From Acidobacteriota bacterium (GTDB lineage Bacteria; Acidobacteriota; Vicinamibacteria; Vicinamibacterales; UBA2999): DNA of 63,567 nt. The DNA lies in contig JBKPDL010000027.1 in NCBI GenBank assembly GCA_046727855.1, positions 1-63,567 of the forward strand, written 5' to 3'. Positions 1 to 63,567 of this stretch are shown piece by piece. The number at the start of each line of letters is the position of its first letter. Positions within the stretch are counted from its first letter, which is position 1. Below the pieces are notes generated by a model, which worked only from the letters and a program-made list of their open reading frames with translations, had not been told where the DNA came from and made no database searches. Position numbers and translations under genes: made by a program.

Positions 1-251
1 AGAACCGACGGCGCGATCGTCCGGACCGAGATCACCTCGTAGCGAACAGCGCTGCCCTTGTAAATCGTATTGAAGATGCCTTGGTGTCCCGTGGCGATCA
101 GTTCACGAGTCCGAAAGTGCTCACCGCGGATGTTCACGAAATCGGCATCCTCGGCGAAAGGCCGCGCGAATCCCACGCCATCGGCCGCGTTCCACGCCTT
201 CTCGAGCTCACCAACGAGGTCCGAGACTAACTGCTCACGAGGTGCGTTCAT
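1..251 (-). CDS. SgcJ/EcaC family (SnoaL/NTF2-like) protein, 3' end outside window
   Basis: Hand translation MNAPREQLVSDLVGELEKAWNAADGVGFARPFAEDADFVNIRGEHF...; AAGGAG RBS at 261-266; not in ORF track. Confidence 0.8.
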   Translation of the reverse strand, partial: MNAPREQLVSDLVGELEKAWNAADGVGFARPFAEDADFVNIRGEHFRTRELIATGHQGIFNTIYKGSAVRYEVISVRTIAPSV

Positions 252-291
252 GCGCTTTGTCTCCTTATTGACACCAGGCGCTGTTGCCAGC

Positions 292-355
292 GCGACCTCC
301 GTCCCCGCCCGCAACCTCCGTCCCCGCCAGTGACCTCCGTCCCCGGCCAGCAACC
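292..355. repeat. 19-bp tandem repeat x3 (GCGACCTCCGTCCCCGCCA), copy A
   Basis: Units at 292-310, 311-329, 330-349; reverse complement of the arrays at 21753, 22828, 43144. Confidence 0.9.
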
Positions 356-412
356 GCCTGAGCAACGCTCGCGTAGCAGGCGACTCGCCGCATCGCCAGC
401 TGCATCAGACCA

Positions 413-1192
413 TCACGCACGTGGTGATGATGCTTCGACGACTAGCTCGTCGCCTTCATGAGAGAACTGTCGATCTGTGAACCCGCCGTTGATCCTGATG
501 TCTTCAAAACCGGCCTGCATCAGCAACCGTCTGATATCAGCGGGATAGAGGTACGCCAACTCGAGCCGGTGCAGCGATGTCCGCGTCAGCTCTCCGTCGG
601 CGGTGTACTCCTCGTATCGATGCTGCGAGTGCACCACCTGCCGGACGGTATCGTACTTGTTCGCTTCAGAGCGCATCACGAAGCCGCCTCCAGGAAGTGG
701 ATGGTTGCTAATCCACCGCCAAACGCCCGCCAGCGGCCCCGCGTGCCGTGCCATGAATTCAAGTGACGGATGGAAAACGTTGAACGCAACGCGACCACCT
801 GGCCGAAGATGTTGCCGCACTCGACCGAGACAAGCGAGCTGGTCCTCTTCGGTAACATTGTGCAGGAACGCGCGGTAAGGCGCGATGATCAACGCGAACC
901 GTTCCGGTAAATCGAAGGTCCGCATGTCGCCACGGACCAAGGTTACGCGAGTTCGCAGTTCGTGAGGACGCGTCGCGAGCTTGGCGGCGAGCGCATCGAG
1001 CATGGCCTCACTAGCATCGAGAGCATGAATCGCGACGCCAGCCTCGGCAATGGCAAGCGTCACGCGTCCAGTGCCTGCACCCAGTTCAAGCACGGGCCCG
1101 CCGCACTCCTGCGCCTTCCGACGGTACCAGTCGACGTCGCCCTGGAAAGTCGACGGTGTCACCACGTCGTAGAGTTCTGGTCGGTAGGTCAC
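413..1192 (-). CDS. class I SAM-dependent methyltransferase
   Basis: VLELGAGTGR motif I, GDMRTFDL, LRPGGRVAF. Confidence 0.9.
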   Translation of the reverse strand: MTYRPELYDVVTPSTFQGDVDWYRRKAQECGGPVLELGAGTGRVTLAIAEAGVAIHALDASEAMLDALAAKLATRPHELRTRVTLVRGDMRTFDLPERFALIIAPYRAFLHNVTEEDQLACLGRVRQHLRPGGRVAFNVFHPSLEFMARHAGPLAGVWRWISNHPLPGGGFVMRSEANKYDTVRQVVHSQHRYEEYTADGELTRTSLHRLELAYLYPADIRRLLMQAGFEDIRINGGFTDRQFSHEGDELVVEASSPRA

Positions 1193-1206
1193 GCGGGCTC
1201 ACTCAC

Positions 1207-1686
1207 TCAGCAGATTTCGTCTCGGCCGCGTTCGATAGGCGGCATCGCCGCCGCATCGAGTGCGAATTCGAACATCACCGTCTGGCCTGGCGCCTCGACG
1301 CCGCCGACTGCCGTGTACAGGCGGATGGCCGATGTGTTCGAGCGGTCAGTGAGCACCCATGCTTGCTTGCAGCCCACCGACCGGCCAGCGTCGAACAACG
1401 CGCGCAGGAGTCGAGTGGCCAGACCTCGTCGTTGGTGCGTCTGCGCCACGCCGACTTCGTTGACCCACAACTCCGGCGGCTTGTCTGGATGGACATAGTG
1501 AACCGCAGACGCAAAACCGACGATGCGTCCGGACTCGCGCGCGACGGCGAGATGATGCCGCGGGTCGGCGAGGAACTCGGCTGCCAGCTGCGGCTGCACG
1601 GGATCGTCGAACACGTCCGGTGCGACGTCACCAAGAATTGCTTCGTCCCCGGCACCGAGCAGGAGAATTTCGATCGTAGATCCCAT
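1207..1686 (-). CDS. GNAT family N-acetyltransferase
   Basis: EVGVAQTHQRRGLA acetyl-CoA motif and N..A..LY; start moved to ATG 1686 (MGSTIEIL). Confidence 0.85.
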   Translation of the reverse strand: MGSTIEILLLGAGDEAILGDVAPDVFDDPVQPQLAAEFLADPRHHLAVARESGRIVGFASAVHYVHPDKPPELWVNEVGVAQTHQRRGLATRLLRALFDAGRSVGCKQAWVLTDRSNTSAIRLYTAVGGVEAPGQTVMFEFALDAAAMPPIERGRDEIC

Positions 1687-2141
1687 GCACTGTCTGGTGG
1701 CCGCCGACGGCACACCGATTGCGCTGCCGCAACCCGCGAACCCGCGGAAATTCACCGTCCCTTCGTCCCTGTCGTTCGATAAGAACACGGCGTTGACAGC
1801 GGTCGACGGTTCGTCAATCGACCTGCCCGATCCGTAATTGAAAGCGCGATACGCCGACACAGGCGCAGGGCACGGCCCGGGAATGCACTCGACTCGTGGA
1901 GCGATGCTGATGCTCAGATTCGAGAACGTCTGCGATCCGGAACAGCCGTTGAAGGCGTGTCCGATCGTGATGCTCGTCACCACTTCATTCGCTGCAGCCG
2001 TGAAAGCAATCGACGACGCTTGTGCGGTTGTCCCGCTCTACTGGCCGGCATAGCCGGTTGCCGTCGCGCGCGTCGGACTCTGGCACGCGGTTCAGGGCGC
2101 ATAGCGCGATCACGAAGAAGAGGGGAGGCAACTCCCTTCAT
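1687..2141 (-). pseudogene. decayed putative lipoprotein gene
   Basis: Frameshifted signal peptide/lipobox (LFFVIALCAL..TAC), in-frame TAG at 2038-2040 in YAGQ*SGTT, Cys-containing body reading through into the GNAT. Confidence 0.55.
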
Positions 2142-2213
2142 CCCGCCCTCCGAGGCGAATCAACTGGAGCGAATCATACTCGGCCCGATCACCGGACTCC
2201 AATAGTTGGAATC

Positions 2214-2699
2214 TCAAGCAACAGCGTCCCGGGTCAGCTTCACATATTCGATCAGCGGCATTCCAAAAAAGTCGCGCACGGCGCCCGATCGGCGAAAGCC
2301 GTTCCGCTCGTAAAACCGCATCGCGCGTGTCAGCGGCTCGGTGGTATCGAGAGTAATGCGCTGGCATTCTTGACGGCGAAGTTCGTCTTCCGCGGCCTCG
2401 AGCAAGAGCTGCGCGACGCCGCGTCCCTGCTCGTTCGGAAGCACGGCCATCCCGCGCAAATGTCCCTCGGCGGCATCGATCATCGTGCAGCCAATGGTGC
2501 CGACGACGTTTCCGCGGTCGTCGACGACGACGAACACCGTCATCTCATGCAGCCGCTTCTGGACCGTGTCCATCGAGAGCACCGTGTCCGCAAAGGCCGA
2601 TGGCGTGTAGCTGTCACGGTATGGTTCAAATGCCGCGCGCAGACAATGGCACACAGCCTCAGCATCGACAGCCTTCGCCCGGCGGATTGTGAACGGCAC
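2214..2699 (-). CDS. GNAT family N-acetyltransferase
   Basis: MAVLPNEQGRGVA, AMRFYERNGF. Confidence 0.9.
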   Translation of the reverse strand: MPFTIRRAKAVDAEAVCHCLRAAFEPYRDSYTPSAFADTVLSMDTVQKRLHEMTVFVVVDDRGNVVGTIGCTMIDAAEGHLRGMAVLPNEQGRGVAQLLLEAAEDELRRQECQRITLDTTEPLTRAMRFYERNGFRRSGAVRDFFGMPLIEYVKLTRDAVA

Positions 2700-2700
2700 G

Positions 2701-4089
2701 TTAGCCGGCGCGCTCGATGATGTACTGATCGATCCGCCCGTCCGGGAGGATCATGACGGTGAGCGACATCGTTACTTCACCGGCCCGAATACGATAGGAC
2801 CGGATCGTCATGCCGCCACGAAGCGATTCGCCAGTTGCGACAAAATCCGTCGGCGGTCCCAGCGGCGCAAGGCTTGCCCCGTAGTCGGACAACACTTCCG
2901 GTGTGAAGTAGGCGTTGGCCGCTGCCGTGAATATCGATCGATCGATCATTGCCTTCGTGAGTCCATCGTAGATACGCCGAGCGGCGTCGCGCGCCTCCGC
3001 GCCGGCGCTCCGAGCATCAGCGAAAATCACGTTGGCAATCTGCTCGGCAATTCTTCCCGGAGCGCCTGCTGCGCCGGGATAGATGTTCGTGAACACCACG
3101 ATTGCCGCGCGATCGTCGGGATAGACGACATTGCTGGTCGTGTAGCCCGAGACCGCGCCGCCATGCGAAATGCGTCGCCGTCCGGCGGGAGCGCCGATAT
3201 TGACGCCGAGCCCGTAGCCGGTCGCATTGCCGGCCGCGAGAAGCATGTCGGTTTGTTGCGTCTTGTACGACGTCGGCTTCAGGATCGAACGGTTGATCAC
3301 CGCAATGTCCCATAGGGCAAGATCGTGCGCCGTCATTGCAAGCTGCCCCGCCCCGAACAACCAGCCCGGCGCCTCCTTCGGCGCCGGCCGCAAGGGTCCC
3401 AGAGCGTTTCGCAAAAGCGGCTGACCGTCGCTCGCGCCAAGTGGTGCGGCATCGTGATCCGCGACCGACGTCATCTTGAGCGGCGTGAAGATCCGCTGCC
3501 GCAGGAAATCCATGAAGCCGGTGCCGGTCACGCGCTCCACGATCGCGGCCGCGATCACGTAGTTGGTGTTGCTGTATTGCCACCTGGTGCCCGGCTCGAA
3601 GTCCAATGCCTTGCCGGCCCATTGCTGCATGATCTTCTGCGCGCTGGTGGGACGCTGCATGTCCGGGAACACATAGTCCTGCGGCCAGAAATCCTGGTAC
3701 CCGGCGGTCATCGACAACAGCTGCCGTACGCTGATGTCGCCCGCGCGCGTGAGGTGTGGAAACCACTTCGCCACTTTGTCGTCGAGCGAGAGCTTGCCCT
3801 CCTCCTGGAGGAGCAAAACCGCGGTTGCGGTGAACTGCTTGCTCACCGAGCCGATCGCGTACCGCATAGACGAAGATGCGGCCGTCGTTTTGGGATCGAT
3901 CCGAGCGTCGCCATAGGCGTGCTCGTACACGATCTCGCCGCCACGCACGACTGCGATCGACGCGCTCGGCGCAGCAGTGGCGTCGAGGACGGCCTGGGCG
4001 ATCTTGTCGATCGCGTCCCGTTCAGTTGTTGTCAGCGGTTGCGCCGCGGCAGGTGCGGCGAGAAGGATAAAGAGGACGAAGGCAATCAT
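2701..4089 (-). CDS. serine hydrolase, beta-lactamase class C/AmpC-like superfamily
   Basis: Signal peptide; SVSK (SxxK), YSN and HGG motifs. Confidence 0.9.
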   Translation of the reverse strand: MIAFVLFILLAAPAAAQPLTTTERDAIDKIAQAVLDATAAPSASIAVVRGGEIVYEHAYGDARIDPKTTAASSSMRYAIGSVSKQFTATAVLLLQEEGKLSLDDKVAKWFPHLTRAGDISVRQLLSMTAGYQDFWPQDYVFPDMQRPTSAQKIMQQWAGKALDFEPGTRWQYSNTNYVIAAAIVERVTGTGFMDFLRQRIFTPLKMTSVADHDAAPLGASDGQPLLRNALGPLRPAPKEAPGWLFGAGQLAMTAHDLALWDIAVINRSILKPTSYKTQQTDMLLAAGNATGYGLGVNIGAPAGRRRISHGGAVSGYTTSNVVYPDDRAAIVVFTNIYPGAAGAPGRIAEQIANVIFADARSAGAEARDAARRIYDGLTKAMIDRSIFTAAANAYFTPEVLSDYGASLAPLGPPTDFVATGESLRGGMTIRSYRIRAGEVTMSLTVMILPDGRIDQYIIERAG

Positions 4090-4095
4090 GTCAGC

Positions 4096-4422
4096 CTAGG
4101 CGTCGACGTGAACAGGCGTGAAGTCGGAAAACAGCTGCGACGCCTCCGCCATCTGCGACACGGGAACGTAGTCGCAGACCTTCCCGTACTCTTCCCACAT
4201 CTTGAGCACGACCGGATGGCTGTGCGCTGCCTGGATCGCGTCGGCAGATGCCCACTCGAACACTTCGATAAAGCTCCCGTCCTTGGCCTGCATCGTGATC
4301 GGCGCGCGTTTCGTCGCCAAGCCGAGCGAGCGAAGCGTCGCGACATGCGTCTGCATGAGCGCATGCAGCGCCTCCTGCTGCCCAGGCTTCGGTCGATAGC
4401 ACGCAATGACGATTCGGGTCAT
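4096..4422 (-). CDS. small dimeric alpha/beta-barrel (ABM-like) protein
   Basis: MTRIVIACYRPKPG...EVFEWAS..AAH pattern. Confidence 0.65.
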   Translation of the reverse strand: MTRIVIACYRPKPGQQEALHALMQTHVATLRSLGLATKRAPITMQAKDGSFIEVFEWASADAIQAAHSHPVVLKMWEEYGKVCDYVPVSQMAEASQLFSDFTPVHVDA

Positions 4423-4532
4423 CGTGCAGAGATACACCGATTGCGGTCACATTCCAAGAGATCTTTCACCCCCAAGCCGTGGCGCTTGAAGCATCAGAAT
4501 CGCGGTTTAATAGCCGGCCTGGAGGCAGTTGC

Positions 4533-5594
4533 ATGAATCGAGTCTCGCGCCGCGCGTTTCTGACCACTTCCGGCGCCGCGGCCGGCGGCGCCCTGACGGC
4601 GGTCCGTCCCGCCGCGCAAGCGCCACGCACTTCGGCGCTGACGTTGGCGTGCGCCAATTACGTGCGCTTCATGCCGATTGCGACGGGCGATGTGCGCCCG
4701 CGGGATCTGGCGCTGACATGGATCCGCGGCGAGCGCAACGAGATGCTGCGCCGCGCGACGGACGAACCGGGCGTTGATGGCGGCGAGACGTCGATGGCGC
4801 AGCACGTGCAGCGACTGGACCGCGGCGATCGATCGCTCGTGGCGATCCCGATCTTCCCGCTGCGGAACTTCACGGCCCGCGATCTCTACACGCGAAAGGG
4901 TATGCGGATCGCGAGCGGCTCGCTGACCGGCCGCCGCATTGGCATCTATAACTGGGCGGCCAGTGGCGCCGTGTGGTACCGCCACCTTCTGCGCTACCTC
5001 GGGAACGATACGAAGAAGATGCAGTGGATCGTAGGAGGCGTTGATGGCGCGGCCGCAGTACGGCTTCCCGACCCGCCGCTACCGTACGTCACGGCTGCGC
5101 CTGCGGGAACCTCTCTGAGCACCCTCCTGAAGGCGAGGACCGTGGACGCGCTCTTCGCGCCACTGCCGCCACGCGACTTCCAGTCTCTCGACGGACCGAT
5201 CGTACGCGCCTTTCCCGGCTTCCAGGTAATGGAGCAGAAGTACTTCGCCGAGACCGGCTGCTATCCGCCACAGCACGTCATCGTTGTCCGCCGTGCATCG
5301 TGGGAGCGCGAGCCCGCAGCCGGACCTCGGCTGGTGGAGGCCTTCAACGAGAGCGAGGTGATGTTCGAAGCGCTTCAGCGCCAGTTTCCCTATAACTCGC
5401 CGTGGTTGATCGAAGAGGTCGAGAACACTGCCCGTCTGCTCGGTCCGACGTACCACACACACGGCCTGGAACCGAACCGTCGTGCCGTGGACGTTTTTTG
5501 TCAGGCGGCGTTCGCCGACGGGTTGACGAAGCGGCGTGTGACGGTGGACGAGTTCTTTGCGGACTTCGTGGTCACGAGCCGGACGTCGGCCTGA
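4533..5594 (+). CDS. Tat-signal 4,5-dihydroxyphthalate decarboxylase-like / periplasmic binding protein type 2
   Basis: SRRAFL twin-arginine signal; AIPIFPLRNF and ETGCYPPQHVIVVRR motifs; GGAGG RBS. Confidence 0.75.
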   Translation: MNRVSRRAFLTTSGAAAGGALTAVRPAAQAPRTSALTLACANYVRFMPIATGDVRPRDLALTWIRGERNEMLRRATDEPGVDGGETSMAQHVQRLDRGDRSLVAIPIFPLRNFTARDLYTRKGMRIASGSLTGRRIGIYNWAASGAVWYRHLLRYLGNDTKKMQWIVGGVDGAAAVRLPDPPLPYVTAAPAGTSLSTLLKARTVDALFAPLPPRDFQSLDGPIVRAFPGFQVMEQKYFAETGCYPPQHVIVVRRASWEREPAAGPRLVEAFNESEVMFEALQRQFPYNSPWLIEEVENTARLLGPTYHTHGLEPNRRAVDVFCQAAFADGLTKRRVTVDEFFADFVVTSRTSA

Positions 5595-7299
5595 GCATGC
5601 GCTCCGCGTCGCGCGTCAGCTCGCCAGTCAGCTCCCAGCGCAGTAGCGAGATCGGCGCGAGCCCTGCGGCGTCGAGCTCGTCGACGAATTGCTGCATCGT
5701 AAAGCGATCGCCGAGCTGACGCCGGCGATCGGCGAGGAGCTTTTCGATCTCGATCTTGCCCACGAGATAGCTGATGCCGTAGCCGGGTTGCTGCAGATAG
5801 AGGTGCTGTTCGAAGCGAACGAGGTTGCCATCCAGGCGCAGCCAGCCGCGGGGCGTGTGGGCCGAGGTGAAGGCGGCGGTCGCCTCGATCGGCGCCTGTT
5901 CGCCGTGCATGCGCAGATCGCCGAGGGCACGCGCGGCACGCTGGGCGAGCAGGATATAAATGAGCTCGCGCGAGCGCGGCCGCGCGTCGAGCATGCCGGC
6001 GTGCATCATCATTTCTTCCCAGCCGGTGGCGAGCCCCTCCGTGCGCGTGATGAAGATGTTGTAGAGCAGCGGGCCGCGGCGAATCGCGCTCGCGTGCGGC
6101 AGGTGGATCATCCTCGCCTTGTCGAACCAGTGATAACCGTGGGTCCGCATCACCACGGGATCGCGGTAGTCCACTTCAGTGAAGAACTCCCATGGTGCCG
6201 GCGAGAAGCGGCCCACGCGCGCGGCAAGTGCCGGCTCCATGTAGTCGCGCACCGTCATAATCCGCCGGTCGCGAAGAAACGCCATGTACTCGGAGACCGC
6301 GGCGCGGAAGCGTCGGGTGTGCTCGCCGGCCGATGCGACAGGTGTTTGCGGCGGCAGCGCGGCGTTGCGCGCTTCCTCGAGTGCCAAGGTGCTGTGCGCC
6401 CTGGCAAGCTCGTGCTCCATGAGTGCGACGAGATCGCGCCACGTGTAGGGCAGCAGCATGACGTGGCGCAGGTACCAGTCATAGCTCTCGAGGCCGATGC
6501 CAGACGGCCCGGTCTTCGATGGCGTCTCTTTCTCGAGCCAAGCCGCGAATTCTTCACTGGCGGTCCGCGCGCGCTCCACTTCCTGCGCGAGCGCTCCGTC
6601 CGCCGACGTCAGGCGTGCGGAGAGCGCCTGCAGATCCGAGGCCTGCTGCCTAAGATCGCGCGCGCCATGCATCCACAGATCTTTCCCGTTTCCGGTGAGA
6701 TTCGTCCGGGCTTGGGCCAGGAGTCCCGGCACCGCGCGCACACCGTCTGCGACCCTGGCGGCGTCTTGCGGCGCCAGCGGAAAGCGGTAGCTCCACAACT
6801 CGACTGCGCCGTACGCGAACGGCCCCTCGCGCGCCGGCTGATCGCTCTCGTCCGGGAAAATCGTCACGTAGAAGGCGGGGTTATTGGCCCACGGCCTCAG
6901 CACCCGGTGATCGAACTCGAGGCCGTTCATCTCGGCGCGGACGATGTGGTAGTCCACCTGCTGCGGGATCGGCCAGGCCGAGGGATTGATCGCCGCGAGC
7001 CGCGCCTGATAGCCCGCGAGCGCCTTCTGCTGCGAAGACATGGCGGCCGCCGTGTAGTCGGGTACGCCGTCAACGATCCTCGGACGCTGAAAGGTGCGCC
7101 ACTCGGAAAAGAGCGAGACGAGATCTTCGTAGCGCGCGCTCGTGACGGCCCGACCCGCAGACGTTGCGCCGACGCCGGGCCGCTGTTCACCTTTGCAGCC
7201 GGCGGCGAACGTGGGCAGCACAAAAACCAGCGCCAGTCCGCAGAGCGGGAGCAGGCGCGTCTTGGCCGACGTCTTGGGGCGGGCGGAAAACGAACCCAA
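5572..7299 (-). CDS. DUF885 family lipoprotein
   Basis: Lipobox AAGC; EGLATGWEE, QQPGYGISYLVGK C-terminal motifs. Confidence 0.75.
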   Translation of the reverse strand: MGSFSARPKTSAKTRLLPLCGLALVFVLPTFAAGCKGEQRPGVGATSAGRAVTSARYEDLVSLFSEWRTFQRPRIVDGVPDYTAAAMSSQQKALAGYQARLAAINPSAWPIPQQVDYHIVRAEMNGLEFDHRVLRPWANNPAFYVTIFPDESDQPAREGPFAYGAVELWSYRFPLAPQDAARVADGVRAVPGLLAQARTNLTGNGKDLWMHGARDLRQQASDLQALSARLTSADGALAQEVERARTASEEFAAWLEKETPSKTGPSGIGLESYDWYLRHVMLLPYTWRDLVALMEHELARAHSTLALEEARNAALPPQTPVASAGEHTRRFRAAVSEYMAFLRDRRIMTVRDYMEPALAARVGRFSPAPWEFFTEVDYRDPVVMRTHGYHWFDKARMIHLPHASAIRRGPLLYNIFITRTEGLATGWEEMMMHAGMLDARPRSRELIYILLAQRAARALGDLRMHGEQAPIEATAAFTSAHTPRGWLRLDGNLVRFEQHLYLQQPGYGISYLVGKIEIEKLLADRRRQLGDRFTMQQFVDELDAAGLAPISLLRWELTGELTRDAERMLRPTSGS

Positions 7300-7305
7300 G
7301 GTTGC

Positions 7306-8367
7306 CTACTTGATCGTGCCTCGTCCGGCGCGTTCCTGATATCGCGCGCCGCGCAGAATGCCGTCGACCGCCCGGTTTCCCTCGTGGCAGGCATACTCGT
7401 AAATGCGGTACTCGTCGTCCTTCATCAGCGGGAACGCCAGCGTCCATGGGCGGGTGAAGACCGCGGGATCGTCGATCCGCGCTTCGTAATCGATGCGGTC
7501 GGGCGCGACGCGCGTGAAGCGCTCGACGATTTTGAGCGCGGTGCTTTGCGGAATGCCCTTGATGCGCCCGGACGCCGCGCTGGTCGCGATCCAGTTCCGG
7601 TCGGTGAAGTTGGTGGTTTCCACGACGAGCGTGTCGCCCTCCCAGTGTCCACGCGAGTCGCCCTCCAACAGCCGGATCGACTCTGGCAGCGGCGGAGGGG
7701 CGTCGACCCTTCGACTTCGCTCAGGGTCGTCCTGAGCCTGTCGAAGGACGAGCGGAATGATGCGCGCGTCGTGAATCATCTCGGCATGAATGACGACATA
7801 GCCTGGTGTCTGTACGATCTGATAGGCGTTGTTATAGCCCGCGGGGATCACCCAGCCCGGCACGCCGCGCGAAATGCAGCGGTCCCACATGCTCATGAAC
7901 TCGGGATGGTCGGTGCTGCGGGTGAGATTCTCGTCGCGCCGAGCCTCTGCTTCCGGGCGCACGGGAACGCGGCCATCAGGCGGATCGACAACGAGCGAGG
8001 TCTGGCGCGTTGGCATCACTTTGGTGCCCGAGTCGAACCAGAACTCGTTGTAGCTGCCGATATCACCCGGTTTGAGATTGTCGTCGGCCGTCGCGCGGCG
8101 TTTCTCCGCCTGCAGTTCGAGCGCGGTGGCCTCGGCTTCGGTCAGGTATTTCCGCTCTCCGAGACTGCGCGGCCGCTCGAGCGGGGTGAGCGTGGCGTTG
8201 GTCCAGATGCCTTGCAGATCAGGATGACCGTCCGGCGCGCGCGGCACCTTCCACGCGCCATCCGTCTGGGTACGCGCCGGAGTCTGGGCCGTCATCGACA
8301 CGCTCCCGGCCAACACCGAGATCGCGAGCATCGCGCACGCCACTGGCAATCCAACCTGGTCTCGCAT
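7306..8367 (-). CDS. secreted conserved hypothetical protein carrying a 15-aa palindrome-derived insertion
   Basis: Signal peptide; PDLQGIW, GDSRGHWEGDTLVVETTNF, EYACHEGN motifs; AGGAG RBS. Confidence 0.8.
   Translation of the reverse strand: MRDQVGLPVACAMLAISVLAGSVSMTAQTPARTQTDGAWKVPRAPDGHPDLQGIWTNATLTPLERPRSLGERKYLTEAEATALELQAEKRRATADDNLKPGDIGSYNEFWFDSGTKVMPTRQTSLVVDPPDGRVPVRPEAEARRDENLTRSTDHPEFMSMWDRCISRGVPGWVIPAGYNNAYQIVQTPGYVVIHAEMIHDARIIPLVLRQAQDDPERSRRVDAPPPLPESIRLLEGDSRGHWEGDTLVVETTNFTDRNWIATSAASGRIKGIPQSTALKIVERFTRVAPDRIDYEARIDDPAVFTRPWTLAFPLMKDDEYRIYEYACHEGNRAVDGILRGARYQERAGRGTIK
7705..7749. repeat. 45-bp REP-like palindromic element inside CDS
   Basis: GACCCTTCGACTTCGCTCAGGGTCGTCCTGAGCCTGTCGAAGGAC; arms CCTTCGAC/GTCGAAGG and GCTCAGG/CCTGAGC; CGA repeated at 7704-7706 and 7749-7751. 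Confidence 0.85.
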
Positions 8368-8395
8368 CAACCGCTCTCCTCTCAACAACCGGACG

Positions 8396-9877
8396 TCACG
8401 TTGTCACGATTTGCGGGATCAACGTCCCATAGACGTCAGTCAGACGCATATCGCGGCCATTGAAACGGTACGTCAGCTTCTTGTGATCGAGCCCCAGCAG
8501 GTGGAGCATCGTCGCGTGCAGATCGTGATACGAGATCGGCTGCTCCTGCGCCTTATAGCCGAACTCGTCGCTGGCGCCGATCACCTGACCACCTTTGATG
8601 CCCGCGCCTGCCATCAACACGGTCTGCGCGCCCGGATTGTGATCGCGCCCGACGCCGCGCTGCGAAATCGGCATGCGGCCGAACTCTGAATGCAGAATCA
8701 CCAGCGTCGAGTCGAGCAACCCGCGTGCCTGCAAGTCGACGAGCAACCCGGCAGCAGGTTTGTCGATCTCGGCCGCGTGCTGCGTGTGATTCGATTTGAC
8801 GTCGCCGTGCGCATCCCACGTGTCGACGTTTTGATTGCCGACCCCTCCCGAGAAGATCTGCACGAAGCGGACTCCGCGTTCGACAAGTCGCCGCGCCATC
8901 AGACACTGCCGCCCAAACGGCTCCGTCACCGGATCGTCGAGGCCGTAGAGCTTCTTGGTTGCCTCGGATTCGCTCGCCAGATCCACCGCGCTCGGGGCGC
9001 ACCCCTGCATGCGATAGGCCAGCTCGTAGGAGGAGATGCGCGCCGCCAACTCGCTGTTGCCCGGATATCGCTGCATGTCCAGCTCGTTGAGCTTCGCCAG
9101 CGCATCGAGCCGCATGCGCTGATCCTCTGCGCTCACCGTCGCTGGCGGCTTGAGATCCACTATCGGATCGCCCGTTGATCGGAACAGCGTGCCCTGATAT
9201 GCCGCCGGCATGTACCCGGCGCTCCAATCGTTCGGACCGCCAAGCGGTCCTCCGCGAGCGTCGGTCATCACGACAAACGCCGGCAGGCTCGACGACACGG
9301 ACCCAAGTCCATAAGTGACCCACGCGCCGACACTCGGGAACCCCAGGTTGATCTGGCCGGTCTGCATCTCGTAGGTTCCTTGCACGTGATCATTGGACCG
9401 GCCGTACACCGATCGCACAAACGCGATCTCGTCAACGCGCTGGCTGAGAAACGGAAAGATCTCCGAAACGTCGATCCCGCTGGCGCCATATTTCTTGAAG
9501 CTGAAAGGACTCGGCATGAGCGGGCCCGGCGACCCCTGCCGCACGATGACGTCGCCTTTGACCTTGTCGTCGATCGGTTGGCCCGCGTACTTGGTCAGCG
9601 CCGGCTTCGGATCGAACGTGTCGACCTGGCTCCACCCGCCGCCCATGAACAGCGAAATGACGGCGGTGGCGCGTGGCTTGAAATGCGAGGGCTTCGGCGC
9701 GTACGGATTGGCGCCGACTGGCGTTGCGGAACACGCGTCGCTCTGGCCTGCGGGCGCGGCCGACAGGAGTCGATCGCGGTCGAGCAGGTACGCGAGCGCA
9801 AGCCCGCTGATCCCTCCGCCGGAGCGGAACAGGAATTCTCGCCGATCCCAGAAGTATCGGTTACATCGATGCGACAT
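8396..9877 (-). CDS. DUF1501 domain protein (Tat-exported, sulfatase-like)
   Basis: DRREFL signal; FMGGGWSQVDTFDPKP, ARRLVERGVRFVQ, WDAH, SEFGRMP, GRDHNP. Confidence 0.9.
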   Translation of the reverse strand: MSHRCNRYFWDRREFLFRSGGGISGLALAYLLDRDRLLSAAPAGQSDACSATPVGANPYAPKPSHFKPRATAVISLFMGGGWSQVDTFDPKPALTKYAGQPIDDKVKGDVIVRQGSPGPLMPSPFSFKKYGASGIDVSEIFPFLSQRVDEIAFVRSVYGRSNDHVQGTYEMQTGQINLGFPSVGAWVTYGLGSVSSSLPAFVVMTDARGGPLGGPNDWSAGYMPAAYQGTLFRSTGDPIVDLKPPATVSAEDQRMRLDALAKLNELDMQRYPGNSELAARISSYELAYRMQGCAPSAVDLASESEATKKLYGLDDPVTEPFGRQCLMARRLVERGVRFVQIFSGGVGNQNVDTWDAHGDVKSNHTQHAAEIDKPAAGLLVDLQARGLLDSTLVILHSEFGRMPISQRGVGRDHNPGAQTVLMAGAGIKGGQVIGASDEFGYKAQEQPISYHDLHATMLHLLGLDHKKLTYRFNGRDMRLTDVYGTLIPQIVTT

Positions 9878-9880
9878 CGC

Positions 9881-12523
9881 TCACCTCATGTACATGAACT
9901 CATCGAGGTTGAGGAGCACATGCGTGAAAGACTCCAGCGATTGCTTCGAGATGAGATCCAGCGCGACAGCGTATTCCGCTCTTGCCGGCGGCCGTCCGAG
10001 CGTGATGCCATACGCGACGTTCACTTGTGACTCCGGATTGCGCGCCTGCTGCCGCACGCGCTCCGCCAGGCGTTGGGCCTGTGAGAGCACGAACGGATTG
10101 TTCAGCAGCGTCAGCGCCTGCGTGGGGACCGTCGAGACATTTCGCGCGCCGGCAACCACGTTCATGTCCGGATGATCGAACGTGTCGAACATTGGATACG
10201 GCAGCGATCGCCGCCGGTAGACGTACACGCCGCGCCGCCATGCCCCAGGTCCGTCGGGGGTGTTCTCCCACTTGCCGCGGAACTGCCCCGTGAGAATGTC
10301 TTTCGGAATGAACGGAAAGATCGGCGGTCCGCCGATCTCGAGATTGATGTTGCCGCCGGCGACGAGCATATTGTCGCGCACGATCTCCGCATCGAGCCGC
10401 TGCGGACGGAAACGCCACAGATAGCGGTTCTCGGGATCCGCGGCGAGGTTGGCTGCGTCATCGAAGCTCGAGGCCATCTGGTACGCCTCGGACATCATCA
10501 TCAGCTTGTTGATCTGCTTGATGCGCCACCCGCCGTTCATGAACTCGACAGCCAACCAATCCAGCAACTCCGGGTGTGTGGGCGGTTCGCCCATCTTGCC
10601 GAAGTTGTCGAGTGTCGCGACGATGCCGCGTCCGAAGTGTTTCTGCCATAGCCGATTGACGATCACCCGCGCGGTGAGCGGGTTCTGCGCGGATGCAATC
10701 CACTGCGCCAACGCGAGCCGCCGGCCCGATGTGTGGCCGTCGCGCCGGGCGATCTCAGCCGGCGGGTTCCCGTAGGTGGCGACTTGCACGAACCCCGGCT
10801 TCATCGCCGGGCCACGGCTTTCAGGATCGCCGCGAACCAGGAAGTACGAAGGCGGCACTTCGTAGCGTCCCGGGCCTTCGTGCAGGTAGCTGCCGGGGAA
10901 CGGCGGCGGAATGCGGCATTTCGGGCAACTGACAACGTCATCGCCCTCGCCGAGCGGAGCGAAGCGATAGTCACCGTCGGTGACGATCTCCGCCATCGGC
11001 AGCGGCTCGGGCCGCTCGCGTTCGAGCGCAGCGATCTGCGCGACAAGATCGGTCTTTGCGGCGAGCTCGGTTGCCGATAGTGCTTTGTCGATCTCGGGGC
11101 CAGGCACGTTGACAGCTTCCAACACCTGAATCGCGAGAAGTCTCTCCCCTGCCGTGCGCTCGGCTTCCGGCTTGGCCGCGGCCCGGTAGATGGCGTCGGA
11201 GAATCGGCTCTTGATCAACGCGAGCTTGAGCCGATCGCGGTGCGGCTTCTCGATTGCGGCGATTTGGGTCCGCAGCTCGTCGCGTCTGGCGTCCAGTTGC
11301 GCGTTCTTCGTCACGTAGGCCGTCGCCTCCTCCGGTGGCGCGAGCGGCACGACGGTTTCGACGTATCCGAAGATCGACGCCTGGAGCGCGTAATAGTCTC
11401 GCTGCCTGATTGGATCGAACTTGTGATCGTGGCATCGCGCGCACCCGATCGTGAGGCCGAGCGTGCCCTTCCCGATCGCGGTCATCACATCGTCGAGATA
11501 ATCAAAGCGCCGCTCGGGATTGTCCTTCTCGCGGAACAACACGCGCGGTCCCGCACGCAAAAACCCCGTGGCGATGAGGCTGTCCTGAGTCCTCCCATCC
11601 ATCTCGTCGCCGGCGATCTGCTCGCTGAGGAAGACGGTGTACGGCTTGTCTTCGTTGAACGAACGGATCACGTAGTCGCGATAGCGCCACGCGTTGGGAC
11701 GATGGGCGTCGTACTCGAAGCCGGATGAATCGGCGTAACGCGCCACGTCGAGCCAATGGCGGCCGTAGCGTTCGCCGTAGTGCGGCGAAGCGAGCAGCGT
11801 GTCGATCAAGCGCTCCCATGCGTCCGGTCTTTCGTCGGCCACGAAACGAGCGACCTCGTCCGGCGAGGGTGGCAAGCCGAGAAGATCCAGATACGCACGA
11901 CGCACGAGCGTTCTTCGATCGGCGCGAGGCGCGCGCGTTAACTTGCGCTTCGCACGCTCGAATTCGAGGAAGCGGTCGATCGGATTGTCGGAACCGAGAC
12001 GCGACACGGTGGGCGTAGGCGCCTGAACGGGGAGCTTGAACGCCCAATAGCTGCGTTCCGCCGCCGTGATCGGACGATCCTCGAGCGCGGCGATCGCCGA
12101 AGTGGACGCGCTCAACGTCGCCGTGGCAGCCATATCCCACTTCGCGCCTTCATCGATCCAGCGCTTGACGTCAGCAACTTGCTCGGCCGTGAGCGGCGTC
12201 CCGCGCATCGGCATCGCGGGCTCTTCGAGGCCCGCCACATGGCGATAGAGGCGGCTTTGTTCGGCGGTACCCGGCACCAGCGCGGCGCCGCGCGCGCCGC
12301 CGGCGATGGCCGATTCGCGCGTCCGAAGGTCGAGACGCGAGAGCTTCAGCTTTTCGCCGTGGCATCCCAGGCACTTCTCTTCGAGGATCGGCCGGATAGT
12401 CGCGGCGAAATCCACGCCACGCTGGGCGTTTGGAGCGTCCGGCGCCTGCGCATCCGAAGAGGCGACCACTTGCAGAACGATGGCGAATCCGAGGCCGAAC
12501 GAGGCGAGCGAACGTGGCAGCAC
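9881..12523 (-). CDS. planctomycete-type cytochrome c protein (PSCyt1 + DUF1549 + DUF1553)
   Basis: CLGCH and CARCH heme motifs; WLDVARYADS, PTHPELLDWLA, RLDAEIVRD. Confidence 0.9.
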   Translation of the reverse strand: MLPRSLASFGLGFAIVLQVVASSDAQAPDAPNAQRGVDFAATIRPILEEKCLGCHGEKLKLSRLDLRTRESAIAGGARGAALVPGTAEQSRLYRHVAGLEEPAMPMRGTPLTAEQVADVKRWIDEGAKWDMAATATLSASTSAIAALEDRPITAAERSYWAFKLPVQAPTPTVSRLGSDNPIDRFLEFERAKRKLTRAPRADRRTLVRRAYLDLLGLPPSPDEVARFVADERPDAWERLIDTLLASPHYGERYGRHWLDVARYADSSGFEYDAHRPNAWRYRDYVIRSFNEDKPYTVFLSEQIAGDEMDGRTQDSLIATGFLRAGPRVLFREKDNPERRFDYLDDVMTAIGKGTLGLTIGCARCHDHKFDPIRQRDYYALQASIFGYVETVVPLAPPEEATAYVTKNAQLDARRDELRTQIAAIEKPHRDRLKLALIKSRFSDAIYRAAAKPEAERTAGERLLAIQVLEAVNVPGPEIDKALSATELAAKTDLVAQIAALERERPEPLPMAEIVTDGDYRFAPLGEGDDVVSCPKCRIPPPFPGSYLHEGPGRYEVPPSYFLVRGDPESRGPAMKPGFVQVATYGNPPAEIARRDGHTSGRRLALAQWIASAQNPLTARVIVNRLWQKHFGRGIVATLDNFGKMGEPPTHPELLDWLAVEFMNGGWRIKQINKLMMMSEAYQMASSFDDAANLAADPENRYLWRFRPQRLDAEIVRDNMLVAGGNINLEIGGPPIFPFIPKDILTGQFRGKWENTPDGPGAWRRGVYVYRRRSLPYPMFDTFDHPDMNVVAGARNVSTVPTQALTLLNNPFVLSQAQRLAERVRQQARNPESQVNVAYGITLGRPPARAEYAVALDLISKQSLESFTHVLLNLDEFMYMR

Positions 12524-12542
12524 GGCACTCCCTCCTTGGTGC

Positions 12543-13064
12543 TCAAACCGGTCCTGTGTGCCTCATTATGGCGAGATCGCGTAACAGCGTCCACGACGTA
12601 CCTGACTGTCCGACGCGGCGAAAGCGCTCGCTCTCGTACAACGCTCTGGCGCGATTATCCGGGCTGACGCTGAGACTCAACGCGGTATATGCATCGCTCT
12701 GCGCCGTGTCGATGAGCGCGCGAAGGAGCGCGCGGCCAACGCCTTCGGAGCGATGTTTGCGCACGACAGCGATGCCCAGCTCAGGGATATCCGGGCTCAC
12801 AAACCCGTACGAGTGGACTTCCGGCGTCCACAAACGGAACCACGCCGCTCCAACTCGCTCGCCCCCGGGCGTCATCGCGATCAGCGCGCGATCGCCAGCC
12901 CTCCCCCACCCCGCAAACATCTTCGCGAATTCTGGCTGCGCGCGGAAACGACTCAGCTCCGGACGCTCGATGCGATCATCCCAGAAGAACGCCTCGAAGA
13001 GCATTTCCTCGATGAAGGGCAGATCTGATGGGTCGCTGGCACGGATCGTTAGTCGATCGTCCAA
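12543..13064 (-). CDS. GNAT family N-acetyltransferase (paralog of 30170-30688)
   Basis: ELGIAVVRKHRSEGVG, NRARALYESE; TTG start inferred from alignment to the paralog. Confidence 0.8.
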   Translation of the reverse strand: MDDRLTIRASDPSDLPFIEEMLFEAFFWDDRIERPELSRFRAQPEFAKMFAGWGRAGDRALIAMTPGGERVGAAWFRLWTPEVHSYGFVSPDIPELGIAVVRKHRSEGVGRALLRALIDTAQSDAYTALSLSVSPDNRARALYESERFRRVGQSGTSWTLLRDLAIMRHTGPV

Positions 13065-13408
13065 AGTCCACGACCGATCCTGTGTTATCACTGTGGTTCC
13101 ATCGTCCAGCCTGCTAAGCGATCTCCACACGCTTGAGGCGAGCGAGGCTACACCCCACTACACAACAGATTCAAGGACTAACGCCAAGGTCGTCGCGGTT
13201 GTCGTACCGAAGACCCGTTTCGTGACGTCCATCGTCCAGGTCTCCTGGCCTCCGTCGCGCACCTTACCAGATTCCTCGAGTCGCGTAGCATAACCAGCGG
13301 GTTCTGTAGAGTCTGGTGGTCCCGTCGCATTGACTGCCATGTGCGCCTGCATGGCGGTCGGCGTTATCATCCGGTGGAGAACGCGTCGTGCCAAGAAAGA
13401 GGTGATCT

Positions 13409-13888
13409 ATGCGCGCACCTACCGTGTTGCTCACCATTCTGTTGGCGATCGGGCCGATCGCCTGCGCGTCTCGGTCCGGCGAGCCGTTCGATCAGGCCGA
13501 CCGCGAGGCAATCACCAAATTCATTGCGGATTTTGTCGTCGTGTACAACGCCAAGGATTCGGCCAAGGTCGCTCAACACTTCGTCGATAACGGGGCTGTG
13601 ATGCCGCCCAACGCGTCGACCGTCACCGGCACTGACAGCGTTCGAATGTATTACGACAGGCGCTTCGCGCAGGGAGCAACCGACCTGAAACTGGAAACCG
13701 CCGACATCGTCGGCGCCGGGAGCCTGGCATATGCGACGGGGAATTACTGGCTGAATATGGCTCCTCCGGGCGGCGAAGTGCGTCGCGACCGGGGCAAGTT
13801 CATTTTCATCCTGCGCGAACGCCGCGGCGCGTGGCTCCTGGAGCGGCTCATGTTCAGCAGCGACTTTGCCCCTCAGGCCAGCAGCTGA
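13409..13888 (+). CDS. DUF4440/SnoaL-like lipoprotein
   Basis: Lipobox IAC; AVMPPNA, DRGKFIFILRE..GAW. Confidence 0.8.
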   Translation: MRAPTVLLTILLAIGPIACASRSGEPFDQADREAITKFIADFVVVYNAKDSAKVAQHFVDNGAVMPPNASTVTGTDSVRMYYDRRFAQGATDLKLETADIVGAGSLAYATGNYWLNMAPPGGEVRRDRGKFIFILRERRGAWLLERLMFSSDFAPQASS

Positions 13889-13952
13889 TCGCGGCGGCAC
13901 GGACGATCCGTTTTGCCAGTTCAGCAGGTTCAGTGCCTCTTTTTCCGACCTG

Positions 13953-14213
13953 CTAAAGAATGCCCTTGCACTGCAGCACGTTGTAGAAAACGCCAACCAG
14001 ATACGTCAAACAGAACCCCCCCACCAACGCCGGTTCGAGCACGCGCGCTCTGAAGCGCGCGCGGCGGGCGGAGCGCTCGGCCTGAAGCTGACGGCGCGCG
14101 ATTGCTGCGTGGCAGCGCGCGCGGACTCGTTCGAGCCGCGCCTGGTCGGGCGTCAGCACCGATACACGGTGCAGATCGCGCAGCAGTTGGTCATCGAGTT
14201 CGTCGATTGTCAT
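13953..14213 (-). CDS. small single-TM protein, putative anti-sigma factor
   Basis: ATGA overlap with the ECF gene; C-terminal hydrophobic helix. Confidence 0.6.
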   Translation of the reverse strand: MTIDELDDQLLRDLHRVSVLTPDQARLERVRARCHAAIARRQLQAERSARRARFRARVLEPALVGGFCLTYLVGVFYNVLQCKGIL

Positions 14214-14797
14214 GTGAGTGCCTCACGTAGCGCCGCGAGACGCGTTGCGCGGTTGTTATCGAGCCGCTCGGCTATCAGAGCACGCGCTCTGCTCAATCGC
14301 TGGCGCATTGCCTCAGGCGTAATGCCGCATACCGCGGCCGCGTCTGCAGGGCGCATACCTTCGACACCCACCAGCAGCACGGCCTCGCGGTAGGTGACGG
14401 GTAGCGTTCCCAGCGCAGCCTCGAGGCGCCGCTCGGCTTCGCTTGCTGCCGTTATCTCAAAAGGCGAAGGTTGCGGCGATCCGAACGGCCACAGCCCGAT
14501 CAAACCCCCGGCATGGGAGTCTTCCACGAGCCGCGATCGGCGATAGCTCACATAGAGATTGCGGGCGACGGTAAAGAGCCATGGACCAAGGCGCGTGTCG
14601 TCACGGAGTGCCGCGCAACGGTGAACCAGGCGCAGCCAGGTTTCCTCGAGGAGATCCTCAGCCACATCGTGGCGCCGCGAGAGTCGCGCCAGGAAGTTGA
14701 AAAGGGGCGTGTTGAACCGCTCGTGCACGACATCGAAGGCAGCGGCGTCTCCTGCGCGCAGGCGGACGACGAGCGCCAGCTCCGACTCTCGATCCAT
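14210..14797 (-). CDS. ECF RNA polymerase sigma factor
   Basis: AEDLLEETWL, WLFTVARN (region 2); LPVTYREAVLL..MRQRLSRAR (region 4). Confidence 0.9.
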   Translation of the reverse strand: MDRESELALVVRLRAGDAAAFDVVHERFNTPLFNFLARLSRRHDVAEDLLEETWLRLVHRCAALRDDTRLGPWLFTVARNLYVSYRRSRLVEDSHAGGLIGLWPFGSPQPSPFEITAASEAERRLEAALGTLPVTYREAVLLVGVEGMRPADAAAVCGITPEAMRQRLSRARALIAERLDNNRATRLAALREALT

Positions 14798-14804
14798 ACA
14801 GGTC

Positions 14805-14861
14805 ATAACGCACAGCCCTGCGAATCGTGACAATGTCACGTCTCAGCGCCGGCCGCGTTAT
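14805..14861. promoter_or_regulatory. two divergent ECF-type promoters TGTCACG-N14-GCGTTAT
   Basis: Plus: 14834-14840 and 14855-14861; minus: 14832-14826 and 14811-14805; identical boxes and spacing. Confidence 0.8.
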
Positions 14862-14881
14862 TACAGCGGAGGGACGGCACC

Positions 14882-15220
14882 ATGCTCACTGTTCTGCGGC
14901 ATGTCAGCATCGTTGGGCTGCTGAGCATGCTGGTGACGCTTTTTCCGTTGGTCGCCGGCGTCGCTTACGCACTTCGTCCGACGGAACAGCGGCTGGCGCT
15001 GATGCGGCCGATATCGCTCGCCGCTCTGTTCGCGGGGCTGTGCGGTACGGCGCTAGGCGCACTGAACGTTCTTCGTGGGATCGGGGTGAGTGAGACTCCA
15101 GTTCCGCCTCGCATTGTCGCGATCGGCTCCGCCGAAGCGCTCGTGCCGCTTTTCATGGCGTTTGGATGCCTCACCGTCGCATGGCTGTGCGTCGCGTTCG
15201 GACTGAGGCGGCACTCCTAA
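14882..15220 (+). CDS. small 3-TM membrane protein, divergent from the ECF sigma gene
   Basis: Three hydrophobic segments; GGAGG RBS. Confidence 0.7.
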   Translation: MLTVLRHVSIVGLLSMLVTLFPLVAGVAYALRPTEQRLALMRPISLAALFAGLCGTALGALNVLRGIGVSETPVPPRIVAIGSAEALVPLFMAFGCLTVAWLCVAFGLRRHS

Positions 15221-15226
15221 TGGCGG

Positions 15227-15327
15227 CCAAATCCGCAAATCCGCAAATCTCCAAATCCCCAAATCTCCAAATTTGCAAATCTCTAAATCAGCTCCAAATC
15301 TCCAAATCTCAACATCTCCAGATTCGG
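15227..15327. repeat. octamer (CTCCAAAT) array element, right-arm-only copy 1
   Basis: Degenerate 8-bp tandem units ending CCAGATTCGG. Confidence 0.9.
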
Positions 15328-15336
15328 AGCTCACCA

Positions 15337-15540
15337 TCAGTGCACAATCACATCATCTTGATCTTCAACTTCCAGGTGGGGAACGTCGAGTGTGCGCACG
15401 GCCTCGATCGCCTGCACCATGGCGGCATCTACTTTCGATCCGCGCTGCGCCGTCCGCAGTTCGTGACGTAATTGTCTGAGCGCGCGCAGCACCCGTGATC
15501 GGTCAAATCGTTGTCCCTGACAGTGATCGCAAAAGCTCAT
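15337..15540 (-). CDS. small hypothetical protein with N-terminal CxxC
   Basis: MSFCDHCQG...; GAGG upstream of ATG 15540. Confidence 0.55.
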   Translation of the reverse strand: MSFCDHCQGQRFDRSRVLRALRQLRHELRTAQRGSKVDAAMVQAIEAVRTLDVPHLEVEDQDDVIVH

Positions 15541-15603
15541 GCGTATAACCTCAATGCTTTCCGCAGAATACTTCGTTAGGTTGCCCACTCGCAGAACGCC
15601 GCG

Positions 15604-16083
15604 TCAAGCGTCGCCACATCGTCTGTTCGGGCATCTGGTGGGCGGAAATGGCTTCCTGAATGTAAAGACGTCCGGCGACGGTCCACGCTGCTTGAGAAGC
15701 TCCAAGCGCTCAATCGCTTCCGCGACGGTTGGAATGTGGCCGACCGGAATCCACCAGAGTGCGAGGATTGGACCATCGATCGGCTCAAACCACTGCCTTC
15801 TGTCGCGAAGCGGCGCGGCGTGCGCGCTGCGGTATACGAACTGCTGAAGCGTTTCGAGTGACTCCCATACCGACATGTTGATGGCCATACGTTCGTCGCC
15901 AGCGAAAGGTCGGATCCCCATGGCGCTGCCCTGCTCGGTCTGAAGTCGCCACACGAATCCCGGTGTGGCATCGGCCAGCGCGTTGATCACGTCCAGTTGG
16001 TTGCGGAAGCCGTCCATGAGCGGGTCTTCGAGCGGCGCTCGGATGCGTCCGATGTTCACCTGTGCGATACGGAAACGCGTCAC
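15604..16083 (-). CDS. DUF3291 family protein
   Basis: IAQVNIG, PGFVWRLQ, NMSVWESLE, LWWIPVGHIP. Confidence 0.9.
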   Translation of the reverse strand: MTRFRIAQVNIGRIRAPLEDPLMDGFRNQLDVINALADATPGFVWRLQTEQGSAMGIRPFAGDERMAINMSVWESLETLQQFVYRSAHAAPLRDRRQWFEPIDGPILALWWIPVGHIPTVAEAIERLELLKQRGPSPDVFTFRKPFPPTRCPNRRCGDA

Positions 16084-16100
16084 CAGTTCCTCCGTTTCTG

Positions 16101-16472
16101 CTACTCATCAGAGGCTAATACGCGTTCGACCGCTGCGGCAATCGCCTTGATTTCCGTTGGCCGGGTGACGACGTGGAATCCGCGCTGGTGAAGCTCCGCA
16201 GCTGACACGGAGCCCAGGGCGGTGATGACGACGACACGCGCGGACGGCGCCAGCGCGCGTATCTCATCGAGGACCGTTTCGGGATCGCGTAGCCCTCGGA
16301 GATCGAGAACGACCGCGCGCGGTTTTGCCTGTGCCTGGAAATAACGGCGTGGCACTGGCCAACCCTCGGCCGCGTTGGCTCTGTACCCGTTCTCGATTAG
16401 TTGTGCGACCAGGAGTGCGTGGAGCGGCCACTCAGGGGCTATCACCAGGACGTCGGGGCGCGATACCTGCAC
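16101..16472 (-). CDS. atypical receiver-domain-like protein
   Basis: CheY-like pattern (PRAVVLDL, VVVITA, TRP) with degenerate acidic pocket and Lys. Confidence 0.55.
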   Translation of the reverse strand: MQVSRPDVLVIAPEWPLHALLVAQLIENGYRANAAEGWPVPRRYFQAQAKPRAVVLDLRGLRDPETVLDEIRALAPSARVVVITALGSVSAAELHQRGFHVVTRPTEIKAIAAAVERVLASDE

Positions 16473-16501
16473 AGTCGAAACATACCGCCGCTCGCCGCCC
16501 G

Positions 16502-16525
16502 GAAAAGGGGTCAGACCCCCTTTTC
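16502..16525. repeat. AAAAGGGGTCAGACCCCTTTT-type REP-like palindrome
   Basis: Palindrome; related copies at 16978, 43299, 62127. Confidence 0.85.
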
Positions 16526-16910
16526 ACCTCGCGAAAGGCGCGCGAGCACTGCCGCTGCCACCAGGGCCACAAGAAACGCTGGAGCCGCTGTGACGATCGG
16601 CCATACGACGAGTGCGAGGAGCCAGGCGGGACGAATGGTCGACGCGGCCGAGAGCGAATGAAGCATGCCTGCCACGGCAAGAGCCATCGCGCCGATCGCC
16701 ACAGCGGATGCGGCGTGCAGCGCCGTCTGAGCTCCTGCGACGCGTCTCCCATTGCGCGATCATGGGTTGACGCCCGCGTCAGGGTCGATCCTGCCGGTCC
16801 GTGCTATGCGGTATCCAGACGTTTGAGCCGCGCAAGGCTGCCACCAACGACGCCGATGCCAACGTGGCCGAGGTAAGCCACCTGCACGATCGCCGTGCCG
16901 AGAATTCCCA
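16511..16910 (-). pseudogene. decayed membrane-protein gene between two palindromes
   Basis: Hydrophobic segments in two frames (LGILGTAIVQVAYLG..; AVAIGAMALAVAGML..) separated by stops. Confidence 0.4.
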
Positions 16911-16977
16911 AGGCTGCGAGCCGCGGAGATTACGATCACTGCGATCGCTGCCGCTAGGGAAGGCTGTGCGTCGCGCG

Positions 16978-17001
16978 GAAAAGGGGTTACACCGCTTTTT
17001 C
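16978..17001. repeat. degenerate AAAAGGGG...TTTT REP-like palindrome
   Basis: GAAAAGGGGTTACACCGCTTTTTC. Confidence 0.65.
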
Positions 17002-17011
17002 GCAGCGCGAT

Positions 17012-17785
17012 TCAACTTCGTCCCAAGTGTTGCGACACGGCGACCAGTCGATCGGTTTGTCCGGCTGCGATCGAATTGTCGTATGCGCCGAAGAACCGCA
17101 GTCTGCCGAAGCCGCACTGTGCCGACAGCGCCTGCAGCTCTTCGCGCGACCAGCAGCGCATCACAAACACGTAATCGCTGCAGCGCTCGCCGTTGTTGGT
17201 GAGGAGCGCATGCTGCTCGGTCACCACGAGCCGTCGATTCTCGCGATCGACCTCGGTGACGCTGGTAAACGTGAGGCGGCCACAATCGGTGAGCACGCGC
17301 TTGCGGAACAGCGGTTCGCGCGTCTTGCGCTCCGCGGTTGCCTCCCACTCGCGCACGTCGACAATCAACACCCCGCCGGGACGCAGGGCCCCAGAAAACG
17401 CGAGAAACGCGGATCGGCGCGCAGCGTCGTCAACGACGTCGTTGAGAACGCCGCGACAGAGAATCGCGTCATAGGACGCGGGCGGCAAGGCAAGAATGTC
17501 ACCGACGGTAAAGGAGACCAAACCGCCTCGATCCCCGGCTGCGCGCGTCGCCTGCTCGACGAGCTCTGGTGATGAATCGATGCCGCGAACGACGAAGCCG
17601 CGCCGCGCGAGCTCGATTGAGTATCGGCCAGTCCCGCACCCGGCATCGAGGATAGTCGCACCAGGAAGCACGCCGCGGTCGTTGAGCCACGAGACGATGG
17701 CGGCGCACTCCTTTCGAACCGGGCGTTCGATCAACAGGTCGAAGGCCCAGGCGTACTCGCTGTAAAACGGTCGCCGACGATCCAC
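17012..17785 (-). CDS. class I SAM-dependent methyltransferase
   Basis: ILDAGCGTGR, LRPGGVLIVD. Confidence 0.9.
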   Translation of the reverse strand: MDRRRPFYSEYAWAFDLLIERPVRKECAAIVSWLNDRGVLPGATILDAGCGTGRYSIELARRGFVVRGIDSSPELVEQATRAAGDRGGLVSFTVGDILALPPASYDAILCRGVLNDVVDDAARRSAFLAFSGALRPGGVLIVDVREWEATAERKTREPLFRKRVLTDCGRLTFTSVTEVDRENRRLVVTEQHALLTNNGERCSDYVFVMRCWSREELQALSAQCGFGRLRFFGAYDNSIAAGQTDRLVAVSQHLGRS

Positions 17786-17790
17786 TTTAG

Positions 17791-18228
17791 CTAGGTCCGG
17801 ACCGAGGACCTGCGCTGTGGGCGCTGGCGTGTTAGTCCGTCCTTTCCGCGCCCCAGATTCGCCGACAGACGCGCGACCGCCTCCTTGGCGCGGAGCTTCG
17901 CGATCCGCTCTATCAATCTGACCGGAACGGGCTCAGACAGAGGGAAGCGGATCGTGCCTTTCGTCACTGTGTAATCCGCAAGGTCCTTCTTCAGTGCGGC
18001 GAGCACCGGCGCGGTTGCGGGATACAGCGAGTAATGCTGCTTCCATCCGGCGAAATAGATCACAGGAACGCCGCGCCATTTATACGCTGGGATCTGGTAA
18101 CTGATCACTTCGTCGGCGTCTGGCACGGCCTTGCGCAGGATGCTGCGAACCTGCAGCAGGGTTGCGCGCACATCGTCCGGCTGCTTCGCCAGGTACTCGT
18201 CTACTGATTTGATGTCGGTCTTGGCCAT
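17791..18228 (-). CDS. DUF1801 (YdhG-like) protein
   Basis: SVDEYL, EVISYQIPAY, KGTIRFPL; start at ATG 18228. Confidence 0.85.
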   Translation of the reverse strand: MAKTDIKSVDEYLAKQPDDVRATLLQVRSILRKAVPDADEVISYQIPAYKWRGVPVIYFAGWKQHYSLYPATAPVLAALKKDLADYTVTKGTIRFPLSEPVPVRLIERIAKLRAKEAVARLSANLGRGKDGLTRQRPQRRSSVRT

Positions 18229-18430
18229 AACTGCGTGTCCCCTGCCTCGCGCGCGTCTCGGCTCGATCGCCAGCCACCTCGCCGTACCGAAACACGCCGC
18301 CTGTTGAGTGTGAACATGGTTGCTCCTTGGAGTTTTGGTGAACCGTCGAGGTGTGTGCGCATCACCTAACAGAGCGTCGCCGGACTCCAGCGATGGTTGC
18401 ACAGCAATGCGTTTTATGCACGTCCCACGT

Positions 18431-19714
18431 TCAGGCGATCGGTAGCTCTCGCGTCTCAGGCGCGACAATGACCGTGACGATGGTCACGAGCGCCATGGCA
18501 ATGACGTACGAGGCCAGCGCGCCGCGTCCATATGGGAGCAGCGCCGTAGCAATGAATGGTGAGAGGCCACCCGCAATTACGGACGCGAGCTGCGATCCAA
18601 GCGACGCGCCGCTGTAACGCACGCGCGTGCCAAAGAGCTCTGACAGGAACGCAGCCTGCGGTCCGTACATTGGTGAATGCGCAAAGACAAGTGCCACGAA
18701 AAGCGCAAGCCACACGAGCGGCGCTGAGCCGGTGTCGAGCAGCCAGAACAACGGATACGCGAAGAGTGCCGTGACACAGGCGCCAAACAGGTAAACGGGC
18801 CGGCGACCAAACCGATCCGACAACGATCCGCAAAACGGAATTGCGGCCAGTGCCGCCGCCGCACCAATGAGAATGCCGTTCAACAACGTCTGGCGCGAGA
18901 GACCCGCTCGCTGTGTGCCGTAGACGAGAACGAACACCGTATAGATGTAGAACGCGCCGTTTTCTGCCAGTCGGAGGCCCATTGCAACCAGCACTTCTTT
19001 GCGGTGGTTGCGAAGCACCTCGACAACCGGTCGCCGCGTCTCGCTTCTTGTCTCCTTCATACGCAAGAACAGCGGTGTTTCCAGAATCCGCAACCGGATC
19101 ACGAGGCCGACACCGACGAGCGCGATACTGACGAGAAAGGGAACGCGCCATCCCCACGAGAGGAACTGATCTTGTGGCAAGCGCGCGAACTGGGCGAACA
19201 CCGCAGTCGAGACAAGCAGTCCCGCCGGCACGCCCATCTGCGGCAAGCTTCCGTAGAATCCACGCGCGTTTGCAGGCGCGTGTTCCACCGCCATCAGCAC
19301 TGCACCGCCCCACTCGCCGCCGACGCCAAAGCCCTGAGCGAGACGGAGCGCCACGAGACACACAGCGGCCCACGGTCCGATCTGGTCATAGGTCGGCAAC
19401 AGGCCGATGGCAAACGTCGCCACGCCCATGATGGTCAGTGTGAGCACGAGCATCGACTTCCGTCCGATTCGGTCGCCGTAGTGTCCAATGATGATGCCGC
19501 CAATGGGTCGCGCAATGAAGCCGACGGCGTACGTGCCAAACGCCGCCAGCGTTCCGGCCAATGGATCGAACGTCGGGAAGTACAATCGGTTGAACACAAG
19601 AGCCGCGGCGGTGCCGTAGAGAAAGAAGTCGTACCACTCGATCGTGGTGCCGACGAGGCTCGCGAGCGCCACCAGGCGGATCGAACTCTTCTTCCCCTCT
19701 GTGGTGTTGACCAT
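18431..19714 (-). CDS. MFS transporter, metabolite:H+ symporter family (ShiA-like)
   Basis: GTTIEWYDFFLY, GDRIGRK, GGEWGGA, WGWRVPF. Confidence 0.92.
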   Translation of the reverse strand: MVNTTEGKKSSIRLVALASLVGTTIEWYDFFLYGTAAALVFNRLYFPTFDPLAGTLAAFGTYAVGFIARPIGGIIIGHYGDRIGRKSMLVLTLTIMGVATFAIGLLPTYDQIGPWAAVCLVALRLAQGFGVGGEWGGAVLMAVEHAPANARGFYGSLPQMGVPAGLLVSTAVFAQFARLPQDQFLSWGWRVPFLVSIALVGVGLVIRLRILETPLFLRMKETRSETRRPVVEVLRNHRKEVLVAMGLRLAENGAFYIYTVFVLVYGTQRAGLSRQTLLNGILIGAAAALAAIPFCGSLSDRFGRRPVYLFGACVTALFAYPLFWLLDTGSAPLVWLALFVALVFAHSPMYGPQAAFLSELFGTRVRYSGASLGSQLASVIAGGLSPFIATALLPYGRGALASYVIAMALVTIVTVIVAPETRELPIA

Positions 19715-19922
19715 TGTGGCCGTGACCGTTATATCCGGAATAGAGTGCGGCCAGCGAGAGGTTCAATTCGCGCACCGCGCGCCCCGATCGCTCGATCGCG
19801 CGCTGGGAATCGCGCGACCGCGCATTTATCACGCGACACGCTCAACAACGCGGCTTCCGAACCGCCAACGCCTCGAGAACGTCCTTCTCCGATTTTTGCA
19901 GGCGCGATGTGCCCGCTGATGA

Positions 19923-20385
19923 TTACCGCACGCCGCAGAGGCGTGATAGGCGATCACGCGCCATCGGCCGTCGCGCTTCGCGTAGGTCTTCGTGAAGCGC
20001 CAATCATCGTCCCGCACACGTCCGTTGAAGTCGCGCGTTCGCTGCAACCGTCCGATCGCCACCGCCGTCTCGCGATGAACTTTCACGTGCAACTCCGACG
20101 TCTCACATCGCGTGATCCTGGCGCGGCCCGAGCGCAAAGACGCCGAGAATATCGGCCTTGCTCATCACCGGCATCTCCGGAACGCTGACGAGCAGGTCGT
20201 CCGCGCAGAGCATCGAGTACGGCGACGTCGCCGCGCAGGTGAGCGTCGTTCCATGCGCGCTCGAGACGCGCAAACTCTCCGGTGTCCTCGGCCCTGGCGG
20301 TCTGAGAATCGGCGGAGAAAATGGCCGAGATCGACAACACCGCGAGCAAACTGACGACGAACAGTCGGATCGACGGCAGTTGCAT
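19923..20385 (-). pseudogene. frameshifted DUF4440/NTF2-like secreted protein
   Basis: LERAWNDAH / ADDLLVSVPEMPVMSK / WRFTKTY..WRVIAYHAS in successive frames; shifts near 20207 and 20138. Confidence 0.75.
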
Positions 20386-20406
20386 TACGGCAGCCGCATG
20401 TCGGAC

Positions 20407-20559
20407 TTAGCCGCCGCGTTTAAAAAACTGCACAGCACGTTCGTGCTTCATGGCGGCTGCACGCGTTGTAAACGTGCCAAGATTACGCCGCTTGCCTGTC
20501 TTGGGATCCTTCTTGCGCGAATAAAGGCGATATCGCCCGTCTTTCAGTTTCCGAATCAT
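20407..20559 (-). CDS. 50-aa basic small protein
   Basis: Hand translation MIRKLKDGRYRLYSRKKDPKTGKRRNLGTFTTRAAAMKHERAVQFFKRGG; below ORF-track cutoff; resembles a recurrent conserved hypothetical. Confidence 0.75.
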   Translation of the reverse strand: MIRKLKDGRYRLYSRKKDPKTGKRRNLGTFTTRAAAMKHERAVQFFKRGG

Positions 20560-20644
20560 GACGAATATCTCAGTTTCGGGCCAGATCGACGGCGATCGGC
20601 TCTAAACTGCGCGCAATCCAGTGCGGGAGATTCTGCCGCACTCA

Positions 20645-20683
20645 TTGCCGCTCACCGCTGCCGCGATGCAGCCGATGTTAGAC
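20645..20683 (-). other. degenerate, internally deleted attC-like site
   Basis: Minus strand GTCTAAC-ATCGG-CTGCA...GGTGAGCGGCAA; shares boxes with 44411 and 48425 sites; R' missing. Confidence 0.45.
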
Positions 20684-20775
20684 CGCTTCACTGCGGGGCG
20701 TTGCAAATATGCCAACGACCCGACTATGGCGCAACCGTCCCCTGCCTCTGTTCTTCGATCTCGCGTCAGCACGAG

Positions 20776-21639
20776 CTAGCGCGTCTTCTGTCTCGCCCAT
20801 TCAGCGAGAAAGGCCTTCTCGGCTGAGGCAACGTAGGTCTTGTAACCCTCCGGGTCGATGAAGGCCGTCATGTCGCCGCCCAGCATCTTCTGGTATTTCG
20901 CTTCCATGTCGAAATAACTGCCATGAGCGCCGAGTGGGATATCGGCCGGCAGCGACTTCAGCACCTGGAAGGTCCGCTCGTAGTCCGTGGCGATTTGCGG
21001 GTACTGCGGATTGTCCACCAACTTGAAACCGGGGTTCACAGCCGTGCCGCCGATGATCACCACGTTATGCGCTTTGCCGCCCACTCTGGCCTGCATCGTG
21101 AACGTGGTGCATCCCTTCGTATGGCCGGGCGTGACACGCGCGGTGAGGACGGCATCGCCAAGGGTGACATGGTCGCCGTCGTGGAGAACTCGATCGACCT
21201 TGGTGGGCGGATAGTGCGTGGAGGGATCGCCGGCATAGTGGAAGTCGGTCTTGCCACCCGATTCGACAACCGACACATCTCCGTCCATCACCATGTACCG
21301 AGCGCCCGTCAGTTTCTTGATCGTGGCGCTGGCCGCGGCGTGATCCCAGTGCGACTGATTTATCACCAGGATTTTGATATCACTGAACTTGAACCCAAGC
21401 TTCTCGATGCTGGCGCGAATAAGCGGAACGTTCGCTTCCAGATCGCTGTTGATCAGAATGTGGCCCTGCGACGTGGTGATCAGATAGTTCGCGAGGCCTC
21501 TGCTTCCGACGTAATAAAGGTTGTCGGCGATGCGAAACGGCGCAAAGGGCTCCGTCCAGCTTGGATCGTTCTGCGCCTGCGCCGTTTGCGCGCACGCGAG
21601 GCCGATGATGGCCAATAGAAGGCACGTTTGCTTCGACAT
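20776..21639 (-). CDS. subclass B3 metallo-beta-lactamase, Gln116 variant
   Basis: Signal peptide; PFRIADNLYYVG, QSHWDH, PGHTKG, LGAH; start ATG 21639. Confidence 0.9.
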   Translation of the reverse strand: MSKQTCLLLAIIGLACAQTAQAQNDPSWTEPFAPFRIADNLYYVGSRGLANYLITTSQGHILINSDLEANVPLIRASIEKLGFKFSDIKILVINQSHWDHAAASATIKKLTGARYMVMDGDVSVVESGGKTDFHYAGDPSTHYPPTKVDRVLHDGDHVTLGDAVLTARVTPGHTKGCTTFTMQARVGGKAHNVVIIGGTAVNPGFKLVDNPQYPQIATDYERTFQVLKSLPADIPLGAHGSYFDMEAKYQKMLGGDMTAFIDPEGYKTYVASAEKAFLAEWARQKTR

Positions 21640-21752
21640 GCGGCGATTGTAACGTCCAACGGTATCTAATCTCGCCGGCCGATGACCCCGGTGGACCCGG
21701 CGCGCGAAAGAGCCGGTGAAGCCTGGCGGAGCGAAGGATGAAGGACAGGAAC

Positions 21753-21808
21753 TACCGGGACGGAGGTCGCTAGCCGGGACGGAGGTCGCTAGCGGGGATG
21801 GAGGTCGC
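21753..21808. repeat. 19-bp tandem repeat x3, copy B
   Basis: TAGC(C/G)GGGA(C/T)GGAGGTCGC units. Confidence 0.9.
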
Positions 21809-21960
21809 TCACTCACGGGGTGCGCAGGTCGCCTACGCGCACGCGCGGCGCGTCGTGACGCGCCATCACATTTCGCTCGCAGCGGTTGGCTCCCACCAAT
21901 TAGAATGCGTCGCTTGAGTTGTTCGACAACCTGGTTTGTGATGGCCAGCAGGGAGGGGCA

Positions 21961-22446
21961 ATGATTCCAAGACTTGCGCGCGGCATGGTGATTCTCGCTC
22001 CGGCGGTGCTCGTGGCCGGGGTCCTGGCGGCGGCACAAACGTCGGATCCGTTCGTCGGCACCTGGAGGCTGAACGTCGCCAAGAGCAAGTACACTCCAGG
22101 TCCAGCGCCGAAAAGCATCACGTCGACCTACGAGGCCGCCGGAAAGGGCTACACGGTATCCGTCAAGAACGAGCCCGCCTCGGGTCCGGTGCAGCAGTAT
22201 TCCTACACGACCGCGCTTGACGGCAAGGATGTGCCGGTAACCGGCAACAATCCGAACGCCGACATGATTGCCGTGAAGCGAATCGACGCGAACACGCTCG
22301 AAATTGTCAACAAGAAGGGCGGCAAGGTCACCACCACACAAAAACAAGTCGTCTCGGCCGATGGCAAAACGCGAACGGTGACGACGACCGGCACCGATGC
22401 GCAGGGCCAAAAGGTCAACAACGTCACGGTGTTCGAGAAGCAATAA
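21961..22446 (+). CDS. secreted lipocalin-like beta-barrel hypothetical protein
   Basis: Signal peptide; DPFVGTWRLNVAKS, VSADGKTRT, VFEKQ; GGAGG RBS. Confidence 0.8.
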   Translation: MIPRLARGMVILAPAVLVAGVLAAAQTSDPFVGTWRLNVAKSKYTPGPAPKSITSTYEAAGKGYTVSVKNEPASGPVQQYSYTTALDGKDVPVTGNNPNADMIAVKRIDANTLEIVNKKGGKVTTTQKQVVSADGKTRTVTTTGTDAQGQKVNNVTVFEKQ

Positions 22447-22827
22447 TCGCGCAGCGGCGGTTGACCTTTGAGTTGTTGATCGCCGAACGGGCGGGGCGGG
22501 CCAGGCGCCGCGATGCGGGCTGCCGTCATCAACGGGTGGCGCTGTTCAGCCTGGAGCGCCACTGCACAACGTGTGGCGTTCGAGTGTCTGGGCGAAAGCC
22601 AAGCCGCTGGCCGCATCGTGGACAACAGGCATGAGCCGCAAGTCCACCGCCGCCAGGAAATTGCCTCATCCCACACCCGACATACGGCGCTGTCGGGTCC
22701 GGAACCAGTGTGATGTCCGTGCTGCCGCGGTAGCCGGAGGTGTTACGTCAGCGGACTTTACCCCTCCTTTTAAATGCACTCCTCTTCCCAACGCTCACTT
22801 GAGTTGATGACGCCACCGCCGCGAGAA

Positions 22828-22926
22828 CGGGACGGAGGTTGCTAGCCGAGACGACTTGCCTCGCCGAAGCTCGCGGCAAATCGCGAGGCGAGCGAAGGCG
22901 GGAGGTCGCTAGCCGAGACGGAGGTC
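22828..22926. repeat. 19-bp tandem repeat x3, copy C, second unit interrupted by a 48-bp palindromic insert (22853-22900)
   Basis: TAGCCGAGAC|insert|GGAGGTCGC. Confidence 0.85.
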
Positions 22927-22936
22927 AATGTCGAAC

Positions 22937-23788
22937 TCACGAAAGGCGAAATGGTGACGGCTGCGTCCCATCAACGTCCGTAAAACCGTACTCGCGCGCG
23001 AGTGTGCCGACCTCGAGCACTTCACCCGACTTCGCCATCACCTGCGGGTCAGCAGCCAACGCCACGACGGCGCGACCGACATACGCCGGCGTTTCCTGGG
23101 GTCCGCCCGGTCCGCTCAGCGCATCCATCGCACCGGCCTTTCGAAACGCCTGGACGACGCGTTCGGTGCGCATGAAGCCAGGCGCCACGGCCACCGCGGC
23201 GATGCCGTACTCACCAAGCTCCTGCGCCATCGCCCACGTGAGACGCGCCACCGTATTCTTCGCCAGGTCATAAAAAAGATTGCGCAGGTACGGCAAGACA
23301 TCCAGCTTCGCCGTCGTCGTCACGATTAACCCGCGGCCGTGCGGCAGCATGAGGGGAACCGCCAGGCGGCTCGCCGCCAGGTGTGCGCGCACGCCGGCGG
23401 TAAACATGCCCTCCCACTGACTCAGCGATTGCTCCCAGAACGGGACGCGCGGGAGCGGGCCATCCATGGACTCGTATCCGCCCCACACGTTGTTGACGAG
23501 GAGATCGACCCGGCCGTGATCGTCGCGGATGCGGCGAAAGAGCGAATCGACGTCTGCGTCGACGGTGTGGTCGCAGCGAACGGCGATGCCGCGGCCGCCG
23601 CGCGCGGTGACTTCGCGCGCGGTCTCATCGATCGTGCCTTCGACATCGCGCGTCACGGCTTCGCTGCCAACGCTCCGCCCTGAGACATAGACTGTCGCGC
23701 CGGCAGCGCCGAGCTCGCGCGCGATGCCGCGCCCGGCGCCGCGGCTGGCGCCAGTAACGAGCGCCACCTTGTCGCGCAAATCGATCAT
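22937..23788 (-). CDS. SDR family oxidoreductase (DHRS1-like)
   Basis: TGASRGAG, LVNNVWGG, YDLAK. Confidence 0.9.
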   Translation of the reverse strand: MIDLRDKVALVTGASRGAGRGIARELGAAGATVYVSGRSVGSEAVTRDVEGTIDETAREVTARGGRGIAVRCDHTVDADVDSLFRRIRDDHGRVDLLVNNVWGGYESMDGPLPRVPFWEQSLSQWEGMFTAGVRAHLAASRLAVPLMLPHGRGLIVTTTAKLDVLPYLRNLFYDLAKNTVARLTWAMAQELGEYGIAAVAVAPGFMRTERVVQAFRKAGAMDALSGPGGPQETPAYVGRAVVALAADPQVMAKSGEVLEVGTLAREYGFTDVDGTQPSPFRLS

Positions 23789-23868
23789 GTTCTGTCTCCA
23801 CACATCGTGAATCGCACGCAAATGGTCAGGCGATCGGGCTTGGAGGCTGGAGGCAACAAACACTCGCG

Positions 23869-24399
23869 TCAGCGCTCAGTCGGCCTTCCGCCCTGGCTTT
23901 CTCCACCGCCAGTTTGGCGATTCGAATCATCGGCGATCACGCTGATACGCCCATCCCCTTCGAGATAAGCCTTCTTCACCGCGCGCACGTCGTCAACGCC
24001 CTGATGGCGCAGCAGGCTCATCAACTCCTCTTCTGTAATCAGTTCCTGCCGCATATTCCGCGTCAACATCCTCCCGTCCTTCACCAGCGGCAGCGGCGCA
24101 GGGCGAAGCCAGCGAAAAGCGCGCGGGAATTTGAAGCCGAGCCAATCGAGGAAATAATTCCATCCGGCGATGGTCGCGACCAGCACCGCTCCTTCGGTAA
24201 TCGACTTGTATTCACCGGCGATTGCGTTCTGTGCTGCGTCCGCGATGAGCACGACGAGAAGCAGATCGGGAATACCGACCGCGCCAGCCTCGCGTCGAAG
24301 GAAGCGCAACAGGAAAAAGAGGAGCAGATAGACGAGCGTGCCGCGCAGAACGACTTCGGCAAGCGGCACGGAAGGGACAAAGAGCGTTTGCCAGTCCAT
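23869..24399 (-). CDS. DUF421 (YetF) membrane protein
   Basis: LIADAAQNA, EELMSLLR.QGV, AYLEGDGRISV. Confidence 0.9.
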   Translation of the reverse strand: MDWQTLFVPSVPLAEVVLRGTLVYLLLFFLLRFLRREAGAVGIPDLLLVVLIADAAQNAIAGEYKSITEGAVLVATIAGWNYFLDWLGFKFPRAFRWLRPAPLPLVKDGRMLTRNMRQELITEEELMSLLRHQGVDDVRAVKKAYLEGDGRISVIADDSNRQTGGGESQGGRPTER

Positions 24400-24791
24400 A
24401 TGTCAGAGCGCATCCAGCTGCGCGGCAGCTTCGAAGTGTGCGCGAAGAAACTGTTCGACCTGGTCGAGAGCATCGACGCGCTCGAGCGACTGCGGGAAGC
24501 AGCTCACCAACGCAGCGCCGAGTGAATATACGATGCCTGCTTGCCGTATCGAACCACAACTAGCCAAGGGCCCTGCCCTTGATATCCGGCAAACTCCGCG
24601 ACCCTTGGCAATACTTGGAAGAACAATCTCTCCAATATCGACGAGCTAATTACGGGGGCGACGGCTGAGGAACAGGCGCAAGGTGAAGCGCTTTTCATAT
24701 TGCAAAGCACGGCCTTGCAGTGAGGTCGATACCCAGCTCAGGACGGACGCGACTCGATCCTCGATTTGCACGCACGCCGCTGCGGTCCGCG

Positions 24792-24807
24792 TGGCACCCA
24801 TCGTGCA
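24792..24807 (+). promoter_or_regulatory. candidate sigma54 -24/-12 promoter
   Basis: TGGCAC-N5-GTGCA (GG-N10-GC) ending 33 nt before the BON gene start. Confidence 0.45.
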
Positions 24808-24840
24808 CAGTGATGGGCTTTGGAGATGTGAGGACCAAAC

Positions 24841-25488
24841 ATGCAGCTCAAGAACACGCTCCCGACGTTCGCAACGGTTGTGTTCGTCTCTTTGGCGAGC
24901 ATTGCCGGCGCCCAGGGCACCGCGCAGAAGCCCGACCCGAAAGCCACTGCCGCTCAAGACAAACCCAAGTCCGGTAATCCCATCACTGACGGATGGATCA
25001 CGATGAAGATCCACTCTCAGTTCATACCGGAGAACGTGCTCGAGGGTAGTGACATCGATGTCGATACGAATGCAGGTGTGGTGACGCTGAGCGGCACGGT
25101 ACCGAACGCTGCAGCTCGCGAACGAGCAGTGGCAATCGCCAAGGCTACCGACGGCGTTAAGAGCGTCAGCGACAGTCTGAAGATTGCGCCTGCCGTCGAG
25201 AAGGCTGCCGGCACGGGCAAACCCGACACCAGTCGTGAAACGGCTGGTACGGCCAAGGCCGCCGGCCGCAGCGTCAATGACGGGTGGATCAAGTCTAAAG
25301 TGTACGCGCAATTCCTCACGGAAGACGCCCTTGAAGATAGCGACATCGACGTCGACGTTCGTGACGGCAACGTGACGCTGAACGGCACGGTCGCAAGCGA
25401 CTCCGGCCGCACGCGTGCGGTGGCGATCGCGAAGGCAACCGACGGCGTGAAGGGCGTCAAGGACGCACTCAAAGTCGTCAAGAAGTAG
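24841..25488 (+). CDS. dual BON-domain protein (OsmY-like)
   Basis: Two repeats DGWI..K..SDIDVD..G.VTL.GTV..A..TDGVK.V. Confidence 0.9.
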   Translation: MQLKNTLPTFATVVFVSLASIAGAQGTAQKPDPKATAAQDKPKSGNPITDGWITMKIHSQFIPENVLEGSDIDVDTNAGVVTLSGTVPNAAARERAVAIAKATDGVKSVSDSLKIAPAVEKAAGTGKPDTSRETAGTAKAAGRSVNDGWIKSKVYAQFLTEDALEDSDIDVDVRDGNVTLNGTVASDSGRTRAVAIAKATDGVKGVKDALKVVKK

Positions 25489-25529
25489 CGACACGACACG
25501 ACAACGGAAGTGCGGATCGAGGAGGCGAA

Positions 25530-25751
25530 ATGAATGCCGACATATTGCAAGGTCAGTGGAAGCAGCTCAAAGGCGAACTGAAGCGGCAGTGGGGCAAGCT
25601 CACTGACGATGAGATCGATCAGCTCGAAGGGAATGCCCAGAAGTTGATTGGTCTGTTGCAAGAGCGCTACGGTTACACTCGTGACGAAGCAAATCGTCGA
25701 CTTGACGAGTGGCTGACGCAGCAGACAGCGAGAGCGTCGTCGAATCCGTAG
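25530..25751 (+). CDS. CsbD family protein
   Basis: GQWKQLKG..WGKLTDD..LQERYG; GGAGG RBS. Confidence 0.92.
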   Translation: MNADILQGQWKQLKGELKRQWGKLTDDEIDQLEGNAQKLIGLLQERYGYTRDEANRRLDEWLTQQTARASSNP

Positions 25752-26044
25752 CGCGTGGCGCGGTTGATAGCGGCAGCTGCGGATCGCGCGCGAGCTGAAC
25801 GGCCGGTAAGCCTTCTAAGGTGAACGCTTATCGGCCCGCAGCTCGCCTCATCCTGTCACCGGGTGCACACGCGCCTCTGCGGCCAGGGCACATTATCCAA
25901 TCACGACAACTGCGCAGAAGGAGAGAGTCCTCTTCATGGCATGTTGTGCGGACCACAGTCTGCACGCCGCGCGCGGTCGTCAGAAAACGACGGCGTTCGA
26001 CGCACCTCGCGACCACCCAGCGGAAAGAATGCAAGCCGAATGAT

Positions 26045-26114
26045 CTAAATTTTGCCAAATCCCTAAATCGCCAAATCAACTCCAATTCTCCAGATCTCGA
26101 GATCTCCAGATTCC
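26045..26114. repeat. octamer array element, right-arm-only copy 2
   Basis: Units ending CTCCAGATTCC. Confidence 0.85.
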
Positions 26115-26125
26115 TGTTTCACGAG

Positions 26126-26632
26126 CTACGCCATTAGTCGCTCGTAATAGACCAGCGGATTGCCTCGATAACCTACTCTTCCGCGTTCGGCGTACCCGCA
26201 CTTGGCATAGAAACCGCCTGCGCCGGCAAGCGAATCGTATGCGTCGAGGCGAATCGCGTCTGCCGGCCACGCCTCCGCGATGCGGTGCGCGTCGGCCAGT
26301 GCGGCGCGACCGAGACCTTGCCGCTGTTTGCCGACGCGGACGGCCATTCCAGTTAGATACAGAGGTCGCGCGACGGGCGTGAAGTACATGACATCGATCG
26401 CCCACGGTTTCTGGGTCTGCAGTCGCAGCGATGTGAGGATGCGTCCTCCATAGCGGCCTACTCGCACGCGACTCCGCCCGGGCACCAGTTCGAGGCCGCG
26501 GCCGAATGTGTCCCTTGACCAGTGCCCTTCGCCGAACCGGGCGGTGAGATCGGCGGCCACGGCGGCGTGCAGCGTGGTCAACTCCTCGAAATCGTCGGTT
26601 TCGGCATCAGAAAAGGTTAGCTCCGCAGGCAC
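26126..26632 (-). CDS. GNAT family N-acetyltransferase
   Basis: MAVRVGKQRQGLG, FYAKCGY; GTG start with GGAGGAG RBS. Confidence 0.85.
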   Translation of the reverse strand: MPAELTFSDAETDDFEELTTLHAAVAADLTARFGEGHWSRDTFGRGLELVPGRSRVRVGRYGGRILTSLRLQTQKPWAIDVMYFTPVARPLYLTGMAVRVGKQRQGLGRAALADAHRIAEAWPADAIRLDAYDSLAGAGGFYAKCGYAERGRVGYRGNPLVYYERLMA

Positions 26633-27082
26633 ACCTACGACTCCTCCGAGGCATTCATCACAAAGCGAGTTCCACACCCTACTTCGATGTGAAATACATC
26701 GCCTGCGCCATGGTGCGACCGAGCATAGCGTCATTTAGATCTGGGAAGCAGCGGCGCAATTCGTTCTTTGCGCGCCGCTCGGCCAGGTGCCCTTCAGCAC
26801 TCGATCGGCCAGCGACCACGCGACGTGCTCGATCTCGCGACACCGCGTTGCCCATGCGCTGAACAGCTCGGTGGACGCGTCGGGGAAGCCCTCCCTCCAT
26901 CGCTCCTCAATCGGAATCGAGTGGCGGGACGAGGGCGGCATTGTAACGCCGCCGCGGGTCGTTGACGCACGCTGGCGCGCGTCGACATTATGCCCTTCCG
27001 CCGAACAAGTACGCCGCCCAGAAGTGCGGAAAAGTCTGCTTCACTCCGTCGAAGACATTGGCGCCGTACGGCGGCTATCATC

Positions 27083-28312
27083 GTGTCAGTGCGAACCGCC
27101 TGTGTCATTTGCAGTCTCGCCATCGTGAGCACCCTGGCGGTCGACGCTCAGGACTGGCGACAGTTCCGCGGCCCGACAGGTCAGGGGATCGCTGAAGGCA
27201 ACGGGCTGCCAACCGAGTGGAGCACGACGAAGAACGTCGCGTGGAAAACCGCGGTGCCGGGACGCGGCTGGTCTTCGCCCGTCGTCGCGCACGGTCGCGT
27301 GTGGCTGACGACCGCGGTCACCGAGCGCCGCGCCACGTCGCTGCGGCTTCTTGCCTTCGAGGTGGAATCAGGTCGTGTCGCGCAGGACGTCGAAGTGTTC
27401 CGCATGCGCGACACGGAGCTCCTCAACGCGAAAAACAGCCACGCCTCACCGACGCCACTTGTGGACGACGAGCGTGTCTACGCGCATTTTGGATCCGACG
27501 GCACGGCGGCGCTGACGCTCGACGGAAAAATCATCTGGAAGGCGCGTTATGGCTGCATTACACAGCATGGCAACGGCGGCTCGCCGATCCTCTACGCCGA
27601 CCTGGTGATCTTCACTTGCGACGGCTCCGACACGGCCTTCGTGGTGGCGCTCGACGCGCGAACGGGGAAAGAACGATGGCAAACGCGGCGGCGCACGCCG
27701 TGGTCACAGGCCTACGTAACGCCGCTGGTGATTCGCGTCGGAGACACCGATCAACTCATCAGCCCGGCGGCACATTACGCCGCGGCCTACGATCCCGCGA
27801 CCGGAAAAGAAATCTGGCGCGTGCGCTACGACGACGGATTTTCAAATGTGCCGCGGCCGGTTTTCGCACACGGCCTGGTGTTCATCGCGACGGGATTCCA
27901 ACAGCCCGAGATGCTCGCGGTTCGTCCCGACGGCAAGGGCGATGTCTCGCGCACGCACATCGCATGGCGGCTCGCGCGCGGCGCGCCCTATACACCCTCG
28001 CCGATCGTGGCCGGCGATCATCTCTACCTGATCAACGACATCGGTATTCTGTCGTGCATTGCGGCAGAAACAGGCGCCATCGTCTGGCAACAGCGTGTCG
28101 TGGGCAGCTTTTCCGCTTCACCCGTCATGGCCGGCGGCGTCGTCTATCTGCAGTCGGAAGAGGGCGTGACGACGGTGGTTCGGCCTGGGCCGTCGTTCCA
28201 ACTGGTCGCGGTCAACCGGCTCGACGCGCCAATCCTCGCGTCGATGGCGGTGGCCGATCGATCACTTTTCATCCGCACCGAGGAACACTTGTACCGCATC
28301 AAGCGGGATTAG
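27083..28312 (+). CDS. PQQ-binding-like beta-propeller protein (BamB-like)
   Basis: DWRQFRGP, GWSSPVV, repeated A.D..TGKE.W; start approximate. Confidence 0.88.
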   Translation: MSVRTACVICSLAIVSTLAVDAQDWRQFRGPTGQGIAEGNGLPTEWSTTKNVAWKTAVPGRGWSSPVVAHGRVWLTTAVTERRATSLRLLAFEVESGRVAQDVEVFRMRDTELLNAKNSHASPTPLVDDERVYAHFGSDGTAALTLDGKIIWKARYGCITQHGNGGSPILYADLVIFTCDGSDTAFVVALDARTGKERWQTRRRTPWSQAYVTPLVIRVGDTDQLISPAAHYAAAYDPATGKEIWRVRYDDGFSNVPRPVFAHGLVFIATGFQQPEMLAVRPDGKGDVSRTHIAWRLARGAPYTPSPIVAGDHLYLINDIGILSCIAAETGAIVWQQRVVGSFSASPVMAGGVVYLQSEEGVTTVVRPGPSFQLVAVNRLDAPILASMAVADRSLFIRTEEHLYRIKRD

Positions 28313-28450
28313 GTTCGCGGGGTCGCAGCTTCACGGTTCGCACGTTCGCGATGGCGCTCGGCTTCGGCATTCGCACCTCGCCGCGTCGCCCGCTCGGCGG
28401 CGCAAAGTCTCATGATGGAAGCCCCAGCGCCCCGCTCACTCCAAATCTCC
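28313..28450. repeat. GC-rich dispersed core repeat with NGTTCGCN octamer lead-in
   Basis: GTTCGCGATGGCGCTCGGCTTCGGCA..CGCACCTCGCCGCG matches 29801, 30141, 32470; remnant CTCCAAATCTCC at 28439-28450. Confidence 0.65.
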
Positions 28451-28499
28451 TGCACCTCCCGCTCGCGGCAACTACAATCCGACACCTTGGAGGCTGTTC

Positions 28500-29270
28500 A
28501 TGAAGCTCGTTGCTCGCGTACTGCTCGCGCTCGTCGTCTTCGTTGCCACTGCGAACGCTGCCGCCGATCCGGCGTATGTCGGCAAGTGGAAGTTCAACCC
28601 GGCGAAAAGCACGCTCGCCGGCGATACCGTCACGATTGAAAACGCCGCTGACGGCATGATGCAGTTCAACAGTCAGGGTTTCGTCTACAAGTTCAAACTT
28701 GACGGCAAGGAATACCCAACGCCGGATGGCGGGACGACCGCGTGGACTGCAACGTCGGCGGATGTGTGGGACGTCACCAATCGTATGAACGGCAAGGTGG
28801 CCGGCACGTTCCATCTTGCGCGAAAGGGCGACATGCTTGCCGTATCCGGCAAAGCGCCGAAACCGGACGGCGGCAGCGCCGAGTTCACGGCATCTTACAA
28901 GCGTGTGTCCGGAGGGCCAGGACTTGTTGGCAAGTGGATCAGTACTGAAGTGAAGCCGCCGATCTCGATGCTCGACATCACCGCTTCTGGAAGCGACGGA
29001 GTGGCAATCAAGGACGACACCGGCGCGATCTTCAGCGGCCAATTCGATGGCAAGGACAATCCTGCGCAAGGAAGGATGGCGGGATCGAAGTACACGGGCG
29101 AGTTCAAGAAAACTGGCGCGAACTCCTTCGAGCTGACGACAAAGCTCGATGGCACACCGATGTACGTTGACGTCTACTCGGTTTCACCCGATGGAAAAAC
29201 GCTCACGATCAGTGGAACTCCGTTGAATGCGAAGCAGGAGACGTACAAGATCGTGCTCGATCGTCAGTGA
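28500..29270 (+). CDS. secreted two-domain beta-barrel hypothetical protein
   Basis: Signal peptide; VGKW occurs twice, DGKEYP/DGKDNP, VSPDGKTLT. Confidence 0.8.
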   Translation: MKLVARVLLALVVFVATANAAADPAYVGKWKFNPAKSTLAGDTVTIENAADGMMQFNSQGFVYKFKLDGKEYPTPDGGTTAWTATSADVWDVTNRMNGKVAGTFHLARKGDMLAVSGKAPKPDGGSAEFTASYKRVSGGPGLVGKWISTEVKPPISMLDITASGSDGVAIKDDTGAIFSGQFDGKDNPAQGRMAGSKYTGEFKKTGANSFELTTKLDGTPMYVDVYSVSPDGKTLTISGTPLNAKQETYKIVLDRQ

Positions 29271-29274
29271 GCAT

Positions 29275-29337
29275 CGCCGACGATTCGCGCAGGCGCGACC
29301 GCCGGTCGCGCCTGTTGCTTGTCGTCACTCGTTAGAC
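29275..29337 (-). other. attC-like site and/or hairpin between converging genes
   Basis: R'' GTCTAAC contains the TAA of 29332-29748; perfect 11-bp stem 29290-29300/29304-29314; R' degenerate. Confidence 0.45.
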
Positions 29338-29748
29338 GGCGTCGTTCTCGTCCTGCCGCGTTCTCGCGGTAGTGCCAGAAACCCAGATGACAGTGGCCGC
29401 GAGCACAATGATGCCGACACCGGTGAACGTGGCAAACGCAGCGAGCCGCTCGGCGCCAAAGGCCCATTCAACCGGTGCATTGTCGACCAGCATTTCCTCG
29501 AGCGGCTCGACGACCTGTGCGAGGAAGGCCGCGATTCCCACGATCGCCATGCTCGCGGAAACAAGCTGCCTTCTCCACACCCGGCAGACGTACCAGCCGA
29601 CAAGCGCGAACACCGGTATGGCAATGAGCCAATGTTGTGACCACCCAAGGCTCAATCGGTGATGTGTGGGCCGCGCAAAGTGCCAATCCACGTGCATCGC
29701 CGACGCGAGCGCAACGATGACGAGTATGACGCCTGCGGTTCGCCCCAT
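29332..29748 (-). CDS. hypothetical 4-TM membrane protein
   Basis: Hydrophobic segments; HVDWHFARP motif. Confidence 0.65.
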   Translation of the reverse strand: MGRTAGVILVIVALASAMHVDWHFARPTHHRLSLGWSQHWLIAIPVFALVGWYVCRVWRRQLVSASMAIVGIAAFLAQVVEPLEEMLVDNAPVEWAFGAERLAAFATFTGVGIIVLAATVIWVSGTTARTRQDENDAV

Positions 29749-29800
29749 AAGTCAGTTAATTCAACCCAGTTCGCTGTTAATCACGCGACGACCCTAATCG

Positions 29801-29863
29801 GTTCGCGCTCGGCTTCGGCACCCCGCAACTCGCCGCGTTGCCCGGGCGGCCGCACGCGCGAAC
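29801..29863. repeat. 63-bp GC-rich core element with 8-bp inverted ends
   Basis: GTTCGCGC...GCGCGAAC; internal GCGCTCGGCTTCGGCA..CGCAACTCGCC shared with other copies. Confidence 0.7.
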
Positions 29864-30109
29864 TACACAAGTTTCTTGCGGAAGAACTGCAGCCGAAGGG
29901 TCCGCTCGAATCCTAACGCGCGTGCGCGCGTAGGCCCACGTCGTTGTGCGGCTCAACGTCCGAACCAAGCTCCTTGTAGCCACGCTCGCGGACCAGCGCT
30001 CAACGGCCTCGCTCAGTGCTCGCCCAACACCCGATCGCCGGAGATCCGGTGCAATCCAGCACCCTTCGATATACGGGACTGGTGTGGAGTAACACGCGTC
30101 CGCCCGCAT
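29863..30109 (-). pseudogene. AAC(6')-like aminoglycoside acetyltransferase remnant
   Basis: VPYIEGCWIAPDLRRSGVGRAL / RERGYKELGSDVE..N..RAH / ALGFE..FFRKKL across two frameshifts; N-terminus missing. Confidence 0.75.
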
Positions 30110-30169
30110 TCATTAGCTTCGCAAGTTCGCGCGTTCGCCGGTTCGCGATGGCGCTCGGATCACGCGGTC

Positions 30170-30688
30170 TCACTCGGCGTCCCCAGGAATGAAGCCAGCA
30201 TCGCACACCATTGTCCACGATGTGCCCGATTGGCCGACACGGCGAAAGCCTTCGCTCTCGTACAACCCCCTGGCCGGGTTCGCGGGGTTGACGCTGAGGC
30301 TCAGGGCCCGAAGGTTATCGCGACGTGCGGTGTCGATGATGGCGCGGAGCAGTGCACGGCCGATACCTTGGGTGCGGTGCGCGCGTACGACGGCAAGGCC
30401 GAGCTCGGGGACGTCGTCGCTCACAAACCCGTAAGAGTGGACTTCAGGCGTCCACAGCCGAAACCACGCTGCTCCGAGTCGCTGCCCGGTGTCGGTCACC
30501 GCAACGAGCAACCGATCGCCAAGGCGGCCCCAGCCGGCAACGATCTTGGCAAACTCAGGCCGGACTCGGAACGCGCCCAGCGCGGGACGCGCGACGGCTT
30601 CGTCCCAGAAGAATGCTTCAAAGAGCATTTCTTCCAGAAAGGCAACGTCCGATGAATCTCCGGCTCGAATCTGCACTCCCTCAGCCAT
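30170..30688 (-). CDS. GNAT family N-acetyltransferase (paralog of 12543-13064)
   Basis: MAEGVQIRAGDSSDVAFLEEMLFEAFFWD...; start ATG 30688. Confidence 0.85.
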   Translation of the reverse strand: MAEGVQIRAGDSSDVAFLEEMLFEAFFWDEAVARPALGAFRVRPEFAKIVAGWGRLGDRLLVAVTDTGQRLGAAWFRLWTPEVHSYGFVSDDVPELGLAVVRAHRTQGIGRALLRAIIDTARRDNLRALSLSVNPANPARGLYESEGFRRVGQSGTSWTMVCDAGFIPGDAE

Positions 30689-30751
30689 ACAGCGCGATCC
30701 TAGACGGACTGACAAGAGTCTCCTGCGCGCGCGGCGTTGTACGATCGGTGA

Positions 30752-31648
30752 ATGAACGCCGCCATGCTGGCGCGTCTGTTCAAACAATCGCTGTGGGCGT
30801 GGTGGAACGATAATGCGCTGCGCCTCGGCGCCTCGCTCGCGTTTTACACGCTGTTTGCCATCGCGCCAGTGCTGCTCGTCGCCATCGCGATTGCCGGTCT
30901 GGTGTTTGGAGCAGAGGCTGTGCGCGGCGAGATCGTCGGCCAAATCGATGGCCTGGTCGGACACGACGGCGCGCAAGCCGTGCAGGCATTGCTCGAAGGG
31001 GCGAGCAAGCGACAGTCGGGCGTCTTCGCCACCATGGTCGGAACGGTCACGTTGCTGCTGGCGGCAACCAGCGCATTCCTCGAACTTCAGGCCGCGCTGA
31101 ACGCGATCTGGCGCGTGAAACCGAATCCCGACGCCAACCTGATCGCGTACCTCAAGGCGCGCCTGCGCTCGTTCGCCATTGTCGTGGCCATCGGTTTTCT
31201 GCTCCTGGTGTCGTTGGTGGTCAGCGCCGTGCTTGCCGCGATCAACGGCTGGCTTGCGCGTCGCGCGCCGGGCTGGCCGATCTTCTGGCAAGCGATCAAT
31301 GTCGCGGTGTCCTTTGCCGTCACGACGGCGCTGTTTGCGTTGCTCTTTCGCTTTCTGCCTGACGTCAAACTGGGATGGCGCGACGTCGCGACGGGATCGG
31401 TCGTCACCGCGGTGCTGTTCACCGCCGGTAAACACCTGATCGGACTCTATCTCGGTCAGAGCACGATCGCTTCGTCTTACGGTGCAGCCGCGTCGGTGAT
31501 TTTGCTGTTGTTGTGGGTCTATTACTCGTCCCAGATCGTGCTCCTCGGCGCCGAGTTCACTCGACTTTATTCAGCGGCGCGGGGTGGTCGCCCGCCGCCC
31601 GAGGAGTTTGCCGAGCGTGATCCGCGCGCGCCGGCAAAAGCCACCTGA
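30752..31648 (+). CDS. YihY/virulence factor BrkB family membrane protein
   Basis: GASLAFYTLF, LQAALNAIW, YGAAAS..LLWVYYS..LLGAE. Confidence 0.92.
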   Translation: MNAAMLARLFKQSLWAWWNDNALRLGASLAFYTLFAIAPVLLVAIAIAGLVFGAEAVRGEIVGQIDGLVGHDGAQAVQALLEGASKRQSGVFATMVGTVTLLLAATSAFLELQAALNAIWRVKPNPDANLIAYLKARLRSFAIVVAIGFLLLVSLVVSAVLAAINGWLARRAPGWPIFWQAINVAVSFAVTTALFALLFRFLPDVKLGWRDVATGSVVTAVLFTAGKHLIGLYLGQSTIASSYGAAASVILLLLWVYYSSQIVLLGAEFTRLYSAARGGRPPPEEFAERDPRAPAKAT

Positions 31649-31690
31649 CAGATCATTTGCCGCGCGGCTTTAGGCCGCGCGCGCCTGAAG

Positions 31691-31909
31691 TCATCGTCTG
31701 CGCGCGACGACGAGCAGGAGCACGCCGCCGGCAACGGCCGCAATGCCGACGAGCGGCGGCAAAGGAACGGTTTTTCTACTCTCCCTCGTTGCTTCGAGCG
31801 GCCCGATATCGAGCACCTTCTCCCGTGTCGTGTACGAGATCTGCTGATACGCGAGCGCCAGCAGACCTACGACGATCAACAGAATGCCTGCAATGGCCGT
31901 GAGTTTCAT
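31691..31909 (-). CDS. small 2-TM protein (DUF3185-like)
   Basis: YTTREKVLDIGPLEAT..KTVPLPP. Confidence 0.8.
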   Translation of the reverse strand: MKLTAIAGILLIVVGLLALAYQQISYTTREKVLDIGPLEATRESRKTVPLPPLVGIAAVAGGVLLLVVARRR

Positions 31910-32525
31910 TTCGGAATGATAATGGAGTTTCGTGCCTTGAGTTGGCCTCGCGCTACGGCGCGATCCACGCGTCGTTATAGCCATCGCATCGGCGTTGCGA
32001 CGCGGTCTTCTGTGCTGCCGGCAACGTATCGAAGGGACCAACGCGCACGCGGAACACGTCAGTGTCGCCGACAGTGGCTCGCAACAAGTAGGCCAGATAC
32101 CCTGCGGACGTTAACCGCTCCAATAGGTCGCGAGCCTCATCCAGTGTCGGCGGCGCCGCAACCTGGATCTTGTAACCACCCCCCTCCGCCAGAGCAGGAA
32201 GCGCATCGGAGCGCGATTCATGGCGAATCGACCGGACGTCGGGCGCGGGCGCGGGTGCCGTATCCGTCTGAGTCTGGGCGACCTGCTTTGGTTGGCTCGC
32301 GGACCCTGTTGTCGAAACCGACGTAACTTTCGCTCGCGCTTCAAGCGGGCGATTGAGATGAGCGTCGCGGTTCGCGACAGCTTGGCATTAGGCTCAGTTG
32401 GACTTCACAACTTGGCGCGGGTCTGCACATACGGACTGCGCGCAGTTCGGAGACTGCTCGTTGTCGACTGCGCTCGACCTCGGCACCCCCGCAACTCGCT
32501 GGGTCGTCGCGGAGGCCCGGTGCAC

Positions 32526-32737
32526 TCGCGAATTTGGAGGTTTGGAGGGTTTGGAGATTTGGAGTTGATTTGGAAATTTATCAATTCGGCGATTGGCTGA
32601 TTGGCAAATCTTCAAATCGCCAAATCCCCAAATCCCAAATCCCCAAATCTCCAAATTTTCAAATCGCCAAATCTCGAGATCGCCAAATCGCCAAATCGAC
32701 TCCAAATCTCCAAATCGTCAAGTCTCCAAATTCGCGA
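32526..32737. repeat. octamer inverted-array element, complete copy 3
   Basis: Perfect 14-bp inverted termini TCGCGAATTTGGAG / CTCCAAATTCGCGA; ATTTGGAG arm followed by CTCCAAAT arm. Confidence 0.92.
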
Positions 32738-32823
32738 TCCTTCCAAATTCGCTGTCTGGTCACTGCCCATGCTACGATGCCGATGCCCTTCTTCCGCGCA
32801 CCAATCCTTTGTTGGAGACCACC

Positions 32824-34272
32824 ATGACCGAGCAGACCGTAGCGTCCTTGCAGCAGCGCCTCCGCGGGCGTTTGATTCAGCCGACCGATGCCGACTACGA
32901 CGCCGCCCGCGCGCTGTACAACGGAATGATTGACAAGAAACCGCGCCTGATCGTGCGCTGCGCGAACGTCGCGGACGTGATTGCGGCCGTGAACTTCACC
33001 CGCGAGGAGGGCCTGCTCCTGGCGATTCGCGGCGGCGGTCACAGCGGCCCCGGTCTTGGCAGCTGCGACAACGGGTTGGTGATCGATCTGTCGGCGATGA
33101 AAAGCGTGCGCGTCGATCCGAACACGCGCACGGTTCGCGTCGATCCAGGTTGCACGTCGGGTGACGTCGACCACGCGACGCACGCCTTCGGTTTGGCGGT
33201 GCCATTTGGCATCGTGTCCACCACCGGCGTCGCAGGGCTGACGCTGGGCGGCGGCACTGGTTACCTCACTCGCAAGCACGGCCTCACCATCGACAACTTG
33301 ATCGAAGCCGACGTTGTCCTCGCCGACGGGAGCTTCGTGACGACAAACGCGGACACGCATCCCGATCTGTTCTGGGCGTTGCGCGGCGGCGGGGGCAATT
33401 TCGGCGTGGTGACGAGCTTCGTCTTCCGCGCGCATCCAGTGGCCGCGGTTTACGCGGGCCCAATCTTTTGGGACGCGAAGAACGACGGTACGACCGTGAT
33501 GCGGACCTACCGCGACTTCATGGCGAGCGCGCCGGAGGATCTCGGTATCTTCGTCGGCCTCAAAACCGTACCACCGATGGATCCGTTCCCACGCGAGCAC
33601 TGGGGCAAACGCGCGTGCGCCATCATCGGCGCCTACAACGGATCCGCCGCGGACGGACAGCGTGCCATGCAGCCGCTGCTCGAACAGTTACCGGCGCCGC
33701 TCTTCAACTGGATGAGCGAGATACCGTTCCCGGCGATGCAGTCACTCTTCGATCCGTTCTTCCCGAAAGGCCTGCAGTGGTACTGGAAGGGCGACTTCGT
33801 CAAGACGTTGCCGGACGAAGCGATCGACACGCATATCGCACAAGCCGCAAATGCACCAAGCGATCTCTGTTTGATGCATCTCTATCCGATTGACGGTGCG
33901 GTGCACTCCGTCGCCAAGGACGCCACCGCATGGGACGCGCGCGATGCGCGGTGGTCGATGGTGGTCGCCGCGATCGATCCGGATCCCGCGAAAGCAGTGC
34001 CGTTGACAACGTGGGGCCGCGGCTATTGGAAGGCCGTGCACCCGTTCAACCTCGGCGGTGCCTACATCAATTTCCTGATGGACGACGAGGCCCAGGGTCG
34101 CGTGCAGGCGAGTTACGGAGACAACTACGAGCGGCTCACCGAGGTGAAGACGAACTACGATCCAGCGAACTTGTTCCGAGTGAACCAGAACATCGCGCCC
34201 GCGGTACCCTCGTCCGCCGATCGCCGCGCCGCTACCGGACAAGCGGACGCCCGTCCCGGAGCGACGGCATAG
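32824..34272 (+). CDS. FAD-binding oxidoreductase, berberine-bridge-enzyme family
   Basis: RGGGHS covalent-FAD His, DLFWALRGGGGNFGVVT, YDPANLFRVNQNI. Confidence 0.92.
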   Translation: MTEQTVASLQQRLRGRLIQPTDADYDAARALYNGMIDKKPRLIVRCANVADVIAAVNFTREEGLLLAIRGGGHSGPGLGSCDNGLVIDLSAMKSVRVDPNTRTVRVDPGCTSGDVDHATHAFGLAVPFGIVSTTGVAGLTLGGGTGYLTRKHGLTIDNLIEADVVLADGSFVTTNADTHPDLFWALRGGGGNFGVVTSFVFRAHPVAAVYAGPIFWDAKNDGTTVMRTYRDFMASAPEDLGIFVGLKTVPPMDPFPREHWGKRACAIIGAYNGSAADGQRAMQPLLEQLPAPLFNWMSEIPFPAMQSLFDPFFPKGLQWYWKGDFVKTLPDEAIDTHIAQAANAPSDLCLMHLYPIDGAVHSVAKDATAWDARDARWSMVVAAIDPDPAKAVPLTTWGRGYWKAVHPFNLGGAYINFLMDDEAQGRVQASYGDNYERLTEVKTNYDPANLFRVNQNIAPAVPSSADRRAATGQADARPGATA

Positions 34273-34286
34273 AGGGTTGCATCACC

Positions 34287-34440
34287 CGAATCTGGGGATT
34301 TGGAGGAACTTGGAGATTTGGAGCTGATTTGGAGATTTGCAGATTCCTGGATTTTGCGATTGCTAAATCTCCAAATCGTCAATCACCAAATCGCCAGATC
34401 TGCTCCAAATCTCCAGCTCTCCAAACCCCAAATTCACGCG
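34287..34440. repeat. octamer inverted-array element, complete copy 4
   Basis: GAATCTGGGG ... CCCCAAATTC termini with opposed arms. Confidence 0.9.
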
Positions 34441-34446
34441 ACACCA

Positions 34447-35046
34447 TTACTGTCCCGGTATCATGATGTGCGCGGTCGATGTGCCCGCATTCATAATCCA
34501 CGCACCACCTTGCTTGGGGTTGTCCGGCAGGCCGGTGGACTGAGTGGTGGCGCCCGGCACTGCGATCATGGCGTGGTGCCGTTGGGCACGTTCGCGGTCC
34601 GGGCCCGCGACGCTGTGCCACACAGACCCGTACTCAGGCTTCACACGCGTCCCGTCCTTTTCCATCGCGTTGAGCATCTCCTCGGATTTCTTCCTATCAC
34701 CCGTCGCCTCGGCCTTCAGATTCTGAGCGACGCGATCGAGGTTGGCGACGCTCGTGCACTGAACGGAGAACGGCTGCTGTTGAGGGAATCCGGACCGGTC
34801 ATAGCAGACGAGGCGGTTCGTGCCTTTTCTAAGCGTCTCGTAGGTGTTGTCTGGTTTCCATTTGATAACGGTTGCCTGATCCTTCTGATTCGCAGGCGCG
34901 GCGACGAGCGCCTTATCTACGTCGGCCTGCGACGCGCCTGGTTCGAGCTCCGGCGGTGCCGCAGCAGTACCGCCGCCGCGTCCTTGCGCGAGCAAGACGC
35001 TGGAAACCGCCAGGATATTGATCACCAACAGGGCAGTGCGCTTCAT
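34447..35046 (-). CDS. secreted hypothetical protein
   Basis: Signal peptide; GGAGG RBS; C-terminal WIMNAGTSTAHIMIPG. Confidence 0.75.
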   Translation of the reverse strand: MKRTALLVINILAVSSVLLAQGRGGGTAAAPPELEPGASQADVDKALVAAPANQKDQATVIKWKPDNTYETLRKGTNRLVCYDRSGFPQQQPFSVQCTSVANLDRVAQNLKAEATGDRKKSEEMLNAMEKDGTRVKPEYGSVWHSVAGPDRERAQRHHAMIAVPGATTQSTGLPDNPKQGGAWIMNAGTSTAHIMIPGQ

Positions 35047-35189
35047 ATGGACCTCCATGCCGTAAGGCACTGCGCTTATTTTACGCAGTCGACCGGCCGT
35101 CTGAAGCAGTACCGGCAACGTCGGTGACCGTCCGCTGTCCGCGATGACGCAGGCACGTCAAACGCACAAGAACTAGAATCACCTCCACG

Positions 35190-35618
35190 GTGCAGCTCGA
35201 TCAATTCCTGGGAACTCAAGTTGCCGGCGCGCTGAAGATTTCTGAAGCGGCGATGAACGAGTTGCTGAACACCAAAGGGTCGCCAGTGCGCGGCGCCGCG
35301 ATCTCCGTTGCTCCAGACAACGAAGTCGTCTTTCGCTACGGCGTGCTCCGCGCGCGCGCGACGCTGATTGGTGTGATCGACGTCGGTGCCGCGCCCCGCC
35401 TTCGGCTGCGGCTCGCCTCCCTTTTCGTTGGGGTCGCGCTCAGCGCAGCGCTGCGCCAGCCGTACCTCCGCGTGAACGGCCGAGAGGTCACGATTTCTCT
35501 GGCAGACGTGCCGGCGCTGCACGGATTACGCGAAGTGTGGCCGTGCGTCAAAAGCGCAGGCTTTCGGACCGACGGTCGCGCCATCGTGATGGACTTCACG
35601 TTTTCAGTGACGGAGTAG
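35190..35618 (+). CDS. hypothetical protein
   Basis: Coupled to the next ORF and shares terminal motifs with it. Confidence 0.65.
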   Translation: MQLDQFLGTQVAGALKISEAAMNELLNTKGSPVRGAAISVAPDNEVVFRYGVLRARATLIGVIDVGAAPRLRLRLASLFVGVALSAALRQPYLRVNGREVTISLADVPALHGLREVWPCVKSAGFRTDGRAIVMDFTFSVTE

Positions 35619-35622
35619 CGCG

Positions 35623-35868
35623 ATGCGAGATTGGATTGCGGCGCAACTTGCCGCTGGCCTTCCAGCGTTTGCCGGATCGAAACTCTCAGGTACGCTCGTG
35701 GTGAAACAGGAAGTCGTGAACGAGCTGATCGCGAAGTGGCTTGCTGCCGACAGCGCTCCTTCAGAAGCGCCGCGCGTCGATCTTCGAGTGTTGCGCACGG
35801 CAATCAAATCCGCGACCGTGCGGGCAGAGAACGGCAAGCTGCTGATTGATGTCGAGATCAGTCTGTAG
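35623..35868 (+). CDS. hypothetical protein, short paralog of 35190-35618
   Basis: GGAG RBS; N- and C-terminal similarity to the upstream ORF. Confidence 0.65.
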   Translation: MRDWIAAQLAAGLPAFAGSKLSGTLVVKQEVVNELIAKWLAADSAPSEAPRVDLRVLRTAIKSATVRAENGKLLIDVEISL

Positions 35869-36768
35869 CACCACGACGGAGGAGACGATCCGAAATTCCG
35901 ATTTGCAGCTTTGACCTTTTGGGGTCGTTCTCGCCGCGACGGCGACAATCAGGTCGAACTTCTCGCAAAGACGCTTGTCGGCTGCGTCCTGGACCACCGC
36001 GATAGGTTCCAGGCCGCTCTTCATAATCGCGGACGTGGCAGCAGGCGAGGCCAAATATCGAACGAGCGCCAGGGCAACAGCCTGATTCGGTGAACCAATG
36101 ACGACCCCGGCCGAGATGGTAGTGATTCGCTGAACGTCAGCCGGCAGCGGTCCGATGTAATCGATGCCGGGCACGGGAAGCAACTCGCTGATCTGCTGAA
36201 AGCCGATTTCCGCTTCGCCTCGCGCAACTACCGAACCGACGCGTTCGCGTTCGATCCGGCGGCTCTTCGATTTCATTTGTTCGGCAATACCGAGACGCGG
36301 AAAGAGCTCGTTGACAAGATAGTCGCCGCTGACGCTTGCCGAGTATGCGATCGACTTCGCTTGCAAGAGCGTACGCTGCAACGCCTCAACGGTGCTGATG
36401 TCGGGCCGCAGCGCTCCGGTCCGCACGGCCACGCCAATGGCGGACCGCGCGAGCGCGACTTTGCTGCCGGCCACGACCTTGCCTGCGCGAATCAAGCCGT
36501 CCAGCGTGGCCTCAGGCAGAATCAGGACGTCAACGGGTTCGCCGCGCTGCACTCGACTTGCGATCGATTCCATCCCGGTTCCCATCGACGTTGTCGCCGT
36601 CACGACCTTCACCTTCATCGTCTGTTCGAACTGCGGCGCCAGTTCGAGATACGGGGCCGTGAACGCGCCCGAGGTCATCACTCTGATTTCGCCGGCGTAA
36701 ACCGTGACCGCGGCAAGAACGGCGACCGCGCACACCAGCGCCGTTCGCCGCGCACCATACGCTCGCAT
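35761..36768 (-). CDS. ModA-like substrate-binding protein; 3' extension doubtful
   Basis: VMTSGAF, PDIST, AYSASVSG, GEAEIGFQQISEL; domain ends near 36000. Confidence 0.8.
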   Translation of the reverse strand: MRAYGARRTALVCAVAVLAAVTVYAGEIRVMTSGAFTAPYLELAPQFEQTMKVKVVTATTSMGTGMESIASRVQRGEPVDVLILPEATLDGLIRAGKVVAGSKVALARSAIGVAVRTGALRPDISTVEALQRTLLQAKSIAYSASVSGDYLVNELFPRLGIAEQMKSKSRRIERERVGSVVARGEAEIGFQQISELLPVPGIDYIGPLPADVQRITTISAGVVIGSPNQAVALALVRYLASPAATSAIMKSGLEPIAVVQDAADKRLCEKFDLIVAVAARTTPKGQSCKSEFRIVSSVVVLQTDLDINQQLAVLCPHGRGFDCRAQHSKIDARRF

Positions 36769-36916
36769 ATGCCCTCACACAGTTCTTTGTGCCGTGCGGA
36801 TTGTACGCGCAACTCGCCTGCACTTCTCGACTATGTATCGCCGGCACGCGCGTCGTTCGTGCTTGCTTGCAGGGTGCCGCGGCGTTATATAGGACACGAC
36901 TCTTACGGAGCACCCC

Positions 36917-39043
36917 ATGCGTCACCGCCACAATTCGTTGTCTCTGCGCGCGCGCGTCGTCCTCGTCGTTACGCTCACGCTCTTCGCCGGCGGCGCGGCG
37001 CCACAAACGGCGCTCCTGCCCGAGAAAGGGACGGAGATTCTGTGGGACACGTATGGCATCCCGCACATCTTCGCGCCCGATCACCCGAGTCTCTTTTATG
37101 CCTACGGCTACGCGCAGATGGAGGGGCACGCCGAGCTGCTGGTGCGGCTCTACGCGCAGGCGCGCGGGCGCGGCGCGGAGTTCTACGGCGACGGCTACCT
37201 CGACAGCGATCGCTGGGTGCGCACGAACGGCATTCCCGACAAGGCAAAACAGTGGGCGGCGCAGCAGAGTCCGGAGTTCGGCGGCCTGATTCGCGCGTTT
37301 GCGGCGGGCTTGAACGCGTGGGCGGCAAAGAACCAGACCTCACTGACCGCGGCCGCGAGGGCCGTGCTGCCGCTCACGCCCGAGGACGTGTACGCGCATG
37401 GATTGCGCATCATTCATTACGACTGGCTCACGAGCGAGCAGAACGTCTACACCAAGATGCGTCGGGAGGAGGTGGAGACGCACGGCTCGAACGGCTGGGC
37501 GATCGGCCCCGCGAAAAGCGCCTCCGGCAATGCGATGCTGCTGAGCAACTCGCACTTGCCATGGTCCGACAGCGACACCTATTTCGAGGTGCAGCTCACG
37601 GCGCCAGGGGTGACGTCGTACGGCGCGGTCTGGGTGGGGTTCCCGGTGCTGCGGCAGTGTTTCACCGAGTTTGTGGCGTGGACCCAGACGACCAACGGCC
37701 CGACCGGGGCGGACGTGTATCGCCTGACGCTCGAGGGCGATGGCTACGTGCTCGACGGCAAGACGCGGGCGTTCGAGGTCGAGAACCAGATCATCAAAGT
37801 GCGTCAGGCTGACGGGTCGCTGCGTGACGTGCCGCACACGATTCGCCGGTCGGTGCACGGACCGGTGTTCTCGGAACGCCGCGGTGTCAGGGTTGCTCTC
37901 CGCGTGGTCGCGGCCGATCGCCCGAAGATGTTCGAGCAGTTCTGGCGCATGGGTCTCGCGAAAAACCTCGAAGAGTGGAAGAACGCCATGCGGATGCAGC
38001 AGTTGCCGATCTTCCACACCATGTACGCCGATCGTGACGGCCACATCATGTATGTCTACAACGCGGCGCCGCCGGTGCGGACGCATGGTGATCACGCGTA
38101 TTGGAACGGTGTCATTCCAGGCGACCGCTCGGATCTGATCGCATCCGACAAGATCGTGCCGTTCGATCAGCTGCCGCAGGTGCTCGATCCGCCGACCGGC
38201 TGGGTGCAGAACTGCAACGACTCGCCGTGGACGTCAACCTATCCGATGCAGATCGATCCGGCGAAGTTCGCGTCCTACATCGCGCCGCCGCCGGGTCACA
38301 CGCAGCGATCGCAGCGCAGCATCCGCCTGCTGTCGGAGTCCGGAAAGATCGCGTTGGCGGATCTGAAGGGCATGAAGCTCTCCACGCGCAGCGAAATCGC
38401 CGATCATTTCGTGGACGATCTGGCCGCGGCCGCGAGGGGCAGCGCGTCCGCGAAGGCAAAGGAAGCGGCGGAGATCCTCGCGAAGTGGGATCGCCAGGGC
38501 GAGACGACGAGCGACGGCGCGTTTCTCTTCTGGCGCTTCATCACCGCCGCGGGCAATAACTTCCAGAACATCGGCGGCTACGCGGTGAGGCCGGACGTCC
38601 GCCAGCCATTGACGACGCCGCGCGGCTTTGCCGATCCGGCGAAGGCCGTGGCGCTGCTCGACGCCGAAGCGCGGCGTCTCGAAGCCGATTACGACACGCT
38701 GCACGTGATCTGGGGCGACGTCATCCGCCTGCGTCGCGGCAATCTCGACCTGCCCGGCAACGGCGTCCCCGGCACGCTCGGCGGCATCAGGACGGTCAGC
38801 ACCGGCCCCTTCGTGAACGGCAAGACGCAAATTCAGGGCGGCGACACGTTCTACGCGGTGATCGAATTCCAGAAGAACGGCCCGCCCATCGGCGAGGCGC
38901 TCCTCGGCTACGGCAACTGGTCGCGCGTGGGCTCGAAGCACGTGGACGATCAGCTCGCGCTGGCGTCGCAGAAGAAGATGCGACCGATTGTGCGCAACCG
39001 GGAAGCGATTGAGAAGAATCTGGAGAGCCGGACGACTTTCTGA
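36917..39043 (+). CDS. penicillin acylase family Ntn-hydrolase (glutaryl-7-ACA acylase-like)
   Basis: WDTYGIPHI, G|SNGWAIGP autocleavage Ser, SHLPW, QNCN. Confidence 0.92.
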   Translation: MRHRHNSLSLRARVVLVVTLTLFAGGAAPQTALLPEKGTEILWDTYGIPHIFAPDHPSLFYAYGYAQMEGHAELLVRLYAQARGRGAEFYGDGYLDSDRWVRTNGIPDKAKQWAAQQSPEFGGLIRAFAAGLNAWAAKNQTSLTAAARAVLPLTPEDVYAHGLRIIHYDWLTSEQNVYTKMRREEVETHGSNGWAIGPAKSASGNAMLLSNSHLPWSDSDTYFEVQLTAPGVTSYGAVWVGFPVLRQCFTEFVAWTQTTNGPTGADVYRLTLEGDGYVLDGKTRAFEVENQIIKVRQADGSLRDVPHTIRRSVHGPVFSERRGVRVALRVVAADRPKMFEQFWRMGLAKNLEEWKNAMRMQQLPIFHTMYADRDGHIMYVYNAAPPVRTHGDHAYWNGVIPGDRSDLIASDKIVPFDQLPQVLDPPTGWVQNCNDSPWTSTYPMQIDPAKFASYIAPPPGHTQRSQRSIRLLSESGKIALADLKGMKLSTRSEIADHFVDDLAAAARGSASAKAKEAAEILAKWDRQGETTSDGAFLFWRFITAAGNNFQNIGGYAVRPDVRQPLTTPRGFADPAKAVALLDAEARRLEADYDTLHVIWGDVIRLRRGNLDLPGNGVPGTLGGIRTVSTGPFVNGKTQIQGGDTFYAVIEFQKNGPPIGEALLGYGNWSRVGSKHVDDQLALASQKKMRPIVRNREAIEKNLESRTTF

Positions 39044-39079
39044 GCTGGTCCAAACGCGTCGGTAGTGCGCGCTGGCGCG

Positions 39080-39207
39080 CGCGAATCTGGAGATTTGGTG
39101 ATTTTGAGATTTGGATATTTTGTGAATTTGGCGATTGCCAAATTTCCAGATTTGCAAATCGCCAAATCGTCTCCAATTCTCCAGATCGCCAACTCTCCAA
39201 ATTCGCG
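39080..39207. repeat. octamer inverted-array element, complete copy 5
   Basis: CGCGAATCTGGAGA ... TCTCCAAATTCGCG. Confidence 0.9.
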
Positions 39208-39256
39208 ATCCCACCCTCTCGAACTTTCACCGCGCGTTCAAGGAGATCGACGCGCC

Positions 39257-40522
39257 ATGACGGGCACATTGCTTTCGCGGCGCTCAATCCTGCACGGTGT
39301 CGCAGCGGCCGTGGCGCCGCTCGCGTTTGGCACGCGGGCGCACGCGGCACGGCAAACATCGAGTGGCGAGATCGATCCGCTGAACACTGACGTGCTCCCG
39401 CGCGGCATCCGCTCGCGCTTCGTCAACGGGGTGAACGGTCTGCGGATGCACGTGCTCGAGGCCGGCTACGAGACGCCCGGCCGGCCAGGGGTCCTTTTGA
39501 TTCACGGCTTTCCCGAGCTCGCCTACAGCTGGCGCCACGTGATGGTACCGCTCGCCTCGGCGGGCTATCACGTGTTCGCGCCCGACATGCGCGGCTACGG
39601 CCGGACCACTCCCGCGCCGGTCGATTACGACGCCGACCTGCGCCCGTTTGGAACCGTGAACCGGATCAGGGACATGCTCGCGCTCGTGTCGGCGATGGGC
39701 CATCGCTCGCTCGCGGCCGTGTTCGGGCACGACATGGGATCACCGTTGGCGGGCTGGTGCGCGCTCGCGCGCCCCGAAATCTTTCGCGCGGTCGTGATGA
39801 TGAGCGCGCCGTTCGGCGGCGCACCCGTGCTGCCGTTCAACACAGCGAACGCTGCAGCCGCGCCCGCGCCACGGACATCGGCGTCGCCCGAGGCGGTTTA
39901 CGAGGAGCTCGCGAAGCTCTCGCCGCCACGCAAGCACTACCAGCGCTATTACCAAACACGCGAGGCGAACGCGAACATGTGGCATCCGGCGCAGGGCCTG
40001 CACGCGTTCCTGCGCGCCTACTACCACATGAAGAGCGCCGACTGGAAACAGAACCATCCCCGTCCGCTTGCCGCGCGCACCGCCACCGAGTGGGCGAAGC
40101 TGCCGCGCTATTACGTCATGGATCTCGACAAGGGGATGGCGGAGCAGGTGGCCGCCGAGATGCCGACGCCGGCGGAGGTCGCCGCCAATCGTTGGCTGCC
40201 CGATTCAGAACTTCGCGTCTACACCGAGGAGTATGGCCGCACGGGCTTTCAGGGCGGCCTCAATGGGTATCGCGGTAGCCCTGGGAACGAGGATCTGCAG
40301 CTCTTTGCGGGAAGGACTATCGACGTGCCATCCAGCTTCATGAGCGGGAAGCAGGATTGGGGCGTGTATCAAAACCCGGGGGCACTCGAACGGCTCGAGA
40401 AGAGCATCACCACGACGTACCGCGGCACGCACTTGATAGACGGCGCCGGGCATTGGGTGCAGCAGGAGCAGCCCGAGGAGCTCACGCGGTTACTGCTCGA
40501 TTTCCTGCGTCGCGTTTCCTGA
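39257..40522 (+). CDS. Tat-signal alpha/beta hydrolase (epoxide hydrolase-like)
   Basis: SRRSIL signal; HGFPE, GHDMG, GAGHWVQQE. Confidence 0.9.
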   Translation: MTGTLLSRRSILHGVAAAVAPLAFGTRAHAARQTSSGEIDPLNTDVLPRGIRSRFVNGVNGLRMHVLEAGYETPGRPGVLLIHGFPELAYSWRHVMVPLASAGYHVFAPDMRGYGRTTPAPVDYDADLRPFGTVNRIRDMLALVSAMGHRSLAAVFGHDMGSPLAGWCALARPEIFRAVVMMSAPFGGAPVLPFNTANAAAAPAPRTSASPEAVYEELAKLSPPRKHYQRYYQTREANANMWHPAQGLHAFLRAYYHMKSADWKQNHPRPLAARTATEWAKLPRYYVMDLDKGMAEQVAAEMPTPAEVAANRWLPDSELRVYTEEYGRTGFQGGLNGYRGSPGNEDLQLFAGRTIDVPSSFMSGKQDWGVYQNPGALERLEKSITTTYRGTHLIDGAGHWVQQEQPEELTRLLLDFLRRVS

Positions 40523-40593
40523 GGGAGCGGCCGCCTCTTCAGTGTACCCTTCTCGGCCATAGCCGGCTGAAAAGCCCGGAACCGTTGAGCTCC

Positions 40594-40856
40594 ATGGACC
40601 TTACTGGCAGAACGTTCAAGCAACACCAGATCGAGACACAGGTTGGTGCCGGCGGGCTGGGTGTCGTCTATCGCGCGCGCGATACCGTGCCTGGCCGTGA
40701 GGTCGCGCTAAATGTCCTGCCGCCAAGTGCGTTGGACGATGACGAGGCCGCGCCGGCGGTTTTTGCGCGAAGCGCGCGCTGCTTCCGTGCTCAACCGCCC
40801 CAACGTGGTCACCATCTACGAAATCGGTTCCGCTGAGGGGATCGACTTCATCGCCA
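40594..40856 (+). pseudogene. Ser/Thr protein kinase N-lobe remnant
   Basis: GAGGLGVVY, VALN in place of VAxK, frameshift to [18 protein letters not shown], truncated after DFIA. Confidence 0.8.
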
Positions 40857-40870
40857 GGTCGTCATCCGAT

Positions 40871-41296
40871 TCAGGCGTTTAGGCTGGGCCGCGACGAGAC
40901 GATGGTAAATGCGCGACCGAGCAGCGGGCGCGCGGGATGGTCGGCGAGGCGTTCTATCGCTTCGGAAAACGTGACCCACGCGCGCTCACGGCTGCGGTGT
41001 TCGTCCCAGATGTTCGCCTCGACGAGCACGTCCATCAGATAAACGGTCACGACAAACGAGCAACCCCATTTCTCGTACTCGTAGCTGCCGACCGTCGTCA
41101 TCAAGCGGCCGCGGAGACCTGCTTCTTCCCACGCTTCGTTGAGCGCTGTGTCCTGAGAACTGTCGCCGCGGTCGATCATCCCCTTTGGAATGCCCCACCG
41201 ATCGCGATCCTTGCGGCGGATGACGCAAACGTCGACCGCGTTGCCAACGCGGCGAATAGCAATGACGCCCGCCTGTCTGATCCTACGATTCGCCAC
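40871..41296 (-). CDS. NUDIX hydrolase
   Basis: WGIPKG...[11 protein letters not shown] Nudix box. Confidence 0.88.
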
Positions 41297-41310
41297 GGGA
41301 CCAGATTACT

Positions 41311-41422
41311 CGCGAATCTGGTGGAGATTTAGCAAATTTGGCGATCGCGAAATTTTCAAATCTCCAAATCTCCACCTCTCCAAATCTTCAAATCTCCACA
41401 TCGCCACCTCGCCAAATTCGCG
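41311..41422. repeat. octamer inverted-array element, complete copy 6
   Basis: CGCGAATCTGG ... CCAAATTCGCG. Confidence 0.9.
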
Positions 41423-41465
41423 TGGCGTCGGGTCAGAGACGCAAGCCGACGCCGATCATCTCGGC

Positions 41466-42134
41466 TCAAACCCACGTGGCGATTTGCTCCAGCGACTTCT
41501 TCGTGATTGCAGGCACCGTCGCCGACTCTGCTGGGAAGCCTGCAACCAGGATGAGAAATGGGCGCTCGTGCGATGGGCGTCCGAGGATCTCGTTGAGAAA
41601 TCGCATCGGGCTGGGCGTGTGCGTCAGCGACACCAACCCGGCGTGATGAATCGCCGTAATCAGCATGCCGGTCGCGATGCCTACCGACTCCTGCGTGTAG
41701 TAGTGCTTCACCTTTCGTCCGTCGGGGAGCACGCCATAGGTTTCCGCAAAGACGGCGATGAGAAACGGCGCGTCTTCGAGGAAGGGCTTGTGCTCGTCGG
41801 TGCCAAGCGGTGCGAGGGCATCGAGCCATTCTTGCGGCGCCTTGCGGTGATAGAAGTCGTATTCCTCTTTTTCCGCCTCTGCTCTGATCCTGCGCTTAAT
41901 CGCGGGATCGGAAACGACTACGAAATGCCACGGCTGCATGTTTGCGCCGCTGGGAGCCGTCCCTGCGGCACGTAGGCACTCCTCGATGACGTCGCGCGGC
42001 ACTGGCCGCTGAGCGAAATGCCGCACCGTGCGGCGCGTCTGCATCGATTCGCGGAATGCTGTCGCGCGCCGTCTCATGAGATCCACCGGGTATTCCTGAT
42101 AGCCAGACAGAGCGATAAACGTCGGTTGCGTCAT
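41466..42134 (-). CDS. nitroreductase family, iodotyrosine deiodinase-like
   Basis: [43 protein letters not shown]. Confidence 0.85.
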
Positions 42135-42147
42135 TGATGGAGATCCC

Positions 42148-43101
42148 TCAACGACATAGCGCGCGCGCGACATAAAGATCGACGCGGTTGAAGCAACTCT
42201 GCGGCGTGCACGGCTTAGCGGCGGCCGAATCCGCCCGCGCGGACATGAAGTAGAGTGTTTGTTGATCGTATGAGATGAACGGCGCCAGCGTCATCGCTCC
42301 AGCAGCGTTGACTTCTGGCCCAAGCCGCCTGGGCGAACTCCACTCCTGACTCGTGGATGGGCGCGTTGAGACCCAGATATCGATGCTGCCGCCGCGCTCG
42401 GACGCGAAGTACAACGTTTTGCCATCCGCCGACAAGGATGGGGAGAACTCTGCGCGCTCCGAGTTGATTTCGCGAGGTAATGGCCGCGGCGCGCCCCACC
42501 CCTGTTCGCGGCTGGCGCGCGTCGTCACCCAGATGTCGGAGTCCTGACTGTCGAACGTTGTGGAGCGGTTGAAATAGAGTTCCGTTCCATCGGCACTGAG
42601 CGTTGGGAACGCTTCAAACGCATCAGTATTGAGCGGCGCGCCGAGATTCACTGCCGCACCCCACGGGTCGCGCCTGGACTTGCGCGTGGCAACGCACATA
42701 TCTGACTTGCCAAAACCACCGGCGCGAGTCGACCCGAAGTACAAGGACAGCGCGTCGAGGGAGAGGCGCAGCGAGAAGTCGCCGGCGCTCGGGTCGTCGA
42801 TCGGCCCGGCGAGATTCACCGGCTCGCTCCACGGAGCGTCCTTGCTCTGACGGGTGGATACAAACAGGTCCTGCTCGCCTTTTCGAGCGGATGTGAAGAA
42901 CAACTCCCTCTCGTCTGATGACACTGTGGGGCTGCCGTCGAACGCAGGACTGCTGACAACATGCAGGCGCTGTGTCGATTCGAATTCGCAGACGGCGCTT
43001 CGTGCTCCGCCGAGCGAGTTCCGCTCCGGCGCACAACAGGTCGCCAGTGCCCCGATACCAACGCCCGCGACGGTGCGCACAAACGATGATCGAAACGGCA
43101 T
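42148..43101 (-). CDS. PD40/TolB-like beta-propeller protein
   Basis: Repeated P.LS.DG..LYF.S.R..D(I/L)(W/F)V.TR blades. Confidence 0.85.
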
Positions 43102-43143
43102 GGCGTTCAGAGCCGGAGATGAACGTGGTTGCGTATCGTAGAT

Positions 43144-43196
43144 CGGGACGGAGGTCCCTAGCGGGGACGGAGGTCGCTAGCGGGGACGGAGGTCGC
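43144..43196. repeat. 19-bp tandem repeat x3, copy D
   Basis: Two perfect TAGCGGGGACGGAGGTCGC units plus one partial variant. Confidence 0.9.
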
Positions 43197-43298
43197 CTCT
43201 ACCGCTGGACCGCCGAGCGTGGCGCGCCTGATCGGCAATCGCAACTCGCCCAGCCATCCTGTTCGAGCCACTCCTTTACGGCCAAGCTGCGCCACAAT

Positions 43299-43320
43299 AA
43301 AAGGGGGTCAGACCCCTTTT
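43299..43320. repeat. AAAAGGGGTCAGACCCCTTTT-type REP-like palindrome
   Basis: AAAAGGGGGTCAGACCCCTTTT. Confidence 0.85.
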
Positions 43321-43350
43321 CTCCGACGCGCAATGAAAGCGCGACCGGCG

Positions 43351-43755
43351 TCATGTGGCTTTAGGTTGATGCAGGAGCATCCATGACGTGCCGAACTTGT
43401 CGCGTAGCATCGCGAAGCGATTGGCGAACGGTGTCTTCTCCATCTTCATGAAGATCTCGCCACCATCCACGAGCAGGGCGTACGTGCGCTCCGCGTCCTC
43501 CTCACGGTCGAGAGAGAGGGTGAGATAGGCACTGCGCATCGGTTCGGCATGCGCAATGTCCGCCCCCATGAGCACCGTTGAGCCGATCTCGATGCGGGCG
43601 TGAAGGACCTTCTCTTTCCAGTCGGCCGGCGTGGCCGGGTTGGGCTGTTCCCCATGCCGCACTATTCCAGTGACCTTGCCGCCGAGGTGTTGCTCGTAGA
43701 AGCGGAAGGCCTCCTCGCAGTTGCCCCGATAGTTCAGATAGATGTCTAATCGCAT
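43351..43755 (-). CDS. VOC family protein (PhnB-like)
   Basis: YLNYRGNCEEAFRFY, HARIEIG, DKFGTSW. Confidence 0.9.
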   Translation of the reverse strand: MRLDIYLNYRGNCEEAFRFYEQHLGGKVTGIVRHGEQPNPATPADWKEKVLHARIEIGSTVLMGADIAHAEPMRSAYLTLSLDREEDAERTYALLVDGGEIFMKMEKTPFANRFAMLRDKFGTSWMLLHQPKAT

Positions 43756-43834
43756 CGAGTCACTCCGTTCAACTCTGCGCCTCACGGCCACAGTTACGTC
43801 GTCCCGCACTGTCGAAGGATAGAGCCATGTGTCG

Positions 43835-43865
43835 CCGCCTAACGGCTTGCGCGCGGGTTAGGCGG
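43835..43865 (-). other. collapsed attC-like site (R''/R' only)
   Basis: CCGCCTAAC-N13-GTTAGGCGG: perfect RYYYAAC and GTTRRRY boxes at the 3' end of the upstream gene. Confidence 0.55.
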
Positions 43866-44391
43866 GGCGGGCAGATTCGCCAGCGTCGCCTTGACCCATT
43901 GGAGCCACGCCTCATCCGGGCCACGGAGCTGCTCGTTCACTGGGCCGAGTGCTTCCGGGTAGACCAGATAATCCGCCATCGCGCGCCTGCAGAAATAGAA
44001 GAAAGTCGGCTCCACGCCGATACGCGGTCGCGACACAGTCGCCACGTCGACCCTCAGGCCGGATAAAACGATACGGAGGATCGTGGTCGTTGAAGTCGTC
44101 GCGTTCGTTCAGCACGCCAGGCAAGATCACGACGCCTGATGGCACCGACCCCTTGAGAGTTTCCTGGACGGTAAACCGGATCGTCCCCAGCTGAAAGCCC
44201 TGCCTGAATCGCTCGCCGCCCGCTCGTACGACGTATTCGTCTGCAGTCGCTCGCACAATGACATCCGCGCCCCGGAGCATGCCTTCGACAGAAATCGGCA
44301 CTATGCGCGTGCAGGAGTGCACTGGATTGGCGTAGACAACCACGCACGTCAGCGCGAACGCACCATGGACCCGATGTTTATGCCTGAGCAT
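43839..44391 (-). pseudogene. frameshifted secreted hypothetical (cassette-like) gene
   Basis: Signal peptide + body to FLLFLQ; continues in another frame near 43975 as YLVYPEALGPVNEQLRGPDEAWLQWV. Confidence 0.6.
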
Positions 44392-44410
44392 ACGGTCGAA
44401 TAACTGCTCC

Positions 44411-44510
44411 GCTTAGACGCTCTGCGGCTCACCCGCGGTGGCCGCGCGATTCTGATTCTACTCGTCTCGGTGATGAAGCGGTCACCGTCGGGTGCAGTCT
44501 CGGGTTAGCC
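44411..44510 (-). other. integron attC-like site
   Basis: GGCTAAC-CCGAGA-CT(G)CACCCG(A)CGGTGACCGC...GCGGCCACCGCGGGTGAG-CCGCAGAGC-GTCTAAGC; two extrahelical bases; R' degenerate. Confidence 0.75.
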
Positions 44511-44528
44511 AGCAGGCGTTACTGGCAC

Positions 44529-44993
44529 TTGAATGATGTGCGCAAGTTGGTCGCCGCGTTCATGGAGTTCGACGAAAACGTGAGCCTGCAATTCGAGCAG
44601 AACATCAAGACCTACGGTGTCAAGGGTCACAAAGTGAAGTTGATGGAAAACTTCGCCGACCCGGTGTACGTGGGACACCTGCGCGAAACGATCAACGGAT
44701 TCTCGTACGGGAACACGCCGGCGTTGGTGATGAAGAAAGGCGAGCGCGTACGCTGGTATCTCTTTGCCACCACCAACTTCGAGGTGCACGCGCCGCACTG
44801 GCATGGCAACACGGTTGTTGCGCGCCACATGCGAACCGATGTCACCACACTGCTGCCGATGGACATGGTGGTGGCGGAGATGCAACCGGACAACCCCGGC
44901 ACGTGGTTATTCCACTGCCACACCGGCCCGCACCTGCGCGCCGGCATGGTGACGCGCTACATCGTCGAGGAGGCGGCGACGACGACCCACTGA
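44529..44993 (+). pseudogene. multicopper oxidase C-terminal fragment
   Basis: HAPHWHG and HCHTGPHLRAGM copper motifs; no N-terminal domain, signal peptide or clear RBS. Confidence 0.75.
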
Positions 44994-45299
44994 ACGCCTG
45001 CGATTGGAATCCGGTGTCATCGGATTGCGAGTGCACCGGTTATGGTCCGCCGGGTGATGTCCAACGCCGCGGCTTTCACTTGCGTGTGAGACCTCGTCGG
45101 CGCTATGCCGATTCGCCTCATTCCCTAACAGCTGCAGCCCCGGCCGTCCGGAACCCGAATCCGTTCGACGCTCTCCGAAGATTCTGACCTACCGCCCACC
45201 TTAGCGTTATGCTGCGGTTCCGCAGGGCCGGCCGAAACATCCTGGTCGACTTACGTCTGGTTGGGCAGAACCGAACCGACAGCAGAAAAAGGAGACCCT

Positions 45300-45810
45300 A
45301 TGACGATGACACGAAGAGGGCGCGCAAGAATTCTTGGCTACCTGATCGTGCTCGGATTGTCTGCGGCCCCTGCGGCCGCCGACGTCGTCACCGACCGGAA
45401 CCTCATCACGCAAACAGTAGTTGAAACGGCGCGAGCACTCGTCCGACGCCTTCGGGCAGTCTGGATTTTGCGATGGTTCACATGGCTCCGTCGTGCCGTT
45501 TGCGCTGAACGACTCCACTGGCCTGTTGCCTGAACCGCCGCCGCCGCACCTGCTGAGCGGCGCATACGCGAACGCGTACAACGAGGTCAAGACTATTGGC
45601 GCACGCTTCAATAGCTCGCGGACGCCCGAGCAGACCGACTTCGCGTTGTTCTACTCGGACAACTTCGGAAACCAGCTGAACCGGGCCGTGGGGGCAATCG
45701 CCGCCGCCCACCTGAGCGATGTCGGCGACAGCGCGCGCCTCTTTGCGCTTGCGAATATCGCGGCGGCAGATGCCCTCATGAGCTCCTGGAACACCAAGAG
45801 GTATTACGCC
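45300..45810 (+). pseudogene. vanadium haloperoxidase/PAP2-like remnant
   Basis: Signal + ADVVTD(R)N, then frame change to YNEVKTIG..RTPEQT..ARLFAL.N..ADA..W..K..Y; catalytic C-terminus missing. Confidence 0.75.
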
Positions 45811-46175
45811 TTGCTAGTGAAGAGTTTCGGCCAACGCGGCGAATGGTTCGTCCGCGAGGTGCGGCGCAGTTTCGGCTGGTCGTGCACGATTCTTGTGCTC
45901 GAATGGGCGCGGTCGCCGAAGACGTCCAAACACGGGTACAAAACGAACGGCGGGGATTCGCCCCGCCGTTGCAACGTCCGCGCTTCATGCCGAGGCGGGG
46001 CTCACTGCGGTCGCACCAGCACGGGGCAAGGTGCGTTCACTCCCGTCAACGCAGAGATGAGAGCGAGTTTTAGATGCTCTCGTCGCCTCCGCGATCCACA
46101 CCCCGCGAGCGCCATCGACGAAGATTCCCGCGGTGGAGCGCCAACATACCCGAACTCCCGACGCGCACCGGGCGA

Positions 46176-46847
46176 CTACGCCGCGTTGGTTCGTTCGCTT
46201 TCGACGATTCTGCCGCGCTCGAGCCAGGCGATCGCGGCGGCGAACAGGGCATACGCGATCAGCGCCGTAGCCGCCATCGCACGATCCGATGACGGCGGCG
46301 GACTGTACAACATGCCGGCCTGCATCACGAGAATAGCGACGCAAAAAACCGGGATCGCGTAACGCGCGCGACTGGTGCGCGGCCGCGACCGGTTCAAATA
46401 GAGTGTCATGGCGCCAAGGAGCAAGCTTCCTTCGAGAGCGAGTGTCAGATATGGATAGTTCCACAATCCGAACCCGACCTTGGCGGCGTCGTCGTAAAGT
46501 GCGAGGTCGGGCCGGTGGACCACGAGATCGAGCGGCCAATGTGAGAAGACCGCAACTCCGACGATCGCCGCGCTGCGGCCCGAACCGCTGATCAGCCGGT
46601 ACGCGATGGCCGCTATACCCGCCCACGCCAGCGACCCAGGAAGGCTGTGCGTGTAAGGCATGTAGTAGAGGTCCAGGGCGTTCGTCGCGGTGAATCCAGG
46701 GACGATTCGGACCCGTTCCACTCCGAGAAAGACCAAGATCGCCCAGAAAACGTCGAGTAGCTGGACGGCGAGAAAGAGAAGCCAAAGCGGAATACTCGGG
46801 ACCAGCGTCTTCGCGACGAAGCTGGGACCGTAGTGTCCGACGAACAT
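46176..46847 (-). CDS. membrane-bound metal-dependent hydrolase-like protein
   Basis: MFVGHY, QLLDV, YTHSL, SHWPLDLVVH. Confidence 0.8.
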   Translation of the reverse strand: MFVGHYGPSFVAKTLVPSIPLWLLFLAVQLLDVFWAILVFLGVERVRIVPGFTATNALDLYYMPYTHSLPGSLAWAGIAAIAYRLISGSGRSAAIVGVAVFSHWPLDLVVHRPDLALYDDAAKVGFGLWNYPYLTLALEGSLLLGAMTLYLNRSRPRTSRARYAIPVFCVAILVMQAGMLYSPPPSSDRAMAATALIAYALFAAAIAWLERGRIVESERTNAA

Positions 46848-46938
46848 GCATCCCTCCAGCTGCAGCGTGGGAATGCCTAGCCCACGCACTGGCAGCGAAC
46901 CTGCAAACCTGCAACCGTGCGCACCTTAGAATACGTCC

Positions 46939-48024
46939 ATGCCGCTCACCAACTACGTGACGCTTGGCCGCTCGGGTCTGCGCGTCAGCCCGTTCTGTCT
47001 CGGCGCGATGACCTTTGGCGAAGACTGGGGATGGGGATCGACGGTTGAAGAATCGGAAGCGATCCTGGGCCGTTATCTCGATCTCGGCGGCAATTTCATC
47101 GACACGGCGAACGGTTACACAAAAGGTCACTCCGAGGCGATCATCGGCGACTTCTTCGCGCGCACGCCGGGGCGGCGCGATCGCGTGGTCATCGCGACCA
47201 AGTTCTCGACGAATATGTTTCTCGGTGACCCCAACGCCGGCGGCGCAAGTCGCAAGACCATCGTCGAATCGTGCGAGCACTCGCTGCGGCGACTGCAGAC
47301 CGACTACATCGATCTCTACTGGATGCACTTCTGGGATCCGTACACGCCGATCGACGAGACAATGCGCGCGCTCGACGATCTCGTGCGCGCGGGCAAGGTG
47401 CGTTACATCGGCGTATCCGATACGCCGGCCTGGAAAGTGGCGCAGGCGCAGGTGCTCGCGGAGCTGCGCCGCTGGACGCCGTTCGTCGCTCTGCAGATCG
47501 AGTATTCACTGATCGAGCGTACGGTCGAAGGCGAGCTGGTGCCGATGGCGCGCGAAATGGGGCTCGGCATCACGCCGTGGTCGCCGCTGCGCGGCGGCGT
47601 CCTGTCGGGTAAGTACACCCGAGCGAACGCGAAGGACGCCAATCCGGATCGCGGCGATCGCGTGACGGCGTTCCTTACCGAGCGCAATCTTGCGATCATC
47701 GATGAGTTGATTCGCGTCGCTCACGATCTCGGCGCGACGCCTGCGGCCGCGGCGCTCGCGTGGGTGCAATCGCGACCAGGCGTCGCGTCTACGATCGTCG
47801 GCGCGCGGCGGATGCAGCAGCTCGAGGACAATCTCAAGGCGATCGATCTCGTACTGCCGGCGGAGCACGTCGCCGCGCTCGACAAGATGTCGGAGCCGAC
47901 GCTCAACTTTCCGGCGCCGTTCTTCCAGATGATCCCGATGTTCGCGCAGGGAGGAACGACGGTGAATGGGACGCCGTCGATCGAGTGGGCGCTGGCGCCG
48001 AAGACGGGGGATAAGCGGTACTAG
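46939..48024 (+). CDS. aldo/keto reductase
   Basis: LGRSGLRVS, FIDTANGY, IATK, DYIDLY..H, GKVRYIGVS. Confidence 0.93.
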   Translation: MPLTNYVTLGRSGLRVSPFCLGAMTFGEDWGWGSTVEESEAILGRYLDLGGNFIDTANGYTKGHSEAIIGDFFARTPGRRDRVVIATKFSTNMFLGDPNAGGASRKTIVESCEHSLRRLQTDYIDLYWMHFWDPYTPIDETMRALDDLVRAGKVRYIGVSDTPAWKVAQAQVLAELRRWTPFVALQIEYSLIERTVEGELVPMAREMGLGITPWSPLRGGVLSGKYTRANAKDANPDRGDRVTAFLTERNLAIIDELIRVAHDLGATPAAAALAWVQSRPGVASTIVGARRMQQLEDNLKAIDLVLPAEHVAALDKMSEPTLNFPAPFFQMIPMFAQGGTTVNGTPSIEWALAPKTGDKRY

Positions 48025-48075
48025 CGTTTCGAGGGTCCACCTTCCGGGTTCAGGGTTCCAGGTTTACGCCGCGCG

Positions 48076-48375
48076 CTACCCGCGAACCACCGCGCCAAGT
48101 GGCATGGGATGGACCTCGAAGCTAAACCCCGCGCCCGATTGGATGGTCGGATCGCTGTCGGTAAAGGCGCGGGCTGCGTCGGCGGTTTCGAAGTCGACGA
48201 TGCCTACGCCGAAGGCGCCGGCGGGATCAGCTACGAGGCCAAAGAAGATGACGTTGCCTCGCTGCATCCACTCGCGCCAGTAAACCGCGTGTGCTTGCAT
48301 CAGCTGTTGCTCGGCGGGGGTCATGTCCTGGGCAAAGGTCGGGCGCGGCGCTATCAGCTTGCAAAAGAAGTTCAT
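48076..48375 (-). CDS. YciI family protein
   Basis: PRPTF, H..YW, FGLVADP.G, DP motif; GAGG RBS. Confidence 0.85.
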   Translation of the reverse strand: MNFFCKLIAPRPTFAQDMTPAEQQLMQAHAVYWREWMQRGNVIFFGLVADPAGAFGVGIVDFETADAARAFTDSDPTIQSGAGFSFEVHPMPLGAVVRG

Positions 48376-48424
48376 GTCGCCTCTGTACGTGATGGCTATG
48401 CTCGTCCATATTTCAAAACGACCG

Positions 48425-48539
48425 CGGTAACGTCTTGCCGCTCACCAGCGAGCGGCGCTGTCTTGTAACTCGAGCCACACTGAGCTGAGGGCTATTTCAA
48501 ACATCGCGCGCCGCTCGTCGCGTGCAGCGGCTCTCAGGC
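48425..48539 (-). other. integron attC-like site
   Basis: GCCTGAG-AG-CCGCT(G)CAC-GCG(A)CGAGCGGCGC...GCGCCGCTCGCTG-GTGAGCGG-CAAGAC-GTTACCG; begins 10 nt after the stop of 48550-49080. Confidence 0.75.
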
Positions 48540-48549
48540 GGCACTGGCT

Positions 48550-49080
48550 TCAGCGGCGACCAGCGTAGCGCTCCTGATGCGTCTCGCCCTCGAGATTATT
48601 AGTGTCTAAAGGTCTTTCCTCGATCAACTCCTCTGGATCGACAGTGTGAAAAGAGAGCATTCCCCAAGGTTCTGGCCCAACGAACAGCCGGTGCCACGTC
48701 GAAGGCGGAATGCTGACCCAGCGCCGTTCGAGGCTGTCGCGTTCGGTACTCGTGAGCGGATGTGAGCGCCAGTTGGATCCGTCTCGTAACTCAAACGTTC
48801 CACTCCCAGCCAGGGACAACGACCGCTGGTGGCTGATCGGATGTCGCTCCGCCCCTGTTGCCGCCAGAGCGCGAATCACGAAGATCCAGCAGGAACGGAT
48901 GCTCGCCGGAAAACCATCCTCGAAGGCGCTGAGAGGGACGATCTCCCAGGCCATGAGTTTTGTCGAGGTGTCGAGCTGCTGAACCACCCGTCGGAGCGTT
49001 TCAGTTATGGTTGCCGCGGCGGAGTCTGTGCGGACAACTTCATTCAGCGCGGGAAGTACCGGGTCCTGGGCAACGTTCAT
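48550..49080 (-). CDS. hypothetical cupin-like protein (cassette-like)
   Basis: ERHP.SHQ, SIPPSTWH His pattern. Confidence 0.65.
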   Translation of the reverse strand: MNVAQDPVLPALNEVVRTDSAAATITETLRRVVQQLDTSTKLMAWEIVPLSAFEDGFPASIRSCWIFVIRALAATGAERHPISHQRSLSLAGSGTFELRDGSNWRSHPLTSTERDSLERRWVSIPPSTWHRLFVGPEPWGMLSFHTVDPEELIEERPLDTNNLEGETHQERYAGRR

Positions 49081-49279
49081 TTGAGGTTACCTGTTGAGGG
49101 GCCGCGAGCAGCGATCACGATTGTCTCAGATCGCGCAGCGTGCTCGACGGTTCTTTGCAGGAATGTAGGTTCAGCTTCTCGCAGAGCCGCTGTCGCGGAT
49201 CGCATCTCTCACGTCCCGCCGTGAGGCAAGTAGCAGCGCCGTAAAGAATGACAACACGTTGCGTCGCATGATGACCGCC

Positions 49280-49675
49280 GCGATCATGAGCGCGGCGCCT
49301 TTCGCGTTTTCGCCTTGCGTCACGAACGCGAATCGATCACCGGCGGGATGGAACGAGGGCAGCGGCGTTGTGGGAGCAAACTCGAAGGCGGGATCGCGAC
49401 TCCAGATTTTGACCCACGGTTTCCGCTGCAGCGGATCGCTTGTGATACACGACGCGCGTGCCGTCGGGAGACCACGCCGCCGATCGAATGTCCCCTGCCG
49501 GACCGCGCCGGCCGTCGGAATATTGAACGCCGCGCTCGTCCCCGTCCTTGCGGAGATAGGCAACGACATCGCCGCGCAGCACCGACGGATTGAATTTCAC
49601 GCCAGCGCCGACCGGCGACGGCGCGCCAATCTCGTTGATACCGCGGACACGTACGTAATAGACGCCTGGCGCGCG
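49280..49675 (-). pseudogene. mosaic of gene fragments (FN3-like piece + TolB-like propeller piece)
   Basis: APGVYYVRVRGINEIG abutting AAWSPDGTRVVYHK, then a frame change to PSFHPAGDRFAF. Confidence 0.55.
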
Positions 49676-49812
49676 AGTCCGCCGTTCAATGAGGTGCAGG
49701 TGGTGTTCCCGTGAGTGACCACCATGGGCCGGAGACGCATTTTGCCGGCGGGCGGAGGCGGCGGGGAAGTCGCGTACAAACGAACGGCGGGGAATCGCCC
49801 CGCCGTCATCAT

Positions 49813-49904
49813 CAAATCTCCAAATCTCCAAATCCAAAGATTGGCAAATCGCCAAATCTCCAAATCACCTCCAAATCACCAGATCGCCAAATCTCCAGAT
49901 TCGG
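49813..49904. repeat. octamer array element, right-arm-only copy 7, abutting the rpoC stop
   Basis: Units ending CTCCAGATTCGG, 3 nt from the rpoC stop codon. Confidence 0.9.
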
Positions 49905-49907
49905 AGA

Positions 49908-58417
<8,510 letters not shown>

Positions 58418-58476
58418 TCTGGTGACCTCGAAGATTCAGCGCGAGCCGGAACCTGCCTCGCAAGACGGTTCCTCGG

Positions 58477-58608
58477 CTGTCAGGTATCAGGTATCAGGTT
58501 CCGGATATCAGGAGGCTTCAGGTAGCGGGTAGCAGGTCGGAGCATTAACCTCTCGCCAACCTGATACCTCTTGATACCTGATACCTGACATCTGAAACCT
58601 GACACCTA
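58477..58608. repeat. heptamer inverted tandem array (CAGGTAT / ATACCTG)
   Basis: Left arm CAGGTAT-type units, right arm CCTGATA-type units. Confidence 0.85.
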
Positions 58609-58611
58609 CAG

Positions 58612-58694
58612 GTAGCGCGGGCAGCGACCGCCTGCGCCAAGGCTGCGGCGAGTCTCGCCGAAGCTTTAGCGGAGGCGTAAGCCCGCCGCGCTAC
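58612..58694. repeat. GTAG-type REP-like palindrome with a nested second palindrome
   Basis: GTAGCGCGG ... CCGCGCTAC enclosing CCTGCGCCAAGGCTGCGGCGAGTCTCGCCGAAGCT..AGCGGAGGCG. Confidence 0.75.
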
Positions 58695-59089
58695 TTCACC
58701 TCCACCTTTGCGCCCGCGTCTTCGAACTTCTTCTTGATCTGCTCGGCTTCGTCCTTGGTCACGCTTTCCTTGATCGGCTTGGGCGCGCCTTCGACGAGGT
58801 CCTTGGCTTCCTTGAGGCCAAGGCTGGTGACTTCACGAACGACCTTGATCACGTTGATCTTGTTGCTGCCGATTTCGGTCAGCGTCACAGTGAACTCGGT
58901 CTTCTCCTCGGCCGGAGCTGCCACGCCGCCCGCACCAGGGGCGCCGCCCATCATCGGCATTGCCATCGGCATGGCTGCCGCGGCCGACACGCCGAGCTCG
59001 GTCTCGAGCGCCTTGACGAGATTGCTGAGTTCGAGAACGCTGATGCCCTTGATGTAATCAACGACCTGCTGTTGTGTGAGATCTGCCAT
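58691..59089 (-). CDS. rplL: 50S ribosomal protein L7/L12
   Basis: [27 protein letters not shown]. Confidence 0.99.
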
Positions 59090-59104
59090 TTCTGCTCCCT
59101 GTGC

Positions 59105-59190
59105 GAACTAAGAACGAAGAACTAAGAACGACGAACTAAAGAACACAACGAAGAACCAAGAACCTGGAACGTTAGGTTCCTTGTTCTTCG
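59105..59190. repeat. heptamer array (AAGAACN) with short inverted arm overlapping the rplJ 3' end
   Basis: GAACTAA GAACGAA GAACTAA...; inverse GTTCCTT GTTCTTC at 59176-59189. Confidence 0.8.
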
Positions 59191-59714
59191 CCCTCGGACC
59201 GCTTCTTTTCTGCCTGCACGAGCACGCTCATGAGATCCCGCGGCAGGGCATTGAGCACCCGCACCAGGTTCACCATTGGCGCCTGCAGAAGGAAGAGCAA
59301 CTTCGCGTACAACTCCGGCTTGCCAGGCAGGTTCGCGAGATCCGTGACCTGCGCGGGATTGATGGCCTGGCCCTGCACCACCGCCGCTTTGATCTGCAGC
59401 GTCGGTGCAGTCTTCATGAAGGTCGTCAGCGTTTTCGCGAGCGCCACCGGATCGTCTTCGGTGTACGCAATCGCCATCGTCCCTTCGAACATCGCGGTGA
59501 GCGATTCGTAATCGGTGCCCTTGAGCGCACGCTTTGCCAGCGTGTTCTTCACCACCTTGTAGCCCGCACGCGCTTTGCGCAGCTGCGAACGGAGCTCGGT
59601 GGCCTGCGGGACGTTGATGCCCTTGTAGTCGATCAGGATGGCCGCGTCGGCGCCCTGAAAGACTCCTTCGAGCATCTGGAGTTCGGCTTCTTTATCAGCT
59701 CTGGTTACAGCCAC
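59172..59714 (-). CDS. rplJ: 50S ribosomal protein L10
   Basis: [20 protein letters not shown]; synteny. Confidence 0.98.
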
Positions 59715-59726
59715 TGGTCCGATCTC

Positions 59727-60431
59727 CTATCGTCGCGCCGCGGTTTCGACGCGGGTCTCATCGATCTTCACGCCCGGCCCCATGGTCGAGGAGACCGTGA
59801 TGCTGCGCAGGTATTTGCCCTTTGCAGCGGCCGGCTTCGCCTTGACGATGCTGTCGAGGAGCGCGGCGGCGTTGGCGATCAGGTTTTGCGAAGGGAAGGA
59901 CGTCTTCCCCACCGGGGCATGGACGATGCCGGTCTTGTCGACGCGGAACTCGACCTTGCCCGCTTTGATTTCGCTCACCGCCTGTGCGACGTTCGGCGTG
60001 ACGGTGCCCGTTTTCGGGTTGGGCATGAGGCCGCGCGGGCCGAGCACTTTCCCGAGCTTGCCCACCACGCGCATCATGTCCGGCGTTGCGACGACGGCCT
60101 CGAAATCGAGCCAGCCGCCGGCGATCCTGTCCACGAGTTCCTCACCGCCCACGTGATCGGCGCCGGCATCGGAGGCTTCCTTCTGCTTGTCGGGCGAGGC
60201 AATCACGAGCACCCGCTTCGACTTGCCGAGACCGTGCGGCAGCACTACCGTGCCGCGCACCATCTGATCGGCATGCTTCGGATCAACACCAAGGCGAATC
60301 GATAACGCGACGGTTTCGTCGAATTTCGCGAACTTCACTTTCTGCACGAGCGGCAGTGCTTCTTCGAGCGCGTACGGCTTGTCGCCGACCTGCTGTCGTG
60401 CTGCCGTGTATTTCTTGCCGTGTCTCTTCAT
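59727..60431 (-). CDS. rplA: 50S ribosomal protein L1
   Basis: [25 protein letters not shown]. Confidence 0.99.
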
Positions 60432-60442
60432 TTGACTCCTTA

Positions 60443-60480
60443 GTGGTTATGTCGGCGCTCGCTACGCTCGCGCCTCCCAC
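60443..60480 (-). promoter_or_regulatory. putative ribosomal protein L1-binding autoregulatory RNA site
   Basis: GTGGGAGG-hairpin-CCGACATAACCAC directly before the AAGGAG RBS of rplA. Confidence 0.7.
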
Positions 60481-60488
60481 TCACTTCG

Positions 60489-60570
60489 CTGTCAGTTCAA
60501 AGTTCAAAGTTCAAAGTTCAAAGTTCAAAGTTCAAAGTTCAAACCGCGTTCACGCTTTCAACTTTGAACT
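60489..60570. repeat. heptamer inverted tandem array (AGTTCAA x7 + inverse arm)
   Basis: Seven perfect AGTTCAA at 60494-60542; CAACTTTGAACT at 60559-60570. Confidence 0.93.
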
Positions 60571-60576
60571 AACTCC

Positions 60577-61002
60577 CTACCCCACTACATCAATTCCCAT
60601 CGACCGTGCAGTACCTGCGACGGTCTTGATCGCGGTTTCGAGCGAACCTGCGTTCAGGTCCGGCATCTTCAACTTGGCGATCTCTTCCACCTGCTTCGCG
60701 GTAACCGTGCCGACCTTGTTCTTGTTCGGCTCCGCCGATCCCTTGGCGAGGTTCGCGGCGCGCTTGAGCAGCACCGACGCGGGCGGCGTCTTGGTGATGA
60801 AGGTGTAAGAGCGATCGCTGTACACGGTCACGACGACGGGGATAATGAGACCCTCTTCTTTAGCGGTCTTCGCATTGAAGGCCTTGCAGAAGTCCATGAT
60901 GTTCACGCCGTGCGGACCGAGCGCGGTGCCGACGGGCGGCGCCGGCGTGGCTTTGCCCGCAGGGATCTGGAGCTTCACGAGTGCTTGAACTTTCTTAGCC
61001 AT
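60577..61002 (-). CDS. rplK: 50S ribosomal protein L11
   Basis: [21 protein letters not shown]. Confidence 0.99.
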
Positions 61003-61010
61003 GATGTCCT

Positions 61011-61156
61011 CGCGGACCTAAAGGTCCGCGCTACGTACTCTCAGAAACGCCCACCTAAAGGTCCGCGCCACGTTACTCTCAGAAACGCCGACCTAAGGTT
61101 CGCGCGACAAAACATCAAAAAAGGGCGACCGTGTAGCGCGGGCCTTCAGGCCCGCG
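61011..61156. repeat. BIME-like cluster of GTAG-type REP palindromes
   Basis: CGCGGACCTAAAGGTCCGCGCTAC in 37-38-bp tandem units plus an inverted GTAGCGCGGGCCTTCAGGCCCGCG (61133-61156). Confidence 0.85.
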
Positions 61157-61157
61157 A

Positions 61158-61703
61158 TCACAATTTTTCGACCTGTAAGAAATCCAATTCCACCGGCGTT
61201 GAGCGGCCGAAGATCGTCACCATCACCTTCAACGTGTTCTTGTCGGTGTTCACTTCGTCGACGACACCGTTGAAGCCGGCGAACGGGCCTTCGTTGATCC
61301 GGACCTGATCGCCTTTGTCGAACGTGTACTTCGGTTTCGGCTTTTCCGCCGCCGTACGCACCTGCAATAGAATCTGCTCAACTTCGTCTTTCGTGAGCGG
61401 CGTCGGTTTCGCACCTGCGACGACAAAACCCGTGACCTTCGGCGTGTTCTTCACCACATGCCACGCGTTGTCGGTCATGTTCATCTCGACGAGGATGTAG
61501 CCGGGGAAGAAGCGCTTCGAGGACACCACTTTCTTGCCCGAGCGCATCTCGACTACGTCTTCGGTCGGAATCAGCACTTCGCCGATCTCGTCCTGCAGTC
61601 CGTAGGCCTGCACGCGCTGCTGGAGCGACTCGGCCACCTTCTTCTCGAATCCCGAGTAGGTGTGGACGATGTACCAGTTCTTCGTGCTGACGTCGGTGCT
61701 CAT
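61158..61703 (-). CDS. nusG: transcription termination/antitermination factor NusG
   Basis: [21 protein letters not shown]; start ATG 61703 overlaps the secE stop. Confidence 0.98.
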
Positions 61704-61966
61704 TACGCCGCTCCGAACCGCTGGAAGATCCGCTGCACGGCAGTGCTGAGCAGAAGATCCACGCCAAACAGATACAGCCCGAAGAACACCGACGTCAGGA
61801 TCACGACCACGGTCGTGGCGTAGACCTCTTTCCGCGAGGGCCACGTCACACGCTTCATCTCGTTGCGGACTTCAATGAGGAACTGCCGGCTTCGCTGCCA
61901 CCAACCCAAAGGGGCGCGCAATCCAGTGTTCTCGTCGCCGCCGTCGTAGTTTTCGATCTTCGCCAT
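61703..61966 (-). CDS. secE: preprotein translocase subunit SecE
   Basis: EMKRVTWPS + TM helix; synteny. Confidence 0.96.
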
Positions 61967-61993
61967 CTTCGTCTTCTTCGCTGACTTCGCACT

Positions 61994-62022
61994 CTTCGCT
62001 GAAGGTGCAACCTTCAGCGAAG
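61994..62022. other. perfect 13-bp hairpin just 3' of tRNA-Trp
   Basis: CTTCGCTGAAGGT-GCA-ACCTTCAGCGAAG; no U-tract. Confidence 0.7.
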
Positions 62023-62026
62023 TAGC

Positions 62027-62102
62027 TGGCAGGCCAGGAGGGTCTCGAACCCCCAGCCCCCGGTTTTGGAGACCGGTGCTCTACCATTTGAGCTACTGGC
62101 CT
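62027..62102 (-). tRNA. tRNA-Trp (CCA)
   Basis: 76 nt AGGCCAG...CTCCAAA anticodon loop...GGTTCGAGACC...CTGGCCTGCCA; typical rpmG-secE position. Confidence 0.97.
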
Positions 62103-62126
62103 AGCATTCGGGCCGCCGGGAAAGGG

Positions 62127-62148
62127 GAAAAGGGGTCAGACCCTTTTC
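62127..62148. repeat. AAAAGGGGTCAGACCCTTTT-type REP-like palindrome
   Basis: GAAAAGGGGTCAGACCCTTTTC inside a longer purine/pyrimidine inverted tract. Confidence 0.8.
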
Positions 62149-62172
62149 CCACCTCTTTTTCCCCTTTTCTCG

Positions 62173-62322
62173 CTACTTCTGCTCCTTATGCGGCGTGTGC
62201 TTTTTGCAGAAGGGGCAGTACTTGCTGAACTCCAGCCGTTCTGTCGTCTTCTTCTTGTTCTTCGTCGTGCTGTAGTTGCGACGTTTGCACTCGCCGCACG
62301 CCAATTGAATGATGTCTCTCAC
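62173..62322 (-). CDS. rpmG: 50S ribosomal protein L33 (Zn-binding C+ form)
   Basis: Hand translation [49 protein letters not shown]; missing from the ORF track. Confidence 0.97.
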
Positions 62323-62332
62323 GGCTGCATTC

Positions 62333-62412
62333 CTGTCAGTTCAAAGTTCGAGGTTCAAAGTTCAAAGTGAAGTTCAACGTTGGAAAGATTGGTGAGTTCC
62401 CAACTTTGAACT
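62333..62412. repeat. heptamer inverted tandem array (AGTTCAA), degenerate sister of 60489-60570
   Basis: Same ends CTGTCAGTTCAAAGTTC ... CAACTTTGAACT. Confidence 0.88.
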
Positions 62413-62417
62413 TGTCA

Positions 62418-63567
<1,150 letters not shown>

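Follow-up and report, generated by a model that had tools for sequence, protein, structure and literature searches.

Bacterial MITEs, such as ERIC, Correia and RUP, are intergenic, possess terminal inverted repeats, vary in presence and absence between relatives and are similar in size to the elements described here, and the STRR heptamers of cyanobacteria are short tandem words that abound in intergenic DNA close to gene boundaries, for which a post-transcriptional role is suspected. REP, BIME and REPIN sequences, including those tagged with GTAG or CGTC, are high-copy extragenic palindromes, oppositely oriented units of which fold into larger hairpins; in the account of Di Nocera et al. (2013, PMC3733652), the GTAG- and CGTC-tagged REPs are concentrated 3' of genes, in gaps separating unidirectional or convergent ORFs, and are considered to act as RNA elements, and some REP families are described as having no known transposase. 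The TAACTGA sequence of Beggiatoaceae is reported to form direct repeats mostly just upstream of start codons, with one indirect repeat, and is suspected of a post-transcriptional role (MacGregor 2015, PMC4679880). The closest described relative of the repeats considered here, judging from the account of Rehm et al. (2015, PMC4692102), is the GGGAATC heptamer class of Xanthomonas. According to that account these heptamers prefer four units. Downstream of a gene, their G-rich strand coincides with the coding strand and lies no more than 50 bp beyond the stop codon, or overlaps it; immediately ahead of ORFs it is the non-coding strand that carries the G-rich sequence. Inverted pairs number 70-75, many convergent pairs being potential stem-loops, and the repeats are depleted between divergent ORFs. 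Their position is kept between related species, with variable length and sequence. The same source reports no link to IS elements and proposes G-quadruplexes formed from four tracts.

The octamer repeats described here are an undescribed family within this known class of bacterial gene-end repeats. A literature search for the octamer strings found no match in print, and the octamer unit and its 4+3 register, four units followed by a 3-nt phase shift, are new; the architecture and placement have already been described for the Xanthomonas heptamers. The source is the genome of a soil acidobacterium (G000; 93.6% complete, 207 contigs), which was compared with a sister species (G001), third codon positions of which are 80.6% identical to it, and with further relatives (G002, G003 and G004). 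Genes were called with a crude caller of our own, such that stops are exact and starts approximate. Combined with an arm profile, these calls place ~150 arms in 88 of 4245 intergenic gaps, and 158 arms extend to the terminus in the whole-genome profile scan. The window, the whole 63,567 nt stretch analysed, is 1.2% of the genome and contains seven of the 88 occupied gaps.

Within the window, CTCCAAAT occurs 23 times against 1.0 expected, a total reached by none of 100 shuffles, and TRF detects period-8 arrays at all seven copy sites. The initial annotation described seven intergenic copies richer in AT than their surroundings, four of them complete and three consisting of a right arm only, and reading the sequence bears this out: all seven lie between called genes, with a GC content of 41-46% relative to 62.9% for the genome. 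The four two-armed copies consist of a G-strand arm (ATTTGGAG-like) then a C-strand arm (CTCCAAAT-like), closed by CG(C/N)GAAT(C/T)TGG ... CCAAATTC(G/A)CG. The copies are arranged as follows:

Copy 1, 15227..15327, plus strand: single C-strand arm of ~12 units, with spacer CAG at 15289-15291
Copy 1 terminal module, 15292-15325, plus strand: four units ending in ATTC, then GGAGCTCA
Copy 2, 26045..26113, plus strand: single C-strand arm with spacer CAA and terminal module at 26080-26113
Copy 3, 32526..32735, no strand assigned: two-armed, with the G of the left-terminal GAAT at 32530
Copy 3 right arm, 32605-32733: long, with spacer CGA and four-unit module at 32700-32733
Copy 4, 34282..34437, no strand assigned: two-armed, with termini at 34288 and 34435
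Copy 5, 39077..39206, no strand assigned: two-armed, with termini at 39083 and 39204
Copy 6, 41308..41421, no strand assigned: short left arm (terminus 41314), with the right-arm terminus at 41419
Copy 7, 49813..49907, plus strand: single arm with spacer CAC and terminal module at 49869-49902

Fourteen window genes were scanned, twelve of which flank the seven copies, and all are ordinary. Copy 2 is aimed at a minus-strand GNAT acetyltransferase gene (26126-26677), on its 3' side. The right arm of copy 3, beyond which lies an additional partial terminus, CCAAATTCGC, at ~32743-32752, faces the start of an FAD/BBE oxidase gene (32809-34272), and copy 4 fills the convergent gap between the stop of this oxidase (34270-34272) and a minus-strand gene at 34447-35118. 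Copy 5 is positioned between a penicillin-amidase gene (stop at 39043) and an alpha/beta-hydrolase gene (start at ~39257). The terminal module of copy 7 is followed by GGAGA abutting the rpoC stop (TCA at 49908-49910, minus strand), and the copy is flanked by this stop on one side and a GC-rich terminator-like hairpin (~49752-49775) on the other.

The building block of the family is an outward-pointing arm, directed at the nearest gene boundary and made up, from its inner to its outer end, of at least one octamer, a variable spacer of 3 nt, a block of four octamers and TC(A). The consensus of the four-octamer block is CTCCAAAT, CTCCAsAT, CTCsArAT, CTCCArAT, in which unit variants are specific to position and the core of the unit, ATCTCCA/TGGAGAT, is invariant. 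Elements are 57-178 nt in size and have terminal inverted repeats CGYGAATYTGGAG ... CTCCARATTCRCG, the terminus being GAAT/ATTC, then ACG, GGAG, GCG or TGCGAAG; solo 34-nt modules also occur. In the sense of the adjacent gene, an arm reads as a stop codon, then AUCUGGAGAU..., with the GGAG-rich strand in the 3' UTR of that gene.

Four octamers separate the terminus from a 3-nt shift in six of the seven right arms in the window, as judged by eye and as originally noted, with spacers CAG, CAA, CGA, CTG, CGT and CAC; the right arm of copy 6, with about nine in-phase units and no 3-nt spacer, is the exception. The left arms of copies 3 and 4 had been said to mirror this register, and they do follow the pattern, but with one or two extra bases. 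Across the source genome, the phase first breaks after exactly four units in 99 of 135 scored arms, and in 85 of the 135 this break is a 3-nt shift, as it is in 26 of 40 arms in the sister species. A scan independent of the profile recovered in-phase runs of two (160), three (54), four (54), five (8), six (2) and seven (3) units, with 42 of the 54 four-unit runs ending in a TC terminus; the reversed genome, used as a control, gave just two runs of two. The profile scan proposed for this repeat found the same termini and four-unit register recurring among the arms of both species; the repeat is a distinct, scattered family bounded by defined inverted ends and having a fixed register.

Arms are concentrated at the ends of genes. 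Among 136 arms (E<1e-5), 100 face a gene 3' end and 35 a 5' end, and a stop codon lies within -20 to +30 nt of the terminus in 84. The terminal TCA constitutes the gene's own TGA stop for 26 arms, and for 11 a second TCA, 6 nt further out, is used as the stop. Occupied gaps comprise 42 of 697 convergent (6.0%), 42 of 2851 tandem (1.5%) and 4 of 697 divergent gaps (0.6%). There are 51 arm pairs in the source genome, and 20 of the 38 classified pairs lie between convergent genes. Across 20 convergent gaps that contain a pair, the element makes up a median of 85% of the gap, leaving 20 nt. Back-to-back arms form a long imperfect hairpin occupying most of the gap, and folding of 39 paired elements gave a median MFE of -57 kcal/mol at 128 nt (z ~ -9.7 relative to shuffles); single arms are unable to form a long hairpin. 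The arm covariation that the initial annotation had suggested looking for did not appear: complementarity between left and right arms is the same within and between elements (0.635 vs 0.640, p=0.70, n=39), with no compensatory signal, and chimeric arm pairs fold as well as native ones (p=0.69).

The element stems have a GC content of 42% and terminate in AUUCRCG rather than in a run of U. Canonical intrinsic terminators were considered and rejected, with 16 terminator-like sites against 15.5 expected and a single trivial match inside an element. Among Rfam covariance models run on the window, tRNA-Trp alone reached threshold and none matched the elements. The RNA runs found contain solely conserved parts of rpoC from other organisms.

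The position of arms is conserved between the two species, and their sequence is scrambled, with no signal of orthology. Of 18 sites in the source genome with both flanks matched in the sister species, 13 carry octamer arms in both. Identity of the 34-nt module is 0.739 in 18 orthologous arm pairs and 0.712 in non-orthologous pairs (p=0.25), whereas the 10 nt just outside the arm are 0.60 identical in the former and 0.29 in the latter (p=0.0003). Unit number also differs between orthologues, with five extra units in one arm of the sister species and a 16-nt x5 expansion in another of its arms. Whole elements are gained or lost and replaced: the check for presence/absence polymorphism revealed one clean empty site and three replacements. 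The element at C117:17939-18030 and its short extensions, 106 nt in all, are absent from the sister species, which reads ...GAGCGGTG^ATCGTTACC; at this single site ATC is found at both ends, but the exact junction is obscured by four additional bases. In three orthologous gaps the octamer is replaced by other repeat families. Among the repeats that stand in for octamer elements in some orthologous gaps are GTAG-type REP-like hairpins of the source genome itself (GTAGCGCGGA, 115 copies). Several further families of stop-codon-anchored repeat hairpins are found in the same genome, and in the window such hairpins occur at 58480-58607, 59105-59190 and 60494-60580.

Among the window copies, the copy 1 site has two left arms and one right arm in the sister species and no element in G003 or G004, and the copy 4 element is present in the sister species with its ends conserved and its centre altered. 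Copy 7 is likewise present there and missing from the orthologous sites in G002 and G004. The rpoC orthologue of G004 keeps the same terminator-like hairpin next to its stop with no intervening array, and the copy 7 array was therefore placed inside the rpoC 3' UTR. Long in-phase octamer arrays are found in G002 and metagenome relatives; the 4+3 register, found in the source genome and its sister, is absent from the arrays that G002, G004 and the metagenome relatives build from the same unit with the GAAT terminus, from which it follows that the 4+3 variant must have been copied between loci.

Like the GGGAATC repeats of Xanthomonas and the GGGGA(C/T)T repeats of Nostoc, as described in PMC4692102, the octamers are dispersed short tandem units in mostly non-coding DNA, and they have the traits set out there for the GGGAATC class: strand placement at gene 3' ends, four units, inverted pairs, depletion between divergent genes and kept position. 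Relative to that description they differ in the unit, which is 8 nt long with GG rather than GGG tracts, such that G4 formation is unlikely; in the defined terminus (GAAT/ATTC, often with further TCA-bearing words); in the variable 3-nt spacer after the four-unit block and the further inner units; and in their occurrence in Acidobacteriota, where 34-nt modules also stand alone and one whole element has been cleanly gained or lost. They resemble the TAACTGA repeats, as these are described in PMC4679880, in being short tandem words that are common between genes and close to their boundaries, and differ from both these and STRR in unit and host taxa. As with REPs, octamer elements are often inverted pairs forming hairpins downstream of genes, but, compared with the families covered in PMC3733652, they lack a GTAG or CGTC tag, neither having been found beside octamer termini, have arms of tandem octamers and are associated with no octamer-flanked RAYT. 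The analogy with STRR initially drawn is apt in kind, although the Xanthomonas heptamers, which were not named, are closer; that with arrays beside four-helix-bundle (IVP/Avd-like) genes fails, as PF05635 is unmatched in the 93.6%-complete genome and the scanned window genes are not of this type. MITEs differ from the octamer elements, which have internal tandem units and single outward arms, with no autonomous partner found and no target duplication established.

The evidence leans modestly towards a joint explanation, in which the seven window copies are members of a genus-restricted gene-end tandem-repeat family and the elements are 3'-UTR structures, probably transcribed with the upstream gene. 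Such structures may shield mRNA ends or insulate neighbouring transcription units, as proposed for REP and the Xanthomonas GGGAATC repeats. At the DNA level, the arms would persist by concerted evolution, through unit slippage and ectopic conversion between arms, with elements occasionally being copied into new gaps. A hairpin role leaves the fixed count of four and the variable spacer unexplained. It is unlikely, although conceivable, that arms are copies of a ~34-nt four-unit template installed at gene boundaries by a putative machinery and continually overwritten, with the 3-nt spacer as a joining scar of untemplated or junction bases; such installation would account for a ruler that is fixed, for modules that occur alone, for a derived 4+3 register found at ~100 loci in two species, and for orthologous arms being no more alike than any two despite their alike flanks. 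A distinctly unlikely alternative would have the four-unit ruler reflect a binding array or non-B structure, through a multimeric nucleic-acid-binding protein or a G-quadruplex-like fold. The sharp cap at four in-phase units, the position-specific variants, the invariant core and the same four-unit preference in GGGAATC, as reported in PMC4692102, are consistent with this, yet TGGAGATY units carry GG only, making a stable G4 unlikely, the 8-bp spacing is not helical phasing, and the unit persists in relatives that lack the four-unit block; no protein emerged as a candidate, CsrA (PF02599) being unmatched in the 93.6%-complete genome.

That the elements are selfish non-autonomous transposons, similar to MITEs or REPINs, with CGYGAATYTGGAG ends on which a transposase, encoded at another place in the genome or since lost, would act by cut-and-paste, is improbable but deserves the most weight among the alternatives to the 3'-UTR explanation; the gene-end position would then reflect target choice or the purging of harmful insertions. 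The well-defined inverted termini, the clean empty site for the 106-nt C117 element, the solo modules, the window's seven of 88 occupied gaps in so small a part of the genome and a derived register over ~100 loci that is absent from G002 and G004 all favour such mobility. Against it, 13 of 18 sites are common to both species, arms occur singly and always point outward, the terminal-extension types of an element's two arms are not concordant (17/39 vs 13.5 expected, p=0.12), and the one empty site has at most an ATC repeat, which does not establish a target-site duplication. All arm pairs 400-6000 nt apart were listed and no transposase lies between any of them, a Pfam search of seven genes in three intervals finding only ordinary genes. 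Two PF01797 (Y1_Tnp) genes are present, at C204 and C92, and they are flanked by other repeats or none, the C204 gene by a GGGCCTGCCCCATT inverted pair; the suggested flank check for RAYT/TnpA therefore gave no link to octamers. The earlier statement that no cognate enzyme lies in the window holds for the 14 genes scanned, and the proposal of a non-autonomous mobile element is left unproven by the absence of an established target duplication, a transposase partner or a RAYT association. Recombination sites bounding movable gene blocks, whether attC-like or REP-mediated, would explain the mosaic relationship of the window to the sister species, with synteny breaks at the left terminus of copy 5, at copy 6 and at an element in the sister species after the hydrolase orthologue, and elements bracketing single genes or operons at several places; this is nevertheless very improbable, since synteny is unbroken at all 15 element sites of six other syntenic contigs, and elements, unlike integron cassettes, are mostly between convergent genes. 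An ordinary microsatellite generated by replication slippage alone is hardly credible. Unit number does vary between orthologues and long in-phase arrays exist in G002 and metagenome relatives, but only 13 of 281 runs reach five or more units, and ~150 arms in two species preserve the same terminus, spacer position and unit-specific variants. The run-length cap and register contradict pure slippage for the source genome and its sister, in agreement with the initial argument that a slippage microsatellite would not keep such a register.

Stop-codon-anchored short tandem repeats are abundant in several phyla, and the octamer family gives sharp handles on their function and spread, in that its terminus is defined, its four-unit ruler is joined to a junction spacer, its modules also occur alone, and it shows both an en-bloc indel and replacement by other families. 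Arm sequence turns over faster than the adjoining unique DNA, and these features could separate slippage, ectopic conversion and true mobility in strain-resolved data. The 92-nt cassette or the 34-nt module offers a compact unit for testing effects on mRNA ends, and were template installation the true mechanism, the arms would represent a new kind of written gene-end mark. Even if only tolerated junk, the arrays are relevant to annotation, as they supply or displace stops (26 genes in the source genome) and break assemblies. One gene of the sister species reads eight codons into an arm.

Tandem Repeats Finder (TRF) detected period-8 arrays at all seven places in the window where dispersed octamer arrays with inverted termini had been described by the initial annotation, and inspection of the sequence bore that description out. 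The window contains 23 occurrences of the CTCCAAAT unit, where 1.0 would be expected by chance, and no shuffle out of 100 attained 23. In the two-armed copies (n = 4), a short centre separates an ATTTGGAG-type arm from the CTCCAAAT-type arm that follows, and each element is bounded by CG(N)GAAT(C/T)TGG ... CCAAATTC(G/A)CG.

Octamer copies in the window, from sequence inspection
15227-15327: copy 1, right arm only
26045-26113: copy 2, right arm only
32526-32735: copy 3, two-armed
34282-34437: copy 4, two-armed
39077-39206: copy 5, two-armed
41308-41421: copy 6, two-armed
49813-49904: copy 7, right arm only

All seven are intergenic according to our own gene calls, and their GC content is 41-46% versus 62.9% for the genome. 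The 14 window genes scanned, 12 of them flanking the copies, are all ordinary metabolic or housekeeping genes. Copy 7 has the stop codon of rpoC on one side and a GC-rich terminator-like hairpin on the other; at the orthologous site in G004, a member of the same genus, the same hairpin adjoins the rpoC stop with no array between. Such a hairpin (AACGGCGGGG-N4-5-CCCCGCCGTT plus a T-rich tail) is found twice in the window, at 45946-45970 and approximately 49748-49775, and a GGGGTCAGACCCC-type hairpin recurs at other places in the genome.

Arms were sought throughout the 5.22 Mb assembly of this genome (G000; 207 contigs, the window being contig C27) with a profile made from 80 seeds, themselves arms having the register of four in-phase octamers followed by a 3-nt shift. 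This identified 158 arms reaching the terminus, including 51 pairs with termini 57-178 nt apart, whilst the remaining arms either stand alone or have a degenerate partner. They occupy 88 of 4245 intergenic gaps, seven of these in the window, as defined by our own crude gene caller, for which stop positions are exact and starts approximate. Read from the inside outwards, the arm consensus consists of ...ATCTCCAAAT, a Y-N-N spacer, four terminal units (CTCCAAAT, CTCCA[G/C/A]AT, CTC[C/G]A[G/A]AT and CTCCA[G/A]AT) and TC, outside which lie ACG, GGAG, GCG or TGCGAAG and frequently, further out, another TCA; within an element, the paired arms were not significantly concordant in their type of terminal extension. 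The proposed register was upheld: six of the seven right arms in the window have exactly four octamers between the terminus and the 3-nt shift, copy 6 being the exception, and genome-wide 99 of 135 arms scored have exactly four in-phase units, with the shift coming next in 85. As an independent check on the register-derived profile, a profile-free scan of G000 found in-phase runs of two (160), three (54), four (54), five (8), six (2) and seven (3) units, with a TC terminus closing 42 of the 54 four-unit runs; the reversed-genome control yielded two runs only. The smallest complete element, of 92 nt, has an 18-nt palindrome at its centre, flanked on each side by 3 nt and then by a 34-nt module (the four-unit terminal block), and solo modules also exist, for example at C110:2812, C172:6767, C184:14060 and C33:1930.

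Arms point outwards, such that 100 of 136 (E < 1e-5) face the 3' end of a gene and 35 a 5' end, and for 84 a stop codon lies between -20 and +30 nt relative to the terminus. The terminal TCA is the gene's own stop (TGA on the gene strand) in 26 arms, and in 11 the stop is provided by another TCA located 6 nt beyond the first; TGA is used by 56 of the 84 arm-adjacent genes, compared with 50.6% genome-wide. Arms are present in 42 of 697 convergent, 42 of 2851 tandem and 4 of 697 divergent gaps, and where a convergent gap holds a paired element (n = 20), this covers a median of 85% of the gap, leaving 20 nt. From this placement and orientation, the RNA of the adjacent gene is predicted to read as a stop codon followed by (UGGAGAUY)n. 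In the sister species, G001, an alpha/beta-hydrolase orthologue (L014:2740-2890) is out of frame with the element's terminal TGA, running approximately eight codons into the octamer arm and stopping at a TAG derived from a mutated unit; its counterpart at 40480-40560 of the window has no element, and the gene stops at TGA.

The GGGAATC repeats of Xanthomonas and heptamer repeats of Nostoc (Rehm et al. 2015, PMC4692102) are described as preferring four units. The GGGAATC-type repeats have their G-rich strand on the coding strand, at most 50 bp from a stop codon or overlapping it, form 70-75 inverted pairs, are depleted between divergent ORFs and are conserved in position with variable length. 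In each trait so described the octamer family is alike, except for its 3-nt spacer, and we therefore class it as a new family and a variant of this gene-end class. Literature searches, with supplements outside their scope, returned only unrelated primers for the octamer strings and nothing for the 16-mers, while repeat terms retrieved PMC4692102 and like papers and nothing on the octamer family.

The 39 well-scored pairs fold as end-to-end hairpins, with a median minimum free energy of -57 kcal/mol at 128 nt (z approximately -9.7). The covariation between arms that might accompany such a structure was not found: complementarity is 0.635 within the same element and 0.640 between different elements (p = 0.70; 0.256 and 0.329, respectively, for the spacers), and chimeric and native arm pairs fold equally well (p = 0.69). 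Pairing is therefore a product of the consensus that the arms share, and the spacers, which do not match, produce an internal loop at a fixed place in the hairpin. The elements do not resemble intrinsic terminators, and no Rfam family matched. An RNA run search returned 24 runs, each with at most 0.11 of the sampled words, and in the four aligned, coverage was confined to conserved rpoC stretches of other organisms at 88-95% likeness, leaving the element unbridged. A function as a sponge for CsrA, based on the GGA motifs, was rejected, PF02599 having no match in G000 (93.6% complete). The suggested link to IVP four-helix-bundle genes likewise failed, with no match to PF05635 in this genome.

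The distribution of the family was surveyed in draft, MAG-like assemblies with a 29-nt pattern allowing at most three mismatches; the reversed pattern, used as a control, gave no matches.

Matches to the 29-nt pattern
G000, this genome: 52
G001, same genus: 91
G002, same genus: 8
G004, same genus: 1
G003, same genus: 0
36 other genomes of the same family and order: 0

The register is present in 26 of 40 arms in G001. G002, G004 and four metagenome relatives have the same octamer unit and GAAT terminus in long in-phase arrays lacking the spacer. A strict 34-nt pattern matched, among 185,579 species genomes, only G001 and three loci in two Planctomycetota MAGs, and in metagenomes 18 loci, including those four relatives. 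The Planctomycetota loci and most of the 18 are exact (ATTTGGAG)4 runs within FecR-like ORFs, a different phenomenon; in L056, L059, L073, L084, L088, L093 and L096, from Planctomycetota MAGs and one metagenome, other short repeats follow and the coding flanks are conserved, and there are again four units, but these are coding. Upstream of a tRNA gene, a metagenome relative (L081, L092; flanks 83-89% identical) carries (CTGCAAAT)8(CTCCAAAT)6; the counterpart in G000 (C26:36420-36820) is unrelated GC-rich sequence.

Seven G000 stretches were compared with their G001 counterparts, giving 18 sites with both flanks matched. The anticipated presence/absence variation between relatives was found, as one clean empty site (106 nt at C117:17939-18030, with short extensions, missing from G001) and three replacements; 13 of the 18 sites have arms in both genomes. 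In two of the replacements another family takes the place of the G000 element in G001, in one case a heptamer TCAGC/GCTGA inverted array of comparable length and in the other GTAG-REP-like hairpins; in the third, REP-like hairpins in G000 stand where G001 has an arm. Arm and unit numbers are frequently unequal at shared sites: one G001 arm is longer by five units, another contains a 16-nt expansion (five copies), there is a triple tandem element and, at the site of copy 1, G001 has two left arms and one right arm versus the right arm only in G000. Third codon positions of flanking genes are 80.6% identical. Excluding two arm pairs in a near-identical tract, module identity is 0.739 in 18 orthologous arm pairs versus 0.712 in non-orthologous pairs (p = 0.25), whereas the 10 nt just outside the arm give 0.60 versus 0.29 (p = 0.0003). 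Across all 20 orthologous pairs, the most variable module column agrees in 20%, indicating that variable columns are saturated, and these switch only among states present in other units, as would be expected if unit slippage and ectopic conversion were driving concerted evolution. Because the four-unit-plus-spacer variant is common to approximately 100 loci in the two species and absent from relatives, sequence has been copied between loci. The excluded tract, of approximately 3.2 kb (C181 ~19700-22936, L041 ~16700-19937; G001 C166, L053), is 99.3-100% identical in surroundings of 80-93%, for which either recent exchange or an artefact of binning or assembly could be responsible; of approximately six differences within it, two fall in the centre of the octamer element. 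Compared with G001, window positions 20000-50000 form a mosaic of pieces from contigs C217, C91, C72 and C47 in which segments of gene size have been gained, lost or relocated; collinearity holds in six other contigs.

On balance we favour, by a slight preponderance, the octamer being a transcribed 3'-UTR or hairpin element, with a putative role at the RNA level, whose arms would be maintained through concerted evolution and which may now and then be copied en bloc. That it is instead a MITE- or REPIN-like transposon seems unlikely, although it would fit the inverted termini, the C117 empty site, the presence of solo modules and the way a derived variant has spread, and the lack of covariation is compatible with en-bloc transposition because a single-master history would give none either. 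Positional conservation is strong, the one empty site established no target duplication, and no autonomous partner with arms as its ends emerged from a full listing of arm pairs separated by 400-6000 nt, the genes checked being ordinary: Pfam searches of seven genes in three such intervals identified, among others, Peptidase_M15, TonB_C, a hydrolase, a glutamine cyclotransferase and TerC. Nor does a RAYT link emerge, as neither of the two Y1_Tnp genes in G000 is flanked by octamers.

Y1_Tnp (PF01797) genes in G000
C204:2655-2990 (L075)
C92:10278-10622 (L076)

The C204 gene is bracketed by the inverted pair GGGCCTGCCCCATT / AATGGGGCAGGCCCC, suggesting a RAYT with its own repeat family. A four-unit binding array or non-B structure would account for the four-unit ruler, but GGG does not occur in the octamer units, and the search for a binder, CsrA, found no match in G000; we regard it as improbable. 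Recombination sites are a very doubtful reading, the synteny breaks in their favour lying only within the mosaic window, and slippage by itself is scarcely credible, contradicted as it is by the register and by profile-free runs rarely exceeding four units.

Several families of the gene-end class are present in G000, where TRF arrays include AAAGTTC (94), AAATCTCC (67), AACGAAG (43), ACATCGCC (29) and AGATCAGGG (20).

Other inverted tandem arrays in the window
58480-58607
59105-59190
60494-60580
62338-62368

Among these are (TCAGGTA)n facing (TACCTGA)n, (GAACGAA/GAACTAA)n with a short inverted arm, and a perfect (AGTTCAA)7 followed within a few bases by an inverted TTGAACT; runs of AGTTCAA extend to 14 units but also show a bump at four. 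A 19-nt tandem repeat, GGGACGGAGGTCGCTAGCG or a rotation of it, is present in approximately three copies at each of 295-355, 21755-21809 and 43145-43196 of the window. GTAG-tagged REP-like hairpins are also abundant in the genome (GTAGCGCGGA, 115 copies; GCGGACC..GGTCCGC, 194 copies), and some gaps filled by them in one of the two sister species carry octamer elements in the other, in both directions (L039 ~6781-6880; L055 ~2770-2915).

Follow-up and report, generated by a model that had tools for sequence, protein, structure and literature searches.

According to the excerpted text of Cury et al. (2016, PMC4889954), a CALIN is made up of two or more attC sites on the same strand, less than 4 kb apart and with no integrase, and is typically small, with no intI pseudogene nearby. 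Isolated chromosomal cassettes without an integrase, or SALIN, are described in a preprint (bioRxiv 10.1101/2022.09.11.507474), the excerpts of which concern insertion by attC x attG recombination, a GWT rule for the secondary sites and a proposed domestication of cassettes by slippage deletion of their attC. For Xanthomonas, the relevant passages of a further preprint (bioRxiv 10.1101/2025.06.18.660453) report integrase-less clusters that recur, within the genus, at certain chromosomal places away from the integron, while the consulted part of a study of sedentary chromosomal integrons (PMC5371416) finds the leading-strand template to carry the attC bottom strand in 25 of 30. Small decayed integrase-less clusters are a known class (CALIN/SALIN), common and already described; our search of open-licence PMC and bioRxiv literature listed no paper on decayed attC in the lineage studied here.

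The DNA analysed here, called the window, is a 63,567-nt stretch from a soil Acidobacteriota bacterium (assembly GCA_046727855.1, contig JBKPDL010000027.1; genome G000, 5.2 Mb in 207 contigs, 93.6% complete). Within it, a 4.7-kb patch of a fast-changing region beside rpoC holds three eroded attC sites and one broken cassette gene, which are probably dead remnants. With a probability of about 0.7, we read the three sites as damaged attC of the bacterial family's own type, left by short cassette-array fragments that would have landed downstream of rpoC, in a zone prone to rearrangement, and then been stranded without an integrase. The features concerned are as follows.

20645..20683, minus strand: possible deleted attC scrap (R'' and the start of L'', then L'), from a motif count
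43837..43863, minus strand: collapsed attC with both R boxes intact (covariance model, 18.5 bits, E 0.02)
43839..44391, minus strand: frameshifted cassette gene with a homolog inside a 12-attC array
44411..44510, minus strand: decayed attC (covariance model, 35.6 bits)
44529..44993, plus strand: multicopper oxidase C-terminal fragment (Pfam Cu-oxidase_2)
48425..48539, minus strand: decayed long attC of a subfamily of ~115 bp (subfamily HMM, E 5.6e-12)
48550..49080, minus strand: cupin-like gene of 176 aa, intact and placed as a cassette gene would be, with non-cassette homologs elsewhere
49090..49160, minus strand: candidate attC, heavily degenerate, lying upstream of the 176-aa gene (HMM, E 0.11)
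49908..54125, minus strand: rpoC, the core gene that bounds the variable zone (TIGR02386, over cut-off)

The original prediction had proposed a relic cassette field of integrase-less, same-strand attC-like sites over 20.6-48.5 kb, and its ten named candidates were found where it had placed them, on the minus strand. They were searched with covariance models (CM) and HMMs trained on relatives' sites, this genome's sequence being left out; the training alignment of 94 attC sites shows strong covariation (93% of cells paired versus 76% when shuffled). Three candidates, at 44411-44510, 48425-48539 and the collapsed 43837-43863, are real attC sites by these sequence models, two (20645 and 49090) are possible and five (2157, 15590, 22481, 26998 and 29331) are unsupported. 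Integrase-less, eroded attC relics are upheld; a cassette field over 20.6-48.5 kb is not supported, the confirmed relics being confined to 43.8-48.5 kb. Six relics were found genome-wide, three of them within 4.7 kb of each other. An Rfam search returned nothing but a tRNA, and regex and half-site weight-matrix scans, which did not separate the relics from a reversed-genome control, were dropped as evidence.

Site 44411 is recovered by the covariance model built from relatives' attC; its 35.6 bits correspond to an E value of 1e-6 when the window is searched and of 8e-5 for the whole genome. Its R'' (GGCTAAC, 44504-10), L'' (44491-98) and L' (44427-33) are recognisable, and its R' (GTCTAAGC, 44411-18) is one base over consensus length. 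A paralog with 86% identity lies at G000:C177, and short metagenome contigs carry members of its subfamily with intact GTTAGCC/GTTAGGC boxes among differing neighbours. The site's own cassette gene is lost; it is adjoined by the inverted, 5'-truncated multicopper oxidase fragment, a decay junction at which a strain from run X1 has 716 letters versus 253 in the window.

Site 48425 (R'' GCCTGAG, R' GTTACCG) scores only 11 bits with the general CM and is recovered by two subfamily HMMs at genome-wide E values of 2.5e-7 and 5.6e-12, the latter from a model built from other genomes alone, versus best reversed-genome values of 0.12 and 0.54. General attC models overlook long lineage-specific sites of this kind. 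Two attC standing in tandem on G001:C150, a contig of a congener, share 72% identity with the site, which begins 10 bp past the stop of the 176-aa gene.

Both long sites had been called well-formed, a description that goes too far. The R''-L''-L'-R' order with two extrahelical bases is present in each, but their fold z-scores are only -1.7 to -2.2, and the AAC/GTT cores are predicted not to pair in the folded bottom strand, where R-box pairing is predicted at 0.01 for 44411 and 0.00 for 48425 versus a median of 0.89 in relatives' attC (5/94 of which fall below 0.05). Site 43837 keeps the core and the R boxes alone, its L''/L' stem having been deleted, likely through slippage. By prediction, all three sites would be non-recombinogenic.

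The perfect GCCTAAC..GTTAGGC pair at the collapsed site occurs once in 5.2 Mb and not at all in a Markov simulation. The same collapse was found in a run X1 contig and is read through in protein P0002, which is 94% identical to the product of 43839-44391 and encoded in a single reading frame. A near relative thus carries an intact gene behind the same collapsed site, which would place the collapse before the gene damage. As judged from sequence, the gene bracketed by sites 44411 and 43837 is a genuine cassette gene: a homolog with 43% identity sits between two intact attC of the 12-attC array (locus L156), and two further homologs, P0005 and P0007, appear to end in translated attC. The product, which has no Pfam match, is likely a small secreted protein, for which a TIMP/NTR-like fold is a lead only. 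Strain contigs show a 1548-bp deletion ending within the collapsed site, a finding carried by one 77-nt contig, as well as further indels in the gene in the X1 strain and another haplotype in which the gene is deleted.

Across the rest of the supposed 28-kb field, most genes are ordinary residents. Those from 0.4 to 40.5 kb mostly have collinear orthologs in the congener G001, mainly at 81-91% DNA identity and without attC there. GNAT, AAC(6')-like and VOC genes, cited in the original prediction as typical cassette cargo, are indeed present, but none is followed by an attC, and none of 29 VOC homolog loci has one. Of 136 cassette ORFs of relatives (recovered for 136 of 202 sites), none has a homolog of at least 45% identity in the window, and the idea that the window is enriched in cassette-family cargo was rejected, since it holds 0 of 4 genome loci at that threshold and, with no identity limit set, 2 of 43, each of them a resident gene. 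Between 44510 and 48425 lie hydrolase-like, aldo-keto reductase and YCII genes, whose homologs sit elsewhere in the G001 zone. Congeners diverge immediately downstream of rpoC and shuffle the gene order of this zone, in which they carry other relics: two on G001:C217, at 291 and at 20686, and one in G002 that is weak. Another relic, on G000:C165, is common to G000 and G001; its contig adjoins the window by synteny only.

Locating intI elsewhere in the genome, as had been proposed, yielded none: the best profile score in G000 is 81 bits versus a cut-off of 265, and tblastn with the IntI of four relatives gave no full-length match exceeding 34% identity and none at all within the window, whose contig extends 43 kb in one direction and 15 kb in the other without an integrase. 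Among genomes of this soil family IntI is common, exceeding the cut-off in 64 of 138, and was found in 0 of 5 genomes of the genus (G000 and four congeners, three of which are only 63-75% complete). As family intI genes often lie near contig ends, and G000 is incomplete and fragmented, intI could be unassembled.

Set against the described systems, the locus resembles a CALIN in being small, with no intI pseudogene nearby, and in the spacing of its three sites (0.55 and 3.9 kb), which by the family models used here places at least two same-strand attC less than 4 kb apart and would cluster all three if detected. No integrase is nearby. It differs from the CALINs of the excerpted text in that all its sites are damaged, and of the intervening genes 43839-44391 is a cassette whereas those of 44510-48425 are not; with residents there, the 4-kb rule would merge two likely separate insertions. 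As in the SALIN excerpts, isolated cassettes lie in a chromosome without an integrase; site 48425 shows G|TT followed by non-consensus bases, which fits the GWT rule for secondary-site insertion, and the collapsed site agrees with the domestication proposed there, in which slippage deletes the attC. Unlike those single insertions, 43837-44510 would be a fragment of more than one cassette whose downstream R' is intact, its insertion route is inferred, and its cargo is decaying rather than clearly domesticated. The recurrence recalls the Xanthomonas clusters as excerpted, but here congener relics differ, are non-orthologous and are scattered across a wide zone, and none of the genus members searched yielded an intI. 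With sedentary chromosomal integrons, as far as the consulted part describes them, the locus shares a bottom strand on the likely leading-strand template; it has no intI beside an array, no contiguous array and heterogeneous attC subfamilies.

That likeness enters into the view that a single large sedentary integron once stood beside rpoC and left the whole zone as its remnant, most of its attC having vanished and its cassette shuffling lying behind the congeners' gene-order changes. The relics are co-oriented with rpoC (three in the window, one on G000:C165, two on G001:C217 and a weak one in G002), three of the six found across G000 are clustered here, and the likely strand placement is that of 25/30 sedentary integrons in the excerpted source. 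Orientation is not independent evidence, however, because the minus strand already carries 46 of the 63 listed ORFs, and the residents include operons and plus-strand genes. No IntI occurs in the rpoC-zone stretches of G001, G002, G004 and G021 or in six other 20-kb pieces, the surroundings of rpoC in relatives yielded no integron, and where rpoC-bearing relatives have a located intI, a distance of over 600 kb or a contig boundary separates it from rpoC. G004 places 0 of 16 CM matches in the 120 kb downstream of rpoC, and the rpoC stretches of 12 other genera gave three weak matches only (E 0.03-0.8). An ancestral integron at rpoC was rejected on these grounds, and the broader view is improbable. 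Chance GC-rich hairpins or REP-like attC mimics, suggested by the modest z-scores, the failure of half-site matrices against the reversed-genome control and the 5/10 unsupported candidates, are the least credible account, being refuted for the three main sites by E values of 1e-6 to 6e-12 with other-genome models, a loop sequence common to real arrayed attC and the cassette gene between two of them.

The state of the sites bears on two further accounts. Retention of the hairpins as terminators or mRNA structures of domesticated cassette genes would explain why the inner stems are predicted still to fold, why near relatives share a neat 27-nt hairpin with the P0002 gene in frame and why the C165 relic is common to G001, but the gene is frameshifted here, is further damaged or deleted in other strains, and no U-tract lies 3' of the sites; we regard this as quite improbable. 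Marginally weaker still is the notion of usable cassettes mobilised by an unassembled or trans-acting integrase. It would draw on a nearly intact attC near the start of contig G000:C157 (66 bits), on the prevalence of IntI in the family and on the mobilisation of CALIN cassettes in trans in the excerpts of PMC4889954, yet R boxes are broken or the stem deleted at 3/3 sites, and no cassette-excising G|TT crossover joint appeared among the matches listed in contigs of six runs.

The preferred reading, stranded and damaged attC, builds on the attC identity of the sites, the one bracketed cassette gene, damage at all three sites, no IntI found in the assembly and residents in between. Counting against it are the chance that intI is unassembled, the 4 of 5 flanked cassette-gene homolog loci without attC, the 0 of 15 loci with an attC 3' of a 176-aa gene homolog (one locus being cut before the stop) and an arrival route that is unobserved, no empty-site allele having been found and the G001 sequence upstream of YCII being unrelated to that of the window. 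The original alternatives, an eroded CALIN or cassettes dispersed among residents, come near the evidence in the wording of the second; the locus is best read as a small, eroded CALIN together with one lone relic site, decaying by mutation and deletion. A fragment of at least two and probably three cassettes (44411, 43837 and, beyond it, an intact R' start) and, separately, a single cassette (48425) would have arrived, brought in either by a trans-acting IntI that used secondary, attG-type sites or by plain horizontal transfer. In the absence of IntI, the sites would no longer have been under selection, R boxes mutating and one hairpin being lost by slippage, and the cargo would now be disappearing, by frameshift and by deletions that are not site-specific and vary from strain to strain.

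Taken as it is, the outcome is ordinary and of value as an example, the collapsed site matching the slippage deletion proposed, in the SALIN excerpts, for fixing cassettes in chromosomes. A bolder version, which we hold to be rather unlikely, would make the zone behind rpoC of an integrase-less genus a recurrent, orientation-biased sink for trans-supplied cassettes, with a series from intact through core-mutated to slippage-collapsed attC, collapse preceding gene damage, that would document directly, in the field, how domestication of cassettes turns integron cargo into ordinary chromosome.

Among the remaining candidates, 2157, 22481 and 26998 matched no CM or HMM. At 29331, likewise unsupported, a stop codon precedes a perfect hairpin of terminator-like form, and 15590 is the 3' end of a DUF3291 gene that is ~90% conserved in a congener. 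By its sequence, 49090-49160 is a possible attC scrap, its would-be R' resembling the ribosome-binding region of a homolog in locus L144. So is 20645-20683, which no CM or HMM matched; it carries one of eight R''+TGSA motifs genome-wide versus one in simulation and coincides with a break in synteny to G001. The idea of a GTC-core attC variant peculiar to the genus was discarded, as GTCAGGC occurs sporadically in other genera too, and is treated as decay or natural variation. Both core triplets are intact in 8/19 congener sites, against 96/130 sites held out from other genera (Fisher p 0.008, with non-independence among kin).

A covariance model of attC, R1, was built from relatives' arrays, using no sequence of the host assembly (G000): from 101 candidates, seven were left out (four false-looking, three longer than 105 nt) and the remaining 94 were aligned. 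The alignment shows strong covariation for the R''/L''/L'/R' order with two extrahelical bases, paired cells reaching 93% vs 76% when shuffled and 28-45% when slid. Three sites in the window are attC.

Confirmed attC sites in the window
44411-44510, minus strand, attC, R1 35.6 bits
43837-43863, minus strand, collapsed attC, R1 18.5 bits
48425-48539, minus strand, long attC, R1 only 11 bits; subfamily HMMs, E 2.5e-7 and 5.6e-12

The two E-values of the long site are genome-wide and come from HMMs of other genomes, with reversed-genome controls at 0.12 and 0.54; the site shares 72% identity with two attC that stand in tandem in the congener G001. The collapsed site, predicted at 43835-43865 with perfect boxes, is upheld, its GCCTAAC..GTTAGGC pair having no second copy anywhere in the genome. 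The genome-wide searches recover six relics, the other three on contigs C157, C177 and C165, and a doubtful one on C9. The C157 site (973-1047, locus L116; 66 bits) is the sole near-intact attC of the genome and lies close to the contig start, a candidate place to seek an unassembled integron. The C177 site (6991-7089, L118) is an 86% paralog of 44411, and its own R' is likewise one base overlong despite a different downstream gene.

Between 44411 and 43837 lies a cassette gene, since at locus L156 its homolog is flanked by two attC from a series of 12, all intact; four loci with more distant homologs lack attC. The gene is frameshifted in the window, and a product 94% identical to its own, P0002, reads in a single frame through the same collapsed site, so that the collapse likely preceded the frameshift. 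A strain contig from sequencing run X1 has both sites and further indels, and a second contig, of 77 nt, joins 43855 to 45404, weak evidence from one contig of a deletion whose end is not at the crossover point. Upstream of 44411, an inverted multicopper-oxidase fragment replaces the original gene. The 176-aa cupin-like gene (48550..49080, minus strand) stops 10 bp ahead of the 48425 site, and none of 15 homolog loci has an attC behind it. The VOC, GNAT and AAC(6')-like genes proposed as cargo are present without attC (VOC homolog loci, 0/29), and no window match at 45% or more was found to the relatives' 136 cassette ORFs.

The window is one entire contig, C27, ending on one side in tuf, tRNA, secE, nusG, rplKAJL, rpoB and rpoC (named from translations; profiles confirm rpoB and rpoC). 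The phylum is probably Acidobacteriota, the most frequent taxon among clusters of the 176-aa protein, and the rpoC sequence may suggest Vicinamibacterales. None of the relatives examined shares the sequence directly after rpoC. Of the genes in window 0.4-40.5 kb, G001 keeps most in the same order over three contigs, with several of those at 40.6-49.8 kb elsewhere within its zone; the congener G004 has a shuffled subset up to 120 kb from rpoC. The region is a rearranging accessory zone made of resident genes. G001 has zone relics of its own (C217:291, 59.5 bits; C217:20686, 31.3 bits) and the congener G002 one weak relic, while G004 has none within 120 kb of rpoC vs 16 matches elsewhere. Every zone relic, like most genes, has the same orientation as rpoC. 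In a genome of another genus (G021, L139, 7112-9188), the 176-aa and NUDIX genes have homologs in matching order and orientation; these lie some 10-12 kb behind rpoC and have no attC. The original prediction of an eroded CALIN or dispersed cassettes holds for the 44411/43837/48425 cluster and is not supported for the wider zone. Among its lesser sites, 20645 and 49090 are possible attC remnants, at 29331 a plain hairpin follows a stop codon, at 15590 lies the conserved end of a coding sequence, and 2157, 22481 and 26998 lack support.

Although 44411 and 48425 are attC as predicted, they are not well formed. The R' of 44411 exceeds consensus by one base, both R'' and R' of 48425 are off consensus, and 43837 has lost its L stem entirely. 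Predicted AAC/GTT pairing is 0.01 (44411) and 0.00 (48425) vs a median of 0.89 for the 94 aligned sites from relatives, and the free energy per base of both falls on the weak side of that set's 90th percentile. Cassettes that are still usable are improbable, and hairpins retained as RNA elements hardly less so. The 44411 subfamily also occurs on short contigs of other samples, where GTTAGCC or GTTAGGC is intact and the neighbours differ. In runs X1, X3 and X6, at loose ends at window 44425-44426, subfamily copies in short low-depth contigs seem to lack the GTT core, with GATAGAC (two runs) or GTCAGGC at their ends instead, and may be natural core variants. Decay of attC extends across the genus: 8/19 congener sites keep both core triplets, vs 96/130 held-out sites elsewhere (kin not being independent).

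The sites were predicted to lack an integrase, and the genome-wide search agrees: nothing reaches the TIGR02249 cut-off for IntI in G000 (5.2 Mb, 93.6% complete; top score 81 vs 265 bits needed) or in the other genomes of the host genus, five in all with G000 (completeness 94, 98, 69, 63 and 75%), whereas 14 of 41 genomes in a first survey and 64 of 138 family genomes in a second do reach it. The stretches around rpoC that were examined, in host and relatives, contain no intI. We consider it probable (roughly 70%) that the zone received short array fragments or single cassettes, which became stranded. Entry would have been by IntI acting in trans at secondary sites or by ordinary transfer; point mutation and hairpin slippage would then have eroded the sites, presumably ending their activity, with cassette genes still being lost. 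A large integron, now vanished, is an unlikely source, though the least unlikely alternative; chance resemblance, set against the model and HMM scores, is very improbable. The cluster belongs to an already known class: with attC models from relatives, it falls within the CALIN definition of PMC4889954; the SALIN, attG and slippage-domestication ideas of bioRxiv 10.1101/2022.09.11.507474 fit the single and collapsed sites; and recurrent integrase-less clusters are likewise known in Xanthomonas (10.1101/2025.06.18.660453).

The window also holds seven intergenic elements of an 8-bp repeat (unit approximately ATTTGGAG), often as inverted pairs, one of them directly after rpoC; matches to these elements occur on 59 contigs.

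ATTTGGAG repeat elements in the window
15226-15330
26050-26120
32530-32736
34286-34438
39080-39210
41322-41422
49808-49906

Another dispersed repeat, whose unit of 19 bp is CGGGACGGAGGTCGCTAGC, lies at 292-343, 21737-21827, 22828-22947 and 43125-43215. The AAC(6')-like acetyltransferase gene (29777-30150) is broken and was not found in the G001 zone; nor was either of two GNAT paralogs (12543-13130 and 30170-30688; 72% DNA identity). An intact subclass B3 metallo-beta-lactamase (20776-21615; 320 vs an NCBIfam cut-off of 240 bits) is resident, with 86% identity in G001, and a broken, distant homolog of it lies in an attC cluster of G004 (L177).
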